Made by a program: the position numbers and the translations under genes
Notes under the pieces: generated by a model
What the model saw: only the letters and a program-made list of their open reading frames with translations
What the model was told of the DNA's origin: nothing
Databases searched by the model: none
Shown: piece after piece, positions 1-64,000 of the stretch
Layout: each line of letters starts with the position of its first letter
Position numbering within the stretch: the stretch's first letter is position 1
Assembly: GCA_963665665.1 (NCBI GenBank)
Contig: OY762428.1
Span: 4,992,001 to 5,056,000, forward strand
DNA length: 64,000 nt
Source of the DNA: Candidatus Kapaibacterium sp.
GTDB taxonomy: Bacteria > Bacteroidota > Ignavibacteria > Kapaibacteriales > UBA2268
Direction: 5' to 3'

Positions 1-290
1 AAACCCTCCCCGAAGGAGAGGGCTTTGAAGAAAAACAAGACGGCAACAGTATCAAACTTTGGTGATTTGCTTTGGACCCCTCCCAAACCCTCCCCGAAGG
101 AGAGGGCTTTGAAGAAAAACAAGACGGCAACAGTATCAAACTTTGGTGAATTGCTTTGGACCCCTCCCAAACCCTCCCCGAAGGAGAGGGCTTTGAAGAA
201 AAACAAGACGGCAACAGTATCAAACTTTGGTGAATTGCTTTGGACCCCTCCCAAACCCTCCCCGAAGGAGAGGGCTTTGAAGGAAAACAA
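1..290. repeat. 84-bp tandem repeat (about 3.4 copies, cut by the window edge); each unit is a REP-like hairpin plus two degenerate ~21-bp units
   Basis: Units start at 1, 85, 169 and 253 and are nearly identical. The CCCCTCCCAAACCCTCCCCGAAGGAGAGGGCTTTGA part recurs in reverse complement at 28079-28117 and 28437-28474. Confidence 0.95.
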
Positions 291-470
291 GGCAATAAAA
301 GAATAAACCATCGGTGTATTGCTTCTTACCCTTACAACTTCCCCCCGGCCCATTCCTTCGTAAGGAGGGGGAGTTAATCTTATGATATTTAATTTCTTAT
401 TCTATCATCACTGAGTCGGGGATTACAGGGGTGGTTTTCTTGATTTGCTTCAGTACAAGGCTGCAATGAT
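285..470. repeat. Dispersed repeat segment homologous to 44552-44735
   Basis: Shared colinear blocks: AACAAGG..AAT, CATCGGTG..TTGCTT, CCCCCCGGCC..TCCTTCG..AG.AGGGGGAGTTAAT..TATGATATTTAATTTCTTAT, TACAGGGG.GGTTTTCTT..TTTGCTTC. Confidence 0.85.
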
Positions 471-671
471 TTATGCTATCCGGATTTACAAAAGCGGAAT
501 CAGTCTTTTGTTTTTTGGGTAATGAGTTATTTGTAAAATTTTCACTCTGGTAACATTAATTGATATTGAATTAAAAATTATATAGCGTTCATAATATTGA
601 TAAGATATGGTTAATCCTGTTAATTTTATTATTTTCAATGAAATATTGAATTATTTTTTCAGATATAAATT

Positions 672-1439
672 ATGATGAAATTTAAACTGACAATAGTATT
701 ACTTTTATTTCCGATAATTATCCTTGCTGACGAGGCCGCTAATGTTTGCGAGTACCCTGAAATACCGCCAAAATACGATCCCGAAATGCTCGAAAACAAT
801 ATTATTTACCCCGAGTTCGCCCTGGAAATCGGGCTTGATGCTAAAGTAAGCGTGAACGTACTTGTGAGCGATTCGGGGAAAGTGCTGCAAACAAAAATCC
901 AGAAAAGCGATTATAAATTTTTTGAGTTTGCGGCAATTGACGCGGTTAAGAAACTTGAGTTTACTCCTGCGAAAATGGGAAGGAAAAATGTTACAGCATG
1001 GGCGCAGGTTGATGTAAAGTTTGATATTACGAACCACGGGAAATCTCCCCGCGAGAAAATGAAAAGTATTCTGTTTGAAGAACCCAGGCCGGGATTTAAA
1101 ATTCTGGAAGTCAGGCGCGGCTTTGGGGATGCTGTTCAATCCGGACAGAAAGTATATGTAAATTATACTGCCTACAAGGCAAACGGAGAGAAAATTTGTT
1201 CTTCATTCGACAGGTACAGGCCCGTATGCTTCCAGCTTGGCAAGAAAGAAGCCCTTCGCGGCTTGGAGGAAACTGTATTGGATATGCGTATTCGCGGCAA
1301 GCGCCTTGCGGTGATTCCGGAGTACTACCAGATTGGCGGAGAGATACCAAACATTCCGGAAAATGAAAACATCGGCGATATAATCGTTATGGTGGAACTT
1401 GTCCGCGCCGAGGATGTGGTGATAAAGATGAAGTATTGA
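672..1439 (+). CDS. Exported TonB C-terminal domain fused to an FKBP-type peptidyl-prolyl isomerase domain
   Basis: Signal peptide; TonB_C motifs IIYPEFA..V.VNVLVSDSGKV..FTPAK; FKBP motifs G..VYVNYTAY..NGEKICSS.DR..PV.F.LG....RGLEE.V..M...GKR..VIP. Confidence 0.8.
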   Translation: MMKFKLTIVLLLFPIIILADEAANVCEYPEIPPKYDPEMLENNIIYPEFALEIGLDAKVSVNVLVSDSGKVLQTKIQKSDYKFFEFAAIDAVKKLEFTPAKMGRKNVTAWAQVDVKFDITNHGKSPREKMKSILFEEPRPGFKILEVRRGFGDAVQSGQKVYVNYTAYKANGEKICSSFDRYRPVCFQLGKKEALRGLEETVLDMRIRGKRLAVIPEYYQIGGEIPNIPENENIGDIIVMVELVRAEDVVIKMKY

Positions 1440-1577
1440 GTTGTGGGGGATTATGATTATATCAAATAATTGATACTCCGGGCTTTTAAAGTAAATAATT
1501 ATCCGATAAAGTTTACTTTGCGAATGATTTAGATTGTACGCATTTTAGGAGTAGGGAATGGATTCAATAGTTGTTCT

Positions 1578-2030
1578 TTATGATTTTGAATATTGCTCTG
1601 ATTTCCATTTCAATAGAGAATTTATATCTAAAGCCGGCATAATATAACGGCCAAAAGGAAAATTGCCTGTTAAATTACTAATTTGCATACGAAGATTTCC
1701 GATGGCAATGCCAATAGCGGAGATTGATTTCAAATTTTTTTCCTCAGCTTTTTTTAGATCAGCAGCGTCTGGAATTGAAAATATTGTCAGACTTTCAGCA
1801 AATATCCTGTATCCGGCTTTTGGTTTAGACCCATTGTTTATTATTGCCTTTGAAAATACATGAAACTGAGTATCATTAATCTCCTTAACAAAGAAATCAA
1901 TATCAACGACATAATTAATAAAAATTTCGTCTATCGCGTCTTTTTCATCAATATCCTGTTCAACAACTTCTATGTTTGATTTTAAAAGGAAACTGTCAAT
2001 CATATTAAGCGGACTTGGTATCAGCTTCAA
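1578..2030 (-). CDS. SecB-like chaperone (third gene of a TAC module)
   Basis: 150 aa; SecB-like C-terminus AIGNLRMQISNLTGNFPFGRYIMPALD; GGAGGT just before a TTG start that overlaps the end of the antitoxin gene. Confidence 0.75.
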   Translation of the reverse strand: MKLIPSPLNMIDSFLLKSNIEVVEQDIDEKDAIDEIFINYVVDIDFFVKEINDTQFHVFSKAIINNGSKPKAGYRIFAESLTIFSIPDAADLKKAEEKNLKSISAIGIAIGNLRMQISNLTGNFPFGRYIMPALDINSLLKWKSEQYSKS

Positions 2031-2487
2031 AATAACCTCCGATATTACTAATTTCCGTACTATGAAAATATTTTTTTAGTCGATCTGCAGTTCTGTAGTT
2101 TGATCTGATTTTATATTCTTCAAATTTCACGATATTGGATGAAATATGTGATTTTTCATCAAAAGCATCTTTGTAGCAGCTTAATTCTTCATCCGTGCAA
2201 ACTTTAAATTTTATTCCCAATGCTTTCTGAATTTTCGCGAGGAATCTCATATTAATAGTTTTATCGCCTCGGAGAACCTGAGTAATGTAACTCGGAGATG
2301 AGTTGATTTTTTTTGCAAGCTCTTTCTTAGTAATTTTGTGTTCAATTAAATGAGTTTGGATAATCGAGATAAATTCAATCGAAATAACTCGGCTGTCATG
2401 CTCAATCTTTTCATCCTCAGTTTTAATTTCCAATAAATCAAGGAAAGCATTGCGGATTGCTTCATTATTCTTCAATTTCATGTTCAT
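2005..2487 (-). CDS. HigA-like XRE helix-turn-helix antitoxin with a C-terminal extension
   Basis: HTH ITKKELAKKINSSPSYITQVLRGDKTINMRFLAKIQKALG followed by a ~60-aa tail; ATG overlaps the end of the toxin gene. Confidence 0.8.
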   Translation of the reverse strand: MNMKLKNNEAIRNAFLDLLEIKTEDEKIEHDSRVISIEFISIIQTHLIEHKITKKELAKKINSSPSYITQVLRGDKTINMRFLAKIQKALGIKFKVCTDEELSCYKDAFDEKSHISSNIVKFEEYKIRSNYRTADRLKKYFHSTEISNIGGYFEADTKSA

Positions 2488-2863
2488 ACTCGCCAACTTT
2501 TCGAATTAATTTTTCTAATTTTTTGTCAATTTTATTTGTTTTTTTTCTTAGCACTAATTCTGTCATTACTATGTATATTATGCCGTTTCGTTTATATTCC
2601 TTGCAGTATATCCTTGCATTTTCCTGGCCTACAAAAAATCTTATTGCCCATACATCTTTTGTTAATTCGTCAATTTGTTCATGTTTATAAATATCCTTCA
2701 ATTGTCGTTTATTATTTACAACAACAACCTCGCAGAAAAATTTGAATTTTTTATTATGCCTGTCATTCTTAAAAAGGAACGAATAAATTTCTTCCGAATT
2801 GGTTTTATCAACACAAAGAACAATTTTTTTCGTTTTTAACAAAATTACTGCTTTCCGTTTCAT
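2465..2863 (-). CDS. RelE/HigB-like toxin
   Basis: 132-aa basic protein with a RelE-fold pattern VWAIRF..ENARIYC..IVM..L..KKT; toxin-first gene order. Confidence 0.65.
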   Translation of the reverse strand: MKRKAVILLKTKKIVLCVDKTNSEEIYSFLFKNDRHNKKFKFFCEVVVVNNKRQLKDIYKHEQIDELTKDVWAIRFFVGQENARIYCKEYKRNGIIYIVMTELVLRKKTNKIDKKLEKLIRKVGEYEHEIEE

Positions 2864-3156
2864 AAATTAAGCTATAGGTTAATTAATTCCAAGTTTTTTA
2901 TTTCCGGAATTCTCAGGAGAATCTCCAAATGTAATTGAATCATTATAATATAATATTTTCAAGTATATGAATAGTTATGTTATAAACAAATAATCAGCGA
3001 CAATTTTTTATAGTGTGCAAGTGTTTTTTTCAAATATTTATTAGTAGCATAAAAATAAAATAATTGTAATGACTTTTTTTTTAACAAAAAACAATTATTA
3101 CGTCATACGCTTTAATTATTTCCATTTCTTTTTTTTAGGGAAAATGTAATTTAATA

Positions 3157-3831
3157 TCATTTGTATAGTAATATGGTATACCAAACTACTGTCAAAACCA
3201 GAACTGCTGTCAAAAGCTGAGCTGTTATCAAAACCAGTGCTGCTGTTAGTATTATATTGATCCATTCCATTTTAAATTCCTTTAGAGGTAGTAATATCAT
3301 TGAATTAGGATGGTTATTAAAATATATATTTAAAGCAAGAATAATAATTATCGCATGTAGCCCAATGAATACCCAGGGTATATTCTTTTCAATATCGGTA
3401 AACAATTTACTTTTTTCTTTTTTTTGCCACTCAGATCTGAAGGGAGATATTGGTAGCTGTTCTTCCATTTGATATATAATTTTAAATTTTCTCAGGTTGA
3501 TTTCACTATATACTTTTACCAATCTCCACCAGAAACAACAAATAATAATAGCGGCAATTGAGAGGACTATTGGCAGCATTATTTCTGTATTCTTCCCAGT
3601 TATATACCCGTTAATACCAATAAGTGCGGTGTTTATCGTCAGAAAAAAGCTATTGGCTGTTAACCTCCGGTTACTGACCTTGTGGGTAGTACCAACGTAG
3701 GTTTTATACATTTCAAGAGTATGAGGATGGTAATTTTCTCCATACTCGTCCCTACTGCAATTGGTTTTCAAATCTAATTTTAAATCTTTCATAAGTAATT
3801 CCCGGTTAAAATGGTTGCAGAGTAGTATCAA
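3157..3831 (-). CDS. Small multi-TM membrane protein resembling the RipA-like octameric membrane effector family (likely start 3792)
   Basis: Motifs YK.Y......VS.RR..ANSFFLTINTAL and W..L...Y..IN..KF..I..ME..LP..PF..EW; several hydrophobic helices. Family recognised from memory. Confidence 0.6.
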   Translation of the reverse strand: MILLCNHFNRELLMKDLKLDLKTNCSRDEYGENYHPHTLEMYKTYVGTTHKVSNRRLTANSFFLTINTALIGINGYITGKNTEIMLPIVLSIAAIIICCFWWRLVKVYSEINLRKFKIIYQMEEQLPISPFRSEWQKKEKSKLFTDIEKNIPWVFIGLHAIIIILALNIYFNNHPNSMILLPLKEFKMEWINIILTAALVLITAQLLTAVLVLTVVWYTILLYK

Positions 3832-4007
3832 TCAAATTTTCCCCAATTAAAATGGGGATTTTTCTAATGGCCAGTAGTAATTATATTCATTGCCATTTCA
3901 TGTGTGTGTTTGTGAATTATCTGTTTGATTTTATTCAATACTAAGATAGAAAACGAATATGTTTTTTGCAAGGAAAAAAGTACATATTATTGCAGAAAAT
4001 GAAAAAA

Positions 4008-4040
4008 AATCATCCGATAATTTTTAGTTACCGGATGATT
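4008..4040 (-). terminator. Rho-independent terminator of the 1682-aa gene
   Basis: AATCATCCG..CGGATGATT stem next to an A-run (U-tract on the minus strand). Confidence 0.65.
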
Positions 4041-4062
4041 GAAAAATGAGATATTGCAATAA

Positions 4063-7000
4063 TTATTTCAGCACAACAACACGAAGGCTGTAGGCTCTTC
4101 CTGCATTGCTGTATCTCAGGTGGTAAACGCCCGAGGGAATATTAAGAGCACTTATATCAAGGCTGTATGAGCCTCGCTGGGCGTGTTGCTTTTCGCCCTT
4201 GTATATAATATTTCCAAGGTTGTCTGACAGTTCGAAACGGGAGAGGCCGCCGCCGGCTTTGTAAACAATATGTATGTTCTCAGAGGCCGGGTTTGGGGAA
4301 CAACTAAGACTAATCTCTTCAGGATTGTCGTTTATACCAAGAATGCTCCCCGGAGCGGCGTTCATAATTGTAATGGCATCCTGGATATATTTCAGTTGCT
4401 CGTTGAAGGCCTTGCCAACTAAGTTATGAACGTAGGAAATATCAAGTGTGTATTCATTGTCCGTTGAGGTGTTGAAATAGCGTATGTTTAGGCTTTCGTT
4501 GTCGCCTGCGCCGTCTTTTTCGGCAGTGGAGCGGTTATTGCCCCAGATAGTAACAACAGCTTTGTTATCAGCAACAACCGCGGAACCGACAAGTATGTTG
4601 TCATTTGTATATACCCCGATTTCGTCTCCGTTATTCAGTCCTGGTGATTCAATCACAAGAACTGAACTGTTACCGGTTTTGTCATTATATCCTGAATAAT
4701 GCAGCCCGGCAAGGGCGGGTTTGATCTTTCCGGACGGAGGAGCCACGGGCGCATTAGGGCCGTCGGGATAATAGAAATTATATATATTTATCTTAGATGC
4801 AATTTTGTATCCTTCGCCTTCGTTCATAGTACCAATCTGGTCTATTCCGTATTGAGGGAAGTATATCTCGCCGGCGCCGTTCTTCACCATTAGCAGGCTG
4901 TCAATCATTCTTGCCAGCGCTGTAGCCACCGGAAGCGAACCGTCTGGCAGGTAAGAAATCAAATACCACTTCAATCGATCGAAGCTCATACGGTATTCCT
5001 CGGGATCTGCTTTAACGCCCCGTAATACAAGCCAGGCATCTTCGTTCATATAAATCTGGTAACCGTTTGTAATATCCCATTCACTAATGGTATTAATATT
5101 TTCATCAGGATAATACACGCCGTCGTTATCGTCCTTCATATAATCCATTGGCTCACGAATATCGGAAAGCAGAGTTTCAATTTCAGTGGTTTCGCCCTCA
5201 AGATTCTGGCTTATCAAACTCCATTCAAGTCCGGGAAGGAAAATCCTGAGTTCTTCGAAAGTTGTAAATTTACTGAGAATACTGATTGCATCCTGCGCGT
5301 AATTGTCGGGCCCGGAAAGGTATTCCGCCGAGGCATTCATTTCTAATCCTTCGGCAGCATCCCAAACTTTGAACTTATATGTCTCTTCGCTTGCAAAGCC
5401 GTCTTTAAGTGCTGTCCTGACATTATCGCCCCATACTGTGATTGCCAGGTTATGGTTGTCAACCCATAATCCGTATCCAGCGCAAATCCATACGCCATCG
5501 CGGTCGTAGAATAATCCGATAGCATCGCGGTTCTGAACAAATCTGCCATTTACTTCAGGATTTATTGAATAAGGAACTACGATTACAGCGTTCTGGCCGG
5601 TTTTTGCAGTGAAACGCCAGGAAACCGGAACAGGGTAGTGTCCGCCGCGAATCCTGAAAAGATCATTGCTGTTATCATTAACAGTCGGGATTTCCGTATC
5701 TGTAATTCTTATACGGCATTCTGTTGACGGAGTATTGGGAATAACCCAGTTGTGCGATCCTATTGAAGCGTCAACATCATTTGCTATTGTGTACCATGTA
5801 ATACCATTATCATAAGTGTAATCAATATCAACTTTGTTAACGTTTATACTTGTCCATTTTATCTGATGAACATCGCCTACGTCGAGAACTTCAGCTCCAT
5901 TTGGATAACTGATAAGAATTCCCTCGTCCATAATAGTAAATAACCGGTCATTCTGATCGGTATGAATTGGCGAATCCAGAGCGCTTAGTTTAATAACACA
6001 CTGGCTGGATGCAACCTGCGGAACCGTCCACGCATAAGTTCCCGGTGCTGCGGGAGTGTTGGATATAATAGTTGTCCAGTTGTTACCCGAGTCGGTTGAA
6101 TATTCGATCTTAATATTATCAATACTGATGCTTTCCCAGGTGATATTTTGTGTTGTACCTGAAATCCATGTAGGCGCATCAACGGGATTGATTAATAACA
6201 GGCCTTTAATTTCGAAAACACCGGTAGTCTGGTCAGATATTGCAGAGCGTTCGGTATCCATAATTCTCAGCAGGCATTTGTCTGAAGGAGTGTTTGGAAT
6301 AACCCATGAGTATGCGCCAACGGTAGCGGAATATGATTCTTCCAGAATAATCCAGTTTGCGCCGTTGTCTGTTGAATAATCTATCCTGATATTGTCAACA
6401 CCTGCAGAGCGCCATGCAATTGAACTAACAAGGCCATAAAGAAGTTTTTCGCCACTGGCGGGATAAATCAGGTCAAGGCCGAATATTGAAAACTGGGCAT
6501 CACTGATATCATATATATCTTCAACATATTGGGGAGTTATCTTAACAAGACACCTTGTGCCGGGTGCTCTTGGCGCTGTCCAGGAATACTTCCCGAGAGT
6601 AGCATCGATATTCTGGGCAATAAATTTCCATGTGGCTCCGCCATCAGTTGAATATGATAGTTTTATATAATCAATTCTTTCACTTGTCCAGGTTATATCA
6701 TTTGTTGCACCCACGAACCATTGTTCGCCTCCGTTTGGCGAAGTTATAGTGATCTTCATGTTGGGATCAAATATTTTAAATACCGAAGCAGTTGTACTTG
6801 ATAATGTTGGGTCGGAATCGTCGAAAATCTTTATCAGACACTGGCTGGATGGCATATCCGGAACTGTCCATGACCATGAACCGGATGAAGCGCTTAAACC
6901 GCTGCCCTGGGGTATCCAGTTGCTTCCGTTATCTGTACTAAGCACAATGGAAATGGTAGTCACTAAATAGGAATCCCACCTTATTACCTGATTTGTAAGA

Positions 7001-9111
7001 ACTTCAAATTCTTCGCCACCTGCCGGATAGCTAAGATCAAGAACCGGAAGGCTTCCATCAAAAATCTCGAAAAGCCCGTCGCTAAGGCTTACTATTCCGC
7101 CGTTACTGCAATCATAAACCCTTATACGGCAATGCTGTGAGGTATAATTATTTACCGTCCAGGCAAAAGTTCCGTTTGCGGCAGGCTGATTAGCAGCGAT
7201 ATTTGTCCATGTTAGGCCGTTATCCGTTGTAAGCTCAATACAAACGAAATCAACATTGAATGAAGTCCAGGTAATGTTTTCTGTTGTTCCGGAAGGAATA
7301 ACTCTGCCGTCAAAATCTGCTGTCAGGTCAATTTCAGAGACATTTGAAATTGAGAAAGAAACTTCGTCGTAAACATCAGGGAAGCCGCTTTCATTAATTC
7401 TCAATATAATATCGGCTGATATATCCGGTATTGACCAGGGATAAATCCCAAGAGCCGCGTTTGCTGTGTTTACGATAGAAGTCCAGTTGTTTCCACCGTC
7501 AACTGAATATTTAATATCCACGTTGGAAATAATGGATGAAGTCCATGTAATATCATAGCTCTGATTCGCTTCGATTACGGCTCCGTCTGACGGGGCAGTA
7601 ATATCCAATCCTACAATGGAGAAATTACTATTGCTGTGTGATGTTTCCATTGTGTTCAATGGATTGGTTAACCTTACGCGGCAGGTTGTTCTGTGATTAG
7701 CCGGAACAGTCCAGTTATAGCTTCCGGCAGGAGCGCTGACACTGTTTTGGATTGTACTCCAGTTTGTACCGCCGTCAGATGAAAATTCAATATCAATATT
7801 TGCAATTGCGTTTGACGTCCATTCGATCGGATAGATCGAACCCGATTTCAGATGCTCGCCACCGTCAGGAGTTACAAGCGAAAGATTGTTCTGTGCTATC
7901 GTGAAAACGTCATCTGAAGCATCGAAAACACCGGGGTGATAATCTGATGATACTCTTACAAGTGCGTTATTTGTTAGCGTTGAAGGTATTGTCCAGTCGT
8001 ATAGAAGATTAGTAACCGGTACCGAGGCAACATCAATCCAGTTGGTTCCGTTATTGGTAGAGTATTGAATATTAATATCGGAATTTACATTAACATGTGT
8101 CCATTTTATCTGGTAAATACTTCCTGCCACAAGATGTTCGGCGCCGTTCGGCTGGGTAACGTTTATCTGTTCCTCAGAACCTGCACCGCCGTCAGTTGTT
8201 TTGAATACAGAACCATTTGATCCGACAGAGTAGAAAGTATTACTACCAGGGGAGGAAACGTCGTATAATATCTCATCTTCGCCAACATACTGTACAATCC
8301 AGTCAGAACCCGAATTGGTTGTTTTTGCCAAAGCACCGTCAAGAGCTGTGGCCATACCATTGGCATTCCCATTAATGAAACCGGCTGAGTAAAGATGTCT
8401 GTCAATGGGAAAATTGTAAGCCGACCAGTTTGTACCTCCGTTTGTGGTTTTCAATGCTTCACCGGACTCACCCAGAATAAAACCGACACTTGAACTGAAG
8501 AAGCCAATTGCGCGGTAATATTTGCTGCCATTTGATAGTTCAAGGGTCCAAGTGGAACCGCCGTCGGTAGTTTTAATAACCACTTCAGAACCGACTGCGT
8601 AGCCTGTTGTTGGATCGATAAAATTCAGGTCATACAAGTCTGCTGTAGTAGGGGAAGCGATTACATTCCAGTTTGTGCCGCCGTTTGTGGTTCTAAGAAT
8701 TGTGCCGTTCAGGCCAACTGCCAAACCCTGAATATTATTAAAGAAATGAACAGCATTCAATGTGTTTGTTGTACCGGAAGTCTGATCCGACCAGTTGAAG
8801 CCGGCATCGGTTGATCTCATTATCATGCCTGATTCACCGACAGCCCATCCGTATGTATTTCCATAGAAATAAATATCATTAATTGTGTTTGAACCACTTA
8901 CAGGTATCTGGCTCCAGTTACTTCCGGCATCGGTTGTCTGATAAAATGTTCCATACTGCCCGCCTGTAAATCCTCTTTCGGATGTAAGGAAAAGAACGGA
9001 TCGAAGAGAATTATCATTCGGGAAACTAAGTTTTTCCCAACCGGAATAAAGGCTCTGGCCTGCAATTATCAGCGCAAGAAAAGCTGTTAAAAATAGTTTT
9101 CTGAAGTACAT
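4063..9111 (-). CDS. Large T9SS-secreted protein: YCF48/BNR beta-propeller, ~9 Ig-like repeats, conserved C-terminal module, T9SS CTD
   Basis: Signal peptide; repeated TTDGG.NW; repeated P.GGE..Y.I.W..I.I.YSTD.G.NW..Y.W..P; CTD SPNPASE..SGVYHLR..VVVLK. Confidence 0.9.
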   Translation of the reverse strand: MYFRKLFLTAFLALIIAGQSLYSGWEKLSFPNDNSLRSVLFLTSERGFTGGQYGTFYQTTDAGSNWSQIPVSGSNTINDIYFYGNTYGWAVGESGMIMRSTDAGFNWSDQTSGTTNTLNAVHFFNNIQGLAVGLNGTILRTTNGGTNWNVIASPTTADLYDLNFIDPTTGYAVGSEVVIKTTDGGSTWTLELSNGSKYYRAIGFFSSSVGFILGESGEALKTTNGGTNWSAYNFPIDRHLYSAGFINGNANGMATALDGALAKTTNSGSDWIVQYVGEDEILYDVSSPGSNTFYSVGSNGSVFKTTDGGAGSEEQINVTQPNGAEHLVAGSIYQIKWTHVNVNSDINIQYSTNNGTNWIDVASVPVTNLLYDWTIPSTLTNNALVRVSSDYHPGVFDASDDVFTIAQNNLSLVTPDGGEHLKSGSIYPIEWTSNAIANIDIEFSSDGGTNWSTIQNSVSAPAGSYNWTVPANHRTTCRVRLTNPLNTMETSHSNSNFSIVGLDITAPSDGAVIEANQSYDITWTSSIISNVDIKYSVDGGNNWTSIVNTANAALGIYPWSIPDISADIILRINESGFPDVYDEVSFSISNVSEIDLTADFDGRVIPSGTTENITWTSFNVDFVCIELTTDNGLTWTNIAANQPAANGTFAWTVNNYTSQHCRIRVYDCSNGGIVSLSDGLFEIFDGSLPVLDLSYPAGGEEFEVLTNQVIRWDSYLVTTISIVLSTDNGSNWIPQGSGLSASSGSWSWTVPDMPSSQCLIKIFDDSDPTLSSTTASVFKIFDPNMKITITSPNGGEQWFVGATNDITWTSERIDYIKLSYSTDGGATWKFIAQNIDATLGKYSWTAPRAPGTRCLVKITPQYVEDIYDISDAQFSIFGLDLIYPASGEKLLYGLVSSIAWRSAGVDNIRIDYSTDNGANWIILEESYSATVGAYSWVIPNTPSDKCLLRIMDTERSAISDQTTGVFEIKGLLLINPVDAPTWISGTTQNITWESISIDNIKIEYSTDSGNNWTTIISNTPAAPGTYAWTVPQVASSQCVIKLSALDSPIHTDQNDRLFTIMDEGILISYPNGAEVLDVGDVHQIKWTSINVNKVDIDYTYDNGITWYTIANDVDASIGSHNWVIPNTPSTECRIRITDTEIPTVNDNSNDLFRIRGGHYPVPVSWRFTAKTGQNAVIVVPYSINPEVNGRFVQNRDAIGLFYDRDGVWICAGYGLWVDNHNLAITVWGDNVRTALKDGFASEETYKFKVWDAAEGLEMNASAEYLSGPDNYAQDAISILSKFTTFEELRIFLPGLEWSLISQNLEGETTEIETLLSDIREPMDYMKDDNDGVYYPDENINTISEWDITNGYQIYMNEDAWLVLRGVKADPEEYRMSFDRLKWYLISYLPDGSLPVATALARMIDSLLMVKNGAGEIYFPQYGIDQIGTMNEGEGYKIASKINIYNFYYPDGPNAPVAPPSGKIKPALAGLHYSGYNDKTGNSSVLVIESPGLNNGDEIGVYTNDNILVGSAVVADNKAVVTIWGNNRSTAEKDGAGDNESLNIRYFNTSTDNEYTLDISYVHNLVGKAFNEQLKYIQDAITIMNAAPGSILGINDNPEEISLSCSPNPASENIHIVYKAGGGLSRFELSDNLGNIIYKGEKQHAQRGSYSLDISALNIPSGVYHLRYSNAGRAYSLRVVVLK

Positions 9112-9236
9112 TATTAACCTCCCTGTGGTATAATCGCCATCATAGGCTTTATTTTTTCAATATTGTTTATCGATTTTAAGTAAATTGTATAATATTTATA
9201 ATTATCAATATATTAAGAGATATACTTGATAAATTT

Positions 9237-12200
9237 TTATTTCAATACAATAATCTTTCCAAATAGTGCTATGTCTTTTGTTTTCAATTGGTAATAATAA
9301 TTGCCTGATAATAAATTTTCTGTATTCAAAGTATGTTCTGACAACAACACATTATTACCGCTGGAATTGAATTTTGCAATCCCTTTGCCAAAAATATCAA
9401 ATACCAATAATTCATATTTTTCCGGGCGGTTAAAATTTATGCTGAAACTAATAAAATCTCTTGCCGGATTGGGGTTTGCTTTTAACGAAATTCCTGAACT
9501 GATATCAATAACTGCTGATGGATTTTTTGAAACTGAAATTTCAGCCAGCATATCACGTTTGTACTTCACAACCATTCCCAGGTCCTGCTGTGTTGTGAAA
9601 TCCTTAATCGAGGCGGCATATAATTCGTATTCCGAATTATCTACGATTGAAAAATACCTGAGAATAAGCGGTTCCAGTTCAGCTGCCCCTTCTCTCTGAT
9701 TACTGGTTATTTCATTGTCGCCCCAGACAGTAACTATTAGTTTGCCGTTGTGTGCCGCAGCTCCGCCAAGCAGATTGCCGTTATTATCAAAAACGCCTAT
9801 CTCATCTCCGGCGCTGATGTTGAATTCATTTGCCTTGGGCGAAACGATTAGTACGGCAGTGTTACCAGTATATTTAGGCTGGCAGATGTAGTGCTGCGCT
9901 TCTTCCGTATTCCCAGCGGCCTGGTTGTTATCCCATTCAGGATAATTAAATAATACGTTATCCGTGAAGTAAACCTGCAGGGCTTCTCCGGGCCGGATAT
10001 TTTCAATATCATTATATCCGAGTGAAGGTATATAGGCCTGTCCTGCATCATTTTTTGCTATTTCAATACTGGAAACATTTTCAATGAATAGATTTTCCGG
10101 ACCGATCGGCTCAGGATAAAAACAGGGGAGAAGCATCCATTTTCCAGCATCTATACTTAGTATATGATTCTTTGGTGAAAGCCTGTTTCCCTGTATTTGA
10201 ATTTGCGAATTTTCCTCGGAATAAACTGCATATCCCTGGTTAATATCCCAATGAGCTAAATCGTTTACCGGTTCCAAGGGTTTGTAAATATTTTGATTGA
10301 TATCTTTTATACAGGCAATATTTGAAGGAATTAAAGTATCCATTTCAGGATAGAATGGTGCAACTCCGGAAGCAACGTACTGAAACTTCCCGGCTTCAAT
10401 ATCAATATTCCATATAATCGGATCGGCAATCTCAGAGATAATATTCAGAGTGTCCGGCATAAAATATCCCAGTCCTGACTCATAACTTACCGATACGGGC
10501 ATTTCCCGTGCAAGAACAGCATCCCATACAAAGAAGCGGAAAGTCTCGTTTACATCGAAGCCATCCTTGTCATTTGCAGTTTGCTGGTTATCTCCCCATG
10601 CAGTAACGGCAATATTCTGGTCACCTTTCCATACAGAGTAGCCGCCGCATCTCAATGTGTTTCCATTATCATAGAACACACCTATTGCATCGCCAGCTTT
10701 AAGCTTGTATCCGTCAATATTCTGCCCAACATCTGTGCGAATAAGAATAGTTGTGTTCTGGCCGGTTCTCTTTTCAAATTTCCAGGAAAGCGGTACTTCC
10801 TGCGAAGAAAATTCTCCTGTTGTGAATTCCGATACTTCCGACCATGGGCCGAAGCCGTTTGCATTGGCTGCCCGAACGCGCCAGTAGTATTTATTCTGAG
10901 GATCAAAAATGCTGAGTGAGCGAACCGTATCGCTAATGTCATCATGGTTATACTGCTCAGCGAGGAATTGTTTATCGGAGGAAATCTGTAGCCAGTATTT
11001 ACTAGCATCTTCAACTCCTGACCAAATAAACTCTATTGTTGCCGGCATTTCGTCAGATTCATTAGCCGGGCTTATAAGCGTTGGTGCGTCGGGTTTTGTC
11101 GTATCTGTTGTTGTGAATTTCCATGTAACTGACCAGGGGCTTTCCCCAAGTGTGTTAATTGCTTTAACCCGCCAGAAATATGTATTATTCGGCTCGAAAT
11201 TCTGTCCGTCTATTTCAGTATCGTAGATATGTTCTTTTTCAAAAATAATTTCTTCGAACTGAAAGTCTGTTGCTGCCTGGAAATAGTATTCATCAGCCTG
11301 AATACCTTCTTCCCACTTGAATGTTCCCGTAATACTGAAACCGTTCTCGCCGTTTTCAGGAGCTAAAAGCAGTGGTGGTTGCGGCACTGATGGTTCGCAG
11401 AATGTGCGGAATGGTAAATATTTTACGGGCCCTGAACTGGATTTATTACCGGAATGTGATATGCACTCGTCAACAATACTTGTATCAGTCGATCCCCAGC
11501 AGTTGAACATAGCGTAAACAGTATCATCGCCTCGGTTCAGCAGCGCCTTTTTACGGTTATCAAATCCGTCGAATATATTATAACCTTTCGAAAATGATAG
11601 CCCACCGCCCATATCAGGCGAAGCGTCATTGATACACATCACTCCGTAATAACCTGATTGAGTAAGCTTACAGTATTCCATAATCGCGGTGGTATTATCA
11701 AAACAAATCATTGAACTTAGGCAGAAACTTGTACCACCTCCGAATTGTATTTTTAAATGTTTCAGATGAGAATGGGATGAACCGTCCGTAAAATAAATTC
11801 CGCCCCAGTCTCTCGGGCTGCCACCGCTTAGGCCGTCGCCATCGGTGTCGCATTCGCCACTAACGTCATCTTTTATTGATGTAATAATAGCTATGCTGTC
11901 CCGGCTGCCCTCGGCAATCAAACGTCCTTTGATTATTAGGTCTGATCCTTCGGGCATTTTCAGAATAGCGCCCGGCCTGATATATAAAGTGGCATTTTTC
12001 TCAATTGTCAGGGATTCATTACAGAAATAAGGGGTATTCATCGCTTCAAGCCTTATGTCTGAATTATGTGTGCTTTCACTAATTTCAATACCGTTTTTCT
12101 CATTATTCCTCATCAGAATATATTTTATGCTGGTCAGGGCGTTGCTTTCCCAAACTATCGGGCCATGCCCGTCATTGCCACCGTCCGTAAAGGAACAGTA

Positions 12201-12584
12201 CTGAAGCGATACTCTGCCATAACCTGATTTATTGTTAAATATTATCGATCCCCAATGTCCGGGATTGGCGTTTTCTCTGTCAGCCTTGAAATATATGCTG
12301 TCTGCCGACTGCCCGACAGCAATCAGGCTGCCCTGAACTTCAATTGAACGGCTTCTTGAAAATTCCACGATAACGCCGGGTTCAATTAGCAGGGTAGCGT
12401 CGGGAGCGATAGTAATATTTGATTTGATAACATAAGGGGAAGACTCACTTATCCAGGTAACATCCGAGTTAATATCCTGGCTAACTGTAGTTTCCGCAAA
12501 AACTTCAGTTGCACCAAACATTATTAAAAATAATGATATATATAATCTTCCTGTTAAAAACATTCGCAATCCTTTGCAAAACAA
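9237..12584 (-). CDS. T9SS-secreted protein: beta-helix, two FN3-like domains, conserved C-terminal module, T9SS CTD
   Basis: SPY.I...ITI...ATL.IEPGV beta-helix motifs; two P.L..P.NG..F.W..Y..Q..YFWRV.A.N..G.SPWS units; CTD NPNPARD..SGNYYY..KIIVLK. Confidence 0.9.
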   Translation of the reverse strand: MFCKGLRMFLTGRLYISLFLIMFGATEVFAETTVSQDINSDVTWISESSPYVIKSNITIAPDATLLIEPGVIVEFSRSRSIEVQGSLIAVGQSADSIYFKADRENANPGHWGSIIFNNKSGYGRVSLQYCSFTDGGNDGHGPIVWESNALTSIKYILMRNNEKNGIEISESTHNSDIRLEAMNTPYFCNESLTIEKNATLYIRPGAILKMPEGSDLIIKGRLIAEGSRDSIAIITSIKDDVSGECDTDGDGLSGGSPRDWGGIYFTDGSSHSHLKHLKIQFGGGTSFCLSSMICFDNTTAIMEYCKLTQSGYYGVMCINDASPDMGGGLSFSKGYNIFDGFDNRKKALLNRGDDTVYAMFNCWGSTDTSIVDECISHSGNKSSSGPVKYLPFRTFCEPSVPQPPLLLAPENGENGFSITGTFKWEEGIQADEYYFQAATDFQFEEIIFEKEHIYDTEIDGQNFEPNNTYFWRVKAINTLGESPWSVTWKFTTTDTTKPDAPTLISPANESDEMPATIEFIWSGVEDASKYWLQISSDKQFLAEQYNHDDISDTVRSLSIFDPQNKYYWRVRAANANGFGPWSEVSEFTTGEFSSQEVPLSWKFEKRTGQNTTILIRTDVGQNIDGYKLKAGDAIGVFYDNGNTLRCGGYSVWKGDQNIAVTAWGDNQQTANDKDGFDVNETFRFFVWDAVLAREMPVSVSYESGLGYFMPDTLNIISEIADPIIWNIDIEAGKFQYVASGVAPFYPEMDTLIPSNIACIKDINQNIYKPLEPVNDLAHWDINQGYAVYSEENSQIQIQGNRLSPKNHILSIDAGKWMLLPCFYPEPIGPENLFIENVSSIEIAKNDAGQAYIPSLGYNDIENIRPGEALQVYFTDNVLFNYPEWDNNQAAGNTEEAQHYICQPKYTGNTAVLIVSPKANEFNISAGDEIGVFDNNGNLLGGAAAHNGKLIVTVWGDNEITSNQREGAAELEPLILRYFSIVDNSEYELYAASIKDFTTQQDLGMVVKYKRDMLAEISVSKNPSAVIDISSGISLKANPNPARDFISFSINFNRPEKYELLVFDIFGKGIAKFNSSGNNVLLSEHTLNTENLLSGNYYYQLKTKDIALFGKIIVLK

Positions 12585-13117
12585 CTATATTTTATAGTTT
12601 TATCGGCATCCTGCCGTGTTTTCTTAACATAATAAAGTAAAAGGCGAATTTTCACCAGTTACAAACACAAATAATAATTCAGGACAATATTATCCAAATA
12701 TTATCCCGAATCAGCTACATTTCTGTTAATTGCAAATATACTGCCAAAAAGCAAGCTGCCCCCCAGGAAGCATTTGTGGTGTGGATTGTGGAAGGCAGCC
12801 GGATTTGCTGGTAAAGCGGAGCTTTTCTTTATTCTTTTCTGAATCTGAATCAATCTTCAAATATATTAACAGCTCAAATAAAAAAAAGTCTCATGATTTT
12901 GAAAAATATTTATATTAACGAAAAGAATTATTGGAAAAATACGATATTGGGTAAAAAAAAAAGCTCCTCACATCCTAAACCCGGAGATCGGGCAAGAAGT
13001 TTTATTATTCTGAAAATATGCACATTCCCGTATATAATTGAAATTATTGATATTAATACCATTGGTACATCTTCATGAAACGATCTTTCACGCCCAAAAT
13101 CACTTGTTCCGTATCTG

Positions 13118-13353
13118 CCGAGCGTTCCCCTGTGCCTTCCGAGCGTTCCCCTGTGCCTTCCGAGCGTTCCCCTGTGCCTTCCGAGCGTTCCCCCGTGCCT
13201 TCCGAGCGTTCCCCCGTGCTTGCCGAGCGTTACCCCATGCTTGCCGAGCGTTACCCCGTGCTTGCCGAGCGTTCCCTCGTGCCTTCCGAGCGTTCCCTCG
13301 TGCCCCCGGAGCGTTCCCTCGTGCCTTCCGAGCGTTCCCTCGTGCCTTCCGAG
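13118..13353. repeat. GC-rich 21-bp tandem array (~11 copies; consensus CCGAGCGTTCCCCTGTGCCTT)
   Basis: Directly visible; variant units contain CGTTACCCC or CGTTCCCTC. Confidence 0.95.
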
Positions 13354-13712
13354 ACACTTTTTCAGTTAATATTATACTCAGAAAACAAAGAATTTCACTT
13401 TTTTGATATTGAATTTCGTTCTATTGGTCAGTTCGATCCACTTGATCAATTGATGATTTTATCGGGATATACCGATAGTCGCTTTGGTGATGATAATTTT
13501 TAGTTCAAAAATATTTGAGTTTGCTATGCCCGGCTTTGTTGATAATTCATTAGCACAGAATTTCCACTGGATGAGTGATGAAAGGCTTAAGATGCCTGAA
13601 CAAAACAGGATAATCGTTGCTATCTTTAGTATTCTTATGACATTATATTATAGATTAATCAATAATAATACTAATCAGTTGTATTCCCGGGTTTTGTTAG
13701 CGGTAGAAAAAA

Positions 13713-13753
13713 AACGGCTGCCACCTGATATATTTATAAAGGAGGCAGCCGTT
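13713..13753 (-). terminator. Terminator hairpin downstream of the 707-aa gene
   Basis: AACGGCTGCC..GGCAGCCGTT inverted repeat next to an A-run. Confidence 0.6.
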
Positions 13754-13773
13754 ATATCCATAGAGTGGAGCTG

Positions 13774-15852
13774 TTATTCTTTAATAAATTTTTTTGTAGT
13801 TTTATATTTGTTATTCTGTACTGTCAGGAACCATGCCCCGGAGGCGAGACTGCTGATGTCAATCTGTTCATTTCGGGAGTCTATTCGGCCCTTTAATGCA
13901 ATTTCACCAGTAATTGATGTTATCTCATAATTCATGAATTCATAATCCGGTAAATCCGATTTAAGAGAAATATTTTCATGCGACGGGTTGGGGAAGAGGC
14001 TGATATCAATATTAATAATATTATCCTCTACGCTTAGCGGTATCTTCGACAGGTCAAGCATATAGAACATTTCATTTCGTACTTTGACTGCCAGAAATTT
14101 ACGATTATTTGATATTTCAGAACAAGTTATTGAATTAGTTGCTTCAAATTCAAAATTGTAAATAATTTCTTCCTGGCCAATATCCCATATTCTTATAACT
14201 CCACCTGTCAGGATTTCCAGTAGGTAATTAGGATCTTCAAGGAAAAACAGTTTATGGTAGTAACCGGCAACTTCTGTTGGCAAGCTTGCTACTAACTCTT
14301 TACTATGAATATTATATATATTTATATTGTCAGTAAGGCTGATAGCTGCAAACAAATTGGTAGACAGGTCAAAAGCGGGGCAATTTTTTAAATCAATAGT
14401 ATCAAGATAAAATATCGGATTCCAGTCAAATAAACTATAAAAAATTAGAGTATCACTATGTTCAACATAAAAATAATGTCCATTATTTGTAAATTCAGGA
14501 TTTTTACCATTTCCTGACAATAGAATATTGTGCGACTCATCCCTTACCTGGAATGTATCAGCCGTAAAATTTGATAAACAATAATATTTTAGCCCGTTTG
14601 AAAAAATGACACTTTGTTTAATGTTTGAGTCCGGCTGAACGATTTTACGATCAAACATACTCCCCAATGATTCGATACGATCAAAAACATAGCTATTTTC
14701 TTCATTTTCATTTATATGGTATAAATATTCATCTCCCAGGTAGCTTGCTATGTTAAAATAATTATAATAATCATACCAGCATTCAAGTTGATTACCCGTA
14801 GAAACTTCAAAATACCCAACCTGATTGGGCCTTTTAACAAATAGAGTTTGATTATCATTCAGGAAGTGAAAACGTTCGGGATTAAATAAATTGTGAGTTG
14901 AGAAAAGATCACCAGTGTTTAGGTCAAGTTGAAATAGGTTATAATTGGTATAAAAACAACTTTCCATTTCATCATTACATACAATATTTAAATGTGAACC
15001 ATATACGAAATAAAGAGAATCCGTATGAAAATCAACAGCATCAATTTTGTAGACATAATTGAAATTATTCAATCTTTCATAAAAGTAATAAGCATAATTT
15101 CCTGTTTTAGAAAAATGTATATCGCTTGTTCTGCTTATAATCGTATCTTTATAGTCGCTGGTTGAAGTATTATAGCATAATAAATGGTTTTGTGTACCCT
15201 GCAGAAAATAAGTGATTCCATCAGAAAATACTTTTACAGTAAATGAATTTTCAATCGATTCAGATTTTTTTGAAAATTTAACTTCCTGTGTTTCAAGGTC
15301 GAATATAAAGAATCTCTGATACTGAATGCCGAGCAGTGTTTTCCCGTCATCGCCAAGAAAACCGGAACCAGAGTACAAACTATCGCTGAAATAATTTCCG
15401 AGTTTCTCTCCGGTTTCGAAGCTCCACCAGTGAAAATGATAATCGTTTGTAAAGGCATACAGATATTTCTTATTGTTTGTTCGGGAGAAACTGACTGTGC
15501 CTGTGAGGTCAAAAATTTTAGAATCTGTAATTTTTTCAGTTTCAATATCAAACACATGGTAGTATATATTAGCGTCGTCATTTTTTGAAAAAATTATTGA
15601 TTGGCTGTCATCAGAAAACTCAATATTATCATAACCAAAGAGAGAATCATTCTCGAACTCACAGAAAAATTCTTCCTCCTCGATATTATAAAGAGATTTA
15701 TGATTTTTTGAAAGAATAATATTGCCATCTGGTGCGGCTAATATATCAGTAAATATGGCTGATTGAATTTTCTTTTGCCAAAGAACTTCATCTGCTTTGG
15801 TACTTCCGAAAAGTACAATAAAAATTGCCAAAATCAGTAAAAAACTACGCAT
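13774..15852 (-). CDS. T9SS-secreted WD40-like beta-propeller protein
   Basis: GGGAGG before ATG 15852; signal peptide; propeller-like repeats (IEFSDD, IRIWD); CTD FPNPSHE..IDISSLASGAWFL..KKFIKE. Confidence 0.8.
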   Translation of the reverse strand: MRSFLLILAIFIVLFGSTKADEVLWQKKIQSAIFTDILAAPDGNIILSKNHKSLYNIEEEEFFCEFENDSLFGYDNIEFSDDSQSIIFSKNDDANIYYHVFDIETEKITDSKIFDLTGTVSFSRTNNKKYLYAFTNDYHFHWWSFETGEKLGNYFSDSLYSGSGFLGDDGKTLLGIQYQRFFIFDLETQEVKFSKKSESIENSFTVKVFSDGITYFLQGTQNHLLCYNTSTSDYKDTIISRTSDIHFSKTGNYAYYFYERLNNFNYVYKIDAVDFHTDSLYFVYGSHLNIVCNDEMESCFYTNYNLFQLDLNTGDLFSTHNLFNPERFHFLNDNQTLFVKRPNQVGYFEVSTGNQLECWYDYYNYFNIASYLGDEYLYHINENEENSYVFDRIESLGSMFDRKIVQPDSNIKQSVIFSNGLKYYCLSNFTADTFQVRDESHNILLSGNGKNPEFTNNGHYFYVEHSDTLIFYSLFDWNPIFYLDTIDLKNCPAFDLSTNLFAAISLTDNINIYNIHSKELVASLPTEVAGYYHKLFFLEDPNYLLEILTGGVIRIWDIGQEEIIYNFEFEATNSITCSEISNNRKFLAVKVRNEMFYMLDLSKIPLSVEDNIINIDISLFPNPSHENISLKSDLPDYEFMNYEITSITGEIALKGRIDSRNEQIDISSLASGAWFLTVQNNKYKTTKKFIKE

Positions 15853-15935
15853 TGCTACCTCCCAATATGTTGAATGTGTCTTCAAATATAAGAACACTTA
15901 AAATGGAAAAAAGTCTCAAACTTTTTTTAATAAAA

Positions 15936-17420
15936 TTATTTAGGGCGCATGATTCCGAGCCTTTTCATCTTATCGCGGAGTGTGCTTGGGGCAAGTCCCA
16001 GTTTCTTTGCTGTACCCCGGGGGCCGTCTATTATCCAGTTGGATTCCTCAAGAATAGATAAAATATGGGCTTTTTCAACATCCTTCAGCTTTATACCTTC
16101 GGGCCGTGTTACTGGCCTGCCGGATATAGCCGGTATTGAATCATCAATCTGGAGTTTACCATCAGATGATAAAATTACAGCTCTTTCAATTACATTCTCC
16201 AATTCCCTGACGTTACCCGGCCAGTTGTATGATTTTAAACTGTTAATAACGGAGTTTGGGATAGAATTTATGATTCTTCCGGTTTTTCGGGAGTATTTAT
16301 CCACGAAATGCCTCGCAAGCAAAGGAATATCGTTTATTCTTCTGTTTAGCGGGGGGATAGTAACAGGAAAAACATTGAGCCTGTAGTACAGATCCTGGCG
16401 GAATTTTCCTTCTTCTATTTCTTTTTTCAGGTCTCTGTTTGTTGCAGCTACAACCCTGACATCCACTTTTACAGTATGTGGATTACCCAGCCTTTCAAAT
16501 TCCCCTTCCTGCAATACCCTGAGCAATTTTGATTGAAGTTCCAGCGGCAGGTCGCCAATTTCGTCAAGAAATATTGTTCCGCCGTCTGCAAGCTCGAAAC
16601 GGCCGATTTTTTTTGCCAGAGCCCCGGTAAATGCCCCTTTTTCATGCCCAAAAAGTTCGCTTTCTATCAGGTTGGCCGGGAGTGAGGCACAGTTAACTTT
16701 TACAAGTGATTTATTCTTTCTCTTGCTTGAAGAATGTACTGCTCTCGAAAATAATTCCTTACCGGTTCCTGTTTCTCCCAGGATAAGTACAGTGGAATCA
16801 GTTTCGGCTACCTGTGTTATTTTATTCAAAATTTTAATTATTTCAGGGTCGTTGGAAATTATCTCATCAAAATTATGATCGGATTTTATTTCCTCTTTCA
16901 AATATATATTTTCTTCTTCAAGCTGCTTTTTCAGCCGGTTCACTTCTTCAAGTGCATTTCTCAACTCATTTGTTCTTTCGCTAACCCTTTGTTCCAGCTT
17001 TTCATTTGTTTTTTGCATTTCTTCCCTAAGGTTTTTCAGAGTAATATGAGTATTGACTCTTGCAAGGACTTCCTCATGCTGGATAGGTTTGGTAATATAA
17101 TCCACAGCACCAACTTCAAATCCTCTAACTTTATCCACAGTTTCCGACAGTGAAGACATAAATATCACGGGGATATCATTAGTTACCGGGTTTTGTTTTA
17201 TCAGCCGACAGGTTTCAAAACCATCGAGTCCGGGCATCATTATGTCTAGTAATATAAGGTCAGGAGCTGAATATTGAATTTGCTCAATAGCACTATCTCC
17301 GTTCTCGGCTACAAATGTCCTGAATCCGCTTTCTGTCAAGAAATCCAACAAAACAGCAATATTTGCCGGTACATCGTCAACTATTAATATTGATCCCCTG
17401 AAATTGCTATTATTCATCAA
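15936..17420 (-). CDS. Sigma-54-dependent response regulator (REC-AAA+-HTH)
   Basis: REC (ILIVDD, LILLDIMMP, KP); Walker A GETGTGKE; GAFTGA loop; WPGNVRELEN; C-terminal HTH. Confidence 0.95.
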   Translation of the reverse strand: MMNNSNFRGSILIVDDVPANIAVLLDFLTESGFRTFVAENGDSAIEQIQYSAPDLILLDIMMPGLDGFETCRLIKQNPVTNDIPVIFMSSLSETVDKVRGFEVGAVDYITKPIQHEEVLARVNTHITLKNLREEMQKTNEKLEQRVSERTNELRNALEEVNRLKKQLEEENIYLKEEIKSDHNFDEIISNDPEIIKILNKITQVAETDSTVLILGETGTGKELFSRAVHSSSKRKNKSLVKVNCASLPANLIESELFGHEKGAFTGALAKKIGRFELADGGTIFLDEIGDLPLELQSKLLRVLQEGEFERLGNPHTVKVDVRVVAATNRDLKKEIEEGKFRQDLYYRLNVFPVTIPPLNRRINDIPLLARHFVDKYSRKTGRIINSIPNSVINSLKSYNWPGNVRELENVIERAVILSSDGKLQIDDSIPAISGRPVTRPEGIKLKDVEKAHILSILEESNWIIDGPRGTAKKLGLAPSTLRDKMKRLGIMRPK

Positions 17421-17487
17421 AATTCAAAATTATTCAGTAAATAATTATACTGACGAAAAAAAAGTATTTAATTTTATATGAATATAA

Positions 17488-19836
17488 TTATTCAGCTTTT
17501 TTGCTTAATGTAAAAGAGAAAACAGAGCCTTTGCCCTGTTGGCTTTCCACACTGATCGAACCTCCGTGATGGTCGATAAACTCTTTACAAAGGATCAGGC
17601 CGAGCCCGGTTCCTTTTTCCTCGATTGTTCCCGGAGTAGTGAACTGGCTGTCCAGACGAAAGAGTTTTTTCTGATCCTCTTCAGAAATTCCGATTCCGGT
17701 ATCAGTAACAGAATATTTTACCATATCTCCGAAATCTTCTGCTTTGATTGATATTCTACCATTAAGTCCTGTAAATTTGATTGCATTGGTCAGCAGATTT
17801 CTGATCACCGTTATCAACATATTGTAATCACCTTCAACATAAGTACTATCTCCGATATCGGAGCTTATAGTAATATTTTTTTTAAGTGCACTTGCTGATA
17901 ACAAATTAAGATTTTTCAAAGTAAGTATGTTCAAATCAATAAGTTCTGGTTTAAATTGAATTTTACCTGTTTGGGTTCTTGCCCATTGAAGAAGGCTTTC
18001 AAGCAGGTCGGATAAATTCTTTGTTGTTTTGTAGATTGTGTTGTGTTTATGATCAATTTCTTCCTTGTCAAATTTATCGCCGAATCTTAAAAGCATATCC
18101 GATGAAAGCATAAGTGTTTGTAAAGGATTTTTCAGGTCATGGGCAATAATGGAAAAAAACTTATCCTTGGCTGCGTTAGCGTCTCTTAGTTTCTTTTCCT
18201 TTTCACTTAATTCAGTGAACAATTGTGTTAGTTTATCATTCTGATCAATAATTTTTTGATTTTTCTCGCTAAGCAAATTGTGAGCTTTTTGTTTTTGCCT
18301 GTACCGGTTATAAAGAACAAAGGATAATGAAAGTATCAATCCTGAAATAACAATAAAATATGTTCTCTGGAGTACGTTCATTTTTTTCAATCTGTTATTT
18401 TCTTTAGCCCGTTGCTCGTTTTCTTTTGCCTTTTTCTCGGATTCATATTTTACTTCCATCTCTACAAATTTCTGATTCATCTCTTCGGAAATGATTGATT
18501 CCCTGATCCGGGTATAAGATATATGATATTCAAGAGCCTTTGAAGAATTTCCGGAAGCGGAATAGATTTCATAAAACAAATAGTAGGCATCCTGTATCAG
18601 TCCCTTCTTGTTAAATTTTTGGGCCAGTTCCAAACTTTTATTGGCATAATTCAGTGCTTCGGTAAAATTATTCATCTTCAAATAAATTGAAGATATACTT
18701 GTAAGGGGGTAGAACAATCTGTCATCGTAAGAAAGTTCTTCTTTTATGTCGTAGGATTGTTTACAGAATTTTAGTGCCTGTGGGTAATTTCCTTTGTCCA
18801 GGAACACAAGGCCAATATTATTTAGCAAGGTAGCTTTGCCTGACCTGACTTTTGAAAGTTTGCTTCTGTTCTCTGAGTTTTTTATTCTCAGGATTTCATC
18901 TTCTGTAAGTTTTAGTGCTCTGTTATAAAATTCTAACGCTTTTTCGAAGTTTCTCCAATCAAAATACACAGTACCGATATTAGAGTAAGACTGAGCTGTT
19001 TTGTATTTAATACCTGATTCCTTTACAATTTCAAGTGCATTTTTATAATATTCAATGGCTTTTGAGTAGTTTCCCCAGTCGTAATATACTTTTCCAATAG
19101 AATTCATTGTGGAGGCGATAAGGCTTTTTTGCTTAAGCTGCTCATTAATTTTCAATTCCGAGAGATGATTTTCAAGAGCTTTATTATATTTTCCCCATTT
19201 ATAATATAGTAATCCCAGGTTTCTGTATGATGAGGCGATTTCTTTTTTGTTCCCGGCTTGTTTCCAATGATGCAAAGCTTTTCGATAGTATATCAGTGCG
19301 TCATCATAATTACCCCATCTGTAATATAGAAGCCCGATATTGTTGTAGGATTTTGCAATGCCGGGTTTGTCGGCAATAACTTCTCTCAGGTCAAGAGCTT
19401 TTTTGTAGAAGTAGAGTGCTTTGTCGTAAACATTCAGAGCAGAATAAACAGCGCCGAAGTTGTTGAAAACATTAGCTGTTTCAAATTTATTACCAATTTC
19501 ATCAAAAATCTTATATGCACTTCGAAAATTTTCGATAGCGGAATCATTTTGTTTTTTGGTATAATAAACTGATGCTAGATTTTTATACGCAAAAGCAAGC
19601 TGGTTCTTATTATCTGTTTTTACAGCCAAATCAATTGCAAGCTTTGAATAACTTTTTGCATTCTTGATATCATGAATTTTGAGATATTCAACCGACATCC
19701 TATTATATAGCTCGGGCTTAAAGTCCTCGTCAGCAGTTTTTTCTAATAGCTTCAGGCTGTCAAGCCCGATAGAGTATGATGCCGGAAAGTTCAGTAAGAA
19801 AAATATAATTAAAAGAATATTAAAATTTATTTTCAA
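17488..19836 (-). CDS. Membrane sensor histidine kinase with an extracytoplasmic TPR domain
   Basis: Signal peptide; ~9-10 TPRs (SYNNIGLLYY.WGNY..AL.YY.KAL); TM YFIVISGLILSLSFVLY; H-box IIAHDLKNP; N, G1 and G2 boxes. Confidence 0.95.
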   Translation of the reverse strand: MKINFNILLIIFFLLNFPASYSIGLDSLKLLEKTADEDFKPELYNRMSVEYLKIHDIKNAKSYSKLAIDLAVKTDNKNQLAFAYKNLASVYYTKKQNDSAIENFRSAYKIFDEIGNKFETANVFNNFGAVYSALNVYDKALYFYKKALDLREVIADKPGIAKSYNNIGLLYYRWGNYDDALIYYRKALHHWKQAGNKKEIASSYRNLGLLYYKWGKYNKALENHLSELKINEQLKQKSLIASTMNSIGKVYYDWGNYSKAIEYYKNALEIVKESGIKYKTAQSYSNIGTVYFDWRNFEKALEFYNRALKLTEDEILRIKNSENRSKLSKVRSGKATLLNNIGLVFLDKGNYPQALKFCKQSYDIKEELSYDDRLFYPLTSISSIYLKMNNFTEALNYANKSLELAQKFNKKGLIQDAYYLFYEIYSASGNSSKALEYHISYTRIRESIISEEMNQKFVEMEVKYESEKKAKENEQRAKENNRLKKMNVLQRTYFIVISGLILSLSFVLYNRYRQKQKAHNLLSEKNQKIIDQNDKLTQLFTELSEKEKKLRDANAAKDKFFSIIAHDLKNPLQTLMLSSDMLLRFGDKFDKEEIDHKHNTIYKTTKNLSDLLESLLQWARTQTGKIQFKPELIDLNILTLKNLNLLSASALKKNITISSDIGDSTYVEGDYNMLITVIRNLLTNAIKFTGLNGRISIKAEDFGDMVKYSVTDTGIGISEEDQKKLFRLDSQFTTPGTIEEKGTGLGLILCKEFIDHHGGSISVESQQGKGSVFSFTLSKKAE

Positions 19837-20119
19837 TTTCTACTCCTTGTTAGTTCTAAGAATAAAACCACTGCAAAAAACAGACCAAAAAATTTGTCTT
19901 TATATATTACTATTGTCCGGCATGGAAACCGCTTATTAAATTACCTGACACTCATATAGATAACAATACAATTAAAATAATATGAAATTAAGTTAATAAT
20001 ATATTTGCACATTAAAAAAACTATTTTTATATTATATCTGTTGTGAATTGTTGGTTAAAAGATTCTCATATTTGATGTTTTATTTGATTTTTTTGAAATA
20101 ATTTTTGTATTATAATAAT

Positions 20120-20172
20120 GTTGTAAATGTTGTATTATTTTACAACCATCATGACATCCGGAAGAGTCATGA
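20120..20172. promoter_or_regulatory. Two adjacent inverted repeats in the divergent promoter region (candidate operators)
   Basis: GTTGTAAA-N11-TTTACAAC (20120-20146) and TCATGAC-N10-GTCATGA (20149-20172). Confidence 0.4.
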
Positions 20173-20204
20173 ATTAACTGAATAAAACATTGATTGAGGA
20201 TATC

Positions 20205-20339
20205 ATGGAAGATACAATCTCAATTTTTTCTTGCTTTGCGAGTCTGCTAACCAGAATCAAAAATAATTTTGAACTTTCTTGCAGTGAAAGCCAGTGCCGG
20301 CGCTTTTACGGTAATATTTTTTCCATTTTGAAAAAATAA
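20205..20339 (+). CDS. Possible 44-aa small ORF (MEDTISIFSCFAS...SILKK) upstream of the peptide array
   Basis: GAGGA five nt before ATG 20205; TAA at 20337-20339; below the ORF-track length cutoff. Confidence 0.3.
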   Translation: MEDTISIFSCFASLLTRIKNNFELSCSESQCRRFYGNIFSILKK

Positions 20340-20449
20340 TATCGTGGCTGGCTTTCTGAGGGCTTTTTATTGCCCGAAGTGAAAAAATTGATCCGGATCT
20401 TCTAAAAAATACAAAAACTAATTTTATAACTTTTCGATGGAGTAATACT

Positions 20450-20683
20450 ATGGAAGTATTAATAGCAATTTTATGGTACCTGCAGATATTCTTCGTAGAC
20501 GTAAGCTACACAACACATGAAGTTGACAACATGATAATCGATAATCAGGATGCAATCGAAGCAGTACATTCCGATAATAATCTTACTAACCAGATAGTAA
20601 ATGACTACAACACAAAATGTCCTGACGGCACAACAAACGTAGTGGAAACCTGGGAAGAAGAACCGGAACCGATTCTTGACTAA
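20450..20683 (+). CDS. 77-aa peptide, copy 1 (hydrophobic N-terminus, acidic WEEEPEPILD C-terminus)
   Basis: GGAG RBS; differences between copies are biased to synonymous sites. Confidence 0.85.
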   Translation: MEVLIAILWYLQIFFVDVSYTTHEVDNMIIDNQDAIEAVHSDNNLTNQIVNDYNTKCPDGTTNVVETWEEEPEPILD

Positions 20684-20735
20684 TAACAACAACTTATTTA
20701 ATAAAAGAAATTAACAAACTAAGAAAGGCAAAACA

Positions 20736-20969
20736 ATGGAAGTATTAATAGCAATTTTATGGTACCTGCAGATATTCTTTGTGGACGTAACCTACACAAC
20801 ACATGAAGTTGACGACATGATAATTGATAATCAGGATGCAATCGAAGCAATACATTCCGATAATAATCTTACTAACCAGATAGTAAATGACTACAACACA
20901 AAATGTCCTGACGGCACAACAAACGTAGTAGAAACCTGGGAAGAAGAACCGGAACCGATTCTCGACTAA
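20736..20969 (+). CDS. 77-aa peptide, copy 2 (S19T, N27D, V39I)
   Basis: AAAGG RBS; intact ORF. Confidence 0.85.
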   Translation: MEVLIAILWYLQIFFVDVTYTTHEVDDMIIDNQDAIEAIHSDNNLTNQIVNDYNTKCPDGTTNVVETWEEEPEPILD

Positions 20970-21021
20970 TGACAATAACTTATTTAATAAAAGAAATTAA
21001 CAAACTAAGAAAGGCAAAACA

Positions 21022-21255
21022 ATGGAAGTATTAATAGCAATTTTATGGTACCTGCAGATATTCTTTGTGGACGTAACCTACACAACACAAGAAGTTGACA
21101 ACATGATAATTGATAATCAGGATGCAATCGAAGCTGTACATTCCGATAATAATCTTACTAACCAGATAGTAAATGACTACAACACAAAATGTCCTGACGG
21201 CACAACAAACGTAGTGGAAACCTGGGAAGAAGAACCGGAACCGATTCTTGACTAA
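21022..21255 (+). CDS. 77-aa peptide, copy 3 (S19T, H23Q)
   Basis: AAAGG RBS; intact ORF. Confidence 0.85.
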   Translation: MEVLIAILWYLQIFFVDVTYTTQEVDNMIIDNQDAIEAVHSDNNLTNQIVNDYNTKCPDGTTNVVETWEEEPEPILD

Positions 21256-21307
21256 TAACAACAACTTATTTAATAAAAGAAATTAACAAACTAAGAAAGG
21301 CAAAACA

Positions 21308-21541
21308 ATGGAAGTATTAATAGCAATTTTATGGTACCTGCAGATATTCTTCGTAGACGTAAGCTACACAACACATGAAGTTGACAACATGATAATCGAT
21401 AATCAGGATGCAATCGAAGCAGTACATTCCGATAATAATCTTACTAACCAGATAGTAAATGACTACAACACAAAATGTCCTGACGGCACAACAAACGTAG
21501 TGGAAACCTGGGAAGAAGAACCGGAACCGATTCTTGACTAA
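21308..21541 (+). CDS. 77-aa peptide, copy 4 (same as copy 1)
   Basis: AAAGG RBS; intact ORF. Confidence 0.85.
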   Translation: MEVLIAILWYLQIFFVDVSYTTHEVDNMIIDNQDAIEAVHSDNNLTNQIVNDYNTKCPDGTTNVVETWEEEPEPILD

Positions 21542-21593
21542 TAACAACAACTTATTTAATAAAAGAAATTAACAAACTAAGAAAGGCAAAACA

Positions 21594-21827
21594 ATGGAAG
21601 TATTAATAGCAATTTTATGGTACCTGCAGATATTCTTTGTGGACGTAAGCTACACAACACATGAAGTTGACAACATGATAATCGATAATCAGGATGCAAT
21701 CGAAGCGGTACATTCCGATAATAATCTTACTAACCAGATAGTAAATGACTACAACACAAAATGTCCTGACGGCACAACAAACGTAGTGGAAACCTGGGAA
21801 GAAGAACCGGAACCGATTCTTGACTAA
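21594..21827 (+). CDS. 77-aa peptide, copy 5 (protein same as copy 1; synonymous changes only)
   Basis: AAAGG RBS; intact ORF. Confidence 0.85.
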   Translation: MEVLIAILWYLQIFFVDVSYTTHEVDNMIIDNQDAIEAVHSDNNLTNQIVNDYNTKCPDGTTNVVETWEEEPEPILD

Positions 21828-21879
21828 TAACAACAACTTATTTAATAAAAGAAATTAACAAACTAAGAAAGGCAAAACA

Positions 21880-22113
21880 ATGGAAGTATTAATAGCAATT
21901 TTATGGTACCTGCAGATATTCTTTGTGGACGTAAGCTACACAACACATGAAGTTGACAACATGATAATTGATAATAAGGACGCAATCGAAGCAGTACATT
22001 CCGATAATAATCTTACTAACCAGATAGTAAATGACTACAACACAAAATGTCCTGACGGCACAACAAACGTAGTGGAAACCTGGGAAGAAGAACCGGAACC
22101 GATTCTTGACTAA
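21880..22113 (+). CDS. 77-aa peptide, copy 6 (Q33K)
   Basis: AAAGG RBS; intact ORF. Confidence 0.85.
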   Translation: MEVLIAILWYLQIFFVDVSYTTHEVDNMIIDNKDAIEAVHSDNNLTNQIVNDYNTKCPDGTTNVVETWEEEPEPILD

Positions 22114-22163
22114 TGAATAAGATGAAAAATAATTTGAAAATCAATAAAATAAAGGATTAAATC

Positions 22164-22379
22164 ATGGCTTTTATTATTGCAATAATCTGGTATGTAATGT
22201 CTCTATTTACGATACAGGAAAATACAACAAGCGAAATCGATAGCATTATTGACTCTGATAATATTTCAAACAAAGTTGATAATCAGAAAACTGAGATGAT
22301 CAATGTCAAGTCTGACAAAAATCAGATCAAACTGAATCCTGAAGTTTGGGAAGAAGAACCGGAGCCGATGATTGACTGA
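22164..22379 (+). CDS. 71-aa diverged paralogue of the array peptide
   Basis: AAGGA RBS; N-terminal IIAIIWY and C-terminal EVWEEEPEPMID match the array peptide; the middle is diverged. Confidence 0.85.
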   Translation: MAFIIAIIWYVMSLFTIQENTTSEIDSIIDSDNISNKVDNQKTEMINVKSDKNQIKLNPEVWEEEPEPMID

Positions 22380-22386
22380 TAGATGA

Positions 22387-25300
22387 TCAATCTTTAACAT
22401 AAGGCTTTAAAAATTCTCTGATTGCTTTCATTTTGAATGATTCAGCAGGTTTTCTTAGCATATTGGCGAAATCTTTTAATTCAGGAGATGTATCCGGAAT
22501 TTTATCTAATTTATCTAATAGTGTTTTAATATCGCCGACCAAAGCCAGTTGGAATAGCTCTCTGGCAATTTCCGGAGGAGGCCCGATTATATCTCGTGAA
22601 AATTTTGTGTTTTCAAATTGTTCCTTAAAATCATTTTTCTTATTCCACTTAATTTTTAGCAATCTGGCAATTGTTATCATTACTTCCCTGGTGTCAAAAG
22701 GCTTGGCAATAAAACCATTGCATCCGGCTTTCATGCACTCCTGTTTTGTTTCTTCGAAAGCACTTGCGCTAAGGGCAACAATTGGAAGTTTTTTGTATTC
22801 TGATAATTTTCTTATTTCAACTGTTGTCTCAATTCCACTTTTACCGGGCATAATAATATCCATTAGCACCAGATCAGGCTTTTCTGAATCGATGATGCCA
22901 ATAGTTTCGAAACCATCATTAGCTTCTATTACCTGAAAACCAATAGGCTCAAGCAATTTTTTGATAATAAATCTGTTTTCCCATTTATCATCTACAACCA
23001 GTATTTTAATTTTCTTTCCTGAATAACCCACAATCATTTCAGGCTGAATAATTTCCTTTTCTTCTGAATGGTCAATTAATCCGGCGTTTATCGTAAAGTA
23101 GAAGTAGCTACCCTTGCCGGGTGCACTTTTTACTTTCAGATTTCCACCCATAAGATCAACAATTTTATTGCTAATAGATAGTCCGAGCCCTGTACCGTCG
23201 GTATGATTGGTTTTGCTGCCTACCTGACTGAAAGGTTTGAAAATATGTTTTACTTCATTTTCATCTATGCCTATACCAGTATCGGAAACGGAAAATCTTA
23301 TTCTGATTTTTGAATTATAATTTCTTTCAATATCTGTTGATAGTGTAATATTTCCGGAGTTAGTAAATTTAACAGCATTCCCGAGAAGGTTCAGTATTAC
23401 CTGTCGTAATCTTTTTTCATCAGCAAGAATTCTATAATCATCTTTTGGGAAATTACAAATAAAATCAAGTTGCTTTTCTTCTGATCTGACCTTAATAATT
23501 TCAGATATCTTCCTGAGAAACTCCATCAGGGAAAATTCAGATGGAATGATATCCAATTTTCCGGCTTCAATTTTTGAAAGGTCCAGAATATCGTTGATCA
23601 GTAAGAGCAGGTGTCTTCCACTATTTTCAATTATTTCAACCCCTTTTTTCTGAGCCGGCAATAAGTTCCGGTCTTTTTCCAGTATCTGTGCGTACCCGAG
23701 AATCCCGTTCAAAGGTGTTCTTAGTTCATGGCTCATATTTGCCAGGAATTCACTTTTCGCTCTGTTTGCTGTTTCGGCAGCTTCTTTTGCTATCAGAAGG
23801 TCATTTTCATATCTTTGCCGTTCAAGTTCAGCTCCAATTCTTGTTGCAAATATTTTCAGAAGTGTTTCACTCCACGACAATTTTTGCATTGGTTTTATAT
23901 CCATTATATATACATGCCCTATTGGATTCCCTGATGTATCGAATATCGGAAGCCCCCAGTAACTTTCAATTTGATTTTTTTCAAGAAATTTATCATCCGG
24001 GAATATTTTGGATAAATTTTCCCTTACAAGATGCATTTGCTTCCCGAAGACTTTTTCGCAAGGGGTGTTCGTTATGTCGTACTCATTTTTCCGGCTGAAC
24101 TCTGATCCTTTCCAAAGAGCTTTAATACTCATTATTGGCAACCCTTTTTCAGATTTTTCGGATATGCCTGCATATTGCACTCCGAGAGTTGATGCCAGAT
24201 ATTTTACTATCTCCTTCAGGTATTCATTGGATCTGACTTTAGCTGTTCCCTGGAAAATTTTTCTGAAGGCTTGTTCTTCTAATTTCCTGTTGTGTATGTC
24301 ACGGCAGGTTCCGATCATTCTGGTCGGACGGTTCCTTTTATTTCTTTCAACTATCTTTCCCCTGTCGTGTACCCAGATATAGGATCCGTCGCTTTTTTTA
24401 AGCCTGTATTCCACCGAGTAGGTATCTGTATTTTCATTTATGGATTTGAATAATTGAGAGATTGTCCGGCGGTAATCATCAGGATGCAAAAGTTCCTGCC
24501 ATTTTTTAATATTGAATTTAAAACTATTTGGCTCGTAGTCAAGCATTTTGAAATAATTATCGCTGATCAGTGCTTCGTTATTGATTATATCGAAATCATA
24601 AAGGCCGTCTTTGGTAGCTTCCAGGGAATGATGAAGCCTGTTTTGGCTAATTCTAAGCTGTTCTTCAATATTTTTTCTTTCCCTGATCTCGTCTCTGAGT
24701 TTTTTATTTGTTTCAAGCAATTCAGATGTTCTTTCACGAACTTTAATTTCGAGTAGTTCATGAGATTTTTTCAGGTTTCTCTCGTCTCTTTTACGCCTGG
24801 TTATATCTCTGATAATGATTTGTTGAGAATTCTTTCCCTTGTAATTGAACGGAATACCCGAAATTTCAACTTCAATTACTTTGCCGTTCAATCGGATTAT
24901 TTTCTGTTCGGTAAATGGCTCAACAAGTCCGTGAATCAATATCTGGCTTCCGCGTCTTTTGAATTCGTCCTGATATTCTGGATGGATGAAACCAATTATC
25001 GACAAACCAATAATCTCATCAGCCGAATCAGCTCCGAGCAAACTGACTCCGGATGGATTAATAAAATCAATAATATTATTTGTATGAATAATTATTGTAT
25101 CCGGGGATACTTCCACGAGTTTTCTGTATCTTTCCTCGCTAAGTGCAAGTTCCCGCTCTGTTTTTTTTCTAATTGAAATTTCCTGCTTCATATCGTCGTA
25201 AAGCCTGGCATTTTCGAGTGATATGGAAAGCTGGGAACTAAGAATATCAATAAGCTCTAATTTTTCGGGAGTAAAAACATCAAAATCTTTATCATTTTCC

Positions 25301-25728
25301 AGATACAATATTCCGGATACATCCTGTTTTGGTATCAGGGGGATAGAAATAAACGACAAGATACCGGAATCCCGCAGAAAACTATCGATTGAATACTGGC
25401 CGTTTTCAAAAATATTATTTATCACTATTTTGTCCTTTTTATTGAAAGTATCTTCAATAACTTCAGAACTTAGTATATGGTTTTCGTGAATAGGGATGGC
25501 CTGGGTAACCTTGATGCTTTTGCCGATTTTTGTTCCAAGGATCTCTACTCCGAGCCCGGATGGCCTTTTTAGCAGAATAAAACCCCGGGTAATATTAATA
25601 TTTTCCATTATCAGGGACATCAGTTTTACCATTAGCCGGCTCAGGTCAATTTCACCGGAAATTGCCTGAGTAAAATTTATTATGGTTCTTAATTCAAGAT
25701 TGTCAGATTTTTTTATATCAGGATTCAT
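22387..25728 (-). CDS. Cytoplasmic hybrid histidine kinase (GAF-PAS-PAS-GAF-HisKA-HATPase-REC)
   Basis: GAF (GILYLEN..F..LSSQLSISLENARLY); two PAS/PAC domains; FLANMSHELRTPLN; NLLGNAVKF; GTGLGL; REC ILVVDD..DIIMP..KP. Confidence 0.95.
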   Translation of the reverse strand: MNPDIKKSDNLELRTIINFTQAISGEIDLSRLMVKLMSLIMENINITRGFILLKRPSGLGVEILGTKIGKSIKVTQAIPIHENHILSSEVIEDTFNKKDKIVINNIFENGQYSIDSFLRDSGILSFISIPLIPKQDVSGILYLENDKDFDVFTPEKLELIDILSSQLSISLENARLYDDMKQEISIRKKTERELALSEERYRKLVEVSPDTIIIHTNNIIDFINPSGVSLLGADSADEIIGLSIIGFIHPEYQDEFKRRGSQILIHGLVEPFTEQKIIRLNGKVIEVEISGIPFNYKGKNSQQIIIRDITRRKRDERNLKKSHELLEIKVRERTSELLETNKKLRDEIRERKNIEEQLRISQNRLHHSLEATKDGLYDFDIINNEALISDNYFKMLDYEPNSFKFNIKKWQELLHPDDYRRTISQLFKSINENTDTYSVEYRLKKSDGSYIWVHDRGKIVERNKRNRPTRMIGTCRDIHNRKLEEQAFRKIFQGTAKVRSNEYLKEIVKYLASTLGVQYAGISEKSEKGLPIMSIKALWKGSEFSRKNEYDITNTPCEKVFGKQMHLVRENLSKIFPDDKFLEKNQIESYWGLPIFDTSGNPIGHVYIMDIKPMQKLSWSETLLKIFATRIGAELERQRYENDLLIAKEAAETANRAKSEFLANMSHELRTPLNGILGYAQILEKDRNLLPAQKKGVEIIENSGRHLLLLINDILDLSKIEAGKLDIIPSEFSLMEFLRKISEIIKVRSEEKQLDFICNFPKDDYRILADEKRLRQVILNLLGNAVKFTNSGNITLSTDIERNYNSKIRIRFSVSDTGIGIDENEVKHIFKPFSQVGSKTNHTDGTGLGLSISNKIVDLMGGNLKVKSAPGKGSYFYFTINAGLIDHSEEKEIIQPEMIVGYSGKKIKILVVDDKWENRFIIKKLLEPIGFQVIEANDGFETIGIIDSEKPDLVLMDIIMPGKSGIETTVEIRKLSEYKKLPIVALSASAFEETKQECMKAGCNGFIAKPFDTREVMITIARLLKIKWNKKNDFKEQFENTKFSRDIIGPPPEIARELFQLALVGDIKTLLDKLDKIPDTSPELKDFANMLRKPAESFKMKAIREFLKPYVKD

Positions 25729-25817
25729 TGGTAATATAAGGTATATAATATAAAAATTACGCTATGATAATAAATTAAAATATTTGAGTGAAATAACAAA
25801 ACCGGTGAGTAAAAATA

Positions 25818-26132
25818 TCAACTGATAAGAAGCTTTTCTATTCTGTCAACTATATCTTTTTTGTCAATAATACCAATAAACCTTTGAATTTCTATTCCGT
25901 CATGGAAGATAACAACTGTTGGAAGATATTTAATATCCAGATTGTTTATCAACAATTCATTGCCTTCGATATTTACAGACTTCTTTATTACAAGTCCATG
26001 GTATTCAAATTCAATTTCATCTAATATCGGTTTATTAATATGACACGGCCCGCACCAATCGGCTGCAAATTCCACAAGGCAGGGAATTTTTGATTGCAAA
26101 ATGCTTGTCCATATTAAGTTGTTATTTTCCAT
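25818..26132 (-). CDS. Thioredoxin
   Basis: WCGPC active site and cis-Pro motif LPT; 104 aa. Confidence 0.9.
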   Translation of the reverse strand: MENNNLIWTSILQSKIPCLVEFAADWCGPCHINKPILDEIEFEYHGLVIKKSVNIEGNELLINNLDIKYLPTVVIFHDGIEIQRFIGIIDKKDIVDRIEKLLIS

Positions 26133-26183
26133 GTAAAAGATTCACCAAGTATCAGAACCGTCCGGATATTTTTCCTTTAGTTT

Positions 26184-26200
26184 TTCAATTGCCGTGCCAG
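26184..26200 (-). promoter_or_regulatory. Sigma-54 (-24/-12) promoter candidate
   Basis: Minus strand reads CTGGCACGGCAATTGAA: consensus -24 element and correctly spaced TTG, ~50 bp upstream of the thioredoxin ATG. Confidence 0.6.
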
Positions 26201-26677
26201 ATAAAACTGTTAAATACCTTTATGTTCTAAACGATTATCGTAAAGAATAATTACAGATAATCAGATTCAGCATGATTTCATCATTGGTATTCATGCTGAA
26301 TCGGTATAGCGTAGATTTCCGTTGATAATCGTGGGAATATCCGAACTCCTGATGTTTTAAAATAATCAGCGAGTAAGAAGAACAATAGCGTAAAACATAA
26401 ATATCGAATATATCAACAATGATATATGATAGTAGAATGAAATGCTCCCTATTGCTTAGACAAATAAAAGTATAGTTTATGGTGTTTATTAATCTATACT
26501 TCTTCTCTAATAAAATAAGAAAAAAATATGTAATAATATTAATTTTTCTTTTTTTTGCTACTTTTTTTTCTTTTTGTTAACAACCTGGAAATTGTGGATA
26601 ACTTTCACTCTCCTTTCTATTTCTTTTTTTATCAATTGCTTACCGGATTACATTTTTTCACTTTTCCAACAAAGTTT

Positions 26678-27523
26678 TCAATTAACGAACCGCTGTTCGT
26701 TCATATATTTTTCAGCCGGAATCTGGTATTCAATTCCTGCGTGCGGCCTCGTGTTGTTATACCAATCGACATAAGCCTTTATACCGCCATAGAGCTCTTT
26801 TCCGTCTTCGTAAGACTTCAGATACAGGTCTTCGTATTTAAAGCTCCGCCAGAAGCGTTCTATGTAAACATTGTCCAAGGCGCGGCCCTTGCCGTCCATG
26901 CTTACCTTAACATCAGCATCCAGAATCGTTTTCACAAAATCATTGCTCGTGAACTGACTGCCCTGATCCGTGTTTGTTATTTCCGGTTTCCTGGTTTTCA
27001 AAGACCTTTTTATTGTATCTATGCAGAACTCCTTCTCAAGGTTATTCGATAATTCCCAGTCGACGATATACCTGCTATAAACATCTATAATTGCTATAAG
27101 ATACATAAATCCTTTACGCATCGGAATATATGTTATATCCAGGCTCCAAACCTGATCCGGACGACTTATTTTCATATCCCTCAACAGGTATGGATAAATT
27201 TTGTGCTCCTTGTTCGGTTTGCTCGTGTCCGGTTGGGGATATATTGCCCGAAGTCCCAATAATTTCATTAATCGCCTGATTCGTTTATAGTTAACATGGT
27301 ATCCCAAAGAACGTAAGTGTGCTGTCATTTTTCTGGCTCCATAAAATGGAGTAATCGCGAATTGTTCTTTGATCAGCTTCATATATAGAATATTTGCTTC
27401 ACTTTCACCCTTGGGTTTGTAATAATAACAGCTCCTGCTAATACCCAAAAGCTCGCACTGCCGGCTTATGCTAATTTCTTTATTATCAGCATCTACCATC
27501 TTCCTGCGTTCTTCTTTACTCAC
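26678..27523 (-). CDS. IS3 transposase OrfB (DDE integrase core)
   Basis: WSLDITY, TDQGSQF and NVYIERFWRSFKYE motifs; -1 frame relative to orfA behind an A10 slippery run (27531-27540). Confidence 0.95.
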   Translation of the reverse strand: MSKEERRKMVDADNKEISISRQCELLGISRSCYYYKPKGESEANILYMKLIKEQFAITPFYGARKMTAHLRSLGYHVNYKRIRRLMKLLGLRAIYPQPDTSKPNKEHKIYPYLLRDMKISRPDQVWSLDITYIPMRKGFMYLIAIIDVYSRYIVDWELSNNLEKEFCIDTIKRSLKTRKPEITNTDQGSQFTSNDFVKTILDADVKVSMDGKGRALDNVYIERFWRSFKYEDLYLKSYEDGKELYGGIKAYVDWYNNTRPHAGIEYQIPAEKYMNEQRFVN

Positions 27524-27803
27524 GGCCCAATTTTTTTTTTAACCAGTCTAATTCAATTTTTAGCCGGCCTATTTCTTCATATAATACTGATTCGTCTTTT
27601 TCTTTTTTATTCTTCCCTGGCCCACGCTTGTTTTCAAATACTTCCTTTTCACTTTCTTTTAAATGCTTTTTCCACATGCTTATCTGGTTTGGATGAACCC
27701 CGTACTCCGATGCCAGCTCGGTTATTGTTTTTCTCTCTTGGACTGCCTCCAGGGCTACCTGCATTTTGAATTTTGAACTGTAATTTCTTCGTTTGTTTGC
27801 CAT
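27516..27803 (-). CDS. IS3 transposase OrfA (HTH)
   Basis: RRNYSSKFKMQVALEA..TITELASEYGVHPNQISMWKK; ends LDWLKKK at the frameshift site. Confidence 0.95.
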   Translation of the reverse strand: MANKRRNYSSKFKMQVALEAVQERKTITELASEYGVHPNQISMWKKHLKESEKEVFENKRGPGKNKKEKDESVLYEEIGRLKIELDWLKKKLGRE

Positions 27804-27900
27804 TTGATGCTCCTTTTGATTTTTTGCAAGTTAAGATTATTTCACCTTAAATCGCTGTTTTTTTTAAAGGAAGCCGTTCAGAATATCAGATTAAATATAT

Positions 27901-29557
27901 ATCCCTCCTTCCCAAGTTGCACTTGGGAAGGTCAATTTCTTGTAAAGTTATACTTTGGAATTATGAAGCACAGCTTCAATTGAAAATTGCATTACGAAGT
28001 GCAACTTCGTAATGAGGGGGGCAGAAAGTGGCCGAAGCAAAGTACCGAAGGTTTAAACTATTGCCGCCCTGTTCTTCTTCAAAGCCCTTCCCTTCGGGGG
28101 AGGGTTTGGGAGGGGTCAGAGGTATTGAGGTCTTGTTTGCACCTATTGCAGCAATGTTTAATTATAATGAACTCTTGGTCGAAGCAATTGCTGCCTTGTT
28201 CGAAGCTATTGAACCGATGTTCTAAGCCATTGCTGCCTTGGTCTAAGTTATTGCTGCCTTGGTCTAAGTTATTGCTGCCTTGGTCTAAGTTATTGCACTT
28301 ATGTTCTAAGCCATTGTTGCCTTGGTCGAAGTTATTGACCCCTTGGTCGAAGTCATTGATGCCTTGGTCGGAGTCATTGATGCCTTGTTCCAAATCGATG
28401 CACCGATGTTCTAAGTCATTGCTGCCTTGTTTTACTTCAAAGCCCTCTCCTTCGGGGAGGGTTTGGGAGGGGTCGAAGTTATTACACCGATGTTTTATTC
28501 AATTGCTGCCTTGTTCGAAGCTATTGCACCGATGTTTTATTCAATTGCTGTCTTGTTTCGAGGTAATGATTGCTTGTGTAGCGTTGAAATCCGAAATATT
28601 TAACGGATTGTATTATTTACAATACCTGAATAATAAAATATATCATAAGAATTAGTAAATATTTAAGTATTTGTAGTAAATATATTTATAGAATAATTAA
28701 ATAATCATATAGATTTACAATATTAATAATATAACTAATCAAATAAATAATTTATACAAGACATTAATCACTAAATAGTATTATTTATTATTCTATTTTT
28801 ATAAAATTAATTATGTATCCAAGTATATATTTAATTGTCCTAACAAATTAGCCATACTTATTAATTAATAGGTTAGAATTGATATTTAATAATTCATAAA
28901 ACGAAATTAATAAATTATACTGATAATTTAATTATATGTATAAAATATTTAGTTATTTATATAAAAAGTTTTGTTAGATAAACTATATCAAGGCTTGGAT
29001 ATATGATATATATTATTATAAATACTATATATTTAATATAAATAGTATAATATTTAATATTATAGATTAAATATTTAATTATAAGTTCCATCTATAGACT
29101 ATTCTCATCTCTACCTTCAGGATTTCAATGCCAAACAAGTGAGCAATGAAGCGGAAAAAGCAAGCAATGAGGCGGAACAAGCATACAGTAAGGCGAAACA
29201 AGACTTCAATGAAGCGGAACAAGACATCAGTAAGGCGAAATTTCATTACATTAAGGCGGGACAAGCAAGCAATAAGGCAGGACAAGGCAGTATTAAGCCC
29301 TGCAAACAAAGCGATTAGCCCCAACATCAGGGTTTTGATTAAAAACAGCATTGAAACAAGGAAATTATCCGGTTCATTGAAACCACAGGATAGGGAATTA
29401 AGGCCGGCGGCCTGTTCATTGGGGTGGAAGAACGGGGGGTAAGAGCCGGAGAAGGAGGTGTTATGTTGTCATTCTGACGGAGCTTGCGACTGAAGAATCC
29501 ATCTTCCTTTGCAGATTAGGTATTAAGAATGGATTCTTCTCTGGCGCTCAGAATGAC
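27901..29557. repeat. Composite dispersed element, copy A (inverted relative to 43614-45003)
   Basis: Four-hairpin block 27903-28021; REP-like hairpin 28079-28117; 21-bp array 28122-28583; AT-rich centre; opposite-facing 21-bp array 29130-29297; conserved segment to ~29460; GTCATTCTGA hairpin 29467-29557. Confidence 0.85.
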
Positions 29558-29634
29558 CTTCCAGCCTTATAATCGTCAAATTCAATAGACAGGTGCTCTA
29601 TCTCGTGGATAAATGTGCAAGGTGCGAAGGCAAA

Positions 29635-29672
29635 AAAAAACTCACCCGACAAAGAAATTATCGGATGAGTAA
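29635..29672 (-). terminator. Terminator of the OmpA-family gene
   Basis: ACTCACCCGA..TCGGATGAGT stem next to an A-run. Confidence 0.6.
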
Positions 29673-29691
29673 TTTATTTATGTTTAAGAGT

Positions 29692-31758
29692 CTATTCTTT
29701 TTCTTTAACAGGAGTTATCACTTCAATTCTTACAGTACGGCAGTAGAAACGACCTTCCGGAAGGTCATTGTCGTACAATAGCTGGCTCTCGCCAAGTCCT
29801 TCTACTCTGGCATTTGGTATTCCCAGCATACGTGAAGCCGACCTTGCACGTCTTTCGGATAACTTCTTATTATCGTCTTCGTCGCCAATTCTGTCAGAAT
29901 ATCCGTAAATAACAATAGATGCATCGCCGTTGAACCTGTTCTTAACAAAATTCAGAACCTTGCGGTGCTCCCTGCCAAGCTTGGATTTTCCATAATCAAA
30001 AAGAATAAGGCTGTAGTATTCGAATTCTTTGTCTGCTTTCCTTTCGAGCCGCTTCCTGTCTATAGTGATCTGCTCTACTGAAAGCCATTTTTTCTTAGTT
30101 GTTATCTTCTGCCCCAGGCTGTCGCTCACACTAAGAGTATAGCTGACATTTGCATAGTTTTTCGGGGCATTTGTATCTTTCTGATTTATCACCCAATCCA
30201 GTGAAGCCGGGATATTCCCATTGCCGCTGAACTCTTTCAGAACTTTTTTGCCCTGTATTGCCTGCAACTTCCATTCTTTGATTCCAAAAGCGGAATTAGC
30301 AACAGGATAGAATTTCAATCTGGTTGTTGACAGAATTCTAAGAGTATCAGTTGTCATAACAGGCTCTCCGAGAACATTCCCCCGGGAAACAATTTCCACA
30401 CGGCGGTTCTCGGCATCGGGGCCTTCCTCGTCGGATCGGGAAGCCTGACGCGGCAGGTTCCGTGCACTAATACGCATTCTTTTCTCATCAATTCCCCATA
30501 CATCCCGCAGGTAATCCCTGACGGACTCTGCCCTGGCTTTGGATAGTTCTTTATTGCCCTTTTCATTTCCGGAATTGGAATTACAACCAATCAGGGTAAT
30601 TCTTTCTTTAGGATTTTCATTAAGGCGCTTGCCGAAAATATTCAGAACCTGGTAATAGGTTTGTACTGCATCAAGATTCTGCAATTTCTTAAGATCAAAT
30701 TTTGCGGTATCTTTAGCATTTAGCCTGATATATCTGTCAGGAATATTTGAACTGTCCTCGGCAAAGAAAACGTAGTTCAGAAGAGGCCGCATATTCAGCG
30801 ATATAAAATCTTCTATCCTGATATTAAAGTTTTTATTTTCTTTACCGCTACTGTCAACCTTCACGGCATAGACAGACGCGTTCAGTTCAGGTGGCTTTAC
30901 CGGCTCCGGCAATTTTTCCGGATTCGGTGGATCGAGTGGCGGCGGTGGAGGAGGAGGGGGCGGCGGAGGTTGTTTGTATTTGAGTGACAATCCTGCACGA
31001 ATTGTATGGACACCCCATGTTTTACCACTAACAACCGGTGTAAACCAATAAGAATAGAATACCTCCGGGGCTATTAAAAAAGACCGCCTGCGATTCATCG
31101 GAAGTTCGTAACTTATTCCAACATTGAAAGCCAATTGCATGGCAGCATTTTCCAGATCGCCTGAAAAAACATTACGCACCCTTGTTGAATCAAGGAAAGT
31201 TCCCCTGTCAGAGGGATTAACAATTTCTTCTTTCTGGTCATAAGTTTTAGTCATTGGGAAACCGGCACGGACACTTGCATGGCCAAACAGATAATCAATT
31301 ATCCGGTAACCTGCTCCCAGTTCGAACCCGAGAGTGGACAGCCCTATATCCAGAGTATGCTCGAATTCACCCTGACGTGAAACTCCGTCAACCAAAACAG
31401 TTGTTTCTTCCACTTTACTTAGCAGGCCGTTATAAACAGAATAAGAAACCCTGCCGTTGATATGCCACTTGTAATCTACTGGATAATCAACCAAAGCTCC
31501 GATAGCAATTCCGGTTCCATCACCGGAAGTAAATGTAGGACAGCAATTCGGCACATTATCAAGTTTTTTGAAATCGGAAGCATGGAAATTCAGGTTATAG
31601 CCGCCAAATATTCCAAATCTTGGCTTTAACTCATTAGTATCGGCTTCCATCCCCTGATTATCCGCCGATACTAACCAATAAGGGCTTAGCCCGAAAAACA
31701 GAGCCAAAAGAAAAGTAAAAATATTTCTTTTTTGTGAACTGATAAAATCTCGATTCAA
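29692..31758 (-). CDS. OmpA-family outer-membrane protein: beta-barrel, poly-Pro linker, two OmpA_C-like domains
   Basis: Alternating beta-strands; PPPPPPPPPPP linker; LSKARAESVRDYL..ENRRVEI and ILFDYGKS..GYSDRIG..LSERRA..CRTVRIEV. Confidence 0.9.
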   Translation of the reverse strand: MNRDFISSQKRNIFTFLLALFFGLSPYWLVSADNQGMEADTNELKPRFGIFGGYNLNFHASDFKKLDNVPNCCPTFTSGDGTGIAIGALVDYPVDYKWHINGRVSYSVYNGLLSKVEETTVLVDGVSRQGEFEHTLDIGLSTLGFELGAGYRIIDYLFGHASVRAGFPMTKTYDQKEEIVNPSDRGTFLDSTRVRNVFSGDLENAAMQLAFNVGISYELPMNRRRSFLIAPEVFYSYWFTPVVSGKTWGVHTIRAGLSLKYKQPPPPPPPPPPPLDPPNPEKLPEPVKPPELNASVYAVKVDSSGKENKNFNIRIEDFISLNMRPLLNYVFFAEDSSNIPDRYIRLNAKDTAKFDLKKLQNLDAVQTYYQVLNIFGKRLNENPKERITLIGCNSNSGNEKGNKELSKARAESVRDYLRDVWGIDEKRMRISARNLPRQASRSDEEGPDAENRRVEIVSRGNVLGEPVMTTDTLRILSTTRLKFYPVANSAFGIKEWKLQAIQGKKVLKEFSGNGNIPASLDWVINQKDTNAPKNYANVSYTLSVSDSLGQKITTKKKWLSVEQITIDRKRLERKADKEFEYYSLILFDYGKSKLGREHRKVLNFVKNRFNGDASIVIYGYSDRIGDEDDNKKLSERRARSASRMLGIPNARVEGLGESQLLYDNDLPEGRFYCRTVRIEVITPVKEKE

Positions 31759-32096
31759 ATCATCCCCCTCGAATTTCGCGAAAATCGTTTCGGCTTATGC
31801 CGTATCAAATCAATTTACAAATGTAATCAATGCTAATTAAATCCAGAAATAATATTTAGTTCTGCAAGCTGTTAGTAGTAAAAAAAATCAAATTTACGGT
31901 TAATAATCATCAATTTATCCTATTTATCCAACAAATCAGCCATGGAGAACCGGAAATAAAAATGTTTGTTATTTCCGTTCCATTCCCGAAATCAATTGGC
32001 CTTTGTCCTATAAATCAGAAGCAGCAGGGATTTAAACATATAATATTTCTCTGAGAACTACTATGGCTTGATATTTCAATTTCGTGGAAATATATT

Positions 32097-32112
32097 TGGC
32101 AGGCATTTTGTA
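32097..32112 (+). promoter_or_regulatory. Sigma-54 promoter candidate
   Basis: TGGCAGGCATTTTGTA with -24/-12 spacing, ~75 bp upstream of ATG 32188. Confidence 0.4.
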
Positions 32113-32187
32113 TATTATATTTATGATTTTAGATTTTCATGAAAGATTATTTTTATTTAACAAAATAAATCATTAACAGGTATTGAA

Positions 32188-32763
32188 ATGACTGAAAAAA
32201 AATCAAATGTATTAAAAGCAGATGAAAATAATGACAACGAGCACATTATTAATCCGTTTCAGGACGAGTTCGATCCAGCTTCGGTTGTAAATAAAAATGT
32301 AATTGATAAAGAGCAGGCAGAAAGTTCGAATATAATTAGCGAGAGTTTAGAAGCTAAAAAAGATGAAGAAGAAATCGAAGAATTACTTTCAGCAGACGAG
32401 GAAGAAATAAAAAAGAATGTTTTCGAACCTGGAATTGGTACCGATGAAGATATCGTTGATGATGAGATGGAAATGAAGAAAAATCTTTTCAAGGATTTCC
32501 TTGCTGTTCCCAAGATCAGCGGTAAAACAGTAGGTATACCTCACTCCAACCTTATTCCTGAAGAAATACTAAAAAACAGGGGTAAGAAAATTGAAATTAA
32601 TGATGACCCGATTGTTGATGATGACGAACATAGCCGCACAACGATCATGATAAATAAAAATGCCGAAGGTGAAATTGAAAGTATCGAAGTTTATTGCGCT
32701 TGTGGTGAGCGAACAATGATAAAACTAAATTACGATAATGACGAAGAAACTGAAGAGGAATAA
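32188..32763 (+). CDS. Acidic hypothetical protein with a small C-terminal CxCG domain
   Basis: D/E-rich N-terminus; IESIEVYCACGERTMIKLNY. Confidence 0.75.
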   Translation: MTEKKSNVLKADENNDNEHIINPFQDEFDPASVVNKNVIDKEQAESSNIISESLEAKKDEEEIEELLSADEEEIKKNVFEPGIGTDEDIVDDEMEMKKNLFKDFLAVPKISGKTVGIPHSNLIPEEILKNRGKKIEINDDPIVDDDEHSRTTIMINKNAEGEIESIEVYCACGERTMIKLNYDNDEETEEE

Positions 32764-32765
32764 AA

Positions 32766-33047
32766 TTAATACTCGATCTGAGTGTGAAGGCCTATTTCCT
32801 CTAATACACCGCTAATTCTAAGGCAATCATTCATTTCACCGTCGAATACGCATGCTTTGCCTTTGGTGTGAACCTCCCATGTAAGGTTTTCTGCTTTATC
32901 CCGCCCGCAACCCACAGCTTTGATAATCTGTTCAATAACCTCATCAAAAGTGTGCCAGTCGTCGTTGAATAAAATAACCTTGGATGCCAGAGCCGTATCA
33001 TTCGGAGTTAATACTTCCGGTTCGGCAACAGACTGATTGTCTTCCAT
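32766..33047 (-). CDS. clpS: ATP-dependent Clp protease adaptor ClpS
   Basis: KVILFNDDWHTFDEVI..A..LTWEVH.KGKA.V; likely start ATG 33047. Confidence 0.9.
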   Translation of the reverse strand: MEDNQSVAEPEVLTPNDTALASKVILFNDDWHTFDEVIEQIIKAVGCGRDKAENLTWEVHTKGKACVFDGEMNDCLRISGVLEEIGLHTQIEY

Positions 33048-33521
33048 ATATATTGCGCTTATCATCTTATCCCAATGTAACTTTTTTATCCGAGCACAAT
33101 TAAATAAAAATCTCAAAAAAAATCAAGAAAATAATGTCGGTTTATGCGAATTGGCAATATTCCATGATCTGATAAATACGGGAATTGATTCCTTCCTTTT
33201 GATTAGGATGCCCCAAAATAAATCGAGACAGGATGATTGCAGGCTTACAGAACCCGCGACTGATTAATCCATCTTTTTCTTTATGATAGTTCATTAAGAA
33301 CAGACTTTTCGCTTCTTTCAGATTGGCATTGCTTATAATTATTTAAAGATATCTGAGATATTGTTTTTTTGCTGGTTAGCAAGGTTTGGATATAATCAAT
33401 AAAAAAACCGGGCAATATATATTTGAAGAATTGCCCGGAAAAACTAAAATTTGAAAATGATCCTGTTTTAATCATTTACTGGATAATCGTACCGATTCGT
33501 ATAAATGATAAGAATGATATA

Positions 33522-34292
33522 TCAAAAACCAATTATCTTTGATTCTAATGCAAAATACCTTTCAAGTTCATCTTTATAATTCGATGTCAACCTTTTGGTA
33601 AGAGCCATAGAGTTATGATTGAAACCACATAATTCGTGTGCCTGGTTGATAGCAGACTGCCTGAAATTTTCAATTGGCAAAACCTCGTGAATCAGGAATT
33701 TTTCTTTAGCTGTATCAACTTTTATTTCGCCCTGGTGGTACAGAAATGCATTAGCTTCACCCTGTCCCATAAATCTTGGTAAAAAGAAAGGTAGTGCCCC
33801 TGCAGGATGCATTCCATATTTGGAGTGAGGCAGGCAGTATTTCATGTCATCGGCAGCAAAGCGAAAGTCAAAGCTCAGGCTAAGCCCGAAGAAAGGCGTA
33901 ACAACTGTATCCTGAAGAGCAATGATTGTAATTTTCCTGAAATCAACCATTTTCAGGATAAAAGTTCTGAAAGTATTCATCTGGCGGGCCCGAATCAGTT
34001 TTTTCTCTGATTCATCCATACGGATTCCGCCATCATCTTCATTATTGAAGAATTTTGTCATGAAGTCATCATAAACCGTATTTCCGAAGGCATCATGGTT
34101 ATTCATAACCATAATAGCATCAATTACAGGATCCTTTTCAACCCAATTAATTAGTTCAATAAGGTTGCCGCCCTTTTCCAGATCGGAAATACTCGAAAAA
34201 AATAAATTTTTAAGTTCGATAAGTGCTATTTTGTTTTCTACGGAAAATGAAAGTTCATCATTTTCAAACCGGAATGTATCTGAATTTTCCAT
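33522..34292 (-). CDS. Crotonase/enoyl-CoA hydratase-fold protein, divergent
   Basis: KITIIAL..GLSLSFDFRFAA....Y.LP..KYGMHP.G...FFLPRFMG. Confidence 0.75.
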   Translation of the reverse strand: MENSDTFRFENDELSFSVENKIALIELKNLFFSSISDLEKGGNLIELINWVEKDPVIDAIMVMNNHDAFGNTVYDDFMTKFFNNEDDGGIRMDESEKKLIRARQMNTFRTFILKMVDFRKITIIALQDTVVTPFFGLSLSFDFRFAADDMKYCLPHSKYGMHPAGALPFFLPRFMGQGEANAFLYHQGEIKVDTAKEKFLIHEVLPIENFRQSAINQAHELCGFNHNSMALTKRLTSNYKDELERYFALESKIIGF

Positions 34293-34377
34293 AAATCACC
34301 TGACTAATTTTATTTAAAATATCCGGTAAATCTTTCTTTATTTTAACATTAAATAATATTAAAAGCAAGTAAAAAAT

Positions 34378-34403
34378 AAAAAAAACGGGGCCTGAGCCCC
34401 GTA
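34378..34403 (-). terminator. Terminator of the efflux operon
   Basis: ACGGGGC..GCCCCGT hairpin next to an A-run. Confidence 0.75.
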
Positions 34404-34406
34404 AAT

Positions 34407-37400
34407 TTATATTTTCATTTGAGTTTTTCTTCCAATACCTAACATTCTTTTTATCATATTCCATAACAAATCAAAAATATAGACAGAAGCAGGTATTACG
34501 ACAAGTGTTAATAATGTTGATGAAACAAGGCCGCCAATAGATACAACACCCATAGGTTGTCTCATTTCAGCTCCTGCATCACCTATACCAAGAGCCATCG
34601 GAAGCATACCCAGAATCAATGCCAGTGTAGACATCATAATTGGTTTCAACTTTGTAGGACATGCCTGAATTAAAGCATCTTTCATTTTCATACCCTCGTC
34701 ACGAACAAGCTGGTTAGTATAGTCCAGCATCAGGATGGCATTGTTCACCACTATACCAATAAGCATAATAATTGCCATCAATGCTGTAATACCAAGTGCA
34801 ATGTTTGTATAATATAATGAAGTTACAGCTCCAATGAAAGCAAGAGGTAAAGTACTTAAAATGATAATAGGCTGGAAGAAACTCTCAAGTATTGCTGCAA
34901 GTAACATATAAGTGAGAATAACAGCAATAAAGAAAGCAAATCCCATGTCAAGAATCATTTCATTCATCATTTTAGTATTACCACCCCATTCATACCTGTA
35001 GCCCGGAGGGAATTCAATATCAGCCATTTTCTTATCAATAGCAGCAGTAACATCACCAATTGGCACACCCTCTGCATTACCACCTGTTATCTGGATCGCA
35101 ATGTATTTATCCCTGTGAATAATCTTGGTGAATCCCGTAGTAAATTTCACATCGGCAACCTGTGACAGCCTGTATGTACCACCTGGACCTACCAGAGGTA
35201 TATTACCGATTTTTTCAGGGGTATTAGTTGACTCGTCATCGAGTGTAACAATTATGTCATACTCGTTACCAAGTTCGCGATATTTTGTTGATTCGATACC
35301 TTCGATTGCAGAACGAAGGGTCATGGCTATGTCAAAGACTGTCAGGCCCGATTCTGAAAGTTTATCCCTTTTCGGATAAACAGTTATTTCAGGTTTACCG
35401 GCCCTCGAACTATTATCAAGGTTTATAAGGCCGGGGACATCCTTGATAGCTTCCATTGTCTGTTCTTTCAGAACTTCAACCTCTTCCAGGTCCTGTCCTA
35501 ATATAAAGAACTCAACCGGATTCTGGCCAGGGCCTTCATTATCTGCCCTTTTCACTGTAATATTCATATTCGGAATTTTTGCAAGGTCTTCGGTAAACAC
35601 ATCAATAAGCTTACCAAGTCCGATTTCCCTTTCTTTGGCATCCACAAGATTTATATTTATCAAAGCCATATTGGTACCAATATCCATATCGGATTTCTTA
35701 CCAAGGGTTGTAAGAATATCAATTACTTCTTCATGCTTACTTAATTTTTCTTCAATCTCTTTTATTGAATTCGATGTTTCCTTTAAATTATAACCCTGTG
35801 GAAGTTCTACCTCAACCATCAATTTACCATTATCGGAAGCAGGAATGAACTCAAATCCAAGATGAGGACCATAAATCATTAGTGAACCAACAAGAATAAT
35901 ACCTGTTACTATAAGTATTCCAAGAGAAATAATCCAATTCTTCAGTGAAACAGTAAGTATCTTCCTGTAGAAATCGTCCCATTTCCTGTAGAATGCATCG
36001 AATGCTGCACCAATTCTGCCAACTTTTGCAGTTTTTGGAAGGATGAGTGATGCAAGCATCGGCGTAAGTGTAAATGACATGAAAATGGAAAATATCGTTG
36101 CAAATACGGCTGTCAGAGCCAGTTCTTTCATGAACTGCCCCACGAGCGAAGACATGTTGGCAATTGGCAGAAATACAACAAGGTTCGTCATTGTTGAAGC
36201 CAAAACTGCTACTGTTACTTCTTTAGTACCAATATAAGCAGCTTCTTTCGGCATTTTACCCATGTTCCTGTGGCGGAAAATATTTTCAAGAACAACAACC
36301 GAGTTGGCAACAAGCACACCAATTGAAACTGATAGGCCCATCAATGTCATCATGTTCATAGTCAGCCCGGCGGCAGACATAAGCATGAATGTAGATATAA
36401 TAGATGTAGGCATTGACAGAGCAACAATTAATGTAGACCTGAAATTTGCAAGGAAAAGTAAAAGAACAATTGATGTAAAAATAACACCAAGAAGAACATT
36501 GCTCATTGTATCGTCAACAGTTGATCGGGTAAATACAGAATTATCAGAAATAATTTCCAATTTACATCCGGCAGGAAGGGTTTTCTCAATATCCGGAAGT
36601 GTAGCCCTGACTGCCTCTGCAACTTTCACAACATTACCATCTGTACTTTTTACAATACCCAGCCTTACAACATTTTCGTCCCTGAATTTATTTTTCACGT
36701 TGAAATAAACAGCTCTCTGGCGGATTTTTTTACCCCCGTCAACAACTGTGGCAAACTGCTTAATCTTCTTCGGGCCAAATGCGGTTGGAACCCGGAGTTC
36801 TTCAATAGCTTTAGTATCGGGAAATTCTCCGTCGAGCCTTACTGTGTATTCCTGATCGCCTATCTGGAAATAACCACCGGGGATATCACGGTTCTGGTAT
36901 GCCAGTAATTGAAGCATCTGCGGAAGGGAGATTGAATTTTCAAAAGCAACCCTGTTGTTCATTACAACCTGGATTTCTCTTTCCTGGCCGCCGGTTGCGT
37001 CAACCCTTGCCACACCCTGAATCTGTGAGAATCTGTCTTTCAGGGTTTTATCAGCAATATCATATAATTCCCTTGGGTCTATATCACCACTCAGAACAAC
37101 CTGCATAATCGGGAATGCCCTGAAGTCAACTTTCTCAACAATAGGTTTCTCGGCATCAGTTGGCAGGTCGTTTATAATAGCATCAACCTTATCCTTTACT
37201 TCCTGGTTGGCAACATTAACATCCTTGGTCATTTTAAACTGAATAATAACAACAGAAGCTCCGTCAAGTGAATAAGACAGAAGCTGTTCAATTTCACTAA
37301 CAGTAGCAACAGCGTCTTCAATTTTCTTGGAGATCTGCGTCTCAATTTCTTTTGGCCCGGCTCCCGGGTAAACTGTCTGGATAGTAATATATGGTATTTC

Positions 37401-37520
37401 CACGTCCGGCATCTGGTTCAGATTCATTCCGAAATAAGCAATACCGCCAAATATCAGAAATACCAGGATTATCATTGTTGTCATAACCGGCCGGTTTATT
37501 GACATTTTTGCAAGAAACAT
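34407..37520 (-). CDS. RND efflux permease (AcrB/AcrD/AcrF family)
   Basis: SINRPV; YPGAGP.EIE; two TM bundles; GIVVNNAILMLD..KLKPIMMST. Confidence 0.95.
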   Translation of the reverse strand: MFLAKMSINRPVMTTMIILVFLIFGGIAYFGMNLNQMPDVEIPYITIQTVYPGAGPKEIETQISKKIEDAVATVSEIEQLLSYSLDGASVVIIQFKMTKDVNVANQEVKDKVDAIINDLPTDAEKPIVEKVDFRAFPIMQVVLSGDIDPRELYDIADKTLKDRFSQIQGVARVDATGGQEREIQVVMNNRVAFENSISLPQMLQLLAYQNRDIPGGYFQIGDQEYTVRLDGEFPDTKAIEELRVPTAFGPKKIKQFATVVDGGKKIRQRAVYFNVKNKFRDENVVRLGIVKSTDGNVVKVAEAVRATLPDIEKTLPAGCKLEIISDNSVFTRSTVDDTMSNVLLGVIFTSIVLLLFLANFRSTLIVALSMPTSIISTFMLMSAAGLTMNMMTLMGLSVSIGVLVANSVVVLENIFRHRNMGKMPKEAAYIGTKEVTVAVLASTMTNLVVFLPIANMSSLVGQFMKELALTAVFATIFSIFMSFTLTPMLASLILPKTAKVGRIGAAFDAFYRKWDDFYRKILTVSLKNWIISLGILIVTGIILVGSLMIYGPHLGFEFIPASDNGKLMVEVELPQGYNLKETSNSIKEIEEKLSKHEEVIDILTTLGKKSDMDIGTNMALININLVDAKEREIGLGKLIDVFTEDLAKIPNMNITVKRADNEGPGQNPVEFFILGQDLEEVEVLKEQTMEAIKDVPGLINLDNSSRAGKPEITVYPKRDKLSESGLTVFDIAMTLRSAIEGIESTKYRELGNEYDIIVTLDDESTNTPEKIGNIPLVGPGGTYRLSQVADVKFTTGFTKIIHRDKYIAIQITGGNAEGVPIGDVTAAIDKKMADIEFPPGYRYEWGGNTKMMNEMILDMGFAFFIAVILTYMLLAAILESFFQPIIILSTLPLAFIGAVTSLYYTNIALGITALMAIIMLIGIVVNNAILMLDYTNQLVRDEGMKMKDALIQACPTKLKPIMMSTLALILGMLPMALGIGDAGAEMRQPMGVVSIGGLVSSTLLTLVVIPASVYIFDLLWNMIKRMLGIGRKTQMKI

Positions 37521-37559
37521 TTTTCTCGTCCTTAGTTTCTAAATTAATTAATCATTCAA

Positions 37560-38609
37560 TTATTCTACAACCGAGATTTTCTTACCTTCTTCAACCAGGG
37601 CCTGCCCCTGTGTGATAATCATCTCGCTGCCGTCTAATCCGTCGGTTATTTCAATTTCAACGCCACTTTCCTGGCCTGTTTTAACATACTGTTTAACAGC
37701 ATTTCCTTTTAAATCCACATATACAAATTTGCCTTTTTCATCTTTGTTAATCAGATGTCTCTTCAGAACAAATGTTTCAGGATTTGTATAAGTATTGATA
37801 TAAATATCAGTCATAACCCCGGATTTCAACATTCTTGAAGGATTCGGGAAGAGAATTTCCACGCCGAAGGCACGTTTATCTTTGTCCATTGTAAGGGTTA
37901 CTTCCGAAACCCTGCCGCGCAGGGTATCCTTGTCAATCAGAATAAATGAACTCATTCCATTCTTTATAAAAGCAGCTTCTTCTTCTGATGCCCATATTTT
38001 CGCTTTCATTTGTCCAAGCTGGGCAACAGTGAACAAAGGCTTACCCTGTCCTACAATATCGCCAACTTTGTGTTTCATTTCAACAACAGTACCGCTAATC
38101 GGAGATTCAACATTCAATAACTGATTTAGTTGTTCATAATTTCTTTTATTAACGAGATACTGTGTTTCTGCCTGATCAAAATTCTGTTGTGAAGTTTCGC
38201 CCGCTTCAAGAAGAGCTTTCATCCTGTTGTAAGTTTTCTCTGCAATATCAAGGGCTGCTTTTGCCTGATCAAATTGCAATGCCGGATTATCCGTAGGGAA
38301 CTCAATTACAACCTGGTCTTCTTTTACGAAGTCGCCGACTTTTGCATTGATTTTTGCGATCTTATCATTTACCATACCCATAACAGGCGTCTGACGAATT
38401 CCTGAAAGCTGTGCATAGAAAGTCATGGATTTGACAAACTCTTTTTTAACAGGTTTTTCCACTTTCACCGGAACGCCGTCTTCGTTCCTGATCTGTTCCA
38501 TACTTCTTGCTGTTTCCTGCTTTTCCTCGGAGCAGGCAGAAAAAACTATGGCAGCCATAACGGCTAAGGATAAAAGGAAGTTCTTTTGTTTAGTTAATGT
38601 TGTTCTCAT
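37560..38609 (-). CDS. RND membrane fusion (periplasmic adaptor) lipoprotein
   Basis: Lipobox FSAC; SPISGTV..VGD lipoyl halves around a coiled hairpin. Confidence 0.93.
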   Translation of the reverse strand: MRTTLTKQKNFLLSLAVMAAIVFSACSEEKQETARSMEQIRNEDGVPVKVEKPVKKEFVKSMTFYAQLSGIRQTPVMGMVNDKIAKINAKVGDFVKEDQVVIEFPTDNPALQFDQAKAALDIAEKTYNRMKALLEAGETSQQNFDQAETQYLVNKRNYEQLNQLLNVESPISGTVVEMKHKVGDIVGQGKPLFTVAQLGQMKAKIWASEEEAAFIKNGMSSFILIDKDTLRGRVSEVTLTMDKDKRAFGVEILFPNPSRMLKSGVMTDIYINTYTNPETFVLKRHLINKDEKGKFVYVDLKGNAVKQYVKTGQESGVEIEITDGLDGSEMIITQGQALVEEGKKISVVE

Positions 38610-38633
38610 GATATTTATTACTCCTGATATAAA

Positions 38634-40136
38634 TTATTTATTTTCGTTATTGTAAAGGCCTAATTTAATATATTTCGAATCTACTTTACCGAGAAGCATA
38701 TTAAGGTCTGATTGGGCTTTAAGGTAGTCATATACAGCCTGCAGCCTGTTGGTTTTGGCCTGCCTCAGAGCCATGTCGGCATTCTGGATTTCCAGTTGAT
38801 TCCCAGTGCCTTCCTTGTAGCGGATTTCGGATAGTTCGTAAGCCCTTTGCGCTACGGTAACGGTTCTTTCCCTGGCTTCGATGGTGTTTTTAACCTTTTC
38901 AAGGTTAAGAATAGCCATTCTCACCTGCATTTTAATTGCGTCTTTAAGCTGAAATAGTTGCTCATCTGTCTGCATGACGGCAATTTGTTTCTGCTGAACT
39001 TTCCTGGAAGTACGCAAACCGTTAAACAAGTTGATGGAAAATGAAAGCCCGACAACCGAAGAGTTATAATTCATGAAATTCAAGTCATCGGACTGGCCGC
39101 CAAGGGAATAATTTCCAAAAGCTGCTATGGTAGGATAATAGTCCGATTCATCAATTTGGATGAATGCTTCGTCGAGTTCTCTTTTCATTCTCAAAGTTGA
39201 AAGGTCATAATTATTGGTTAGAGCCTCTGTTATTGACTGGTCGGAATCAGGAACTGATCCACCATTATATTCGAGCGTTCCTTCTATGTTTATTTCTTGC
39301 TTTGGGTCAATACCCATGGTCATTTTCAGTCCGTCAAGGGCATTTTTGTATGCATTTTCTACCTCTATTAACTGAGGGCGAATATTTTCAACCTGAACTT
39401 CAGCCTGCAGCCTGTCAAATTCCGCAACAAGCCCCTGGTCGTAAAGAGCCTTAACATTATTATAGTTATTCCTGGCGTTTTCGAAGCTCTCACTTGTGAT
39501 TTTCACAAATTCACGTGTCAGCAAGACACCGAAAAAAGCATTTTCCACAGAATTGACAATATTGACAACCTTTGCTTTTAGTTGTTCCTGAGCTGTTTCA
39601 TAGTAAACCTGTGAAGCCCCTATTCCCTGGAAAACTGCTGAATTGAACAAAACCTGAGTAACCTGAGCAGTCGCCTCGTAAGAATTGGACTGAACCATAG
39701 AAAGTTCTGATAGTCCCATTGGCAGGAACTTCGAGGAATCACGCGGCAGCACGCCCTCGTCGAAAAGAATTGAATAGCTGGCATTTGTAAGCATAGCATT
39801 GAAATCCGGGAAGAAAATAATCGGCTTCTTCAGGAAATGGCTGAAATTTGCAGTTACATCCAATGATGGATATGCATAACCATATGCTTCGCTTATAGCA
39901 GCATCAGCCTTTTCAACTTCCAAACGTGCAATTTTAGTGTCAGGATTGTTTTTCAGAGCTGTTTCTATTGCTTTGTCGATTGTAAAAACCTGCTGGGAAT
40001 GCAGAGGCAATGACAACGCAACTAATCCTGCCATAATAAAGGCAGCAAACAGCTTTGTTTTTAGGTTCTTAATTTTCATCTTCGATCCGTGGATAAATAT
40101 TTCACAATTATTATTTATTTGCAATTTAAACATCAA
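38634..40136 (-). CDS. TolC-family outer membrane efflux protein (start may be ~40079)
   Basis: AL.NN repeats; YPSL/YYPTI; RY.EG....LE...A. Confidence 0.93.
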   Translation of the reverse strand: MMFKLQINNNCEIFIHGSKMKIKNLKTKLFAAFIMAGLVALSLPLHSQQVFTIDKAIETALKNNPDTKIARLEVEKADAAISEAYGYAYPSLDVTANFSHFLKKPIIFFPDFNAMLTNASYSILFDEGVLPRDSSKFLPMGLSELSMVQSNSYEATAQVTQVLFNSAVFQGIGASQVYYETAQEQLKAKVVNIVNSVENAFFGVLLTREFVKITSESFENARNNYNNVKALYDQGLVAEFDRLQAEVQVENIRPQLIEVENAYKNALDGLKMTMGIDPKQEINIEGTLEYNGGSVPDSDQSITEALTNNYDLSTLRMKRELDEAFIQIDESDYYPTIAAFGNYSLGGQSDDLNFMNYNSSVVGLSFSINLFNGLRTSRKVQQKQIAVMQTDEQLFQLKDAIKMQVRMAILNLEKVKNTIEARERTVTVAQRAYELSEIRYKEGTGNQLEIQNADMALRQAKTNRLQAVYDYLKAQSDLNMLLGKVDSKYIKLGLYNNENK

Positions 40137-40150
40137 ATGTTAAGATAAAG

Positions 40151-40762
40151 TTAACCATTGAATACTTTGTTAATCTCTTCTTTAGCTTCTTTTGTTGCTG
40201 CACCGTCAATCAGTACTTCAAATATCTGGTCAATAATTTCTTTTTTTCCAAGATTCATCGGGATTGCAACATCTGGTTTCATCATATTTGTAACAGTAAA
40301 GTAGTGCATATAATATATCACATCAATATTTATACATTCTTTAATAATATTTTTTTCCTTTCCGATTTCCAGAAAACGTCGAAAATCCGATTGGAGCCGT
40401 TCCACCCTGAATTTCTGCATTTTGTCCCAAACTTCGGGAAGGTTCTCCTGAAGATCATCAAAAAATACATCTGAAAGGTGATCAACTATTTTGGGAATCA
40501 TATCCCATATCTCTTTTAATTTTGGAATAAATGTATCGGTGGAACAATCTGAAAGGTCATCCAAAGCTTCGCGAATCAAATCTTTTTGTACGAATACATA
40601 TTTGTCTATCAGGGCATCGAGAATTTCTTTCTTAGATTTGAATGTCTGGTACAAAGTTCTCTTGCTTATTCCCGCTTTTTTTGCTAAACTGTCAGTTGTT
40701 ACTCTTGTATAACCGAACTTTGACATTTCCTCGCGTGCGATTTTTAATATCCTGTCTCTCAT
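40151..40762 (-). CDS. TetR/AcrR family regulator
   Basis: RIL..A.E.M..FGY..VT.D.LAKKAGISKRTLY..FKSK. Confidence 0.93.
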   Translation of the reverse strand: MRDRILKIAREEMSKFGYTRVTTDSLAKKAGISKRTLYQTFKSKKEILDALIDKYVFVQKDLIREALDDLSDCSTDTFIPKLKEIWDMIPKIVDHLSDVFFDDLQENLPEVWDKMQKFRVERLQSDFRRFLEIGKEKNIIKECINIDVIYYMHYFTVTNMMKPDVAIPMNLGKKEIIDQIFEVLIDGAATKEAKEEINKVFNG

Positions 40763-40781
40763 TTTTCCTATGGTACTCAAT

Positions 40782-40796
40782 AAACTAAAATAGTTT
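40782..40796. promoter_or_regulatory. Candidate TetR operator
   Basis: Palindrome AAACTA-AAA-TAGTTT just upstream of the TetR gene. Confidence 0.5.
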
Positions 40797-40993
40797 TCTC
40801 AGTTACAAACATACTGCTATTACGAAAAAAGTCCAAAAATATTATCCAGATTTTTGTTCATTTTGATATTTTTTTTGATGATTTTTTCATAATTATTATA
40901 ATAATATTCCCCGAATAATTTTTTTCACGCCATTGATACGAAAAAAACTTATTTTTGTTTATATTATTTTTACAAAAATTTTACGTGTGAATT

Positions 40994-43240
40994 ATGTCTG
41001 ATATCGTAAAAGATGAACTCTACTCAGAAATCGAAGTGACCAAAGAAACAGCGATCGAGGTTGGGCTAACAGAAGAAGAATACGACAAAGTGCTTGAAAT
41101 AGTCGGCAGAACACCAACTTACACCGAAATAGGTGTTTACGGTGTTATGTGGAGCGAGCACTGCTCATACAAAAATTCAATAAAGCAATTAAAAACTTTA
41201 CCGAGGTCCGGTGGCAGGCTGCTCGTGGAAGCAGGAGAAGAAAATGCCGGGCTGGTTGATATTGGCGACGGATATGCCTGTGCATTTAAAATCGAAAGCC
41301 ATAACCACCCTTCGGCTATTGAACCATTTCAGGGCGCTGCAACAGGTGTAGGGGGAATCTTAAGAGATATATTCACAATGGGAGCCAGGCCGATTGCGGC
41401 TCTTAACTCATTACGTTTCGGCGAACTTGATAATGAAAGAACAAAGTTCCTGCTCCGTGGTGTAGTTGAAGGTATAAGCCATTACGGTAATTCATTCGGT
41501 GTTCCTACAGTTGGCGGTGAAGTTTACTTCCAGCATTGCTATCATGATAATCCCCTGGTTAATGCTATGGCTGTTGGTATTGTGCCGGTTGATAAAACAG
41601 CATCTGCCACTGCTGACGGCCCCGGGAACCCTGTAATGATAGTAGGCAGCAGAACCGGACGCGACGGAATCCATGGCGCATCATTGCTGGCTTCACGTGA
41701 GTTTGACGAGAAAACCGAAGATATGCGGCCCACAGTTCAGGTTGGCGATCCGTTCGCAGAAAAAATGCTTCTCGAAGCAACCCTGGAATTAATTGAAGCC
41801 GGCGTGGTTGTTGGTATTCAGGATATGGGTGCCGCCGGTATTTCATGTTCCACTTCCGAGATGAGTGCGAGAATTGACAAAATCGGTATGGAAGTCGATC
41901 TTGATCTTGTTCCTTTGCGTGAAGATGATATGACTGCCTATGAAATCATGCTTTCGGAATCGCAGGAAAGAATGCTTGCTGTTATTGATAAAGATAAAGT
42001 AGATGAAGCTATTAAAATTTGTGAAAAATGGGATGTTCCCATGAAACAAATCGGACATGTAACTGGTGACGGCTTTATTCACGTTCACAGAAACGGCAGG
42101 AAAGTTTGCAAGCTGAATGCTGAATCCCTCGTTCTTGGAGGAGGAGCCCCGGTTTACGATCCACCGGCAAAAGAACCTGAATATTTAAAGAAAACAAGAG
42201 CTTTCGATTTAAACTCAATCGATAAATCACAGGATTTGAAAGAAGTATTCACAAAGCTTATTTCGTCCCCGACAATTGCATCAAAAAAATGGGTTTACGA
42301 GCAGTATGATTCTCAGGTAAGAACCAACACAGTTACAATTAAAGGCGATGCCGCTATTATGAGGGTAAAAGAACTTCCCGGCAAAGGACTTGCTGTTTGT
42401 ACGGACTGTAACAGCCGTTTCAGCTATCTGAATCCATATCGCGGAGGTTTATCAGCCGTTATGGAATCGGCAAGAAATGTTGTTTGTGTAGGAGCGGAGC
42501 CTGTTGCCATCACTAATTGCCTGAATTTCGGCAACCCTTATGACCCGGAAATTTACTGGCAGTTCAAGGAAGTTATCCGCGGTATGGGCGATGCATGCCG
42601 AGCAATGGACACACCTGTTACCGGCGGTAATGTAAGCTTTCACAATGAATCACAAAACCTTGCTGTGTTCCCGACACCCACAATAGGTATGCTTGGCGTT
42701 ATTGAAGATATGAACAAAACAATGAGCCAAGAATTTAAAAATGAGGGCGATCATATTTACCTTATCGGTAATAACAGGCAGGAACTTGGCGGTTCGGAAT
42801 ACCTTAAAATCATTCACGGTACTGTAAACGGTGAAGCCCCGGAAATCAATATTGATGAAGAGATCAGGCTCCACAAAGTAACACTTAATGCAATTAAAAA
42901 CGGACTTATAAATTCAGCCCATGATTGCAGCGAAGGTGGCATTGCCATAACACTGGCAGAAAAATCTATTGCATCAAAGGGCCTCGGCGCTGATGTTGAA
43001 CTGCCTGCCGGAGCTTCTGTTGACAGTCTGTTCGGCGAATCACAATCCAGGATAATCGTAACGGTCAGCCCGGATAAAGCAGGTGAGTTTGAAGCAATTT
43101 GCAAAGATGGCCGGGTTGAATTATTTAAACTTGGATATGTAATTAAAGACGAATTGAAAATAAAAGATGCTTTTGATATTAAAGTATCAGAGATAAATTC
43201 AATTTATGAAAATGTAATTCCCGGTATTATGGGTGAATAA
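40994..43240 (+). CDS. purL: Phosphoribosylformylglycinamidine synthase subunit PurL (small type)
   Basis: MWSEHCSYK, KIESHNHPS, GAATGVGGILRD, QDMGAAG, SESQERM, GGNVSF.N. Confidence 0.98.
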   Translation: MSDIVKDELYSEIEVTKETAIEVGLTEEEYDKVLEIVGRTPTYTEIGVYGVMWSEHCSYKNSIKQLKTLPRSGGRLLVEAGEENAGLVDIGDGYACAFKIESHNHPSAIEPFQGAATGVGGILRDIFTMGARPIAALNSLRFGELDNERTKFLLRGVVEGISHYGNSFGVPTVGGEVYFQHCYHDNPLVNAMAVGIVPVDKTASATADGPGNPVMIVGSRTGRDGIHGASLLASREFDEKTEDMRPTVQVGDPFAEKMLLEATLELIEAGVVVGIQDMGAAGISCSTSEMSARIDKIGMEVDLDLVPLREDDMTAYEIMLSESQERMLAVIDKDKVDEAIKICEKWDVPMKQIGHVTGDGFIHVHRNGRKVCKLNAESLVLGGGAPVYDPPAKEPEYLKKTRAFDLNSIDKSQDLKEVFTKLISSPTIASKKWVYEQYDSQVRTNTVTIKGDAAIMRVKELPGKGLAVCTDCNSRFSYLNPYRGGLSAVMESARNVVCVGAEPVAITNCLNFGNPYDPEIYWQFKEVIRGMGDACRAMDTPVTGGNVSFHNESQNLAVFPTPTIGMLGVIEDMNKTMSQEFKNEGDHIYLIGNNRQELGGSEYLKIIHGTVNGEAPEINIDEEIRLHKVTLNAIKNGLINSAHDCSEGGIAITLAEKSIASKGLGADVELPAGASVDSLFGESQSRIIVTVSPDKAGEFEAICKDGRVELFKLGYVIKDELKIKDAFDIKVSEINSIYENVIPGIMGE

Positions 43241-43439
43241 TATTATTTATTTATGGTGATGTCTCATTTATCAAATTTTTTGAGATTTATCCTTTTGAGT
43301 CTGCCTATAAAAGCCGGCTTTTACAATTAGGAAATGACATTTAAAAACTGATCGTCGGGATCTCCGTATCCCGGCGAACAGTGAAAGCTTGGATTTCCCA
43401 ATCCTTTTTACTTTCGTATTGGCCAGCCGAAAAAGCATC

Positions 43440-43580
43440 GGAATTATTTAAAAAAGCTCCGTAGGAGCGACATAATCTTTTGCCAATGTCGCCCCGACGG
43501 GGGTGTCCGAAGGCCGGGGGTGGATTTCCGGAAAATTCCCCTCGTTGAGGGGTGGCGAGCACAGCGAGACGGGGTGGATT
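43440..43580. repeat. Cluster of REP-like palindromes
   Basis: CCGTAGGAGCGACAT..ATGTCGCCCCGACGGGG and TTCCCCTCGTTGAGGGGTGGC..GACGGGGTG hairpins. Confidence 0.6.
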
Positions 43581-43613
43581 CTTTTTCCGATTGAAGTTAT
43601 TATAGTTGGCGGG

Positions 43614-45003
43614 TGTCATCCTGAGCGAAGCGAAGGATCCATTCTTTATGCATCAGCTACTAAAGAAGATGGATTCTTCTGTCGCTTCGCTCCGTCAGAA
43701 TGACAACATAATCGCCTCATGCTTTTGCTCTGTTTACCCGTTCTTCCACCCCAATGAACAGGACGTCGGCCTTAATTCCCTATCCTGTGGTTTCAATGAA
43801 TCGGATAATTTCCTAACTTCAATGCTGTTTTGAACCAGAATCCTGATGTTTGGGCTAAATGCTTTGTTGGCAGAGCTTTAAACTGCCTTGGCCGGTGGTA
43901 TTGAACTACTGTTTGGCCTTAATGTAGTGAAATTTGGCCTCATTCCACGCTTGTTTGACCTTATCCCACGCTTGTTTGACCTTATCCCACGCTTGTTTGA
44001 CCTTATCCCACGCTTGTTTGACCTTATCCCACGCTTGTTTGACTTTATCCCACGCTTGTTTGACTTTATTCCACGCTTGTTTGACTTTATCCCACGCTTG
44101 TTTGACTTTATTCCACGCTTGTTTGACTTTATCCCACGCTTGTTTGACTTTATCCCACGCTTGTTTGACTTTATTCCACGCTTGTTTGACTTTATTCCAC
44201 GCTTGTTTGGCCTCATCCCACGCTTGTTTGACTTTATCCCACGCTTGTTTGACTTCATCCCACGCTTGTTTGACATTATTGAACATGTTCTTTGCCTCCG
44301 AACAAGAGTTCAATGCCTTCAAACAAGGCAGCAATATCATCAAACATCGCTGCAATAGTGTCGACCAAGAGTTCATTATCATCAAACATCGCTGCAATAG
44401 CTTCAAACAAGAGTTCATTATCATCAAACATCGGTGCATCGATTTGGAACAAGGCAGCAATGAAGCCAAACATTGCTGCAATAGCTTCAAACAAGAGTTC
44501 ATTATCTTCAAACAAGGCGGCAATGACTCCGAACAAGGCATCAATAACTCCGAACAAGGAAACAATAGAATCAAACATCGGTGCTTTGCTTTCGACCCTT
44601 CCTACCTCCCCCCGGCCACATCCTTCGGAAGAAGGGGGAGTTAATTCTATGATATTTAATTTCTTATCCCCTCCTCGGGGAGGAGGGGAATACAGGGGAG
44701 GTTTTCTTTCTTTGCTTCCGACCAGGGCATTATTATCCACAAGCTAAAGCACGTGGCTATCGAATTTGACGATGGTAAGGCTGGGATCTCATTCTGAGCG
44801 CCAGCGAAGAATCCATTCCTAATACATTATCTGGCGAACAAAGATGGATTCTTTTTCGGGCAACCACAAGGGTTGCCCCTACGATGCCCCCTCATTACGA
44901 ACTTGTACTTCGTAATGCAATTTTCATTTGAAGTTATGCTTCTCTATTTCAAAGTAAAACTTTGTGGGAATAATCCTTCCCAGGTACAACCTGGGAAGGA
45001 GAG
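43614..45003. repeat. Composite dispersed element, copy B
   Basis: GTCATCCTGAGC hairpin 43614-43705; conserved segment; 16 x 21-bp units (43939-44274); central palindrome GAACATGTTC (44281-44290); 14 x 21-bp opposite-facing units (44296-44589); further hairpins; four-hairpin block 44886-45003 is the reverse complement of 27903-28021. Confidence 0.9.
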
Positions 45004-45085
45004 AAATCAGAATGGAATTTAACAGTACTCGTCCGGCTTCTCACGAACCTGTTCCGCCATTTCAATCTTTATTTTTTAATAAATA

Positions 45086-45465
45086 TTAGATCTTTATCTC
45101 GCAAACCGGGCTGATTTCCATGGGGTCATGCCCACGTTTGAATATCCTGGCACCTGTGCTGCCTTTCAACAGCATTTTTTCTCCTTCCACGTGAACCATA
45201 CATCCCTCGCGCAGTCCTATTATTGGCGTTTCGTTGAATACCATGTATTCTTTAAGCCTTGTTTCTCTTGTTTCACCTTTATGGGTTGAGTTCGGGTCCG
45301 GATCCAGGTAGTGTGCATTTATCTGATAGGGAAATACATTAATTGCATTAAAATTATTCAATTGTTTAACGGGCATATCGTTAGTAGTCATTATAGTCGG
45401 GCAGGCCACGTTAGAACCTGCACTTGTTCCGATATACGGCATTCCGTTCTCGATTTTTTCCCTGA
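45086..45465 (-). pseudogene. pepE: 5'-truncated dipeptidase E (peptidase S51)
   Basis: PYIGTSAGSNVACPTI.TTNDMP and QINAHY..HKGETRE.RL.E are present; the N-terminal half is missing and replaced by an IS fragment. Confidence 0.85.
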
Positions 45466-45775
45466 CAGGCAAGATGTATTCCTTCTACTTCACGGAGCGA
45501 TGTACAACCGCTGAGTGTTGCTAGTATCATTATGAATAGATGATCATAGGTTTTAAAAGATTTGTAATAATGATCGCTTTTGTGTTTCTTAGCTGTACGG
45601 TAAATAACCTTATGATCAATATATTTCAGTATTTGTTTTATTACTGGAATTCCGGAAAATTTTGTAGATTTGTTCATGGTTACATTTCTGATGGTTCGCA
45701 AAACTAAATTTCTCAAATGTAATCATTGGGGAGATTTTTTCTCCCCTTTTTTTATTTTTTTTCCCGGACACTGAT
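45455..45775 (-). mobile_element. IS4-family remnant (left end plus ~60 codons of the transposase N-terminus, DUF4372-like)
   Basis: MNKSTKFSG.PV..Q.LK.I..SDHYYKSFKTYDHL..M..A..SG..SLRE from ATG 45677; candidate end CAGTGTCCGGG near 45763-45773; no DDE domain. Confidence 0.75.
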
Positions 45776-45948
45776 AATTTGTAATTAGAAACATATCCCA
45801 CCCGGAAGGATGTGCATTTAAAAGAAAGGGAATACCAGAACAAAAAATACAAATATTCAGGGAATAAAACTGCAAAATTTGCAATATTATTATTGCAAAC
45901 TTGTTAGTAAATTTGGGAAAATGAATAACGCTATGGAATATCGATAAT

Positions 45949-46596
45949 ATGGATGATAAATTAAAAAATTTCCTAAGGAAAAGGCTGAACGAAAAACTTC
46001 CGGGACTTAACGCGCAAAAAATTATGGCCCCGGTTTCGGACAATGAAGATTTCCGCCCGTTCGTACCGAGAGATGATGCTAAGCGATCGGCTGTATTATT
46101 GCTGCTGTGCAGGGTGGATGATGAATTGAAGGTATTGCTGACTCTGCGCTCGGATAAACTTAATAGCCACAGGGGGCAGATCAGCTTTCCGGGCGGCAGA
46201 AAAGAAAACGGGGAAAGGCCCGTGGAAACAGCCCTGAGGGAAACATTCGAGGAAGTAGGAATAGCTCCGGATAAGATTGAAATTCTTGGCAGATTGTCCG
46301 ACTTGTATATTCCTCCGTCCAATTCAATTGTGAGCCCGGTTGTGGGGTATATCGGGAATACTGGAGAACTAAAAATCAACCCGTCGGAAGTTGAAGAAGC
46401 ATTTTATATTGATATTGATTTTCTTGCGAATCCCGGCAATAGGAAAACAGAAACATGGGATTTTGATGGAATAAAAGCAGATATACCACTCTGGGATGCA
46501 GGAAAGAAAGTTCCTTTGTGGGGAGCAACAGCTATGATGCTGTCAGAATTTTTAACAATATATAAAGAATTTGAAGAAGTCGGTATATTAAAGTAA
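45949..46596 (+). CDS. Nudix hydrolase, CoA pyrophosphatase type
   Basis: LLTLRS..L.SH.GQISFPGG..E..ETALRETFEEVG; LWGATA. Confidence 0.92.
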   Translation: MDDKLKNFLRKRLNEKLPGLNAQKIMAPVSDNEDFRPFVPRDDAKRSAVLLLLCRVDDELKVLLTLRSDKLNSHRGQISFPGGRKENGERPVETALRETFEEVGIAPDKIEILGRLSDLYIPPSNSIVSPVVGYIGNTGELKINPSEVEEAFYIDIDFLANPGNRKTETWDFDGIKADIPLWDAGKKVPLWGATAMMLSEFLTIYKEFEEVGILK

Positions 46597-46608
46597 TTTT
46601 GTTCTTTT

Positions 46609-47979
46609 ATGATAAACGGCAAAAAAATAATGAATTTAAAAAAGATACCCTTGTCAATGGATTTTCCCCAGTTCAAATTTCCTGCATATACAAAAGCAAC
46701 AACTGATGCAGGCCATACATTCTATAAATTTCATGATCCTGATTCTGCCCTCGTCTCCGTTAGAATTGGCTTTGCAGGCGGAGCCTATTACGAGCATATT
46801 CCCGGCCTTGCCGGCTTTTCAGCCAAGATGCTTACAAACGGAACAAAAAATCGCCCTGCTGTGGAGATCAGCACGGCAACAGAATCACTCGGAGCCAGCA
46901 TAAATGCCACAGCCCAGTGGGATAAGGCCTATATTGGTGCAACATCCCTCGCAAAATATATTGTGCCGGTTTTGGATATTATGGAAGATTGCTTCCTGAA
47001 TGCTGCTTTCAGCGATGATGAAATCGAAAGGCAGAGAAATATCCATCTTGCGGCTATAAGGGAAGAACAGTCAGAGCCACAGTTCCTTGCCAAATATGCT
47101 TTCAATACGGGAATGTACCGCAATCATCCGTTCGGGCATCCCGTAGCCGGAACAATTAAATCCATATCGTCATTGAAAAGGGAAGATATACTGCAATGGT
47201 ACAGAGACAGAATAATATCAGGGCCTCTGTCTGTTTTTATAAGCGGTAATATAGAAAATTGCGGTATAGATGATAAGATGAATCATATTCTTAAAAATAT
47301 TAGTTCAAAACAGAATAATGATGAATTGATAACTACATCTCATGCCGGCAAAACTTCAAGCTATATCCTGAATAAGTCAGGGGCCGTACAGACAACCCTT
47401 AGGGTTGGAATGAAAACAATTGACGTAGGCGACAAGAATTTTATTCCCTTGCAGATGGCCAACGTTGTTCTCGGCGGATATTTCCAGTCAAGGCTCAACC
47501 AGGTGTTGCGGCAGGAAAAGGGATATACCTACGGCGTGTATTCATCAATTATTACACGCAGAGCAGGATCAGAGCTTTCAATAGGCTGTGATATTAACGA
47601 AGGGGCAACAAATGAATCTGTACGGATAATTTTTGATGAGCTTGACCGCATGAAAACTGAAATTATTCCCTCAGATGAGTTCAATAAAGCAAAGCAGTAT
47701 TTTCTTGGTTCATTTGCCAGGCGGCTTGAAACTCCACAGCAGGTTATTACACTGCTGCAGACCATTGATAATTTTGAACTGGAGGCTGACTATTATGACA
47801 TACTATTTTCCAAAATTTCAAAATTGACTCCCGAAGAAGTCTTCGAAGCCCAAAAGCGAAACTTTGGTTCTGATAATATTATTATTGGTGCAAGCGGAAA
47901 CGTTGAAAAATTAGAGAATGCCCTTAAAGATTATGGGGAAGTGAATGTATTGGATATTGATAAAATTAATAATGCCTGA
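46609..47979 (+). CDS. M16 (pitrilysin) family protein, non-catalytic subunit
   Basis: GLA.F...ML..GT, HPFG and LGG.F.SRL...LR.EKGYTYG; no HxxEH. Confidence 0.88.
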   Translation: MINGKKIMNLKKIPLSMDFPQFKFPAYTKATTDAGHTFYKFHDPDSALVSVRIGFAGGAYYEHIPGLAGFSAKMLTNGTKNRPAVEISTATESLGASINATAQWDKAYIGATSLAKYIVPVLDIMEDCFLNAAFSDDEIERQRNIHLAAIREEQSEPQFLAKYAFNTGMYRNHPFGHPVAGTIKSISSLKREDILQWYRDRIISGPLSVFISGNIENCGIDDKMNHILKNISSKQNNDELITTSHAGKTSSYILNKSGAVQTTLRVGMKTIDVGDKNFIPLQMANVVLGGYFQSRLNQVLRQEKGYTYGVYSSIITRRAGSELSIGCDINEGATNESVRIIFDELDRMKTEIIPSDEFNKAKQYFLGSFARRLETPQQVITLLQTIDNFELEADYYDILFSKISKLTPEEVFEAQKRNFGSDNIIIGASGNVEKLENALKDYGEVNVLDIDKINNA

Positions 47980-48104
47980 TTTTCCATTTTCGGTAAAAAT
48001 GGCTAATTTTGTTTTTTGCATCCTGAGGAAATAATCTGCGTATAACTAATACGTCAGAAATTTGGTTTGAATTTAAAATTATTATAAAATATTGAAGAAG
48101 TAAA

Positions 48105-49091
48105 ATGAGCAACGGGAAAGATACAGAGAAACTTAAGGATTTTTCCAAAGCGATTGAAAAAGTTAAAAAAGAGATCGGTAAAGTTATTATCGGGCAGAAT
48201 GAAATTATTGATGAATTACTGATATCATTATTTTCAAAAGGACATTGTCTGCTGATCGGTGTGCCGGGGCTGGCGAAAACTCTGCTGATCAGAACAATAG
48301 CAGAAGCTCTTGACCTGAAATTCAGCCGAATTCAGTTCACTCCGGACCTGATGCCGGGTGATATTACCGGAACCGAAATTATCCAGGAAAATATCACAAC
48401 TCATCGTAAGGATTTCACATTCGTGAAAGGGCCGGTTTTCGCTAATATCGTTCTTGCTGACGAGGTAAACCGTACTCCGCCGAAAACACAGTCGGCCCTG
48501 CTTGAAGCCATGCAGGAAAATGAAGTAACAGCAGCAGGCACTACTTACAAACTGGAACAGCCTTTCTTCGTGCTGGCAACACAGAATCCTATTGAACAGG
48601 AGGGAACCTATCCGCTTCCCGAAGCACAGTTGGACAGGTTTATGTTCAATATCTGGCTGGATTACCCGAGCCTGGATGAAGAAAAAGAAATAGTTAAGTC
48701 AACTACCTCGGAATATGTTCCCAAAGTTGAGAAAGTTCTTACGGGAGCCGAGATCATTGATTTTCAGGAACTGATTCGCAGGATCCCTGTGGCCGACAAT
48801 GTTATTGATTTTGCCGTAAAACTTGTACGCGCCACAAGGCCGAACGGCGACGATTCCAAAGTTATCAAAGATTATATCAGCTATGGCGCCGGCCCGAGAG
48901 CTTCGCAATACCTGATACTTGGCGCAAAAACAAGGGCCGCTGTAAACGGACGATACACGCCTGATATTGACGATGTCAGGGCTGTGGCTCCTTCCGTACT
49001 CAGGCACAGGATCGTTACCAGCTTCAATGCCGAAGCCGATAATGTGAGTGCAAATGAGATTATCTCAAGGCTTCTGAAAGAAGTTAAATAG
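48105..49091 (+). CDS. MoxR-family AAA+ ATPase
   Basis: GVPGLAKT, RIQFTPDLMP.D, DEVNRTPPKTQSALLEAMQE, ATQNPIEQEGTYPLPEAQLDRF. Confidence 0.97.
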   Translation: MSNGKDTEKLKDFSKAIEKVKKEIGKVIIGQNEIIDELLISLFSKGHCLLIGVPGLAKTLLIRTIAEALDLKFSRIQFTPDLMPGDITGTEIIQENITTHRKDFTFVKGPVFANIVLADEVNRTPPKTQSALLEAMQENEVTAAGTTYKLEQPFFVLATQNPIEQEGTYPLPEAQLDRFMFNIWLDYPSLDEEKEIVKSTTSEYVPKVEKVLTGAEIIDFQELIRRIPVADNVIDFAVKLVRATRPNGDDSKVIKDYISYGAGPRASQYLILGAKTRAAVNGRYTPDIDDVRAVAPSVLRHRIVTSFNAEADNVSANEIISRLLKEVK

Positions 49092-49117
49092 GGTAGAGGC
49101 TATTATATTTATTATTA

Positions 49118-49147
49118 AATCCGATCGTTATCTGATCGGATTTTTTT
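49118..49147 (+). terminator. Rho-independent terminator
   Basis: ATCCGATC..GATCGGAT followed by a T-run. Confidence 0.75.
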
Positions 49148-49279
49148 GTAGCTAGCAATAATATAGAATATAGCTCAAAAATAATAAAATCCGAGCTTTA
49201 AATTGATAGGAATTGAGCTTGTATTCAATTGTTATAATTTTTTCATATATTTGTGAATTGAATTATATTTTAATCAGGG

Positions 49280-50236
49280 ATGTCAATGAAAATTAAAATG
49301 ATAATATTATTAATCACTTTTGCTTATGCATCAGGTTTTGCTCTTGAAATTGATAATACAATTCCCCTTTATGCAAATTGGCATATTGGAGACAAGTTTA
49401 AATTCAAGGTTACAAAAATTAAGCAATTATATCAGGGTGAGCAATTGGTTCGTAATGATACTTCCTCATATATAACTAATTTTCTAGTATCAGATTCAAC
49501 AGAAAATGAGTTTACTGTTAATTGGAAATATCAAACATCTTTGTCGAATTATAATATTCCCGAAAGTTTATCTGAAAAGTTTGCCAAGTATAAATTTACA
49601 GAAGTAGTTTATAAAACAGGTTCTTTAGGTGAATTCCTTGGAATTGAAAATTGGAAGGAAATTTCCGAAATGATGACCGGGCTTTTCTCTGATTTAATTG
49701 ATTATATGGCAGATAATGATAAGCCTGGTATGGATAAGGAATCATTAAAAAAATCATTACAACCCTTAAGCCAAATATACAGCACCCGGCAGGGATTGGA
49801 ATTGCTTGTTTTCAAAGAACTTCAGGTTTTTCATTATCCATACGGATTGTCATACTTAGAAGCTGATACGATTGCTTATGAAGAACAATTACCAAATATG
49901 TTTGGGGGAGACCCGATCAGAGGCGATGTGCTTTTGTTTGTAAAAAGTGTGGATAAAGAAAATTCAGAAATTGTTCTTAAACAGGAGATGCGTCTGAATC
50001 CGGACGATGTAAATGATATGATAAATTCTGTGTTACAAAGAATGAACTTACCCGCTGACGAATTAGAAAAATCTTTGAAATCATCAGAACTTGAAATTAC
50101 TGACGATAATTTTTTCAACTTTAACTATGAAAAAGGAATACCAAATTCTATCGTGACAGAAAGAAACATTGTTAGTAATATAAATAATCAAAATGGGAAA
50201 AGGATTGAAATAACAAAAATTGAATTGATTAATTAA
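49280..50236 (+). CDS. Exported hypothetical protein
   Basis: 318-aa ORF with a signal peptide. Confidence 0.8.
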   Translation: MSMKIKMIILLITFAYASGFALEIDNTIPLYANWHIGDKFKFKVTKIKQLYQGEQLVRNDTSSYITNFLVSDSTENEFTVNWKYQTSLSNYNIPESLSEKFAKYKFTEVVYKTGSLGEFLGIENWKEISEMMTGLFSDLIDYMADNDKPGMDKESLKKSLQPLSQIYSTRQGLELLVFKELQVFHYPYGLSYLEADTIAYEEQLPNMFGGDPIRGDVLLFVKSVDKENSEIVLKQEMRLNPDDVNDMINSVLQRMNLPADELEKSLKSSELEITDDNFFNFNYEKGIPNSIVTERNIVSNINNQNGKRIEITKIELIN

Positions 50237-50281
50237 TATCGAGAATTAGATGGATATAGATTTTATTTATTAGCTCGATAA

Positions 50282-50887
50282 TTATATTTTGAATAGATCA
50301 TCGATTTGTTCTCTGAAATGCCGGAAACTTTTTGAATGCGAATCTAAAAATTCCGGATCCCAATTCTCTAATATTTTTGAAACTATCCTGTTTCTTTTAA
50401 TAGCGCCTTTAGCATCTTGATAAATTTTTAATTTTGCTTTTGGCTTTGGTTCTTTTTCCAGTTTTTTCGTATTTGCTTTCGGATCATTTTCCTGCTTCAT
50501 TTTCAAATACCATAGCCAATGCTCAATACATTGTACTGGAATGAATATTATTGTTCGAATATCGATTCTTGCTTCTTCAATTTTATCCCTAAAAAAAGCC
50601 AGGTTTTCATTAAATTTCTTATCTTCAAATCCGTCACAATCGACCCCAATGAACATCAGATCGATATTATACTGAGATTGAGCGATCTTTAACATAGTCA
50701 AAAATTTCTTTTTTACTTCAGTCTTTGAATTGTTTTTATTGCCTATAGCAGATTGAAAAGAAGGATTTGGTTTTAACTCAAATGAAAAATTTTGAAATTC
50801 CTTTATATTTAATCTTTCTATATAACTGTGGACGAAAAGTCTCATCGGGTCGTCTTCGCAATAAATACCATAGGTTTTAGATGTCAT
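50282..50887 (-). CDS. TOPRIM-like (DUF4276-like) partner protein
   Basis: GGAGGAG before ATG 50887, overlapping the ATPase stop; YGIYCEDD, IGVDCD, PVQCIEHWL, SKSF. Confidence 0.6.
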   Translation of the reverse strand: MTSKTYGIYCEDDPMRLFVHSYIERLNIKEFQNFSFELKPNPSFQSAIGNKNNSKTEVKKKFLTMLKIAQSQYNIDLMFIGVDCDGFEDKKFNENLAFFRDKIEEARIDIRTIIFIPVQCIEHWLWYLKMKQENDPKANTKKLEKEPKPKAKLKIYQDAKGAIKRNRIVSKILENWDPEFLDSHSKSFRHFREQIDDLFKI

Positions 50888-52043
50888 TAGGAACTCCTCC
50901 GAAAAATCCTGATACCCAGTTTTCACCAAGACAATCTAATAGTTCTTCTTCGCTCAGATTGTTGTCTTTGAATTGTTTATTCGCCTTTTCAATAATGTTT
51001 TGCAAATTCTCAACTTTTGTCTCTCCGTCTTTCATTTCAAAGATGTGTACTGATTGTGGAAATTCCCTGAATTCCTGTAAAACAACCGGTGAATGGGTTG
51101 AGATTATAATCGGAATCGTTCTTGATTCGGACAATTCCCAAATAAGCCTGATGATTTCACTAATGCGACGTGGATGGATATTGTTTTCCGGTTCTTCTAT
51201 CATCAGAAATCGGAGCTGCTCTTTCTGATGGATAATGGCAATAATTGCAAGCAGATACAGCACGCCGTCCGAGATAGAATCCGGCCAGATAATTTTATTC
51301 CATTTATTAATCAATCCAATAATTTTATGAGTACTTCCGTTGACTTTTTGGAACCTAACTCCTTTAAATTCCGGAATCAGCCTGTTCAAAGTTTTATTAA
51401 TCTGTTCAATAATTTCAGGATAAGTATCCTGAAAATTATCAATTACAGATACAATATTGGACGCATCAGGGCTGATTCTGTATTCTGCTTCTTTAAGTTC
51501 TCCTGCCTGCCTGACGATGTTTACCAAAGGACGATATATTTCGGATGATGAAAGTTTTATAAAGAAGTTTGTAAGAAATTTATTTTTTGAATGACCTTTA
51601 ATAATTGGAAGTTTATCATTAGTAATCTCAACATTATTATTTGAGAAAAGGCTTGCTTTTTCATCAATACTTATATTATTAATAAAATCAAAAAAATAAG
51701 AGTCAGAAGCTAATCCAGTAATAAAATAAAAATTGATTTCTTGATTGCCATCACCAATATCTTGAATATTGTTAATAACAAAATAGTTATGCAGGTATTC
51801 TTTTCCTTGCTTTTCAATTGCATAGATGCTCATTGGATATTCAACATTAAGTAGATTGCATTTGACATTTTTGAATTTTTCAGAATCGGGATAACTCCCG
51901 CTCAGAATATCCCCCCAGAATTTCAGGGCATTCATTGTATTGGTTTTGCCGGAATTATTAGCTCCGATAAGAACATTTTGATCTTGCAGCTCCAAATCAA
52001 TTTGTTTTATACTTTTAAAGTTGGATATTCTGATTTTAACCAT
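50877..52043 (-). CDS. ABC-type ATPase (AAA_15/AAA_21-like)
   Basis: ISNFKSI; Walker A GANNSGKT; signature ISDG; Walker B LMIEEPEN; STHS. Confidence 0.9.
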   Translation of the reverse strand: MVKIRISNFKSIKQIDLELQDQNVLIGANNSGKTNTMNALKFWGDILSGSYPDSEKFKNVKCNLLNVEYPMSIYAIEKQGKEYLHNYFVINNIQDIGDGNQEINFYFITGLASDSYFFDFINNISIDEKASLFSNNNVEITNDKLPIIKGHSKNKFLTNFFIKLSSSEIYRPLVNIVRQAGELKEAEYRISPDASNIVSVIDNFQDTYPEIIEQINKTLNRLIPEFKGVRFQKVNGSTHKIIGLINKWNKIIWPDSISDGVLYLLAIIAIIHQKEQLRFLMIEEPENNIHPRRISEIIRLIWELSESRTIPIIISTHSPVVLQEFREFPQSVHIFEMKDGETKVENLQNIIEKANKQFKDNNLSEEELLDCLGENWVSGFFGGVPNDI

Positions 52044-52193
52044 CTTGAAACCTGAATTATTATATCAACAATTACTCGTTATTACTTATTCATGTAATTT
52101 AACACAGATAAATTAATTTCAAAATATTATTTCCCTAAAAATAAAAAAAGGCCACAAAAATGCAGCCTTTTTAATTCTTTGAGCAAAAGTTAA

Positions 52194-53663
52194 TTATCTT
52201 ACTTTGTTAAGCTTTACTATCTCGGTTTTAAGTCCGTTGGAAACCTTTAGAATATAGTTTCCGGCGCTGATATTCTGATTGTCGAACCAAACAAAGTTGT
52301 GGTCGCCGGCGTTATAATAATCTGCTTTAAAGAATATTTTATTTCCCATCATATCGAACATTTCGAAAGTTATATTTTGCGCTTCGGGAATTGAAAATGT
52401 CAGAGTGAATTTGTCGCTGAAGGGAGTGGGGGAAACGCTTTTAATTTCAAGTTTGTTTGAATTAACAATATTTTCTTCTATCGAAGTGATAATTCTGCCG
52501 GAAATGTAAACTCCGCCGCCCTGAACTCCTGCATAAGCCAGAATACCTTCGTCTGTTGGCTCCCAGTTTGGTATTTCCACATGAGTGCAGAATGCTCCGT
52601 CAGGCAGCCCGTCGTCAAATTTTTCCCAGTAAAATCCAGTATTTGCAGATCCCCAGATACCATCTTCGCCACAGGCAGCAACAAGATATTTCGGATTTGT
52701 CGGGTGCTCTTTTATCTGGTATACGAATGCTCCTTCTGCAGCTGCAAGTTCCCATGTCATTCCTGAGTCCATACTCCTGTAAATTCCCTTGGGTATACTG
52801 TTTCTTTCTCTGTCGAGTGAATCGGCCCCGCAAAGAATTACCCTTGGCGACCTTGAGGATGGCATCACGCATAAAATTCTGAGCCCTTCAATTCCTTCGC
52901 TGCCGCGAATCCATGTCTGTCCGTTATCATGCGATCTGAAAACCCCGCCGTCGAAAATATTATCTCCTGCAAGGTAAACTGTTTTATCATCATAAGTAGG
53001 AACAGCCACATCCCTGGATTGTATATTAAGTCCTGTTCCGTTGCTGCATGTTTCGAATCCATCTGTACTTACAATGAAACCGTCGCTGGTATTTGATGCA
53101 GCACCATAAATATAACCGTCTCCGGCAGATCTGGATTCCAGGTCATAAATCTGATGCAGTTCGTTGCAGTATGAATCATCAACAGCCCACGAATCACCTC
53201 TGTCTGTGGATTTCAACATATAGCCGCGTTTGGCTTTATACACTGAAGCAAACCATACTTCAGGATTTTTTGGATCTTCGATTATACTCATAACAGAGAA
53301 TGAGTCCAGCCTTGTTTCACTCCAGTTTTGTCCTCTGTCTGTACTATATTTGAAACCGCTTCCAACAAAAAAGAACTTAGGAGCTTCTGCACGAATATCC
53401 ACTTCATAAGTGTTTGAGGAAACCACCAGGTAATCGGGGTTGGATTTGGGAGTATAAATGTTTAAAATCGAATGGTTGGCAGTATCAAGTTTTTGCCAGA
53501 ATTGTGCATTTGAAGGTAAATATGCTGCAGTGAATAATAAAAAAATCATTGAGCAGAATATTTTTCTGTTATTCTTTGTAATAGGTCTTTTCATAATTAA
53601 TAACCGATATATGATAATAAAAATTTTTAACATCTTTATAATTGTGAATAAATAATTAAACAA
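52194..53663 (-). CDS. T9SS-secreted BNR/Asp-box beta-propeller protein (true start probably downstream, ~53594)
   Basis: Repeated S.D.G.TW; CTD SPTPFSD..FDMMG..SAGNYILK..K.NKVR. Confidence 0.85.
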   Translation of the reverse strand: MFNYLFTIIKMLKIFIIIYRLLIMKRPITKNNRKIFCSMIFLLFTAAYLPSNAQFWQKLDTANHSILNIYTPKSNPDYLVVSSNTYEVDIRAEAPKFFFVGSGFKYSTDRGQNWSETRLDSFSVMSIIEDPKNPEVWFASVYKAKRGYMLKSTDRGDSWAVDDSYCNELHQIYDLESRSAGDGYIYGAASNTSDGFIVSTDGFETCSNGTGLNIQSRDVAVPTYDDKTVYLAGDNIFDGGVFRSHDNGQTWIRGSEGIEGLRILCVMPSSRSPRVILCGADSLDRERNSIPKGIYRSMDSGMTWELAAAEGAFVYQIKEHPTNPKYLVAACGEDGIWGSANTGFYWEKFDDGLPDGAFCTHVEIPNWEPTDEGILAYAGVQGGGVYISGRIITSIEENIVNSNKLEIKSVSPTPFSDKFTLTFSIPEAQNITFEMFDMMGNKIFFKADYYNAGDHNFVWFDNQNISAGNYILKVSNGLKTEIVKLNKVR

Positions 53664-53936
53664 TTTAAATAAAATTTTAGTCCTATCTAAGTAAGAATTG
53701 CTAATATTTAAAAATTTTTTTCCACAAATATTTACACTTCTGATTCAGAGACGTTAGTTTGATTTTTTATATCTTACAACAAAATAAGAAAATATCCCAA
53801 ATATACCTATACATATCAGAATCAAATTGTCTGATCATTTTAAATAATTGCAATAAGCTGTGGAAAAACTAATCTTGTGCTAAGTCGTCTTTTTTTGTAG
53901 TTTGCATTAGCATGTATCACATTGCAGCTGGTTTTG

Positions 53937-54590
53937 ATGAATATCCCCGAAATATATGAATTGATTGAAAGTGGTGAATCAACAACTGTTGAATTCAAAA
54001 GAAAAGCCAAAACCCCGCTAAAAATTGCGAAGGAGCTTGCTGCATTCGCAAATACTAAAGGTGGATTTTTGTTTGTAGGCATTGATGATGATGCTACTAT
54101 TTATGGAGTAAGAAGCGAGAAATCAGAACTTGATGTTATTGACAAGGCATGCAATTTTTTTATCGACCCTCCGATAAAACCTGAAATTGAGATTGCAGAG
54201 CTCAAGTATAAGGACGTTATAATTGTAAAAATAAGGGAAAGCAAGAACAAACCTCACAGACTGATAAGCGAAGAAGATGATGACAATATGGATAACAGAG
54301 TATATATCCGAATCGGGGAAAAATGTGTTATTGCAAGCCGGGAAATGACCCGCCTTATGAAGCAGCAAACATTGGACAAACCTGTGAAGCTTAGTATTGG
54401 TGATAAGGAGAAAAGGCTGTTTGCCTATCTTGATAAATACGAGAAAGCAACAGTTAAAGAATTTGCAAAACTTGTAAATATATCCACAAGGCGTGCAGAA
54501 AGGCTAATGATAAGATTGGTAAGGGCGGGAGTAATGCAAATAAATAATGATGAATATCATGATTACTTTACACTGATTCAACCGCGCTGA
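53937..54590 (+). CDS. Schlafen/AlbA_2 domain protein with a C-terminal winged helix
   Basis: GESTTVEFKR, AAFANTKGG.L.VGIDD, YIRIG; ATVKEFAKLVNISTRRAERL. Confidence 0.88.
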   Translation: MNIPEIYELIESGESTTVEFKRKAKTPLKIAKELAAFANTKGGFLFVGIDDDATIYGVRSEKSELDVIDKACNFFIDPPIKPEIEIAELKYKDVIIVKIRESKNKPHRLISEEDDDNMDNRVYIRIGEKCVIASREMTRLMKQQTLDKPVKLSIGDKEKRLFAYLDKYEKATVKEFAKLVNISTRRAERLMIRLVRAGVMQINNDEYHDYFTLIQPR

Positions 54591-54746
54591 CAGCACTTTT
54601 TGATGTATCACATTATATATTATATATTGCCTTTTTGTAATATAAACTTTTTGATTTTTCAATAAGTAGAAAAAATTTAATAATTATTATTTTTAAAGTT
54701 ATTATCTTTGTAATCTTTATGTATTGTTTGTTAATACAGAGTCGGT

Positions 54747-56291
54747 ATGAGCTTTAGGAAAAGATTGTTTGATTTTCTTCGCCGTAAGAGCGAAGCCCAC
54801 GAAGGTGGAGGCAAAAAGGCCATTGAAAAGCAGATTTCTATGGGAAAGATGACAGCGCGTCAGAGAGTTGAAGCGCTGCTTGATCCCGGTACTTTTCATG
54901 AATACGACCTCTTCGTGGAACACAAATGTGAAGACTTCGGGATGTCCCAGAAAATTCTTGCCAGCGACGGTGTAATAACCGGTACCGGCAGGATAATGGA
55001 CCACCCGGTTTGCATATACGCACAGGACTTTACAGTTGCAGGCGGTTCTCTCGGGATTATGCATGCCCGGAAAATCACCAAAATAATGGATCACGCATTG
55101 AAACTTGGAATGCCGATCATTGGTATCAATGATTCCGGTGGCGCAAGAATTCAGGAAGGCGTAAACGCACTTGCAGGTTACGGTGAGATTTTCCTCAGGA
55201 ACACAATTGCATCCGGAGTAGTTCCTCAGATATCTGTGATTCTTGGCCCATGTGCCGGTGGTGCGGTATACTCACCAGCCCTTACAGATTTCGTTTTCGT
55301 GGTTGATAAAATTTCAAAAATGTTCATCACGGGTCCTGAAGTTATTAAAACTGTTCTTGGTGAAGAAGTGACTATGGAAGAGCTTGGCGGTGCAAGAACA
55401 CAGGCGGAAATTTCCGGAAATGCACATTTCTTTGCCGAATCGGAAACAGAATGTTTCGATCAGATCAAGAACCTTCTTACATTTATTCCCTGGAATAATC
55501 GTAAGAAAGCAGATCCTTTCAGGCCCAAAAGGCCCAAGCCGGATTATAAGATAGAAGAAATCATTCCGGGATCGCCCAACGAACCTTATGATATTCGGGA
55601 TGTAATGAAATCCATTTCAGATAATTCTGATTTTCTGGAAATACAGGAGCTTTGGGCATCAAATATCGTGATTGGATTTATTCGTGTAAACGGTGAAACA
55701 ATCGGGGTAATTGGAAATCAACCACTGGTTCTGGCTGGTGTTCTTGATGTTGATGCATCAGACAAGGCTGCAAGGTTTATTCGTTTTTGCGATGCTTTCA
55801 ATATTCCTATACTTACATTGGTTGATATTCCCGGGTATTTGCCGGGAGTTGATCAGGAACATGCGGGAGTTATCAGGCACGGAGCAAAAATCCTTTATGC
55901 ATACAGCGAAGCAACAGTTCCCAAAATAACCATTATCCTTCGAAAAGCTTACGGAGGCGGTTATATTGCTATGTGTTCAAGGCATCTTGGCGCTGATTTT
56001 GTTTTTGCCTGGCCTACTGCTGAAATTGCTGTTATGGGGCCCGAAGGTGCTGCAAATATTATTTTCCGCAAGGAAATTACAGGCGCAGCAGACCCGGATT
56101 CTGTAAGGAAAGAAAAAGTTCAGGAATATACAGAAAAATTTGCTAATCCGTATATTGCTGCTGCTAACGGGCATGTTGATGCTGTTATTCAGCCGAATGA
56201 AACCAGGGATCATGTAATTCATTGTATTGGTATTTCAAAATTTAAAGATGATTACATGCCTAAGAAAAAACATGGCATTCCGCCGTTCTAA
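54747..56291 (+). CDS. Acyl-CoA carboxyltransferase subunit (PccB/MmdA family)
   Basis: GKMTARQR, DFTV.GGSLG, DSGGARIQEG, GPCAGGAVYSPALTDF, RKAYGG, KKHG. Confidence 0.95.
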   Translation: MSFRKRLFDFLRRKSEAHEGGGKKAIEKQISMGKMTARQRVEALLDPGTFHEYDLFVEHKCEDFGMSQKILASDGVITGTGRIMDHPVCIYAQDFTVAGGSLGIMHARKITKIMDHALKLGMPIIGINDSGGARIQEGVNALAGYGEIFLRNTIASGVVPQISVILGPCAGGAVYSPALTDFVFVVDKISKMFITGPEVIKTVLGEEVTMEELGGARTQAEISGNAHFFAESETECFDQIKNLLTFIPWNNRKKADPFRPKRPKPDYKIEEIIPGSPNEPYDIRDVMKSISDNSDFLEIQELWASNIVIGFIRVNGETIGVIGNQPLVLAGVLDVDASDKAARFIRFCDAFNIPILTLVDIPGYLPGVDQEHAGVIRHGAKILYAYSEATVPKITIILRKAYGGGYIAMCSRHLGADFVFAWPTAEIAVMGPEGAANIIFRKEITGAADPDSVRKEKVQEYTEKFANPYIAAANGHVDAVIQPNETRDHVIHCIGISKFKDDYMPKKKHGIPPF

Positions 56292-56323
56292 TATTGAATT
56301 TTTTCATCAATTTCGGGAAACCG

Positions 56324-56638
56324 ATGAGCAATCTTGACTATACAGTTTTAGTTGTTGATGATACAGCATATAAAACTAAACTTACAAAAAAATATCTGAA
56401 CAGGAAGCTGTATAAAAGAGCCAATCCTAAGGAAATTAATTCTTTTATTCCTGCTACTATCGGGCCTGTTTATGTAAAACCCGGAGATTCAGTAACAAAG
56501 GGCCAGGCACTTATGATTTGCGAAGCTATGAAGATGAAAAATGATCTTCAGTCCCCTGATGACGGCGTAATAAAAAACATTTATGTCAAAACAGGTGATA
56601 TTGTAAAAAAGGGGCAGTTGTTACTTGATTTCGAGTAA
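56324..56638 (+). CDS. Biotin carboxyl carrier protein
   Basis: EAMKM biotinylation motif; V..GD.V.KGQ halves. Confidence 0.92.
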   Translation: MSNLDYTVLVVDDTAYKTKLTKKYLNRKLYKRANPKEINSFIPATIGPVYVKPGDSVTKGQALMICEAMKMKNDLQSPDDGVIKNIYVKTGDIVKKGQLLLDFE

Positions 56639-56658
56639 TTTTATCCGATTTTTTATTC

Positions 56659-56692
56659 TGGCTGCTTTTTTTTAACAGAGCAGCCTTTTTTT
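56659..56692 (+). terminator. Rho-independent terminator
   Basis: GGCTGCT..AGCAGCC followed by a T-run. Confidence 0.75.
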
Positions 56693-56705
56693 GTTATTTT
56701 TTTCT

Positions 56706-56752
56706 TTGACAAATAAAATTTTATTATTAGATTATTGTGAATTCTTTCACGA
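56706..56752 (+). promoter_or_regulatory. Sigma-70-type promoter with an adjacent Rex operator
   Basis: TTGACA (56706), TAGATT (56728), then TTGTGAATTCTTTCACGA (56735-56752), one mismatch from TTGTGAAnnnnTTCACAA. Confidence 0.8.
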
Positions 56753-56770
56753 ACTTTTTGAAACTTTTTT

Positions 56771-57424
56771 ATGGAAAAAATACCACCAAGAACCGTTGCA
56801 AGACTGATTATTTACAGGAAAATATTGAACAGCCTTATTTATGAAGGCGTATCTCATATTTTTTCCAGGAAATTAGCCGAGATGGCAGGATGTACACCGG
56901 AACAGGTAAGAAGAGACCTTATGGCTATCGGCTATCAGGGGTCAACTGTTTCAGGATATGATGTTTCAGAACTTGAATATAGTATCGGTTATGTCATGGA
57001 TGACCCCGAAGGAGTGAAAATAGCTATTGTCGGAGGTGGTCTGTTAGGACGGGCTATACTTGATTATTGCTATTGGCGATATCCAAACTTTTCTACTTTC
57101 CTGTCATTTTCGAATGAAAAAGATATTTCTGATAAAGTATATCATGGTTGCAAATGCTATACCATGAAGCAGATCGAGGAAGTATTGGAAATGGAAACAG
57201 TTGATATCGTTATTCTGGCAATAGAATCCGAACATGTGCAAAATCTTGCAAACAGGCTTGTAAAATCAGGCGTAATAGGAATATTGAACTACACACCCAT
57301 TCATCTTGATCTGCCTTCAGAGGTATTTGTAGAAGATATGGATTTGATGCTTGCAATTGACAAGGCTGCTTTTTTTGTTAAGCACGAAACGCATATTAAA
57401 AAGAAGAAGAAAAAGAAAAAATAA
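56771..57424 (+). CDS. rex: Redox-sensing transcriptional repressor Rex
   Basis: IP..TV.RL..Y, S..LAE.AG.TP.QVRRDL..IG..G....GY.V, IAIVG.G.LG.A, GILNY.P; Rex operator upstream. Confidence 0.9.
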   Translation: MEKIPPRTVARLIIYRKILNSLIYEGVSHIFSRKLAEMAGCTPEQVRRDLMAIGYQGSTVSGYDVSELEYSIGYVMDDPEGVKIAIVGGGLLGRAILDYCYWRYPNFSTFLSFSNEKDISDKVYHGCKCYTMKQIEEVLEMETVDIVILAIESEHVQNLANRLVKSGVIGILNYTPIHLDLPSEVFVEDMDLMLAIDKAAFFVKHETHIKKKKKKKK

Positions 57425-57463
57425 TATAATATCTATTGAATGTCCCGAAAAGGCTTCCTGTTA

Positions 57464-58324
57464 TTAGGGAGCCTGGGCTTTGTTTTGATCTTTTGCGAGT
57501 TCATCTTGCATTTTCGCGATGAAAGCCAGAAATTTTTCTCTTTCTTCGTCTGTCAACAGGGTTACTCCCTCTTTTTCTGCTTTTTTCTTCTGAATTTCCT
57601 CCATAAATCCCATACTTAGAATACCAGTGGGAATAGCCACAAGGCCAATTCCGAAAAGTGCGGTAACCGCGGCAATGAACTGTCCCCAACCTGTTACAGG
57701 AAATACGTCGCCATATCCAATGGTAGTAAGTGTTGCTATTGCCCACCAGAAGGTAGCAAAGATATTTGGAAATTTGTCCGGTTGTACGTCATGTTCAAGT
57801 TCGTACATCAGTGAAGCGGACATTAATATCATAATAAGTGCACCGAAAACAGTTATAAGTAATTCGCTTTTTTTGTTGGAAATAACATTACTTACAAGCC
57901 TTAAGGACTGGAAATAGTGTGCAAGTTTGAATATCCTGAGTAAGCGTAGAATTCTTAAAAAACGGAGATCAAGCTTTATAATAAATGGTAAATAAAATGG
58001 CAGTATGGCGACTAAATCAATAATTCCCATTGGAGAAAAAATATATTTCAGTCTTGATTTTACAGGCCCGTATTCTTTGAATTGTATGTCGGCAACCCAT
58101 ATTCTAGCAATGTATTCAGCCGTGAATATTATGACCGAAATATAATCAAATGAATCAAAAAACAGTTTATGGGATTGATACAGATTATGGTAAGATTCAA
58201 GAATGATTGCTATGACATTTAATATTATCAGGCCTGAAATAAAGTAATCGTCTATCATATAGAGCAGACCCTTTTTTTCTTCTTCGGTATGAAGTATTTC
58301 TCCGACAATTTTTTTAAGTTTCAT
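57464..58324 (-). CDS. 6-TM voltage-gated-type potassium channel
   Basis: S4 LRFLRILRLLRIFKL; selectivity filter TTIGYGD. Confidence 0.93.
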   Translation of the reverse strand: MKLKKIVGEILHTEEEKKGLLYMIDDYFISGLIILNVIAIILESYHNLYQSHKLFFDSFDYISVIIFTAEYIARIWVADIQFKEYGPVKSRLKYIFSPMGIIDLVAILPFYLPFIIKLDLRFLRILRLLRIFKLAHYFQSLRLVSNVISNKKSELLITVFGALIMILMSASLMYELEHDVQPDKFPNIFATFWWAIATLTTIGYGDVFPVTGWGQFIAAVTALFGIGLVAIPTGILSMGFMEEIQKKKAEKEGVTLLTDEEREKFLAFIAKMQDELAKDQNKAQAP

Positions 58325-58432
58325 TTTACACTATTATTATTTTCAATAAATGCTGAAAATAACGCAAATAATGTGCCGCATATTTTTTGAGCAAATTTTC
58401 TTTGGTAGCTTTTTTAATTTGTAAGTAAATAA

Positions 58433-58855
58433 TTAGTCAAAATCCGAAAATATCTCGGCAGGCCATTTCCCGTCCAATAGGATTGAATAGATTATTATTA
58501 TATTTACAGCCCAGGCTCCGACAGTATTAAAGAACATAGCGAATGCTTTAGGAAATAAAATAAGTGCTATTGTTGATACCATTGCGGATATTTGTGCTGC
58601 AAATGTCCATTCAACAATTTCTATAATATTATAAAAACTGAGAGCTGAGAATATGGCGAACAGTCCTGGAAAAGCATAAACAATGATACAAATAGCTTTG
58701 TTAATAGTATCGCCAAAAGATTTCAGAGCCCATGATTTATAACTGTTGTTCTGCTTAAATTTAACACAGAATCCGGTAATAACCCCCTGAAAGTGCCCGA
58801 TGCCATGAACCAGAAGTACTATGAATACCAATAATTTTATTGTTGTTTTTTCCAT
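58433..58855 (-). CDS. Hypothetical membrane protein
   Basis: About four hydrophobic helices; HG.GH motif. Confidence 0.7.
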   Translation of the reverse strand: MEKTTIKLLVFIVLLVHGIGHFQGVITGFCVKFKQNNSYKSWALKSFGDTINKAICIIVYAFPGLFAIFSALSFYNIIEIVEWTFAAQISAMVSTIALILFPKAFAMFFNTVGAWAVNIIIIYSILLDGKWPAEIFSDFD

Positions 58856-58966
58856 GATAAAATTCACCTTGAAATATTTGAATAATTATAATCGAATTCA
58901 ACAGGTATAATTTAAATTATAAAAATCCAATTATTACGCAAAATTATTTTTTTAAAGGTGAATGAT

Positions 58967-58996
58967 AAAAAAGCCCCGTCCGAAAGACGAGGCTTC
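58967..58996 (-). terminator. Terminator of the GNAT-racemase operon
   Basis: AAGCCCCGTC-CGAAA-GACGAGGCTT next to an A-run. Confidence 0.7.
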
Positions 58997-59018
58997 TATT
59001 GAAGAATTATTTAAAAAA

Positions 59019-60089
59019 TTACACTAATTTTTTTTCAATATATTTTGAATTGATGGCTCGTAGTGTACCCATGTAGTCCATTTTGAATTCCAGCAAGTCG
59101 CCAACCTTGTAATCTTTTCGATTTTTGCCAAGATCCATTACAAGCATATCAGAACTTGCCCCTACAAAACTGACGGATTCATCAGTTGGTTGAAGGTGGC
59201 TATGGTCAACATCTAAAAGCCCTAAATCAATAATCGCACGGCAGGATGTTTTTCCAACTTCTTCATCATTGAAATCATATTCATGGCCTTCAACATTAGT
59301 GCCCATTTCTCCAATTGGAACGATAGGTTTTTCTTCCAGCTCGATTATTTCGCAATAAAGTTTAAATGTATCAGGATGCATATTTTTCAGTGGTTTATTA
59401 TTATAAACATCAGTTCCGAGGAACAATGTTTCTCCGACCCTGAAGTGATTAATACTTTTCGGGAGTAATTTCTGAAATATCAGAGGAATTGTAACAGAAG
59501 ACCCACCGGAAACAAAAGGGATTTGTTTTTGAAATTTTGCTTCAATCAATTGCTCATAAAGTCCAAGCTGTATCAATTTATCATGATTCGGCAAAACGCC
59601 ATAGAGACATGATAAATTTGCTCCTATTCCTACTACTTCAATGTTTTCCAATTCAAAAACATTTGAGTAAAACTCCATAAAATCCTCTCCCATAACACCT
59701 TCGCGTAATTCACCGAGTTCAATCATAATGATTATCTTGTGCTTTTTATTTTGTCTGCCAGCTTCTTCAGATAGCATTTGAATAGTATCAATTGATGTAT
59801 TCATACTAATATCAGCATACTTGACAATTGATTTGATCGATCTCTTCGCCGGTGGCTTTATATACATAGTCTCGATTTCAGGGTCTATGGATTTAATTGC
59901 CTTTAAATTGGTTACTCTTGAATCGCAAATGTGCTTTACATTGAGCTTTAACAACTCATTAAGAAATAATTTATTGCCGCATAGCATTTTAGATACTATG
60001 GACCACTGAATATTATTTTTCTCAAAAAGATTATCCAGATATTTGAAGTTCTCATTGAGCTTATTTATGTCTAATGTGATAAACGCCAT
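59019..60089 (-). CDS. Alanine/ornithine racemase-family PLP enzyme
   Basis: IVSK (PLP lysine), DSRV.NL, ELGELREG, G.NL.C.YG..P, SGGSS, FRVGE, GASSD. Confidence 0.9.
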   Translation of the reverse strand: MAFITLDINKLNENFKYLDNLFEKNNIQWSIVSKMLCGNKLFLNELLKLNVKHICDSRVTNLKAIKSIDPEIETMYIKPPAKRSIKSIVKYADISMNTSIDTIQMLSEEAGRQNKKHKIIIMIELGELREGVMGEDFMEFYSNVFELENIEVVGIGANLSCLYGVLPNHDKLIQLGLYEQLIEAKFQKQIPFVSGGSSVTIPLIFQKLLPKSINHFRVGETLFLGTDVYNNKPLKNMHPDTFKLYCEIIELEEKPIVPIGEMGTNVEGHEYDFNDEEVGKTSCRAIIDLGLLDVDHSHLQPTDESVSFVGASSDMLVMDLGKNRKDYKVGDLLEFKMDYMGTLRAINSKYIEKKLV

Positions 60090-60097
60090 GACGGCCC

Positions 60098-60541
60098 CTA
60101 TTTAATTAATCTCATTTCAATATATTTACTTGTATAGCCTACTTTTTCATAAAGATGTCTTGCAGGATTGTCCGGCTCAACATGTAAAGCAATATTGCCT
60201 TTTGCTGTTTCGCTGGCTTTATTCATTAATGCTTTGCCAATTCCCTGTCCGCGGTATCCGTGATGAGTAGCAATATAAACAAGAATATTTTCAGGAATGT
60301 AGTCCAGCATACCTGTTTCATTTACAATTACCACGCCTGTAAGCTCATCGTTTTCGGCATGAGAAGTTAATATAAATCCACCAAATGATGGCCTTTCTTT
60401 CAATGCGTAATCTGCACATTTTTCTATGTCGGCACGGGGGTCGCCGTATTGTTCGAGATGTTTGTAGAGGAAATCGATTAATTGTTCTTTTTCTGTTTCT
60501 GTTGGTTTGTTTTCTGAATCAAATGTTTTGATTAAAACCAT
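60098..60541 (-). CDS. GNAT acetyltransferase
   Basis: YRGQGIGKAL; LHVEPDNPARHLYEKVGY. Confidence 0.92.
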   Translation of the reverse strand: MVLIKTFDSENKPTETEKEQLIDFLYKHLEQYGDPRADIEKCADYALKERPSFGGFILTSHAENDELTGVVIVNETGMLDYIPENILVYIATHHGYRGQGIGKALMNKASETAKGNIALHVEPDNPARHLYEKVGYTSKYIEMRLIK

Positions 60542-60870
60542 AAAAATCCCAAATAAATAAACATACTATTGCTAATAGAATATATAATCCTATGTGAAAA
60601 AATTATACTGTTCTAATTAGATTTTCTAATATAATAAAATATAATGTGATTACCAAATTTGTATAATATATTATAAATTAACATATATACATTATTTAAC
60701 TAATGTAAATAATTTATTAATGAAGTAGTGTTAACATTAATAATAGTTGGATATTTTTTATTAGTTCTATCTGTATGAGATTTGCAGATTAGACTAAATC
60801 AAAGATAAAACCCGCAAGGCTAAGATTTCTTAACATTCCGGGCTTAACATAATTACATTTATAAATAATT

Positions 60871-61827
60871 CTATTCCTCGATACAAATTTCTTTCTTAAG
60901 CATCAGCCTGAATGTACTAAAAATAAGGTAAGCAATAAGGGATATAAGCATAACTGCCATAGCCGTTGCAATATATTTATAGGCATCGGTTCCGGTTTCG
61001 TGATACATCAGCACAGAAGCCAGGCTGAATGCTGCAATAGGGAAGGAGTATGCCCACCACGACAGGAAAAACTTAATTCGTTTGAACATCCTTATTTGCG
61101 ATAACAGTAATATTACAAGAAACATTGCAAAGAAATATAGAATTTTTCCGAATGCGTCAATCTCTCCCGTCAATTTTACATAAGAGATAAGCCCGACAGC
61201 CGGAGGTGCTATCAATATGAACATCGTTGGCAGAAGCTTATCCGGCAAGGGGCTGTGGAATATTATCCTGTTGAACAGGATAACCAGCAGTATTATCCAG
61301 AAGAAGAACCCAATGCTGAAAAAGAACCACGATATTTCTTCTGGGGCATGGGTTGTACCTGCCACCGGAACCAGTATATTTCCTACTGCCGGAATAAACC
61401 ATGCCGGGTTATTATGAATAATCTTGAATTCAGGATGATGTATCCACCTGCTTATTATTGCTATTGTTAAAATAAAATGCAATACTGTTCCAATATGCCA
61501 CAAAACAGATGACAATTCCATATTTACAGATAGCGTTGCCACTGATAACAAAATGAAACTGATAGAAAATGCCGGAAAGAAGCTTATCTTGATTGGATGG
61601 TGGAATTCCATCTTTATTTCATTAGGATATTTTATCAACTTAATGCCATAAGTTATTGAAAGAACAATAAAAACTGTAATGGTTAATATCAGAAATATCG
61701 TTCCGGATAAGTTCCCCAATGAAAATATTGATTCCAGCTTTTGAGTAATAATCGTTAGGCCGGAAAGTCCAAGAATAACCGAGAAAAATGATATCGGGAA
61801 GAATTTTAAACGTAAGTTTTGATCCAT
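60871..61827 (-). CDS. SLAC1/TehA family anion channel
   Basis: FP.SFF..ILGL.GL, E.HHP....FFP, PAWFIPAVGN, LLPT.FILIAPP, F.LSWWAYSFP. Confidence 0.92.
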   Translation of the reverse strand: MDQNLRLKFFPISFFSVILGLSGLTIITQKLESIFSLGNLSGTIFLILTITVFIVLSITYGIKLIKYPNEIKMEFHHPIKISFFPAFSISFILLSVATLSVNMELSSVLWHIGTVLHFILTIAIISRWIHHPEFKIIHNNPAWFIPAVGNILVPVAGTTHAPEEISWFFFSIGFFFWIILLVILFNRIIFHSPLPDKLLPTMFILIAPPAVGLISYVKLTGEIDAFGKILYFFAMFLVILLLSQIRMFKRIKFFLSWWAYSFPIAAFSLASVLMYHETGTDAYKYIATAMAVMLISLIAYLIFSTFRLMLKKEICIEE

Positions 61828-61963
61828 GAATACCCTCATTAAAAAATGTTGTAATACTGATACAATGACGATCAAAAATTAATATTACTGTATCGGTATA
61901 TACTAAAAATCCCCCGATTGCGTAGCAATGCAGGGGATCATCATCCAATACGGAGGTTGATTA

Positions 61964-64000
61964 TTATTTCCTTATAACCTTGATTTCAACACGGCGGTTC
62001 GCACGGCGGCCTTCAGGCGTTGTATTCCTGGAAATCGGGCTTAGTGAACCTTGTCCGCGCGGGAACAATCTATATTTTTCTATACCCTTATTTTGCAGGT
62101 ATTCCGATATTTCATTGGCCCTTTGTTTTGATTTCTCCATCGTGGCATCCAGTGATCCGAAATTATCCGTATGCCCAATAATGGCAAGTTCCGCATCCTG
62201 ATGTATTTTCATATATGCAATCACCATTTCCAGGTATTCCTTCATCTCGTCCGTTATTTTATAATCTTTTGCTTTGTTGTAGAATAGCAACTTTGGTTCA
62301 TTTGGTATAATAATCGCCGCAAGGCTGTCCTCTTTTGCACTCACCTTTACTTCTTCAGGAATATTCTCTTCGTGGCCGCTTTCCTTCTGCTCAATCGAAG
62401 CTTCAACTTCTTCCTTCATCTCATCTTTCAGGCTGTCCGGAACGAAAAGGTCACCCGGTATATCATCATCTTCTTTTTGGGCAACATCATACACTTTGGC
62501 CCCCTTCAGGAATAGGTCAAAGTCAAGGCCTTCCACGAAAGTACCCTCGGTGGTTTTCTCTACCTTGAAGTCCTTAACTTTTTCCGGGTACTCAAGGTCA
62601 AGAATAGCAAGCTGAGTAGAATCAACCCAGGCTGTATATTCCCCCGGAGGCACGCCCATAAAATAGAAGCTGCCATCCGAGAACACCGGTATCTGCTGAT
62701 AGAAGCTGCTGTCGCTCTTCATCACATGCACCTTCACGCCGGCCTGCTCGTATGCCGAATCCTTCACCACTTTAGCCACGCGCCCTTCGATAACCGCCCC
62801 TGCATAGCAGGGAATATCAATCGGCTTATACACATTCGGGTCCGCAATAAACGAGAACTCCGTAAATTCCGGAATCCACAGTGGGTTTTTGATCTGGTCC
62901 GTTCTGATATAAACATTGTACCTGTTATATGGTATCAGGTTGTAAAACTGAAGCATTCCGCCAACAGACCTTCTATTCGCACTTGCTTCAGGGATATACG
63001 CGTTTATTCCTGGTACCAGTTGTTCACCGGAATCATAAACTTCATTACCATTTTCATCAAGAAATACACGTATGTTTGCAGCGCTGCTAGCAACGCTTGA
63101 GCGTATTGATGGATTTGCGATAATAAACTCTCCCTGTGACGGAACAAAACCTAATGTACCTTCAATTTCCTGTGTATAAAATAATTCACCTTCACCGGAA
63201 CCTCGACCGGTTGTTGAAGAGCGAAATTGTGGTAAATTTAATCTTAAGCCAACATTATAACTTATTGGAGCATCTGAATATGTTAAAGACTTACTTAATC
63301 CTCCGGAAAATGATAGCCAATTTGATAATGATTGACCATAATTTAAAGTAAGCATTTGAAATTGGTTATTTGTAATATTGTAACCTGTGCCTAATGATAT
63401 TGAGGCAGGTCCTAGATGTTCGCTTAGTTTATTCATCCATGGGATTGAATACATCAAATTCGTTGAAATCATTTGAAATATATTATCAATCTTGTTTTCT
63501 TTATCCTGAGTAAAACTGATTGTGTAATAACTTGATAAATTGATTGGCCGAAGATTCATAGACATATTAGCTGTTACCATATTCGAACTTATACCAACTG
63601 TTTGATTTCTCGTTGCATTGATAGACAGATTGAAAGGGAGATTGGCTAATCTCGGTAATGTTGTTCTTAATCTAAATTGATGTCTCATACCGGTTTTGTA
63701 GCTTTGCGAGTTGTTAAGATATCTTTTCCATGATATACTATAAGAACCAAATTCTGTAAACCACATATTTGTATTCAGGTCAGTATATTGTTCCGGTACA
63801 AAATTTATGCTGGAAAAAATATTATCAGCAGCTTTGAAAGATAATGAAGTAGCAACATCAATTTTTTTTGAATAAATATTATAAGATATTGAAGATGTAT
63901 TAGACATCCAATGTGTTAGTCCGAAATTTAAAGAGCCACCGGCATATTCGAATAATTCTTTTTCCATAGAGGGCATTTGTCCTGCTCCGATAGCATATCT
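61964..64000 (-). CDS. OmpA-domain outer-membrane protein with a beta-rich region and Ig/carboxypeptidase-regulatory-like domains (5' end outside the window)
   Basis: RVFLDENGN..D.GE; FSDG.FYF.G..PG.Y; C-terminal GHTD..S.QRA..YL..G..P...N.T.EGR..NRRVEI. Confidence 0.85.
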   Translation of the reverse strand, partial: RYAIGAGQMPSMEKELFEYAGGSLNFGLTHWMSNTSSISYNIYSKKIDVATSLSFKAADNIFSSINFVPEQYTDLNTNMWFTEFGSYSISWKRYLNNSQSYKTGMRHQFRLRTTLPRLANLPFNLSINATRNQTVGISSNMVTANMSMNLRPINLSSYYTISFTQDKENKIDNIFQMISTNLMYSIPWMNKLSEHLGPASISLGTGYNITNNQFQMLTLNYGQSLSNWLSFSGGLSKSLTYSDAPISYNVGLRLNLPQFRSSTTGRGSGEGELFYTQEIEGTLGFVPSQGEFIIANPSIRSSVASSAANIRVFLDENGNEVYDSGEQLVPGINAYIPEASANRRSVGGMLQFYNLIPYNRYNVYIRTDQIKNPLWIPEFTEFSFIADPNVYKPIDIPCYAGAVIEGRVAKVVKDSAYEQAGVKVHVMKSDSSFYQQIPVFSDGSFYFMGVPPGEYTAWVDSTQLAILDLEYPEKVKDFKVEKTTEGTFVEGLDFDLFLKGAKVYDVAQKEDDDIPGDLFVPDSLKDEMKEEVEASIEQKESGHEENIPEEVKVSAKEDSLAAIIIPNEPKLLFYNKAKDYKITDEMKEYLEMVIAYMKIHQDAELAIIGHTDNFGSLDATMEKSKQRANEISEYLQNKGIEKYRLFPRGQGSLSPISRNTTPEGRRANRRVEIKVIRK

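Follow-up and report, generated by a model that had tools for sequence, protein, structure and literature searches.

The window analysed in this work, a stretch of 64,000 nucleotides from Candidatus Kapaibacterium sp., contains three copies of a repeat element. Copy 1 is full and occupies positions 27899-29640 on the plus strand; copy 2, related to it by reverse-complement alignment, is also full and runs from 45007 to 43615 on the minus strand; and copy 3 is a partial element at 1-470 on the minus strand, cut by the window edge. All three copies are intergenic, and the full ones occupy the second and third largest gaps among the 40 listed ORFs (1861 and 1845 bp, with a median gap of 125 bp). 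Copy 1 is directly adjoined by an IS3-family element (26678-27830) and copy 2 is neighboured by a truncated transposase gene (45411-45716); the 14 kb between the two full copies carry housekeeping-type genes.

In each full copy a four-hairpin domain forms the leader, after which come a core, some 170 conserved bases as a tail and a palindromic hairpin of 90 bp. The core is built of two arms of 21-bp units in opposed orientation, and the dyad between them is placed at a unit boundary. The original prediction of two full copies and one partial copy with shared hairpin domains, opposed 21-bp arrays, a conserved segment and a further hairpin was recovered in this layout, with the arrays supported by TRF and pattern searches. 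It had also described the full copies as colinear reverse complements. Their kinship is clear from reverse-complement alignments of the leader (27899-28020 and 45007-44887; 81% identity over 122 bp), of the stretches 29127-29557 and 44046-43615 (75.5% over 433 bp) and of the terminal hairpin module of copy 1, hereafter module H, with an extra partial module of this type in copy 2 (29493-29638 and 44853-44707; 80%), but strict module order is not kept and module content differs between the copies. The predicted "unique" segment of about 170 bp is well conserved: copies 1 and 2 agree at 153 of 182 columns (84% over about 180 bp), including identical runs of 34 and 26 bases. Region 1-470 matches both other copies, as had been proposed: positions 286-461 are 79% identical to 44553-44728 of copy 2 in direct orientation, and the region also aligns with the copy 1 array and its hairpin, although a four-hairpin block is absent from it within the window.

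Copy 1 begins with the four-hairpin domain (27899-28022, plus strand), in which a closing stem surrounds four hairpins, the first being terminator-like (27907-27931); its MFE is -45.0 versus -25.9 ± 3.3 in shuffles. The left arm (28037-28578, plus strand), delimited by TRF, pattern search and PWM, is composed of 21-bp units with the consensus CTTGTTCGAAGCTATTGCTGC, for which TRF reported period 21, 12.2 copies, 75% matches and 1% indels at 28174-28429. Two GC hairpin blocks are embedded in this arm, at 28074-28116 (43 bp) and 28432-28473 (42 bp), and carry the hairpin motif at 28098-28115 and 28455-28472; this motif, a type of short GC-rich imperfect palindrome in intergenic DNA, occurs 5 times versus 0.03 expected. 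The AT-rich centre that follows (28579-29118, 540 bp, 15% GC, no strand assigned) was resolved by lag and self-alignment into two mirrored 21-bp arrays. Its lag-21 match is 0.497 versus 0.369 ± 0.020 in shuffles, the top three lags being 21, 63 and 42, and its rows stay in register, with left-half units starting with AAATAT, right-half units finishing with ATATTT, a dyad near 28856 and a self reverse-complement alignment spanning 28544-29168. The right arm (29119-29310, plus strand; TRF, pattern search and PWM) contains about 9 units in the opposite orientation (...GCAATGAGGCGGAACAAG), with period 21 reported by TRF at 29144-29286. The conserved non-repeat tail (29311-29467, plus strand), defined by alignment to copy 2, had no protein match in two frames and no Rfam match at E <= 1. 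Module H (29468-29640, plus strand) consists of the 90-bp palindromic hairpin GTCATTCTGA...TCAGAATGAC (29468-29557; MFE -34.9 versus -20.9 ± 3.2 in shuffles) and a tail of about 80 bp that is 80% identical to 44853-44707, so that copy 1 extends to about 29640 rather than ending at 29557, where it had initially been placed.

All strand-specific parts of copy 2 and copy 3 lie on the minus strand. The four-hairpin domain of copy 2 (44885-45007) is located directly downstream of a peptidase S51 gene fragment. The left flank of the array contains an extra partial module H with hairpin and tail (44707-44855), recognised by motif matches and by its 80% identity to 29493-29638. A purine/pyrimidine double hairpin module occupies about 44601-44706 (79% identity to 286-461). 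The left arm (44291-44600; TRF, pattern search and PWM) has about 14 units arranged in a 42-bp super-period, which TRF reported as period 42 at 44317-44514. The dyad centre at 44281-44290, read from the sequence and without strand, is the perfect palindrome GAACATGTTC at a unit boundary. The right arm (43930-44280; TRF and pattern search) comprises 16 near-identical units TCAAACAAGCGTGGGATAAAG, with period 21, 16.0 copies, 94% matches, 0 indels and a TRF score of 579 at 43945-44279. It is followed by the conserved non-repeat tail (43705-43929), aligned to that of copy 1, and by the module H hairpin (43615-43704; MFE -42.6 versus -21.0 ± 3.4 in shuffles). Between the two full copies, the extra hairpin-plus-tail module and the purine/pyrimidine double hairpin are present only in copy 2, whereas the two GC hairpin blocks in the left array and the 540-bp AT-rich centre are present only in copy 1. 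Copy 3 starts with an array of 84-bp super-units found by TRF (1-345), each consisting of one unit split by a 42-bp GC hairpin block and one plain unit (1-291: period 84, 3.5 copies, 99% matches). Its purine/pyrimidine double hairpin module and one further in-phase unit occupy 346-470.

The 21-bp period had been predicted to be maintained between copies, and the observed register is far stricter than that claim, as it persists within the AT-rich centre, past the switch in orientation and across the hairpin modules. A degenerate four-unit pattern gave 22 matches in the window versus 0.00 expected (100 shuffles), and three AACAAG motifs at 21-bp spacing gave 17 matches versus 0 expected. In copy 1, PWM matches of the left arm from 28132 to 28552 all have coordinate phase 13, and so do the minus-strand matches of the right arm at 29161 and 29203, which lie 609 bp (29 x 21) past the last left-arm unit. 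Because the 540-bp "spacer" is itself two mirrored 21-bp arrays, about 1.27 kb of this copy follow one 21-bp grid with the dyad at a unit boundary. All PWM matches in both arms flanking the dyad of copy 2 have coordinate phase 18, and the array cores that end at 44579 and 44726, on either side of its purine/pyrimidine module, are 147 bp (7 x 21) apart at 17 modulo 21. The cores of copy 3 at 39, 123, 207, 291 and 312 are all 18 modulo 21, and its purine/pyrimidine module likewise separates units by 147 bp (312 to 459). Among the embedded modules checked on window DNA, four of five are whole multiples of 21 bp, namely the second GC block of copy 1 (42 bp), the purine/pyrimidine modules of copies 2 and 3 (147 bp) and the super-unit of copy 3 (84 bp); the exception is the GC hairpin block at 28074-28116, which measures 43 bp and not 42. 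The same quantisation was read from ORF translations of other copies in 23 of 23 modules, where 12/12 GC-hairpin modules are bracketed at 21 residues and 11/11 purine/pyrimidine modules at 49 or 56 residues, all 0 modulo 7, a count that does not amount to 23 independent events because the quantised modules may descend from few ancestral insertions. The register is common to three unrelated unit types, both orientations and two kinds of hairpin module. The 31 units diverge by about 30% through substitutions, essentially without indels, and keep five invariant bases (T3 G4 T6 and T16 G17). The two arms are alike in the core motif only and the remainder of the unit has diverged, which argues for selection on the core.

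At the level of folding, the hairpin domains reached z-scores of -4.4 to -7.8. In the four-hairpin domain copies 1 and 2 keep all 35 pairs; one change is compensatory and two are wobble-compatible, and the copies differ at 4 of 70 paired versus 21 of 54 unpaired columns. The opposed arms are complementary as well, with a cofold gain of -55.3 for copy 1 (-28.1 ± 5.8 in shuffles) and -63.7 for copy 2 (-28.5 ± 5.9). Rfam had no match at the gathering score in the window and none at E <= 1 in 27800-29750 or 43200-45150.

Copies outside the window were recognised from ORF translations alone and not from DNA. The frame-A translation returned nine matches, five of them on a contig of 5,458,198 bp. 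The PurL of the window and ORF P0013 are on that same 5.46-Mb contig, which places six further ORF translations on the window's own contig. Six other contigs (51-502 kb) each carry such ORFs, contributing six translations. None of these 12 ORFs comes from the window itself, and the highest identity was 79%. The distribution is narrow, with just 17 matches among 1.84 billion protein representatives, of which about 5 are true relatives. A landmark unit read as LFQIDAP recurs in copies 1 and 2, P0003 and P0009, which shows whole-array copying. The possibility that only the copies of the window exist and derive from one segmental duplication does not hold, since more copies lie elsewhere in the genome and on other contigs; judged by these translations, the family is not a local duplication. 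Altogether, the copies very probably represent a lineage-restricted, non-coding, modular intergenic repeat family, neither a gene nor a one-off duplication, and the original description of a non-coding multi-copy family with no transposase inside was borne out.

The original prediction could not assign the element to a known class; the family can, however, be placed near the minisatellite-bearing MITE-like repeats, which on our best reading are its nearest known kind. The closest among them, compared by description, is BrickBuilt of Porphyromonas gingivalis, a minisatellite carried by a MITE-like element, which its authors read as a MITE with promoter activity and not as a binding platform (PMC4596501). 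The two share an FCB-group host, a spacer-free array of units of about 20 nt between a conserved leader and tail, many copies (19 in BrickBuilt) that are always intergenic and confined to one species group, and a variable unit number; both also have predicted long stem-loops, flanking terminators, no Rfam match and hypothetical genes called on them (PMC4596501). The likeness is one of description, and the unit of BrickBuilt is 23 nt instead of 21 (PMC4596501). In the same description, BrickBuilt has a single array in one orientation, unlike the two mirrored arms found here, and indels of up to 6%, unlike the strict grid; it is portrayed without embedded hairpin modules or an AT-rich mirrored centre, both of which are present here, and with 12-nt IS5-family-like terminal inverted repeats and some target duplications, neither of which was found in the Kapaibacterium elements (PMC4596501). 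For the latter, the best ungapped terminal match was 9 in copy 1 and 8 in copy 2, in comparison with a mean of 6.9 and a largest value of 10 in shuffles, and module H, although a palindrome itself, is just one 90-bp module of the composite. No direct repeat is common to the flanks of the full copies; on its left, copy 1 meets the IS3 end, and the original junction there has therefore been lost. No Y1 (RAYT-type) transposase domain occurs among the 43 ORFs scanned in the window, and no plasmid or phage similarity was found. The suggestion that the composite is one mobile unit was not sustained, as its outer ends have no inverted repeat above chance and module content varies between copies. We infer that whole elements may have been duplicated or recombined to new places and then gained and lost units locally, with no transposition of the composite.

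Other known systems resemble the family in part. The BOX elements of Streptococcus pneumoniae and the BIME/REP elements of enterobacteria are modular intergenic mosaics with few module types, variable copy number and GC-rich palindromic hairpins; they often occupy gene 3' ends or the space where convergent genes meet, and have been proposed to affect mRNA stability and termination and to bind proteins (IHF, gyrase). In BIMEs the orientation of REPs switches from one unit to the next, with fixed linker motifs, BOX elements contain one run of boxB, and REPs are tied to RAYT transposases. The present elements share with them the intergenic module mosaic with GC-rich palindromes, but a 21-bp grid and a two-arm dyad are not known from those systems, and here orientation changes only once, at the dyad. 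Plasmid partition and iteron sites, such as parC of pSK41 with its 20-bp repeats, parC of R1 with two sets of 11-bp repeats around a core, and the iterons of P1 and F, are phased arrays of about 20 bp coated cooperatively by a small DNA-binding protein. Some of them keep the non-repeat DNA between sets in phase and some have oppositely facing blocks, and they are single per replicon and adjoin their own par or rep genes. Given many chromosomal copies and no par or rep gene nearby, the likeness is one of design only, and membership is not claimed. A further locus (L031) in a Candidatus Kapaibacterium MAG, at 4957-5500, consists of two abutting intergenic 21-bp arrays, the second repeating the core of the first in reverse complement; once the cores are aligned, both arms share one register (336 = 16 x 21). 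Its arms are also complementary (cofold gain -57.2 versus -23.7 ± 5.7 in shuffles), but it differs in being without hairpin modules, leader and tail, and its 61% unit likeness to the window does not show homology, as the selecting pattern forces 7 of the 21 positions.

Several explanations other than a DNA-level platform were weighed. That the arrays are translated heptad-repeat genes or their remnants, with units encoding amphipathic ALFEAIA in the left arm and KQAWDKV in the right arm, is suggested by a 21-bp period equal to seven codons, by the left arm of copy 2, which is open in frame A with a gene-like codon score of 0.29, by sub-threshold coiled-coil matches from the right-arm frame, by a KQEIQTM array within a real coiled-coil ORF of Anoxybacteroides (L052), and by the ORFs predicted on other copies, whose modules preserve the heptad register. 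However, frame A has 6 stops in the left arm of copy 1, the three window arms contain 9, 19 and 3 stops in frame B, and the sole frame open in all three (C) scores -0.55 and -0.58 for codons, which is non-coding by our references (genes 0.28 ± 0.10, wrong frames -0.43 ± 0.23). Codon periodicity is absent over the 31 units (1.21, 1.14 and 1.14 bits), with invariant bases at wobble positions. Among 51 internal heptads from the 12 ORFs of other copies, position 5 is just L/M and position 6 just F/V, and position 2 (I 39, N 8, D 2, S 1, K 1) varies among one-base neighbours and not within a hydrophobic set; what would be a core position switches between I and N. The supposed ORFs contain GC hairpins, the AT-rich centre has 14-25 stops per frame at the same period, and copy 1 has no convincing start. 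Array translations had no Pfam or NCBIfam match above cut-off, and five window ORFs with an ATG start have no counterpart entry in the protein collection. A gene remnant with one conserved frame, the alternative named in the original prediction, is not what the arrays show, as no single frame is conserved; a coding origin is very improbable, and the arrays are not translated. It is just as improbable that an integrated plasmid or phage has its replication origin or partition site here, or the chromosome its origin or terminus, with mirrored iterons around an AT-rich unwinding region. The mirrored arrays of about 20 bp around the 15%-GC centre of copy 1, one DnaA-box-like 9-mer per full copy, in the tail of module H, and the divergence of gene strands near 40.9 kb would fit this reading. 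At least three copies in 64 kb, with more elsewhere, argue strongly against it; besides, copy 2 has no AT-rich centre, the DnaA-box-like sites are not clustered in the arrays, rep, par, dnaA and phage-type domains occur in 0 of 43 ORFs scanned, the intervening 14 kb are housekeeping in type, plasmid or phage similarity is lacking, and GC skew tracks gene strand only.

An element acting as RNA or single-stranded DNA, for example one transcribed from the upstream gene through a long 3' extension, with arms that would pair as a ladder hairpin and influence transcript stability or termination or serve as a sponge, is improbable on balance, if less so than the preceding two. It is favoured by arm complementarity that far exceeds the shuffled level in copies 1 and 2 as well as the MAG locus, by the folding of the 681-nt arm region of copy 2 (-200.7 versus -175.3 ± 6.3; other strand -160.9 versus -129.0 ± 6.5), by the conserved four-hairpin stems with the compatible changes noted above, and by the position of the copy 2 four-hairpin domain after the stop of the upstream gene and in the same direction. 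It leaves the 21-nt quantisation of modules unexplained because the branch hairpins of a ladder need no fixed length, and CTTGGTC is present in about half of the copy 1 left-arm units while the right arm has no instance of the complement, GACCAAG. Hairpin domains fold alike on both strands (-45.0/-45.8, -41.7/-41.0, -34.9/-33.3 and -42.6/-41.3), so that the transcribed strand cannot be inferred from them, and the elements show neither an excess of FCB-type or sigma-70 promoters nor an Rfam match. A stronger contender, which we still consider rather unlikely, is a selfish or neutral minisatellite-bearing MITE-like repeat, in which a small element captured a 21-bp tandem repeat and multiplied around the genome with no gain to the host, and grid, dyad and module sizes are inherited accidents. 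The modular build of leader, array and tail, the multi-copy, intergenic (3/3 in the window) and narrow distribution, the spurious ORFs called by annotation pipelines, as described for BrickBuilt (PMC4596501), the IS elements adjoining both full copies, the variable module content and the shared LFQIDAP-type landmark units all agree with this. Against it, neither terminal inverted repeats nor, in the flanks, a target duplication were found for the composite, with the caveat of the copy 1 junction lost to IS3; about 30% divergence has accumulated among 31 units with essentially no indels and five invariant bases; the register is held across three unit types, the orientation change and both hairpin-module kinds; and the arms resemble each other in the core motif only.

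A phased protein-binding platform is the reading that fits the lattice best, and we tentatively propose that the grid and the mirrored arms serve cooperative protein binding on DNA. As a putative model, the element would act as duplex DNA in which a short bipartite motif recurs every two helical turns and presents the same helix face along hundreds of base pairs. A sequence-specific protein would bind cooperatively and form two opposed filaments that meet at the dyad, and length changes that break the register would be selected against. The flanking palindromic hairpins may be REP-like and act as terminators or insulators toward neighbouring convergent genes. No binding protein is encoded beside the copies (43 ORFs scanned), and the PWM had 4 matches outside the copies versus 5.6 expected, hence no sign of a regulon of single dispersed sites in the window. 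The mirrored arms also weigh against the platform in being equally compatible with a long ladder hairpin of RNA or single-stranded DNA. Taken as a whole, a non-coding repeat family on a 21-bp lattice with a proposed role as a protein platform is the best explanation, to which we assign a probability of about 0.5. It is a more speculative and unlikely extension that these are new chromosomal nucleoprotein sites, dyad-symmetric 21-bp-lattice platforms in many copies, coated by protein in opposed filaments, with a chromatin-organising or insulator function and a design common to Kapabacteria-like FCB lineages; in build they would recall a plasmid centromere, while their role would be chromosomal and multi-copy.

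Even if the family is selfish, it shows how strictly a minisatellite register can be kept through hairpin insertions and an orientation change, explains spurious "hypothetical proteins" on such repeats in public annotations, and points out places where long repeats draw in IS elements and disrupt assemblies made from short reads. A functional grid would mean a single motif kept in perfect helical phase over hundreds of base pairs, with copies that differ in units, centre and modules as built-in controls. The elements would then be a ready natural substrate with which to look for a nucleoid or insulator protein of this poorly studied FCB lineage.

The elements of this window are best read as a non-coding modular repeat family (probability about 0.85). 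Copy 1 occupies 27899-29640 on the plus strand and copy 2 occupies 45007-43615 on the minus strand, and their parts comprise a four-hairpin leader, a left arm of 21-bp units, a centre, a right arm, a tail of ~170 bp and module H, a 90-bp palindromic hairpin with its own tail. The 21-bp arrays and the kinship of the two regions were borne out: TRF placed period-21 arrays at 28174-28429 (12.2 copies), 29144-29286, 43945-44279 (16.0 copies, 94% matches, no indels) and 44319-44567, a degenerate four-unit pattern occurred 22 times in the window versus 0.00 in shuffles, and copies 1 and 2 aligned as reverse-complement relatives over three stretches. Identity reached 81% in the leader (122 bp), 75.5% across right arm, tail and hairpin (433 bp) and 80% in the module H tail, while 153 of 182 columns of the non-repeat tail were identical, with longest identical runs of 34 and 26 bases. 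The third copy predicted at 1-470 is a partial one, oriented as copy 2, in which TRF reported an 84-bp repeat (1-291). Of the claimed colinearity, the reverse-complement relationship stood and the full module order did not: copy 2 carries an additional partial module H and a purine/pyrimidine double hairpin, and copy 1 has two GC hairpin blocks in its left arm as well as an AT-rich centre. The module H hairpin also has a fourth, weak relative (67%, 81 bp) at 33233-33313, in the gap after the ClpS gene.

The arrays were laid out in rows of 21 and scored with a matrix derived from 31 units of the left arms. Every plus-strand unit in the left arm of copy 1 begins at coordinate phase 13, and the minus-strand units of its right arm, 609 = 29 x 21 bp away, have phase 13 too. 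Both arms of copy 2 keep phase 18 and join at the palindrome GAACATGTTC (44281-44290). The 540-bp stretch between the arms of copy 1 (15% GC) is no mere spacer; it is a second, nested mirrored array pair, whose dyad lies near 28856. At lag 21 the stretch matches itself at 0.497 versus 0.369 ± 0.020, its top three lags are 21, 63 and 42, and AAATAT starts the rows of the left half as ATATTT ends those of the right half. The inserted modules follow the same spacing. The GC hairpin blocks of copy 1 measure 43 and 42 bp, respectively, the 84-bp super-unit repeated in copy 3 combines a split unit with a hairpin and one plain unit, and the cores flanking the purine/pyrimidine module lie 147 = 7 x 21 bp apart in copies 2 and 3. 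According to ORF translations of other copies, all 12 GC-hairpin modules sit between heptad anchors 21 residues apart, and for all 11 purine/pyrimidine modules the bracketing distance is 49 or 56 residues. Since an open frame requires multiples of 3 nt only, it is the 21-nt grid that accounts for 23/23 modules falling at 0 mod 7, although shared descent makes these fewer than 23 independent events. Across three unit types, two module types and one dyad, the register is guarded against changes in length, and a short core is the sole sequence that the two arms keep in common.

Translated remnants of a heptad-repeat gene, an alternative raised with the original prediction, are very unlikely to account for the arrays. 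Stops were counted in frames anchored to the unit register for the three window arms and for two array loci from other genomes, L031 and L111. Frame A, the ALFEAIA reading of the left arm, contains 6 stops in copy 1 and none in copy 2, copy 3 or L031, with 8 in L111; frame B contains 9, 19, 3, 15 and 0, and frame C 0, 0, 0, 3 and 12, in the same order. Frame C, stop-free in all three window arms, has codon scores of -0.55 and -0.58, which are those of a wrong frame (genes 0.28 ± 0.10, wrong frames -0.43 ± 0.23). The strongest point for coding is the score of frame A in copy 2 (0.29), a frame that six stops interrupt in copy 1. Across 31 units, conservation shows no periodicity of three bases (1.21, 1.14 and 1.14 bits), and in each frame some of the invariant bases T3, G4, T6, T16 and G17 fall at wobble positions. 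Twelve ORFs of other copies supplied 51 internal heptads, in which position 5 is limited to L or M and position 6 to F or V; the residues at position 2 are I (39), N (8), D (2), S (1) and K (1). These residue sets are the coding products of WTG, KTY and AWT, and a hydrophobic core would not tolerate them. The AT-rich arrays have the same period, yet contain 14-25 stops per frame. The KQAWDKV frame of the right arm gave only sub-threshold coiled-coil noise against Pfam and NCBIfam, and the five ATG-started ORFs of the window are absent from the protein collection. No gene-like frame is conserved, and selection on the unit acts on bases, not codons. A truly coding 21-bp array was encountered in Anoxybacteroides voinovskiense (L052, 4929-5408), where it encodes seven KQEIQTM heptads within an otherwise ordinary coiled-coil ORF of 159 residues. 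Look-alike arrays of period 21 can thus be genes, and the case for the window rests on the frame, codon and conservation tests.

The family is dispersed in its own genome and narrow in range, as indicated by same-genome ORFs and a protein profile search. The frame A translation of copy 2 matched nine predicted proteins, five of them on the window's own contig of 5,458,198 bp, which also carries the window PurL and P0013, a predicted protein of 471 residues in which hairpins and units form about six super-units in tandem. Of 12 such ORFs checked, none maps to the window (top identity 79%), and those of the same genome represent about 3.5 kb of extra element sequence, a figure taken from translations and not a locus count. 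Six further ORFs were located on contigs other than this one, 51 to 502 kb in length. The copies of the window are hence not the only ones left by a single segmental duplication, as more occur on the same contig and on others. HMMER returned only 17 matches among 1.84 billion protein representatives, of which about five are true relatives and the others are different heptad arrays; the right arm and tail in two frames had no match in the protein collection.

Species-representative genomes, a set that does not include the window's own genome, gave no match to an exact 20-mer from the most conserved block. The degenerate four-unit pattern found at least 113 stretches there, mostly unrelated 21-bp tandem repeats. 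Look-alikes among the matches listed are L031, L049, L098 and L111, for which homology is not claimed because the pattern fixes 7 of 21 positions. When the three copies were compared by BLAST with the 113 listed loci, only arrays were matched (L031, L111, L006, L052, L023 and L091), never the hairpins, leader or tail. In L031, a locus of a Kapaibacterium MAG, two 21-bp arrays with reverse-complement cores abut; its arms are complementary (gain -57.2 versus -23.7 ± 5.7) and, by manual count, in a single register when core-aligned (336 = 16 x 21). It shares the design and is not a proven relative, as one third of each unit is dictated by the pattern used for the scan. BLAST detected an inverted partner array at one of 79 listed loci (L077), and TRF found that 12 of 112 listed loci with period-21 arrays carry two arrays less than 700 bp apart. 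Ten listed double-array loci were tested besides L031, with L036 left out: the arrays are inverted in L077 only (z -4.6), direct relatives in L023, L076, L092 and L069, and gave nothing in the remaining loci. The L077 pair (2977-3258, Calothrix MAG) consists of abutting inverted 21-bp arrays of heptamer-like subunits. Two array families, with units like TTTGTTGCATCGGCTTGCACC and TGTGTTGTGAACGAATGAACT, are common to different Nostoc genomes (L024, L029, L030, L044, L056, L057, L070, L087 and L100; L005, L010, L040, L059 and L112). No description of mirrored 21-bp arrays turned up in the literature searched.

The window is chromosomal DNA of the FCB group and encodes T9SS sorting domains. The full copies fill inter-ORF gaps of 1861 and 1845 bp (median gap 125 bp), and the 14 kb separating them hold OmpA-family, ClpS, RND efflux, TetR and PurL genes. 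Copy 1 adjoins a two-ORF IS3-family element (26678-27830). Beside copy 2 (45086-45716) lies a truncated DUF4372 transposase N-terminus fused to a truncated peptidase S51 gene, whose start it overlaps in a different frame; the end of this truncated IS does not resemble module H. Gaps rich in repeats may be prone to insertion. A Bacteroidetes-type promoter consensus (TTTG, gap, TANNTTTG) was seen just upstream of the TetR-family gene (40806-40837, minus strand) and of an M16 peptidase gene (46570-46601, plus strand). Two other repeats of the window were recorded. Six near-identical tandem 286-bp units (20450-22379), each with a 77-residue ORF of hydrophobic N-terminus and C-terminal WEEEPEPILD, are followed by a diverged seventh copy (71 residues) and lie upstream of a hybrid histidine kinase gene on the opposite strand. 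A 1.19-kb intergenic gap holds an unrelated third 21-bp array (CCGAGCGTTCCCCCGTGCCTT; 13118-13353; 11.2 copies, 92% matches, no indels), in which five of six frames are open and one reverse frame has two stops; the ATG-started ORF over it (13075-13503) is absent from the protein collection.

The leader folds far better than shuffles on the element strand (z -5.8 and -4.9) and on the other strand (-7.8 and -5.8). Both copies preserve all 35 pairs, one of them through a compensatory change, and they differ at 4 of 70 paired versus 21 of 54 unpaired columns (Fisher p = 7e-6), a contrast biased in favour of the structure because it was predicted from the same two sequences. An assignment of the transcribed strand from wobble pairs was rejected because the two strands fold equally well, which also gives no choice between hairpin action in RNA or DNA. 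A ladder of RNA or single-stranded DNA is possible, if rather improbable, and leaves the quantised modules unexplained. Rfam had no match, the tRNA scan found none, and sigma-70 and terminator scans stayed at shuffle level. The FCB promoter consensus matched five times (4.0 expected), never within the elements. An origin or partition site is most improbable. An oriC was rejected: DnaA-box-like 9-mers number 35 in the window versus 21.9 ± 4.6 expected, with none in the arrays. GC skew was uninformative, and plasmids and phages gave no match in distant-mode blastn. One such 9-mer occurs in the module H tail of both copies (29604-29612, one mismatch; 44733-44741, perfect). Any resemblance of the core to a parS half-site, LytTR 9+12 sites, Fur boxes or IHF sites would extend to a few bases in each case.

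The main rival, which we consider somewhat unlikely, is a selfish element like BrickBuilt of Porphyromonas gingivalis, with the grid merely inherited. As reported, BrickBuilt is a species-limited 23-nt minisatellite with leader and tail in 19 intergenic copies, with long predicted stem-loops, no Rfam match, spurious ORF calls, IS5-like terminal inverted repeats, a single array orientation and indels of up to 6% (PMC4596501). It is the closest relative in kind of the window elements, sharing the minisatellite flanked by leader and tail, intergenic copies, limited range, stem-loops, absence from Rfam and spurious ORFs (PMC4596501). In contrast to BrickBuilt, the test for terminal inverted repeats at the outer ends of the window elements failed, and these elements add mirrored arms, a nested AT-rich centre and a strict grid; they are a variant of the kind, not a member. 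Our tentative preference is for a binding platform acting on duplex DNA. The simplest agent needing both a short motif and exact two-turn spacing would be a protein whose molecules bind one face of the DNA cooperatively. The dyad would then set two such assemblies in opposition, and the flanking palindromes may serve as REP-like terminators or insulators between convergent genes.
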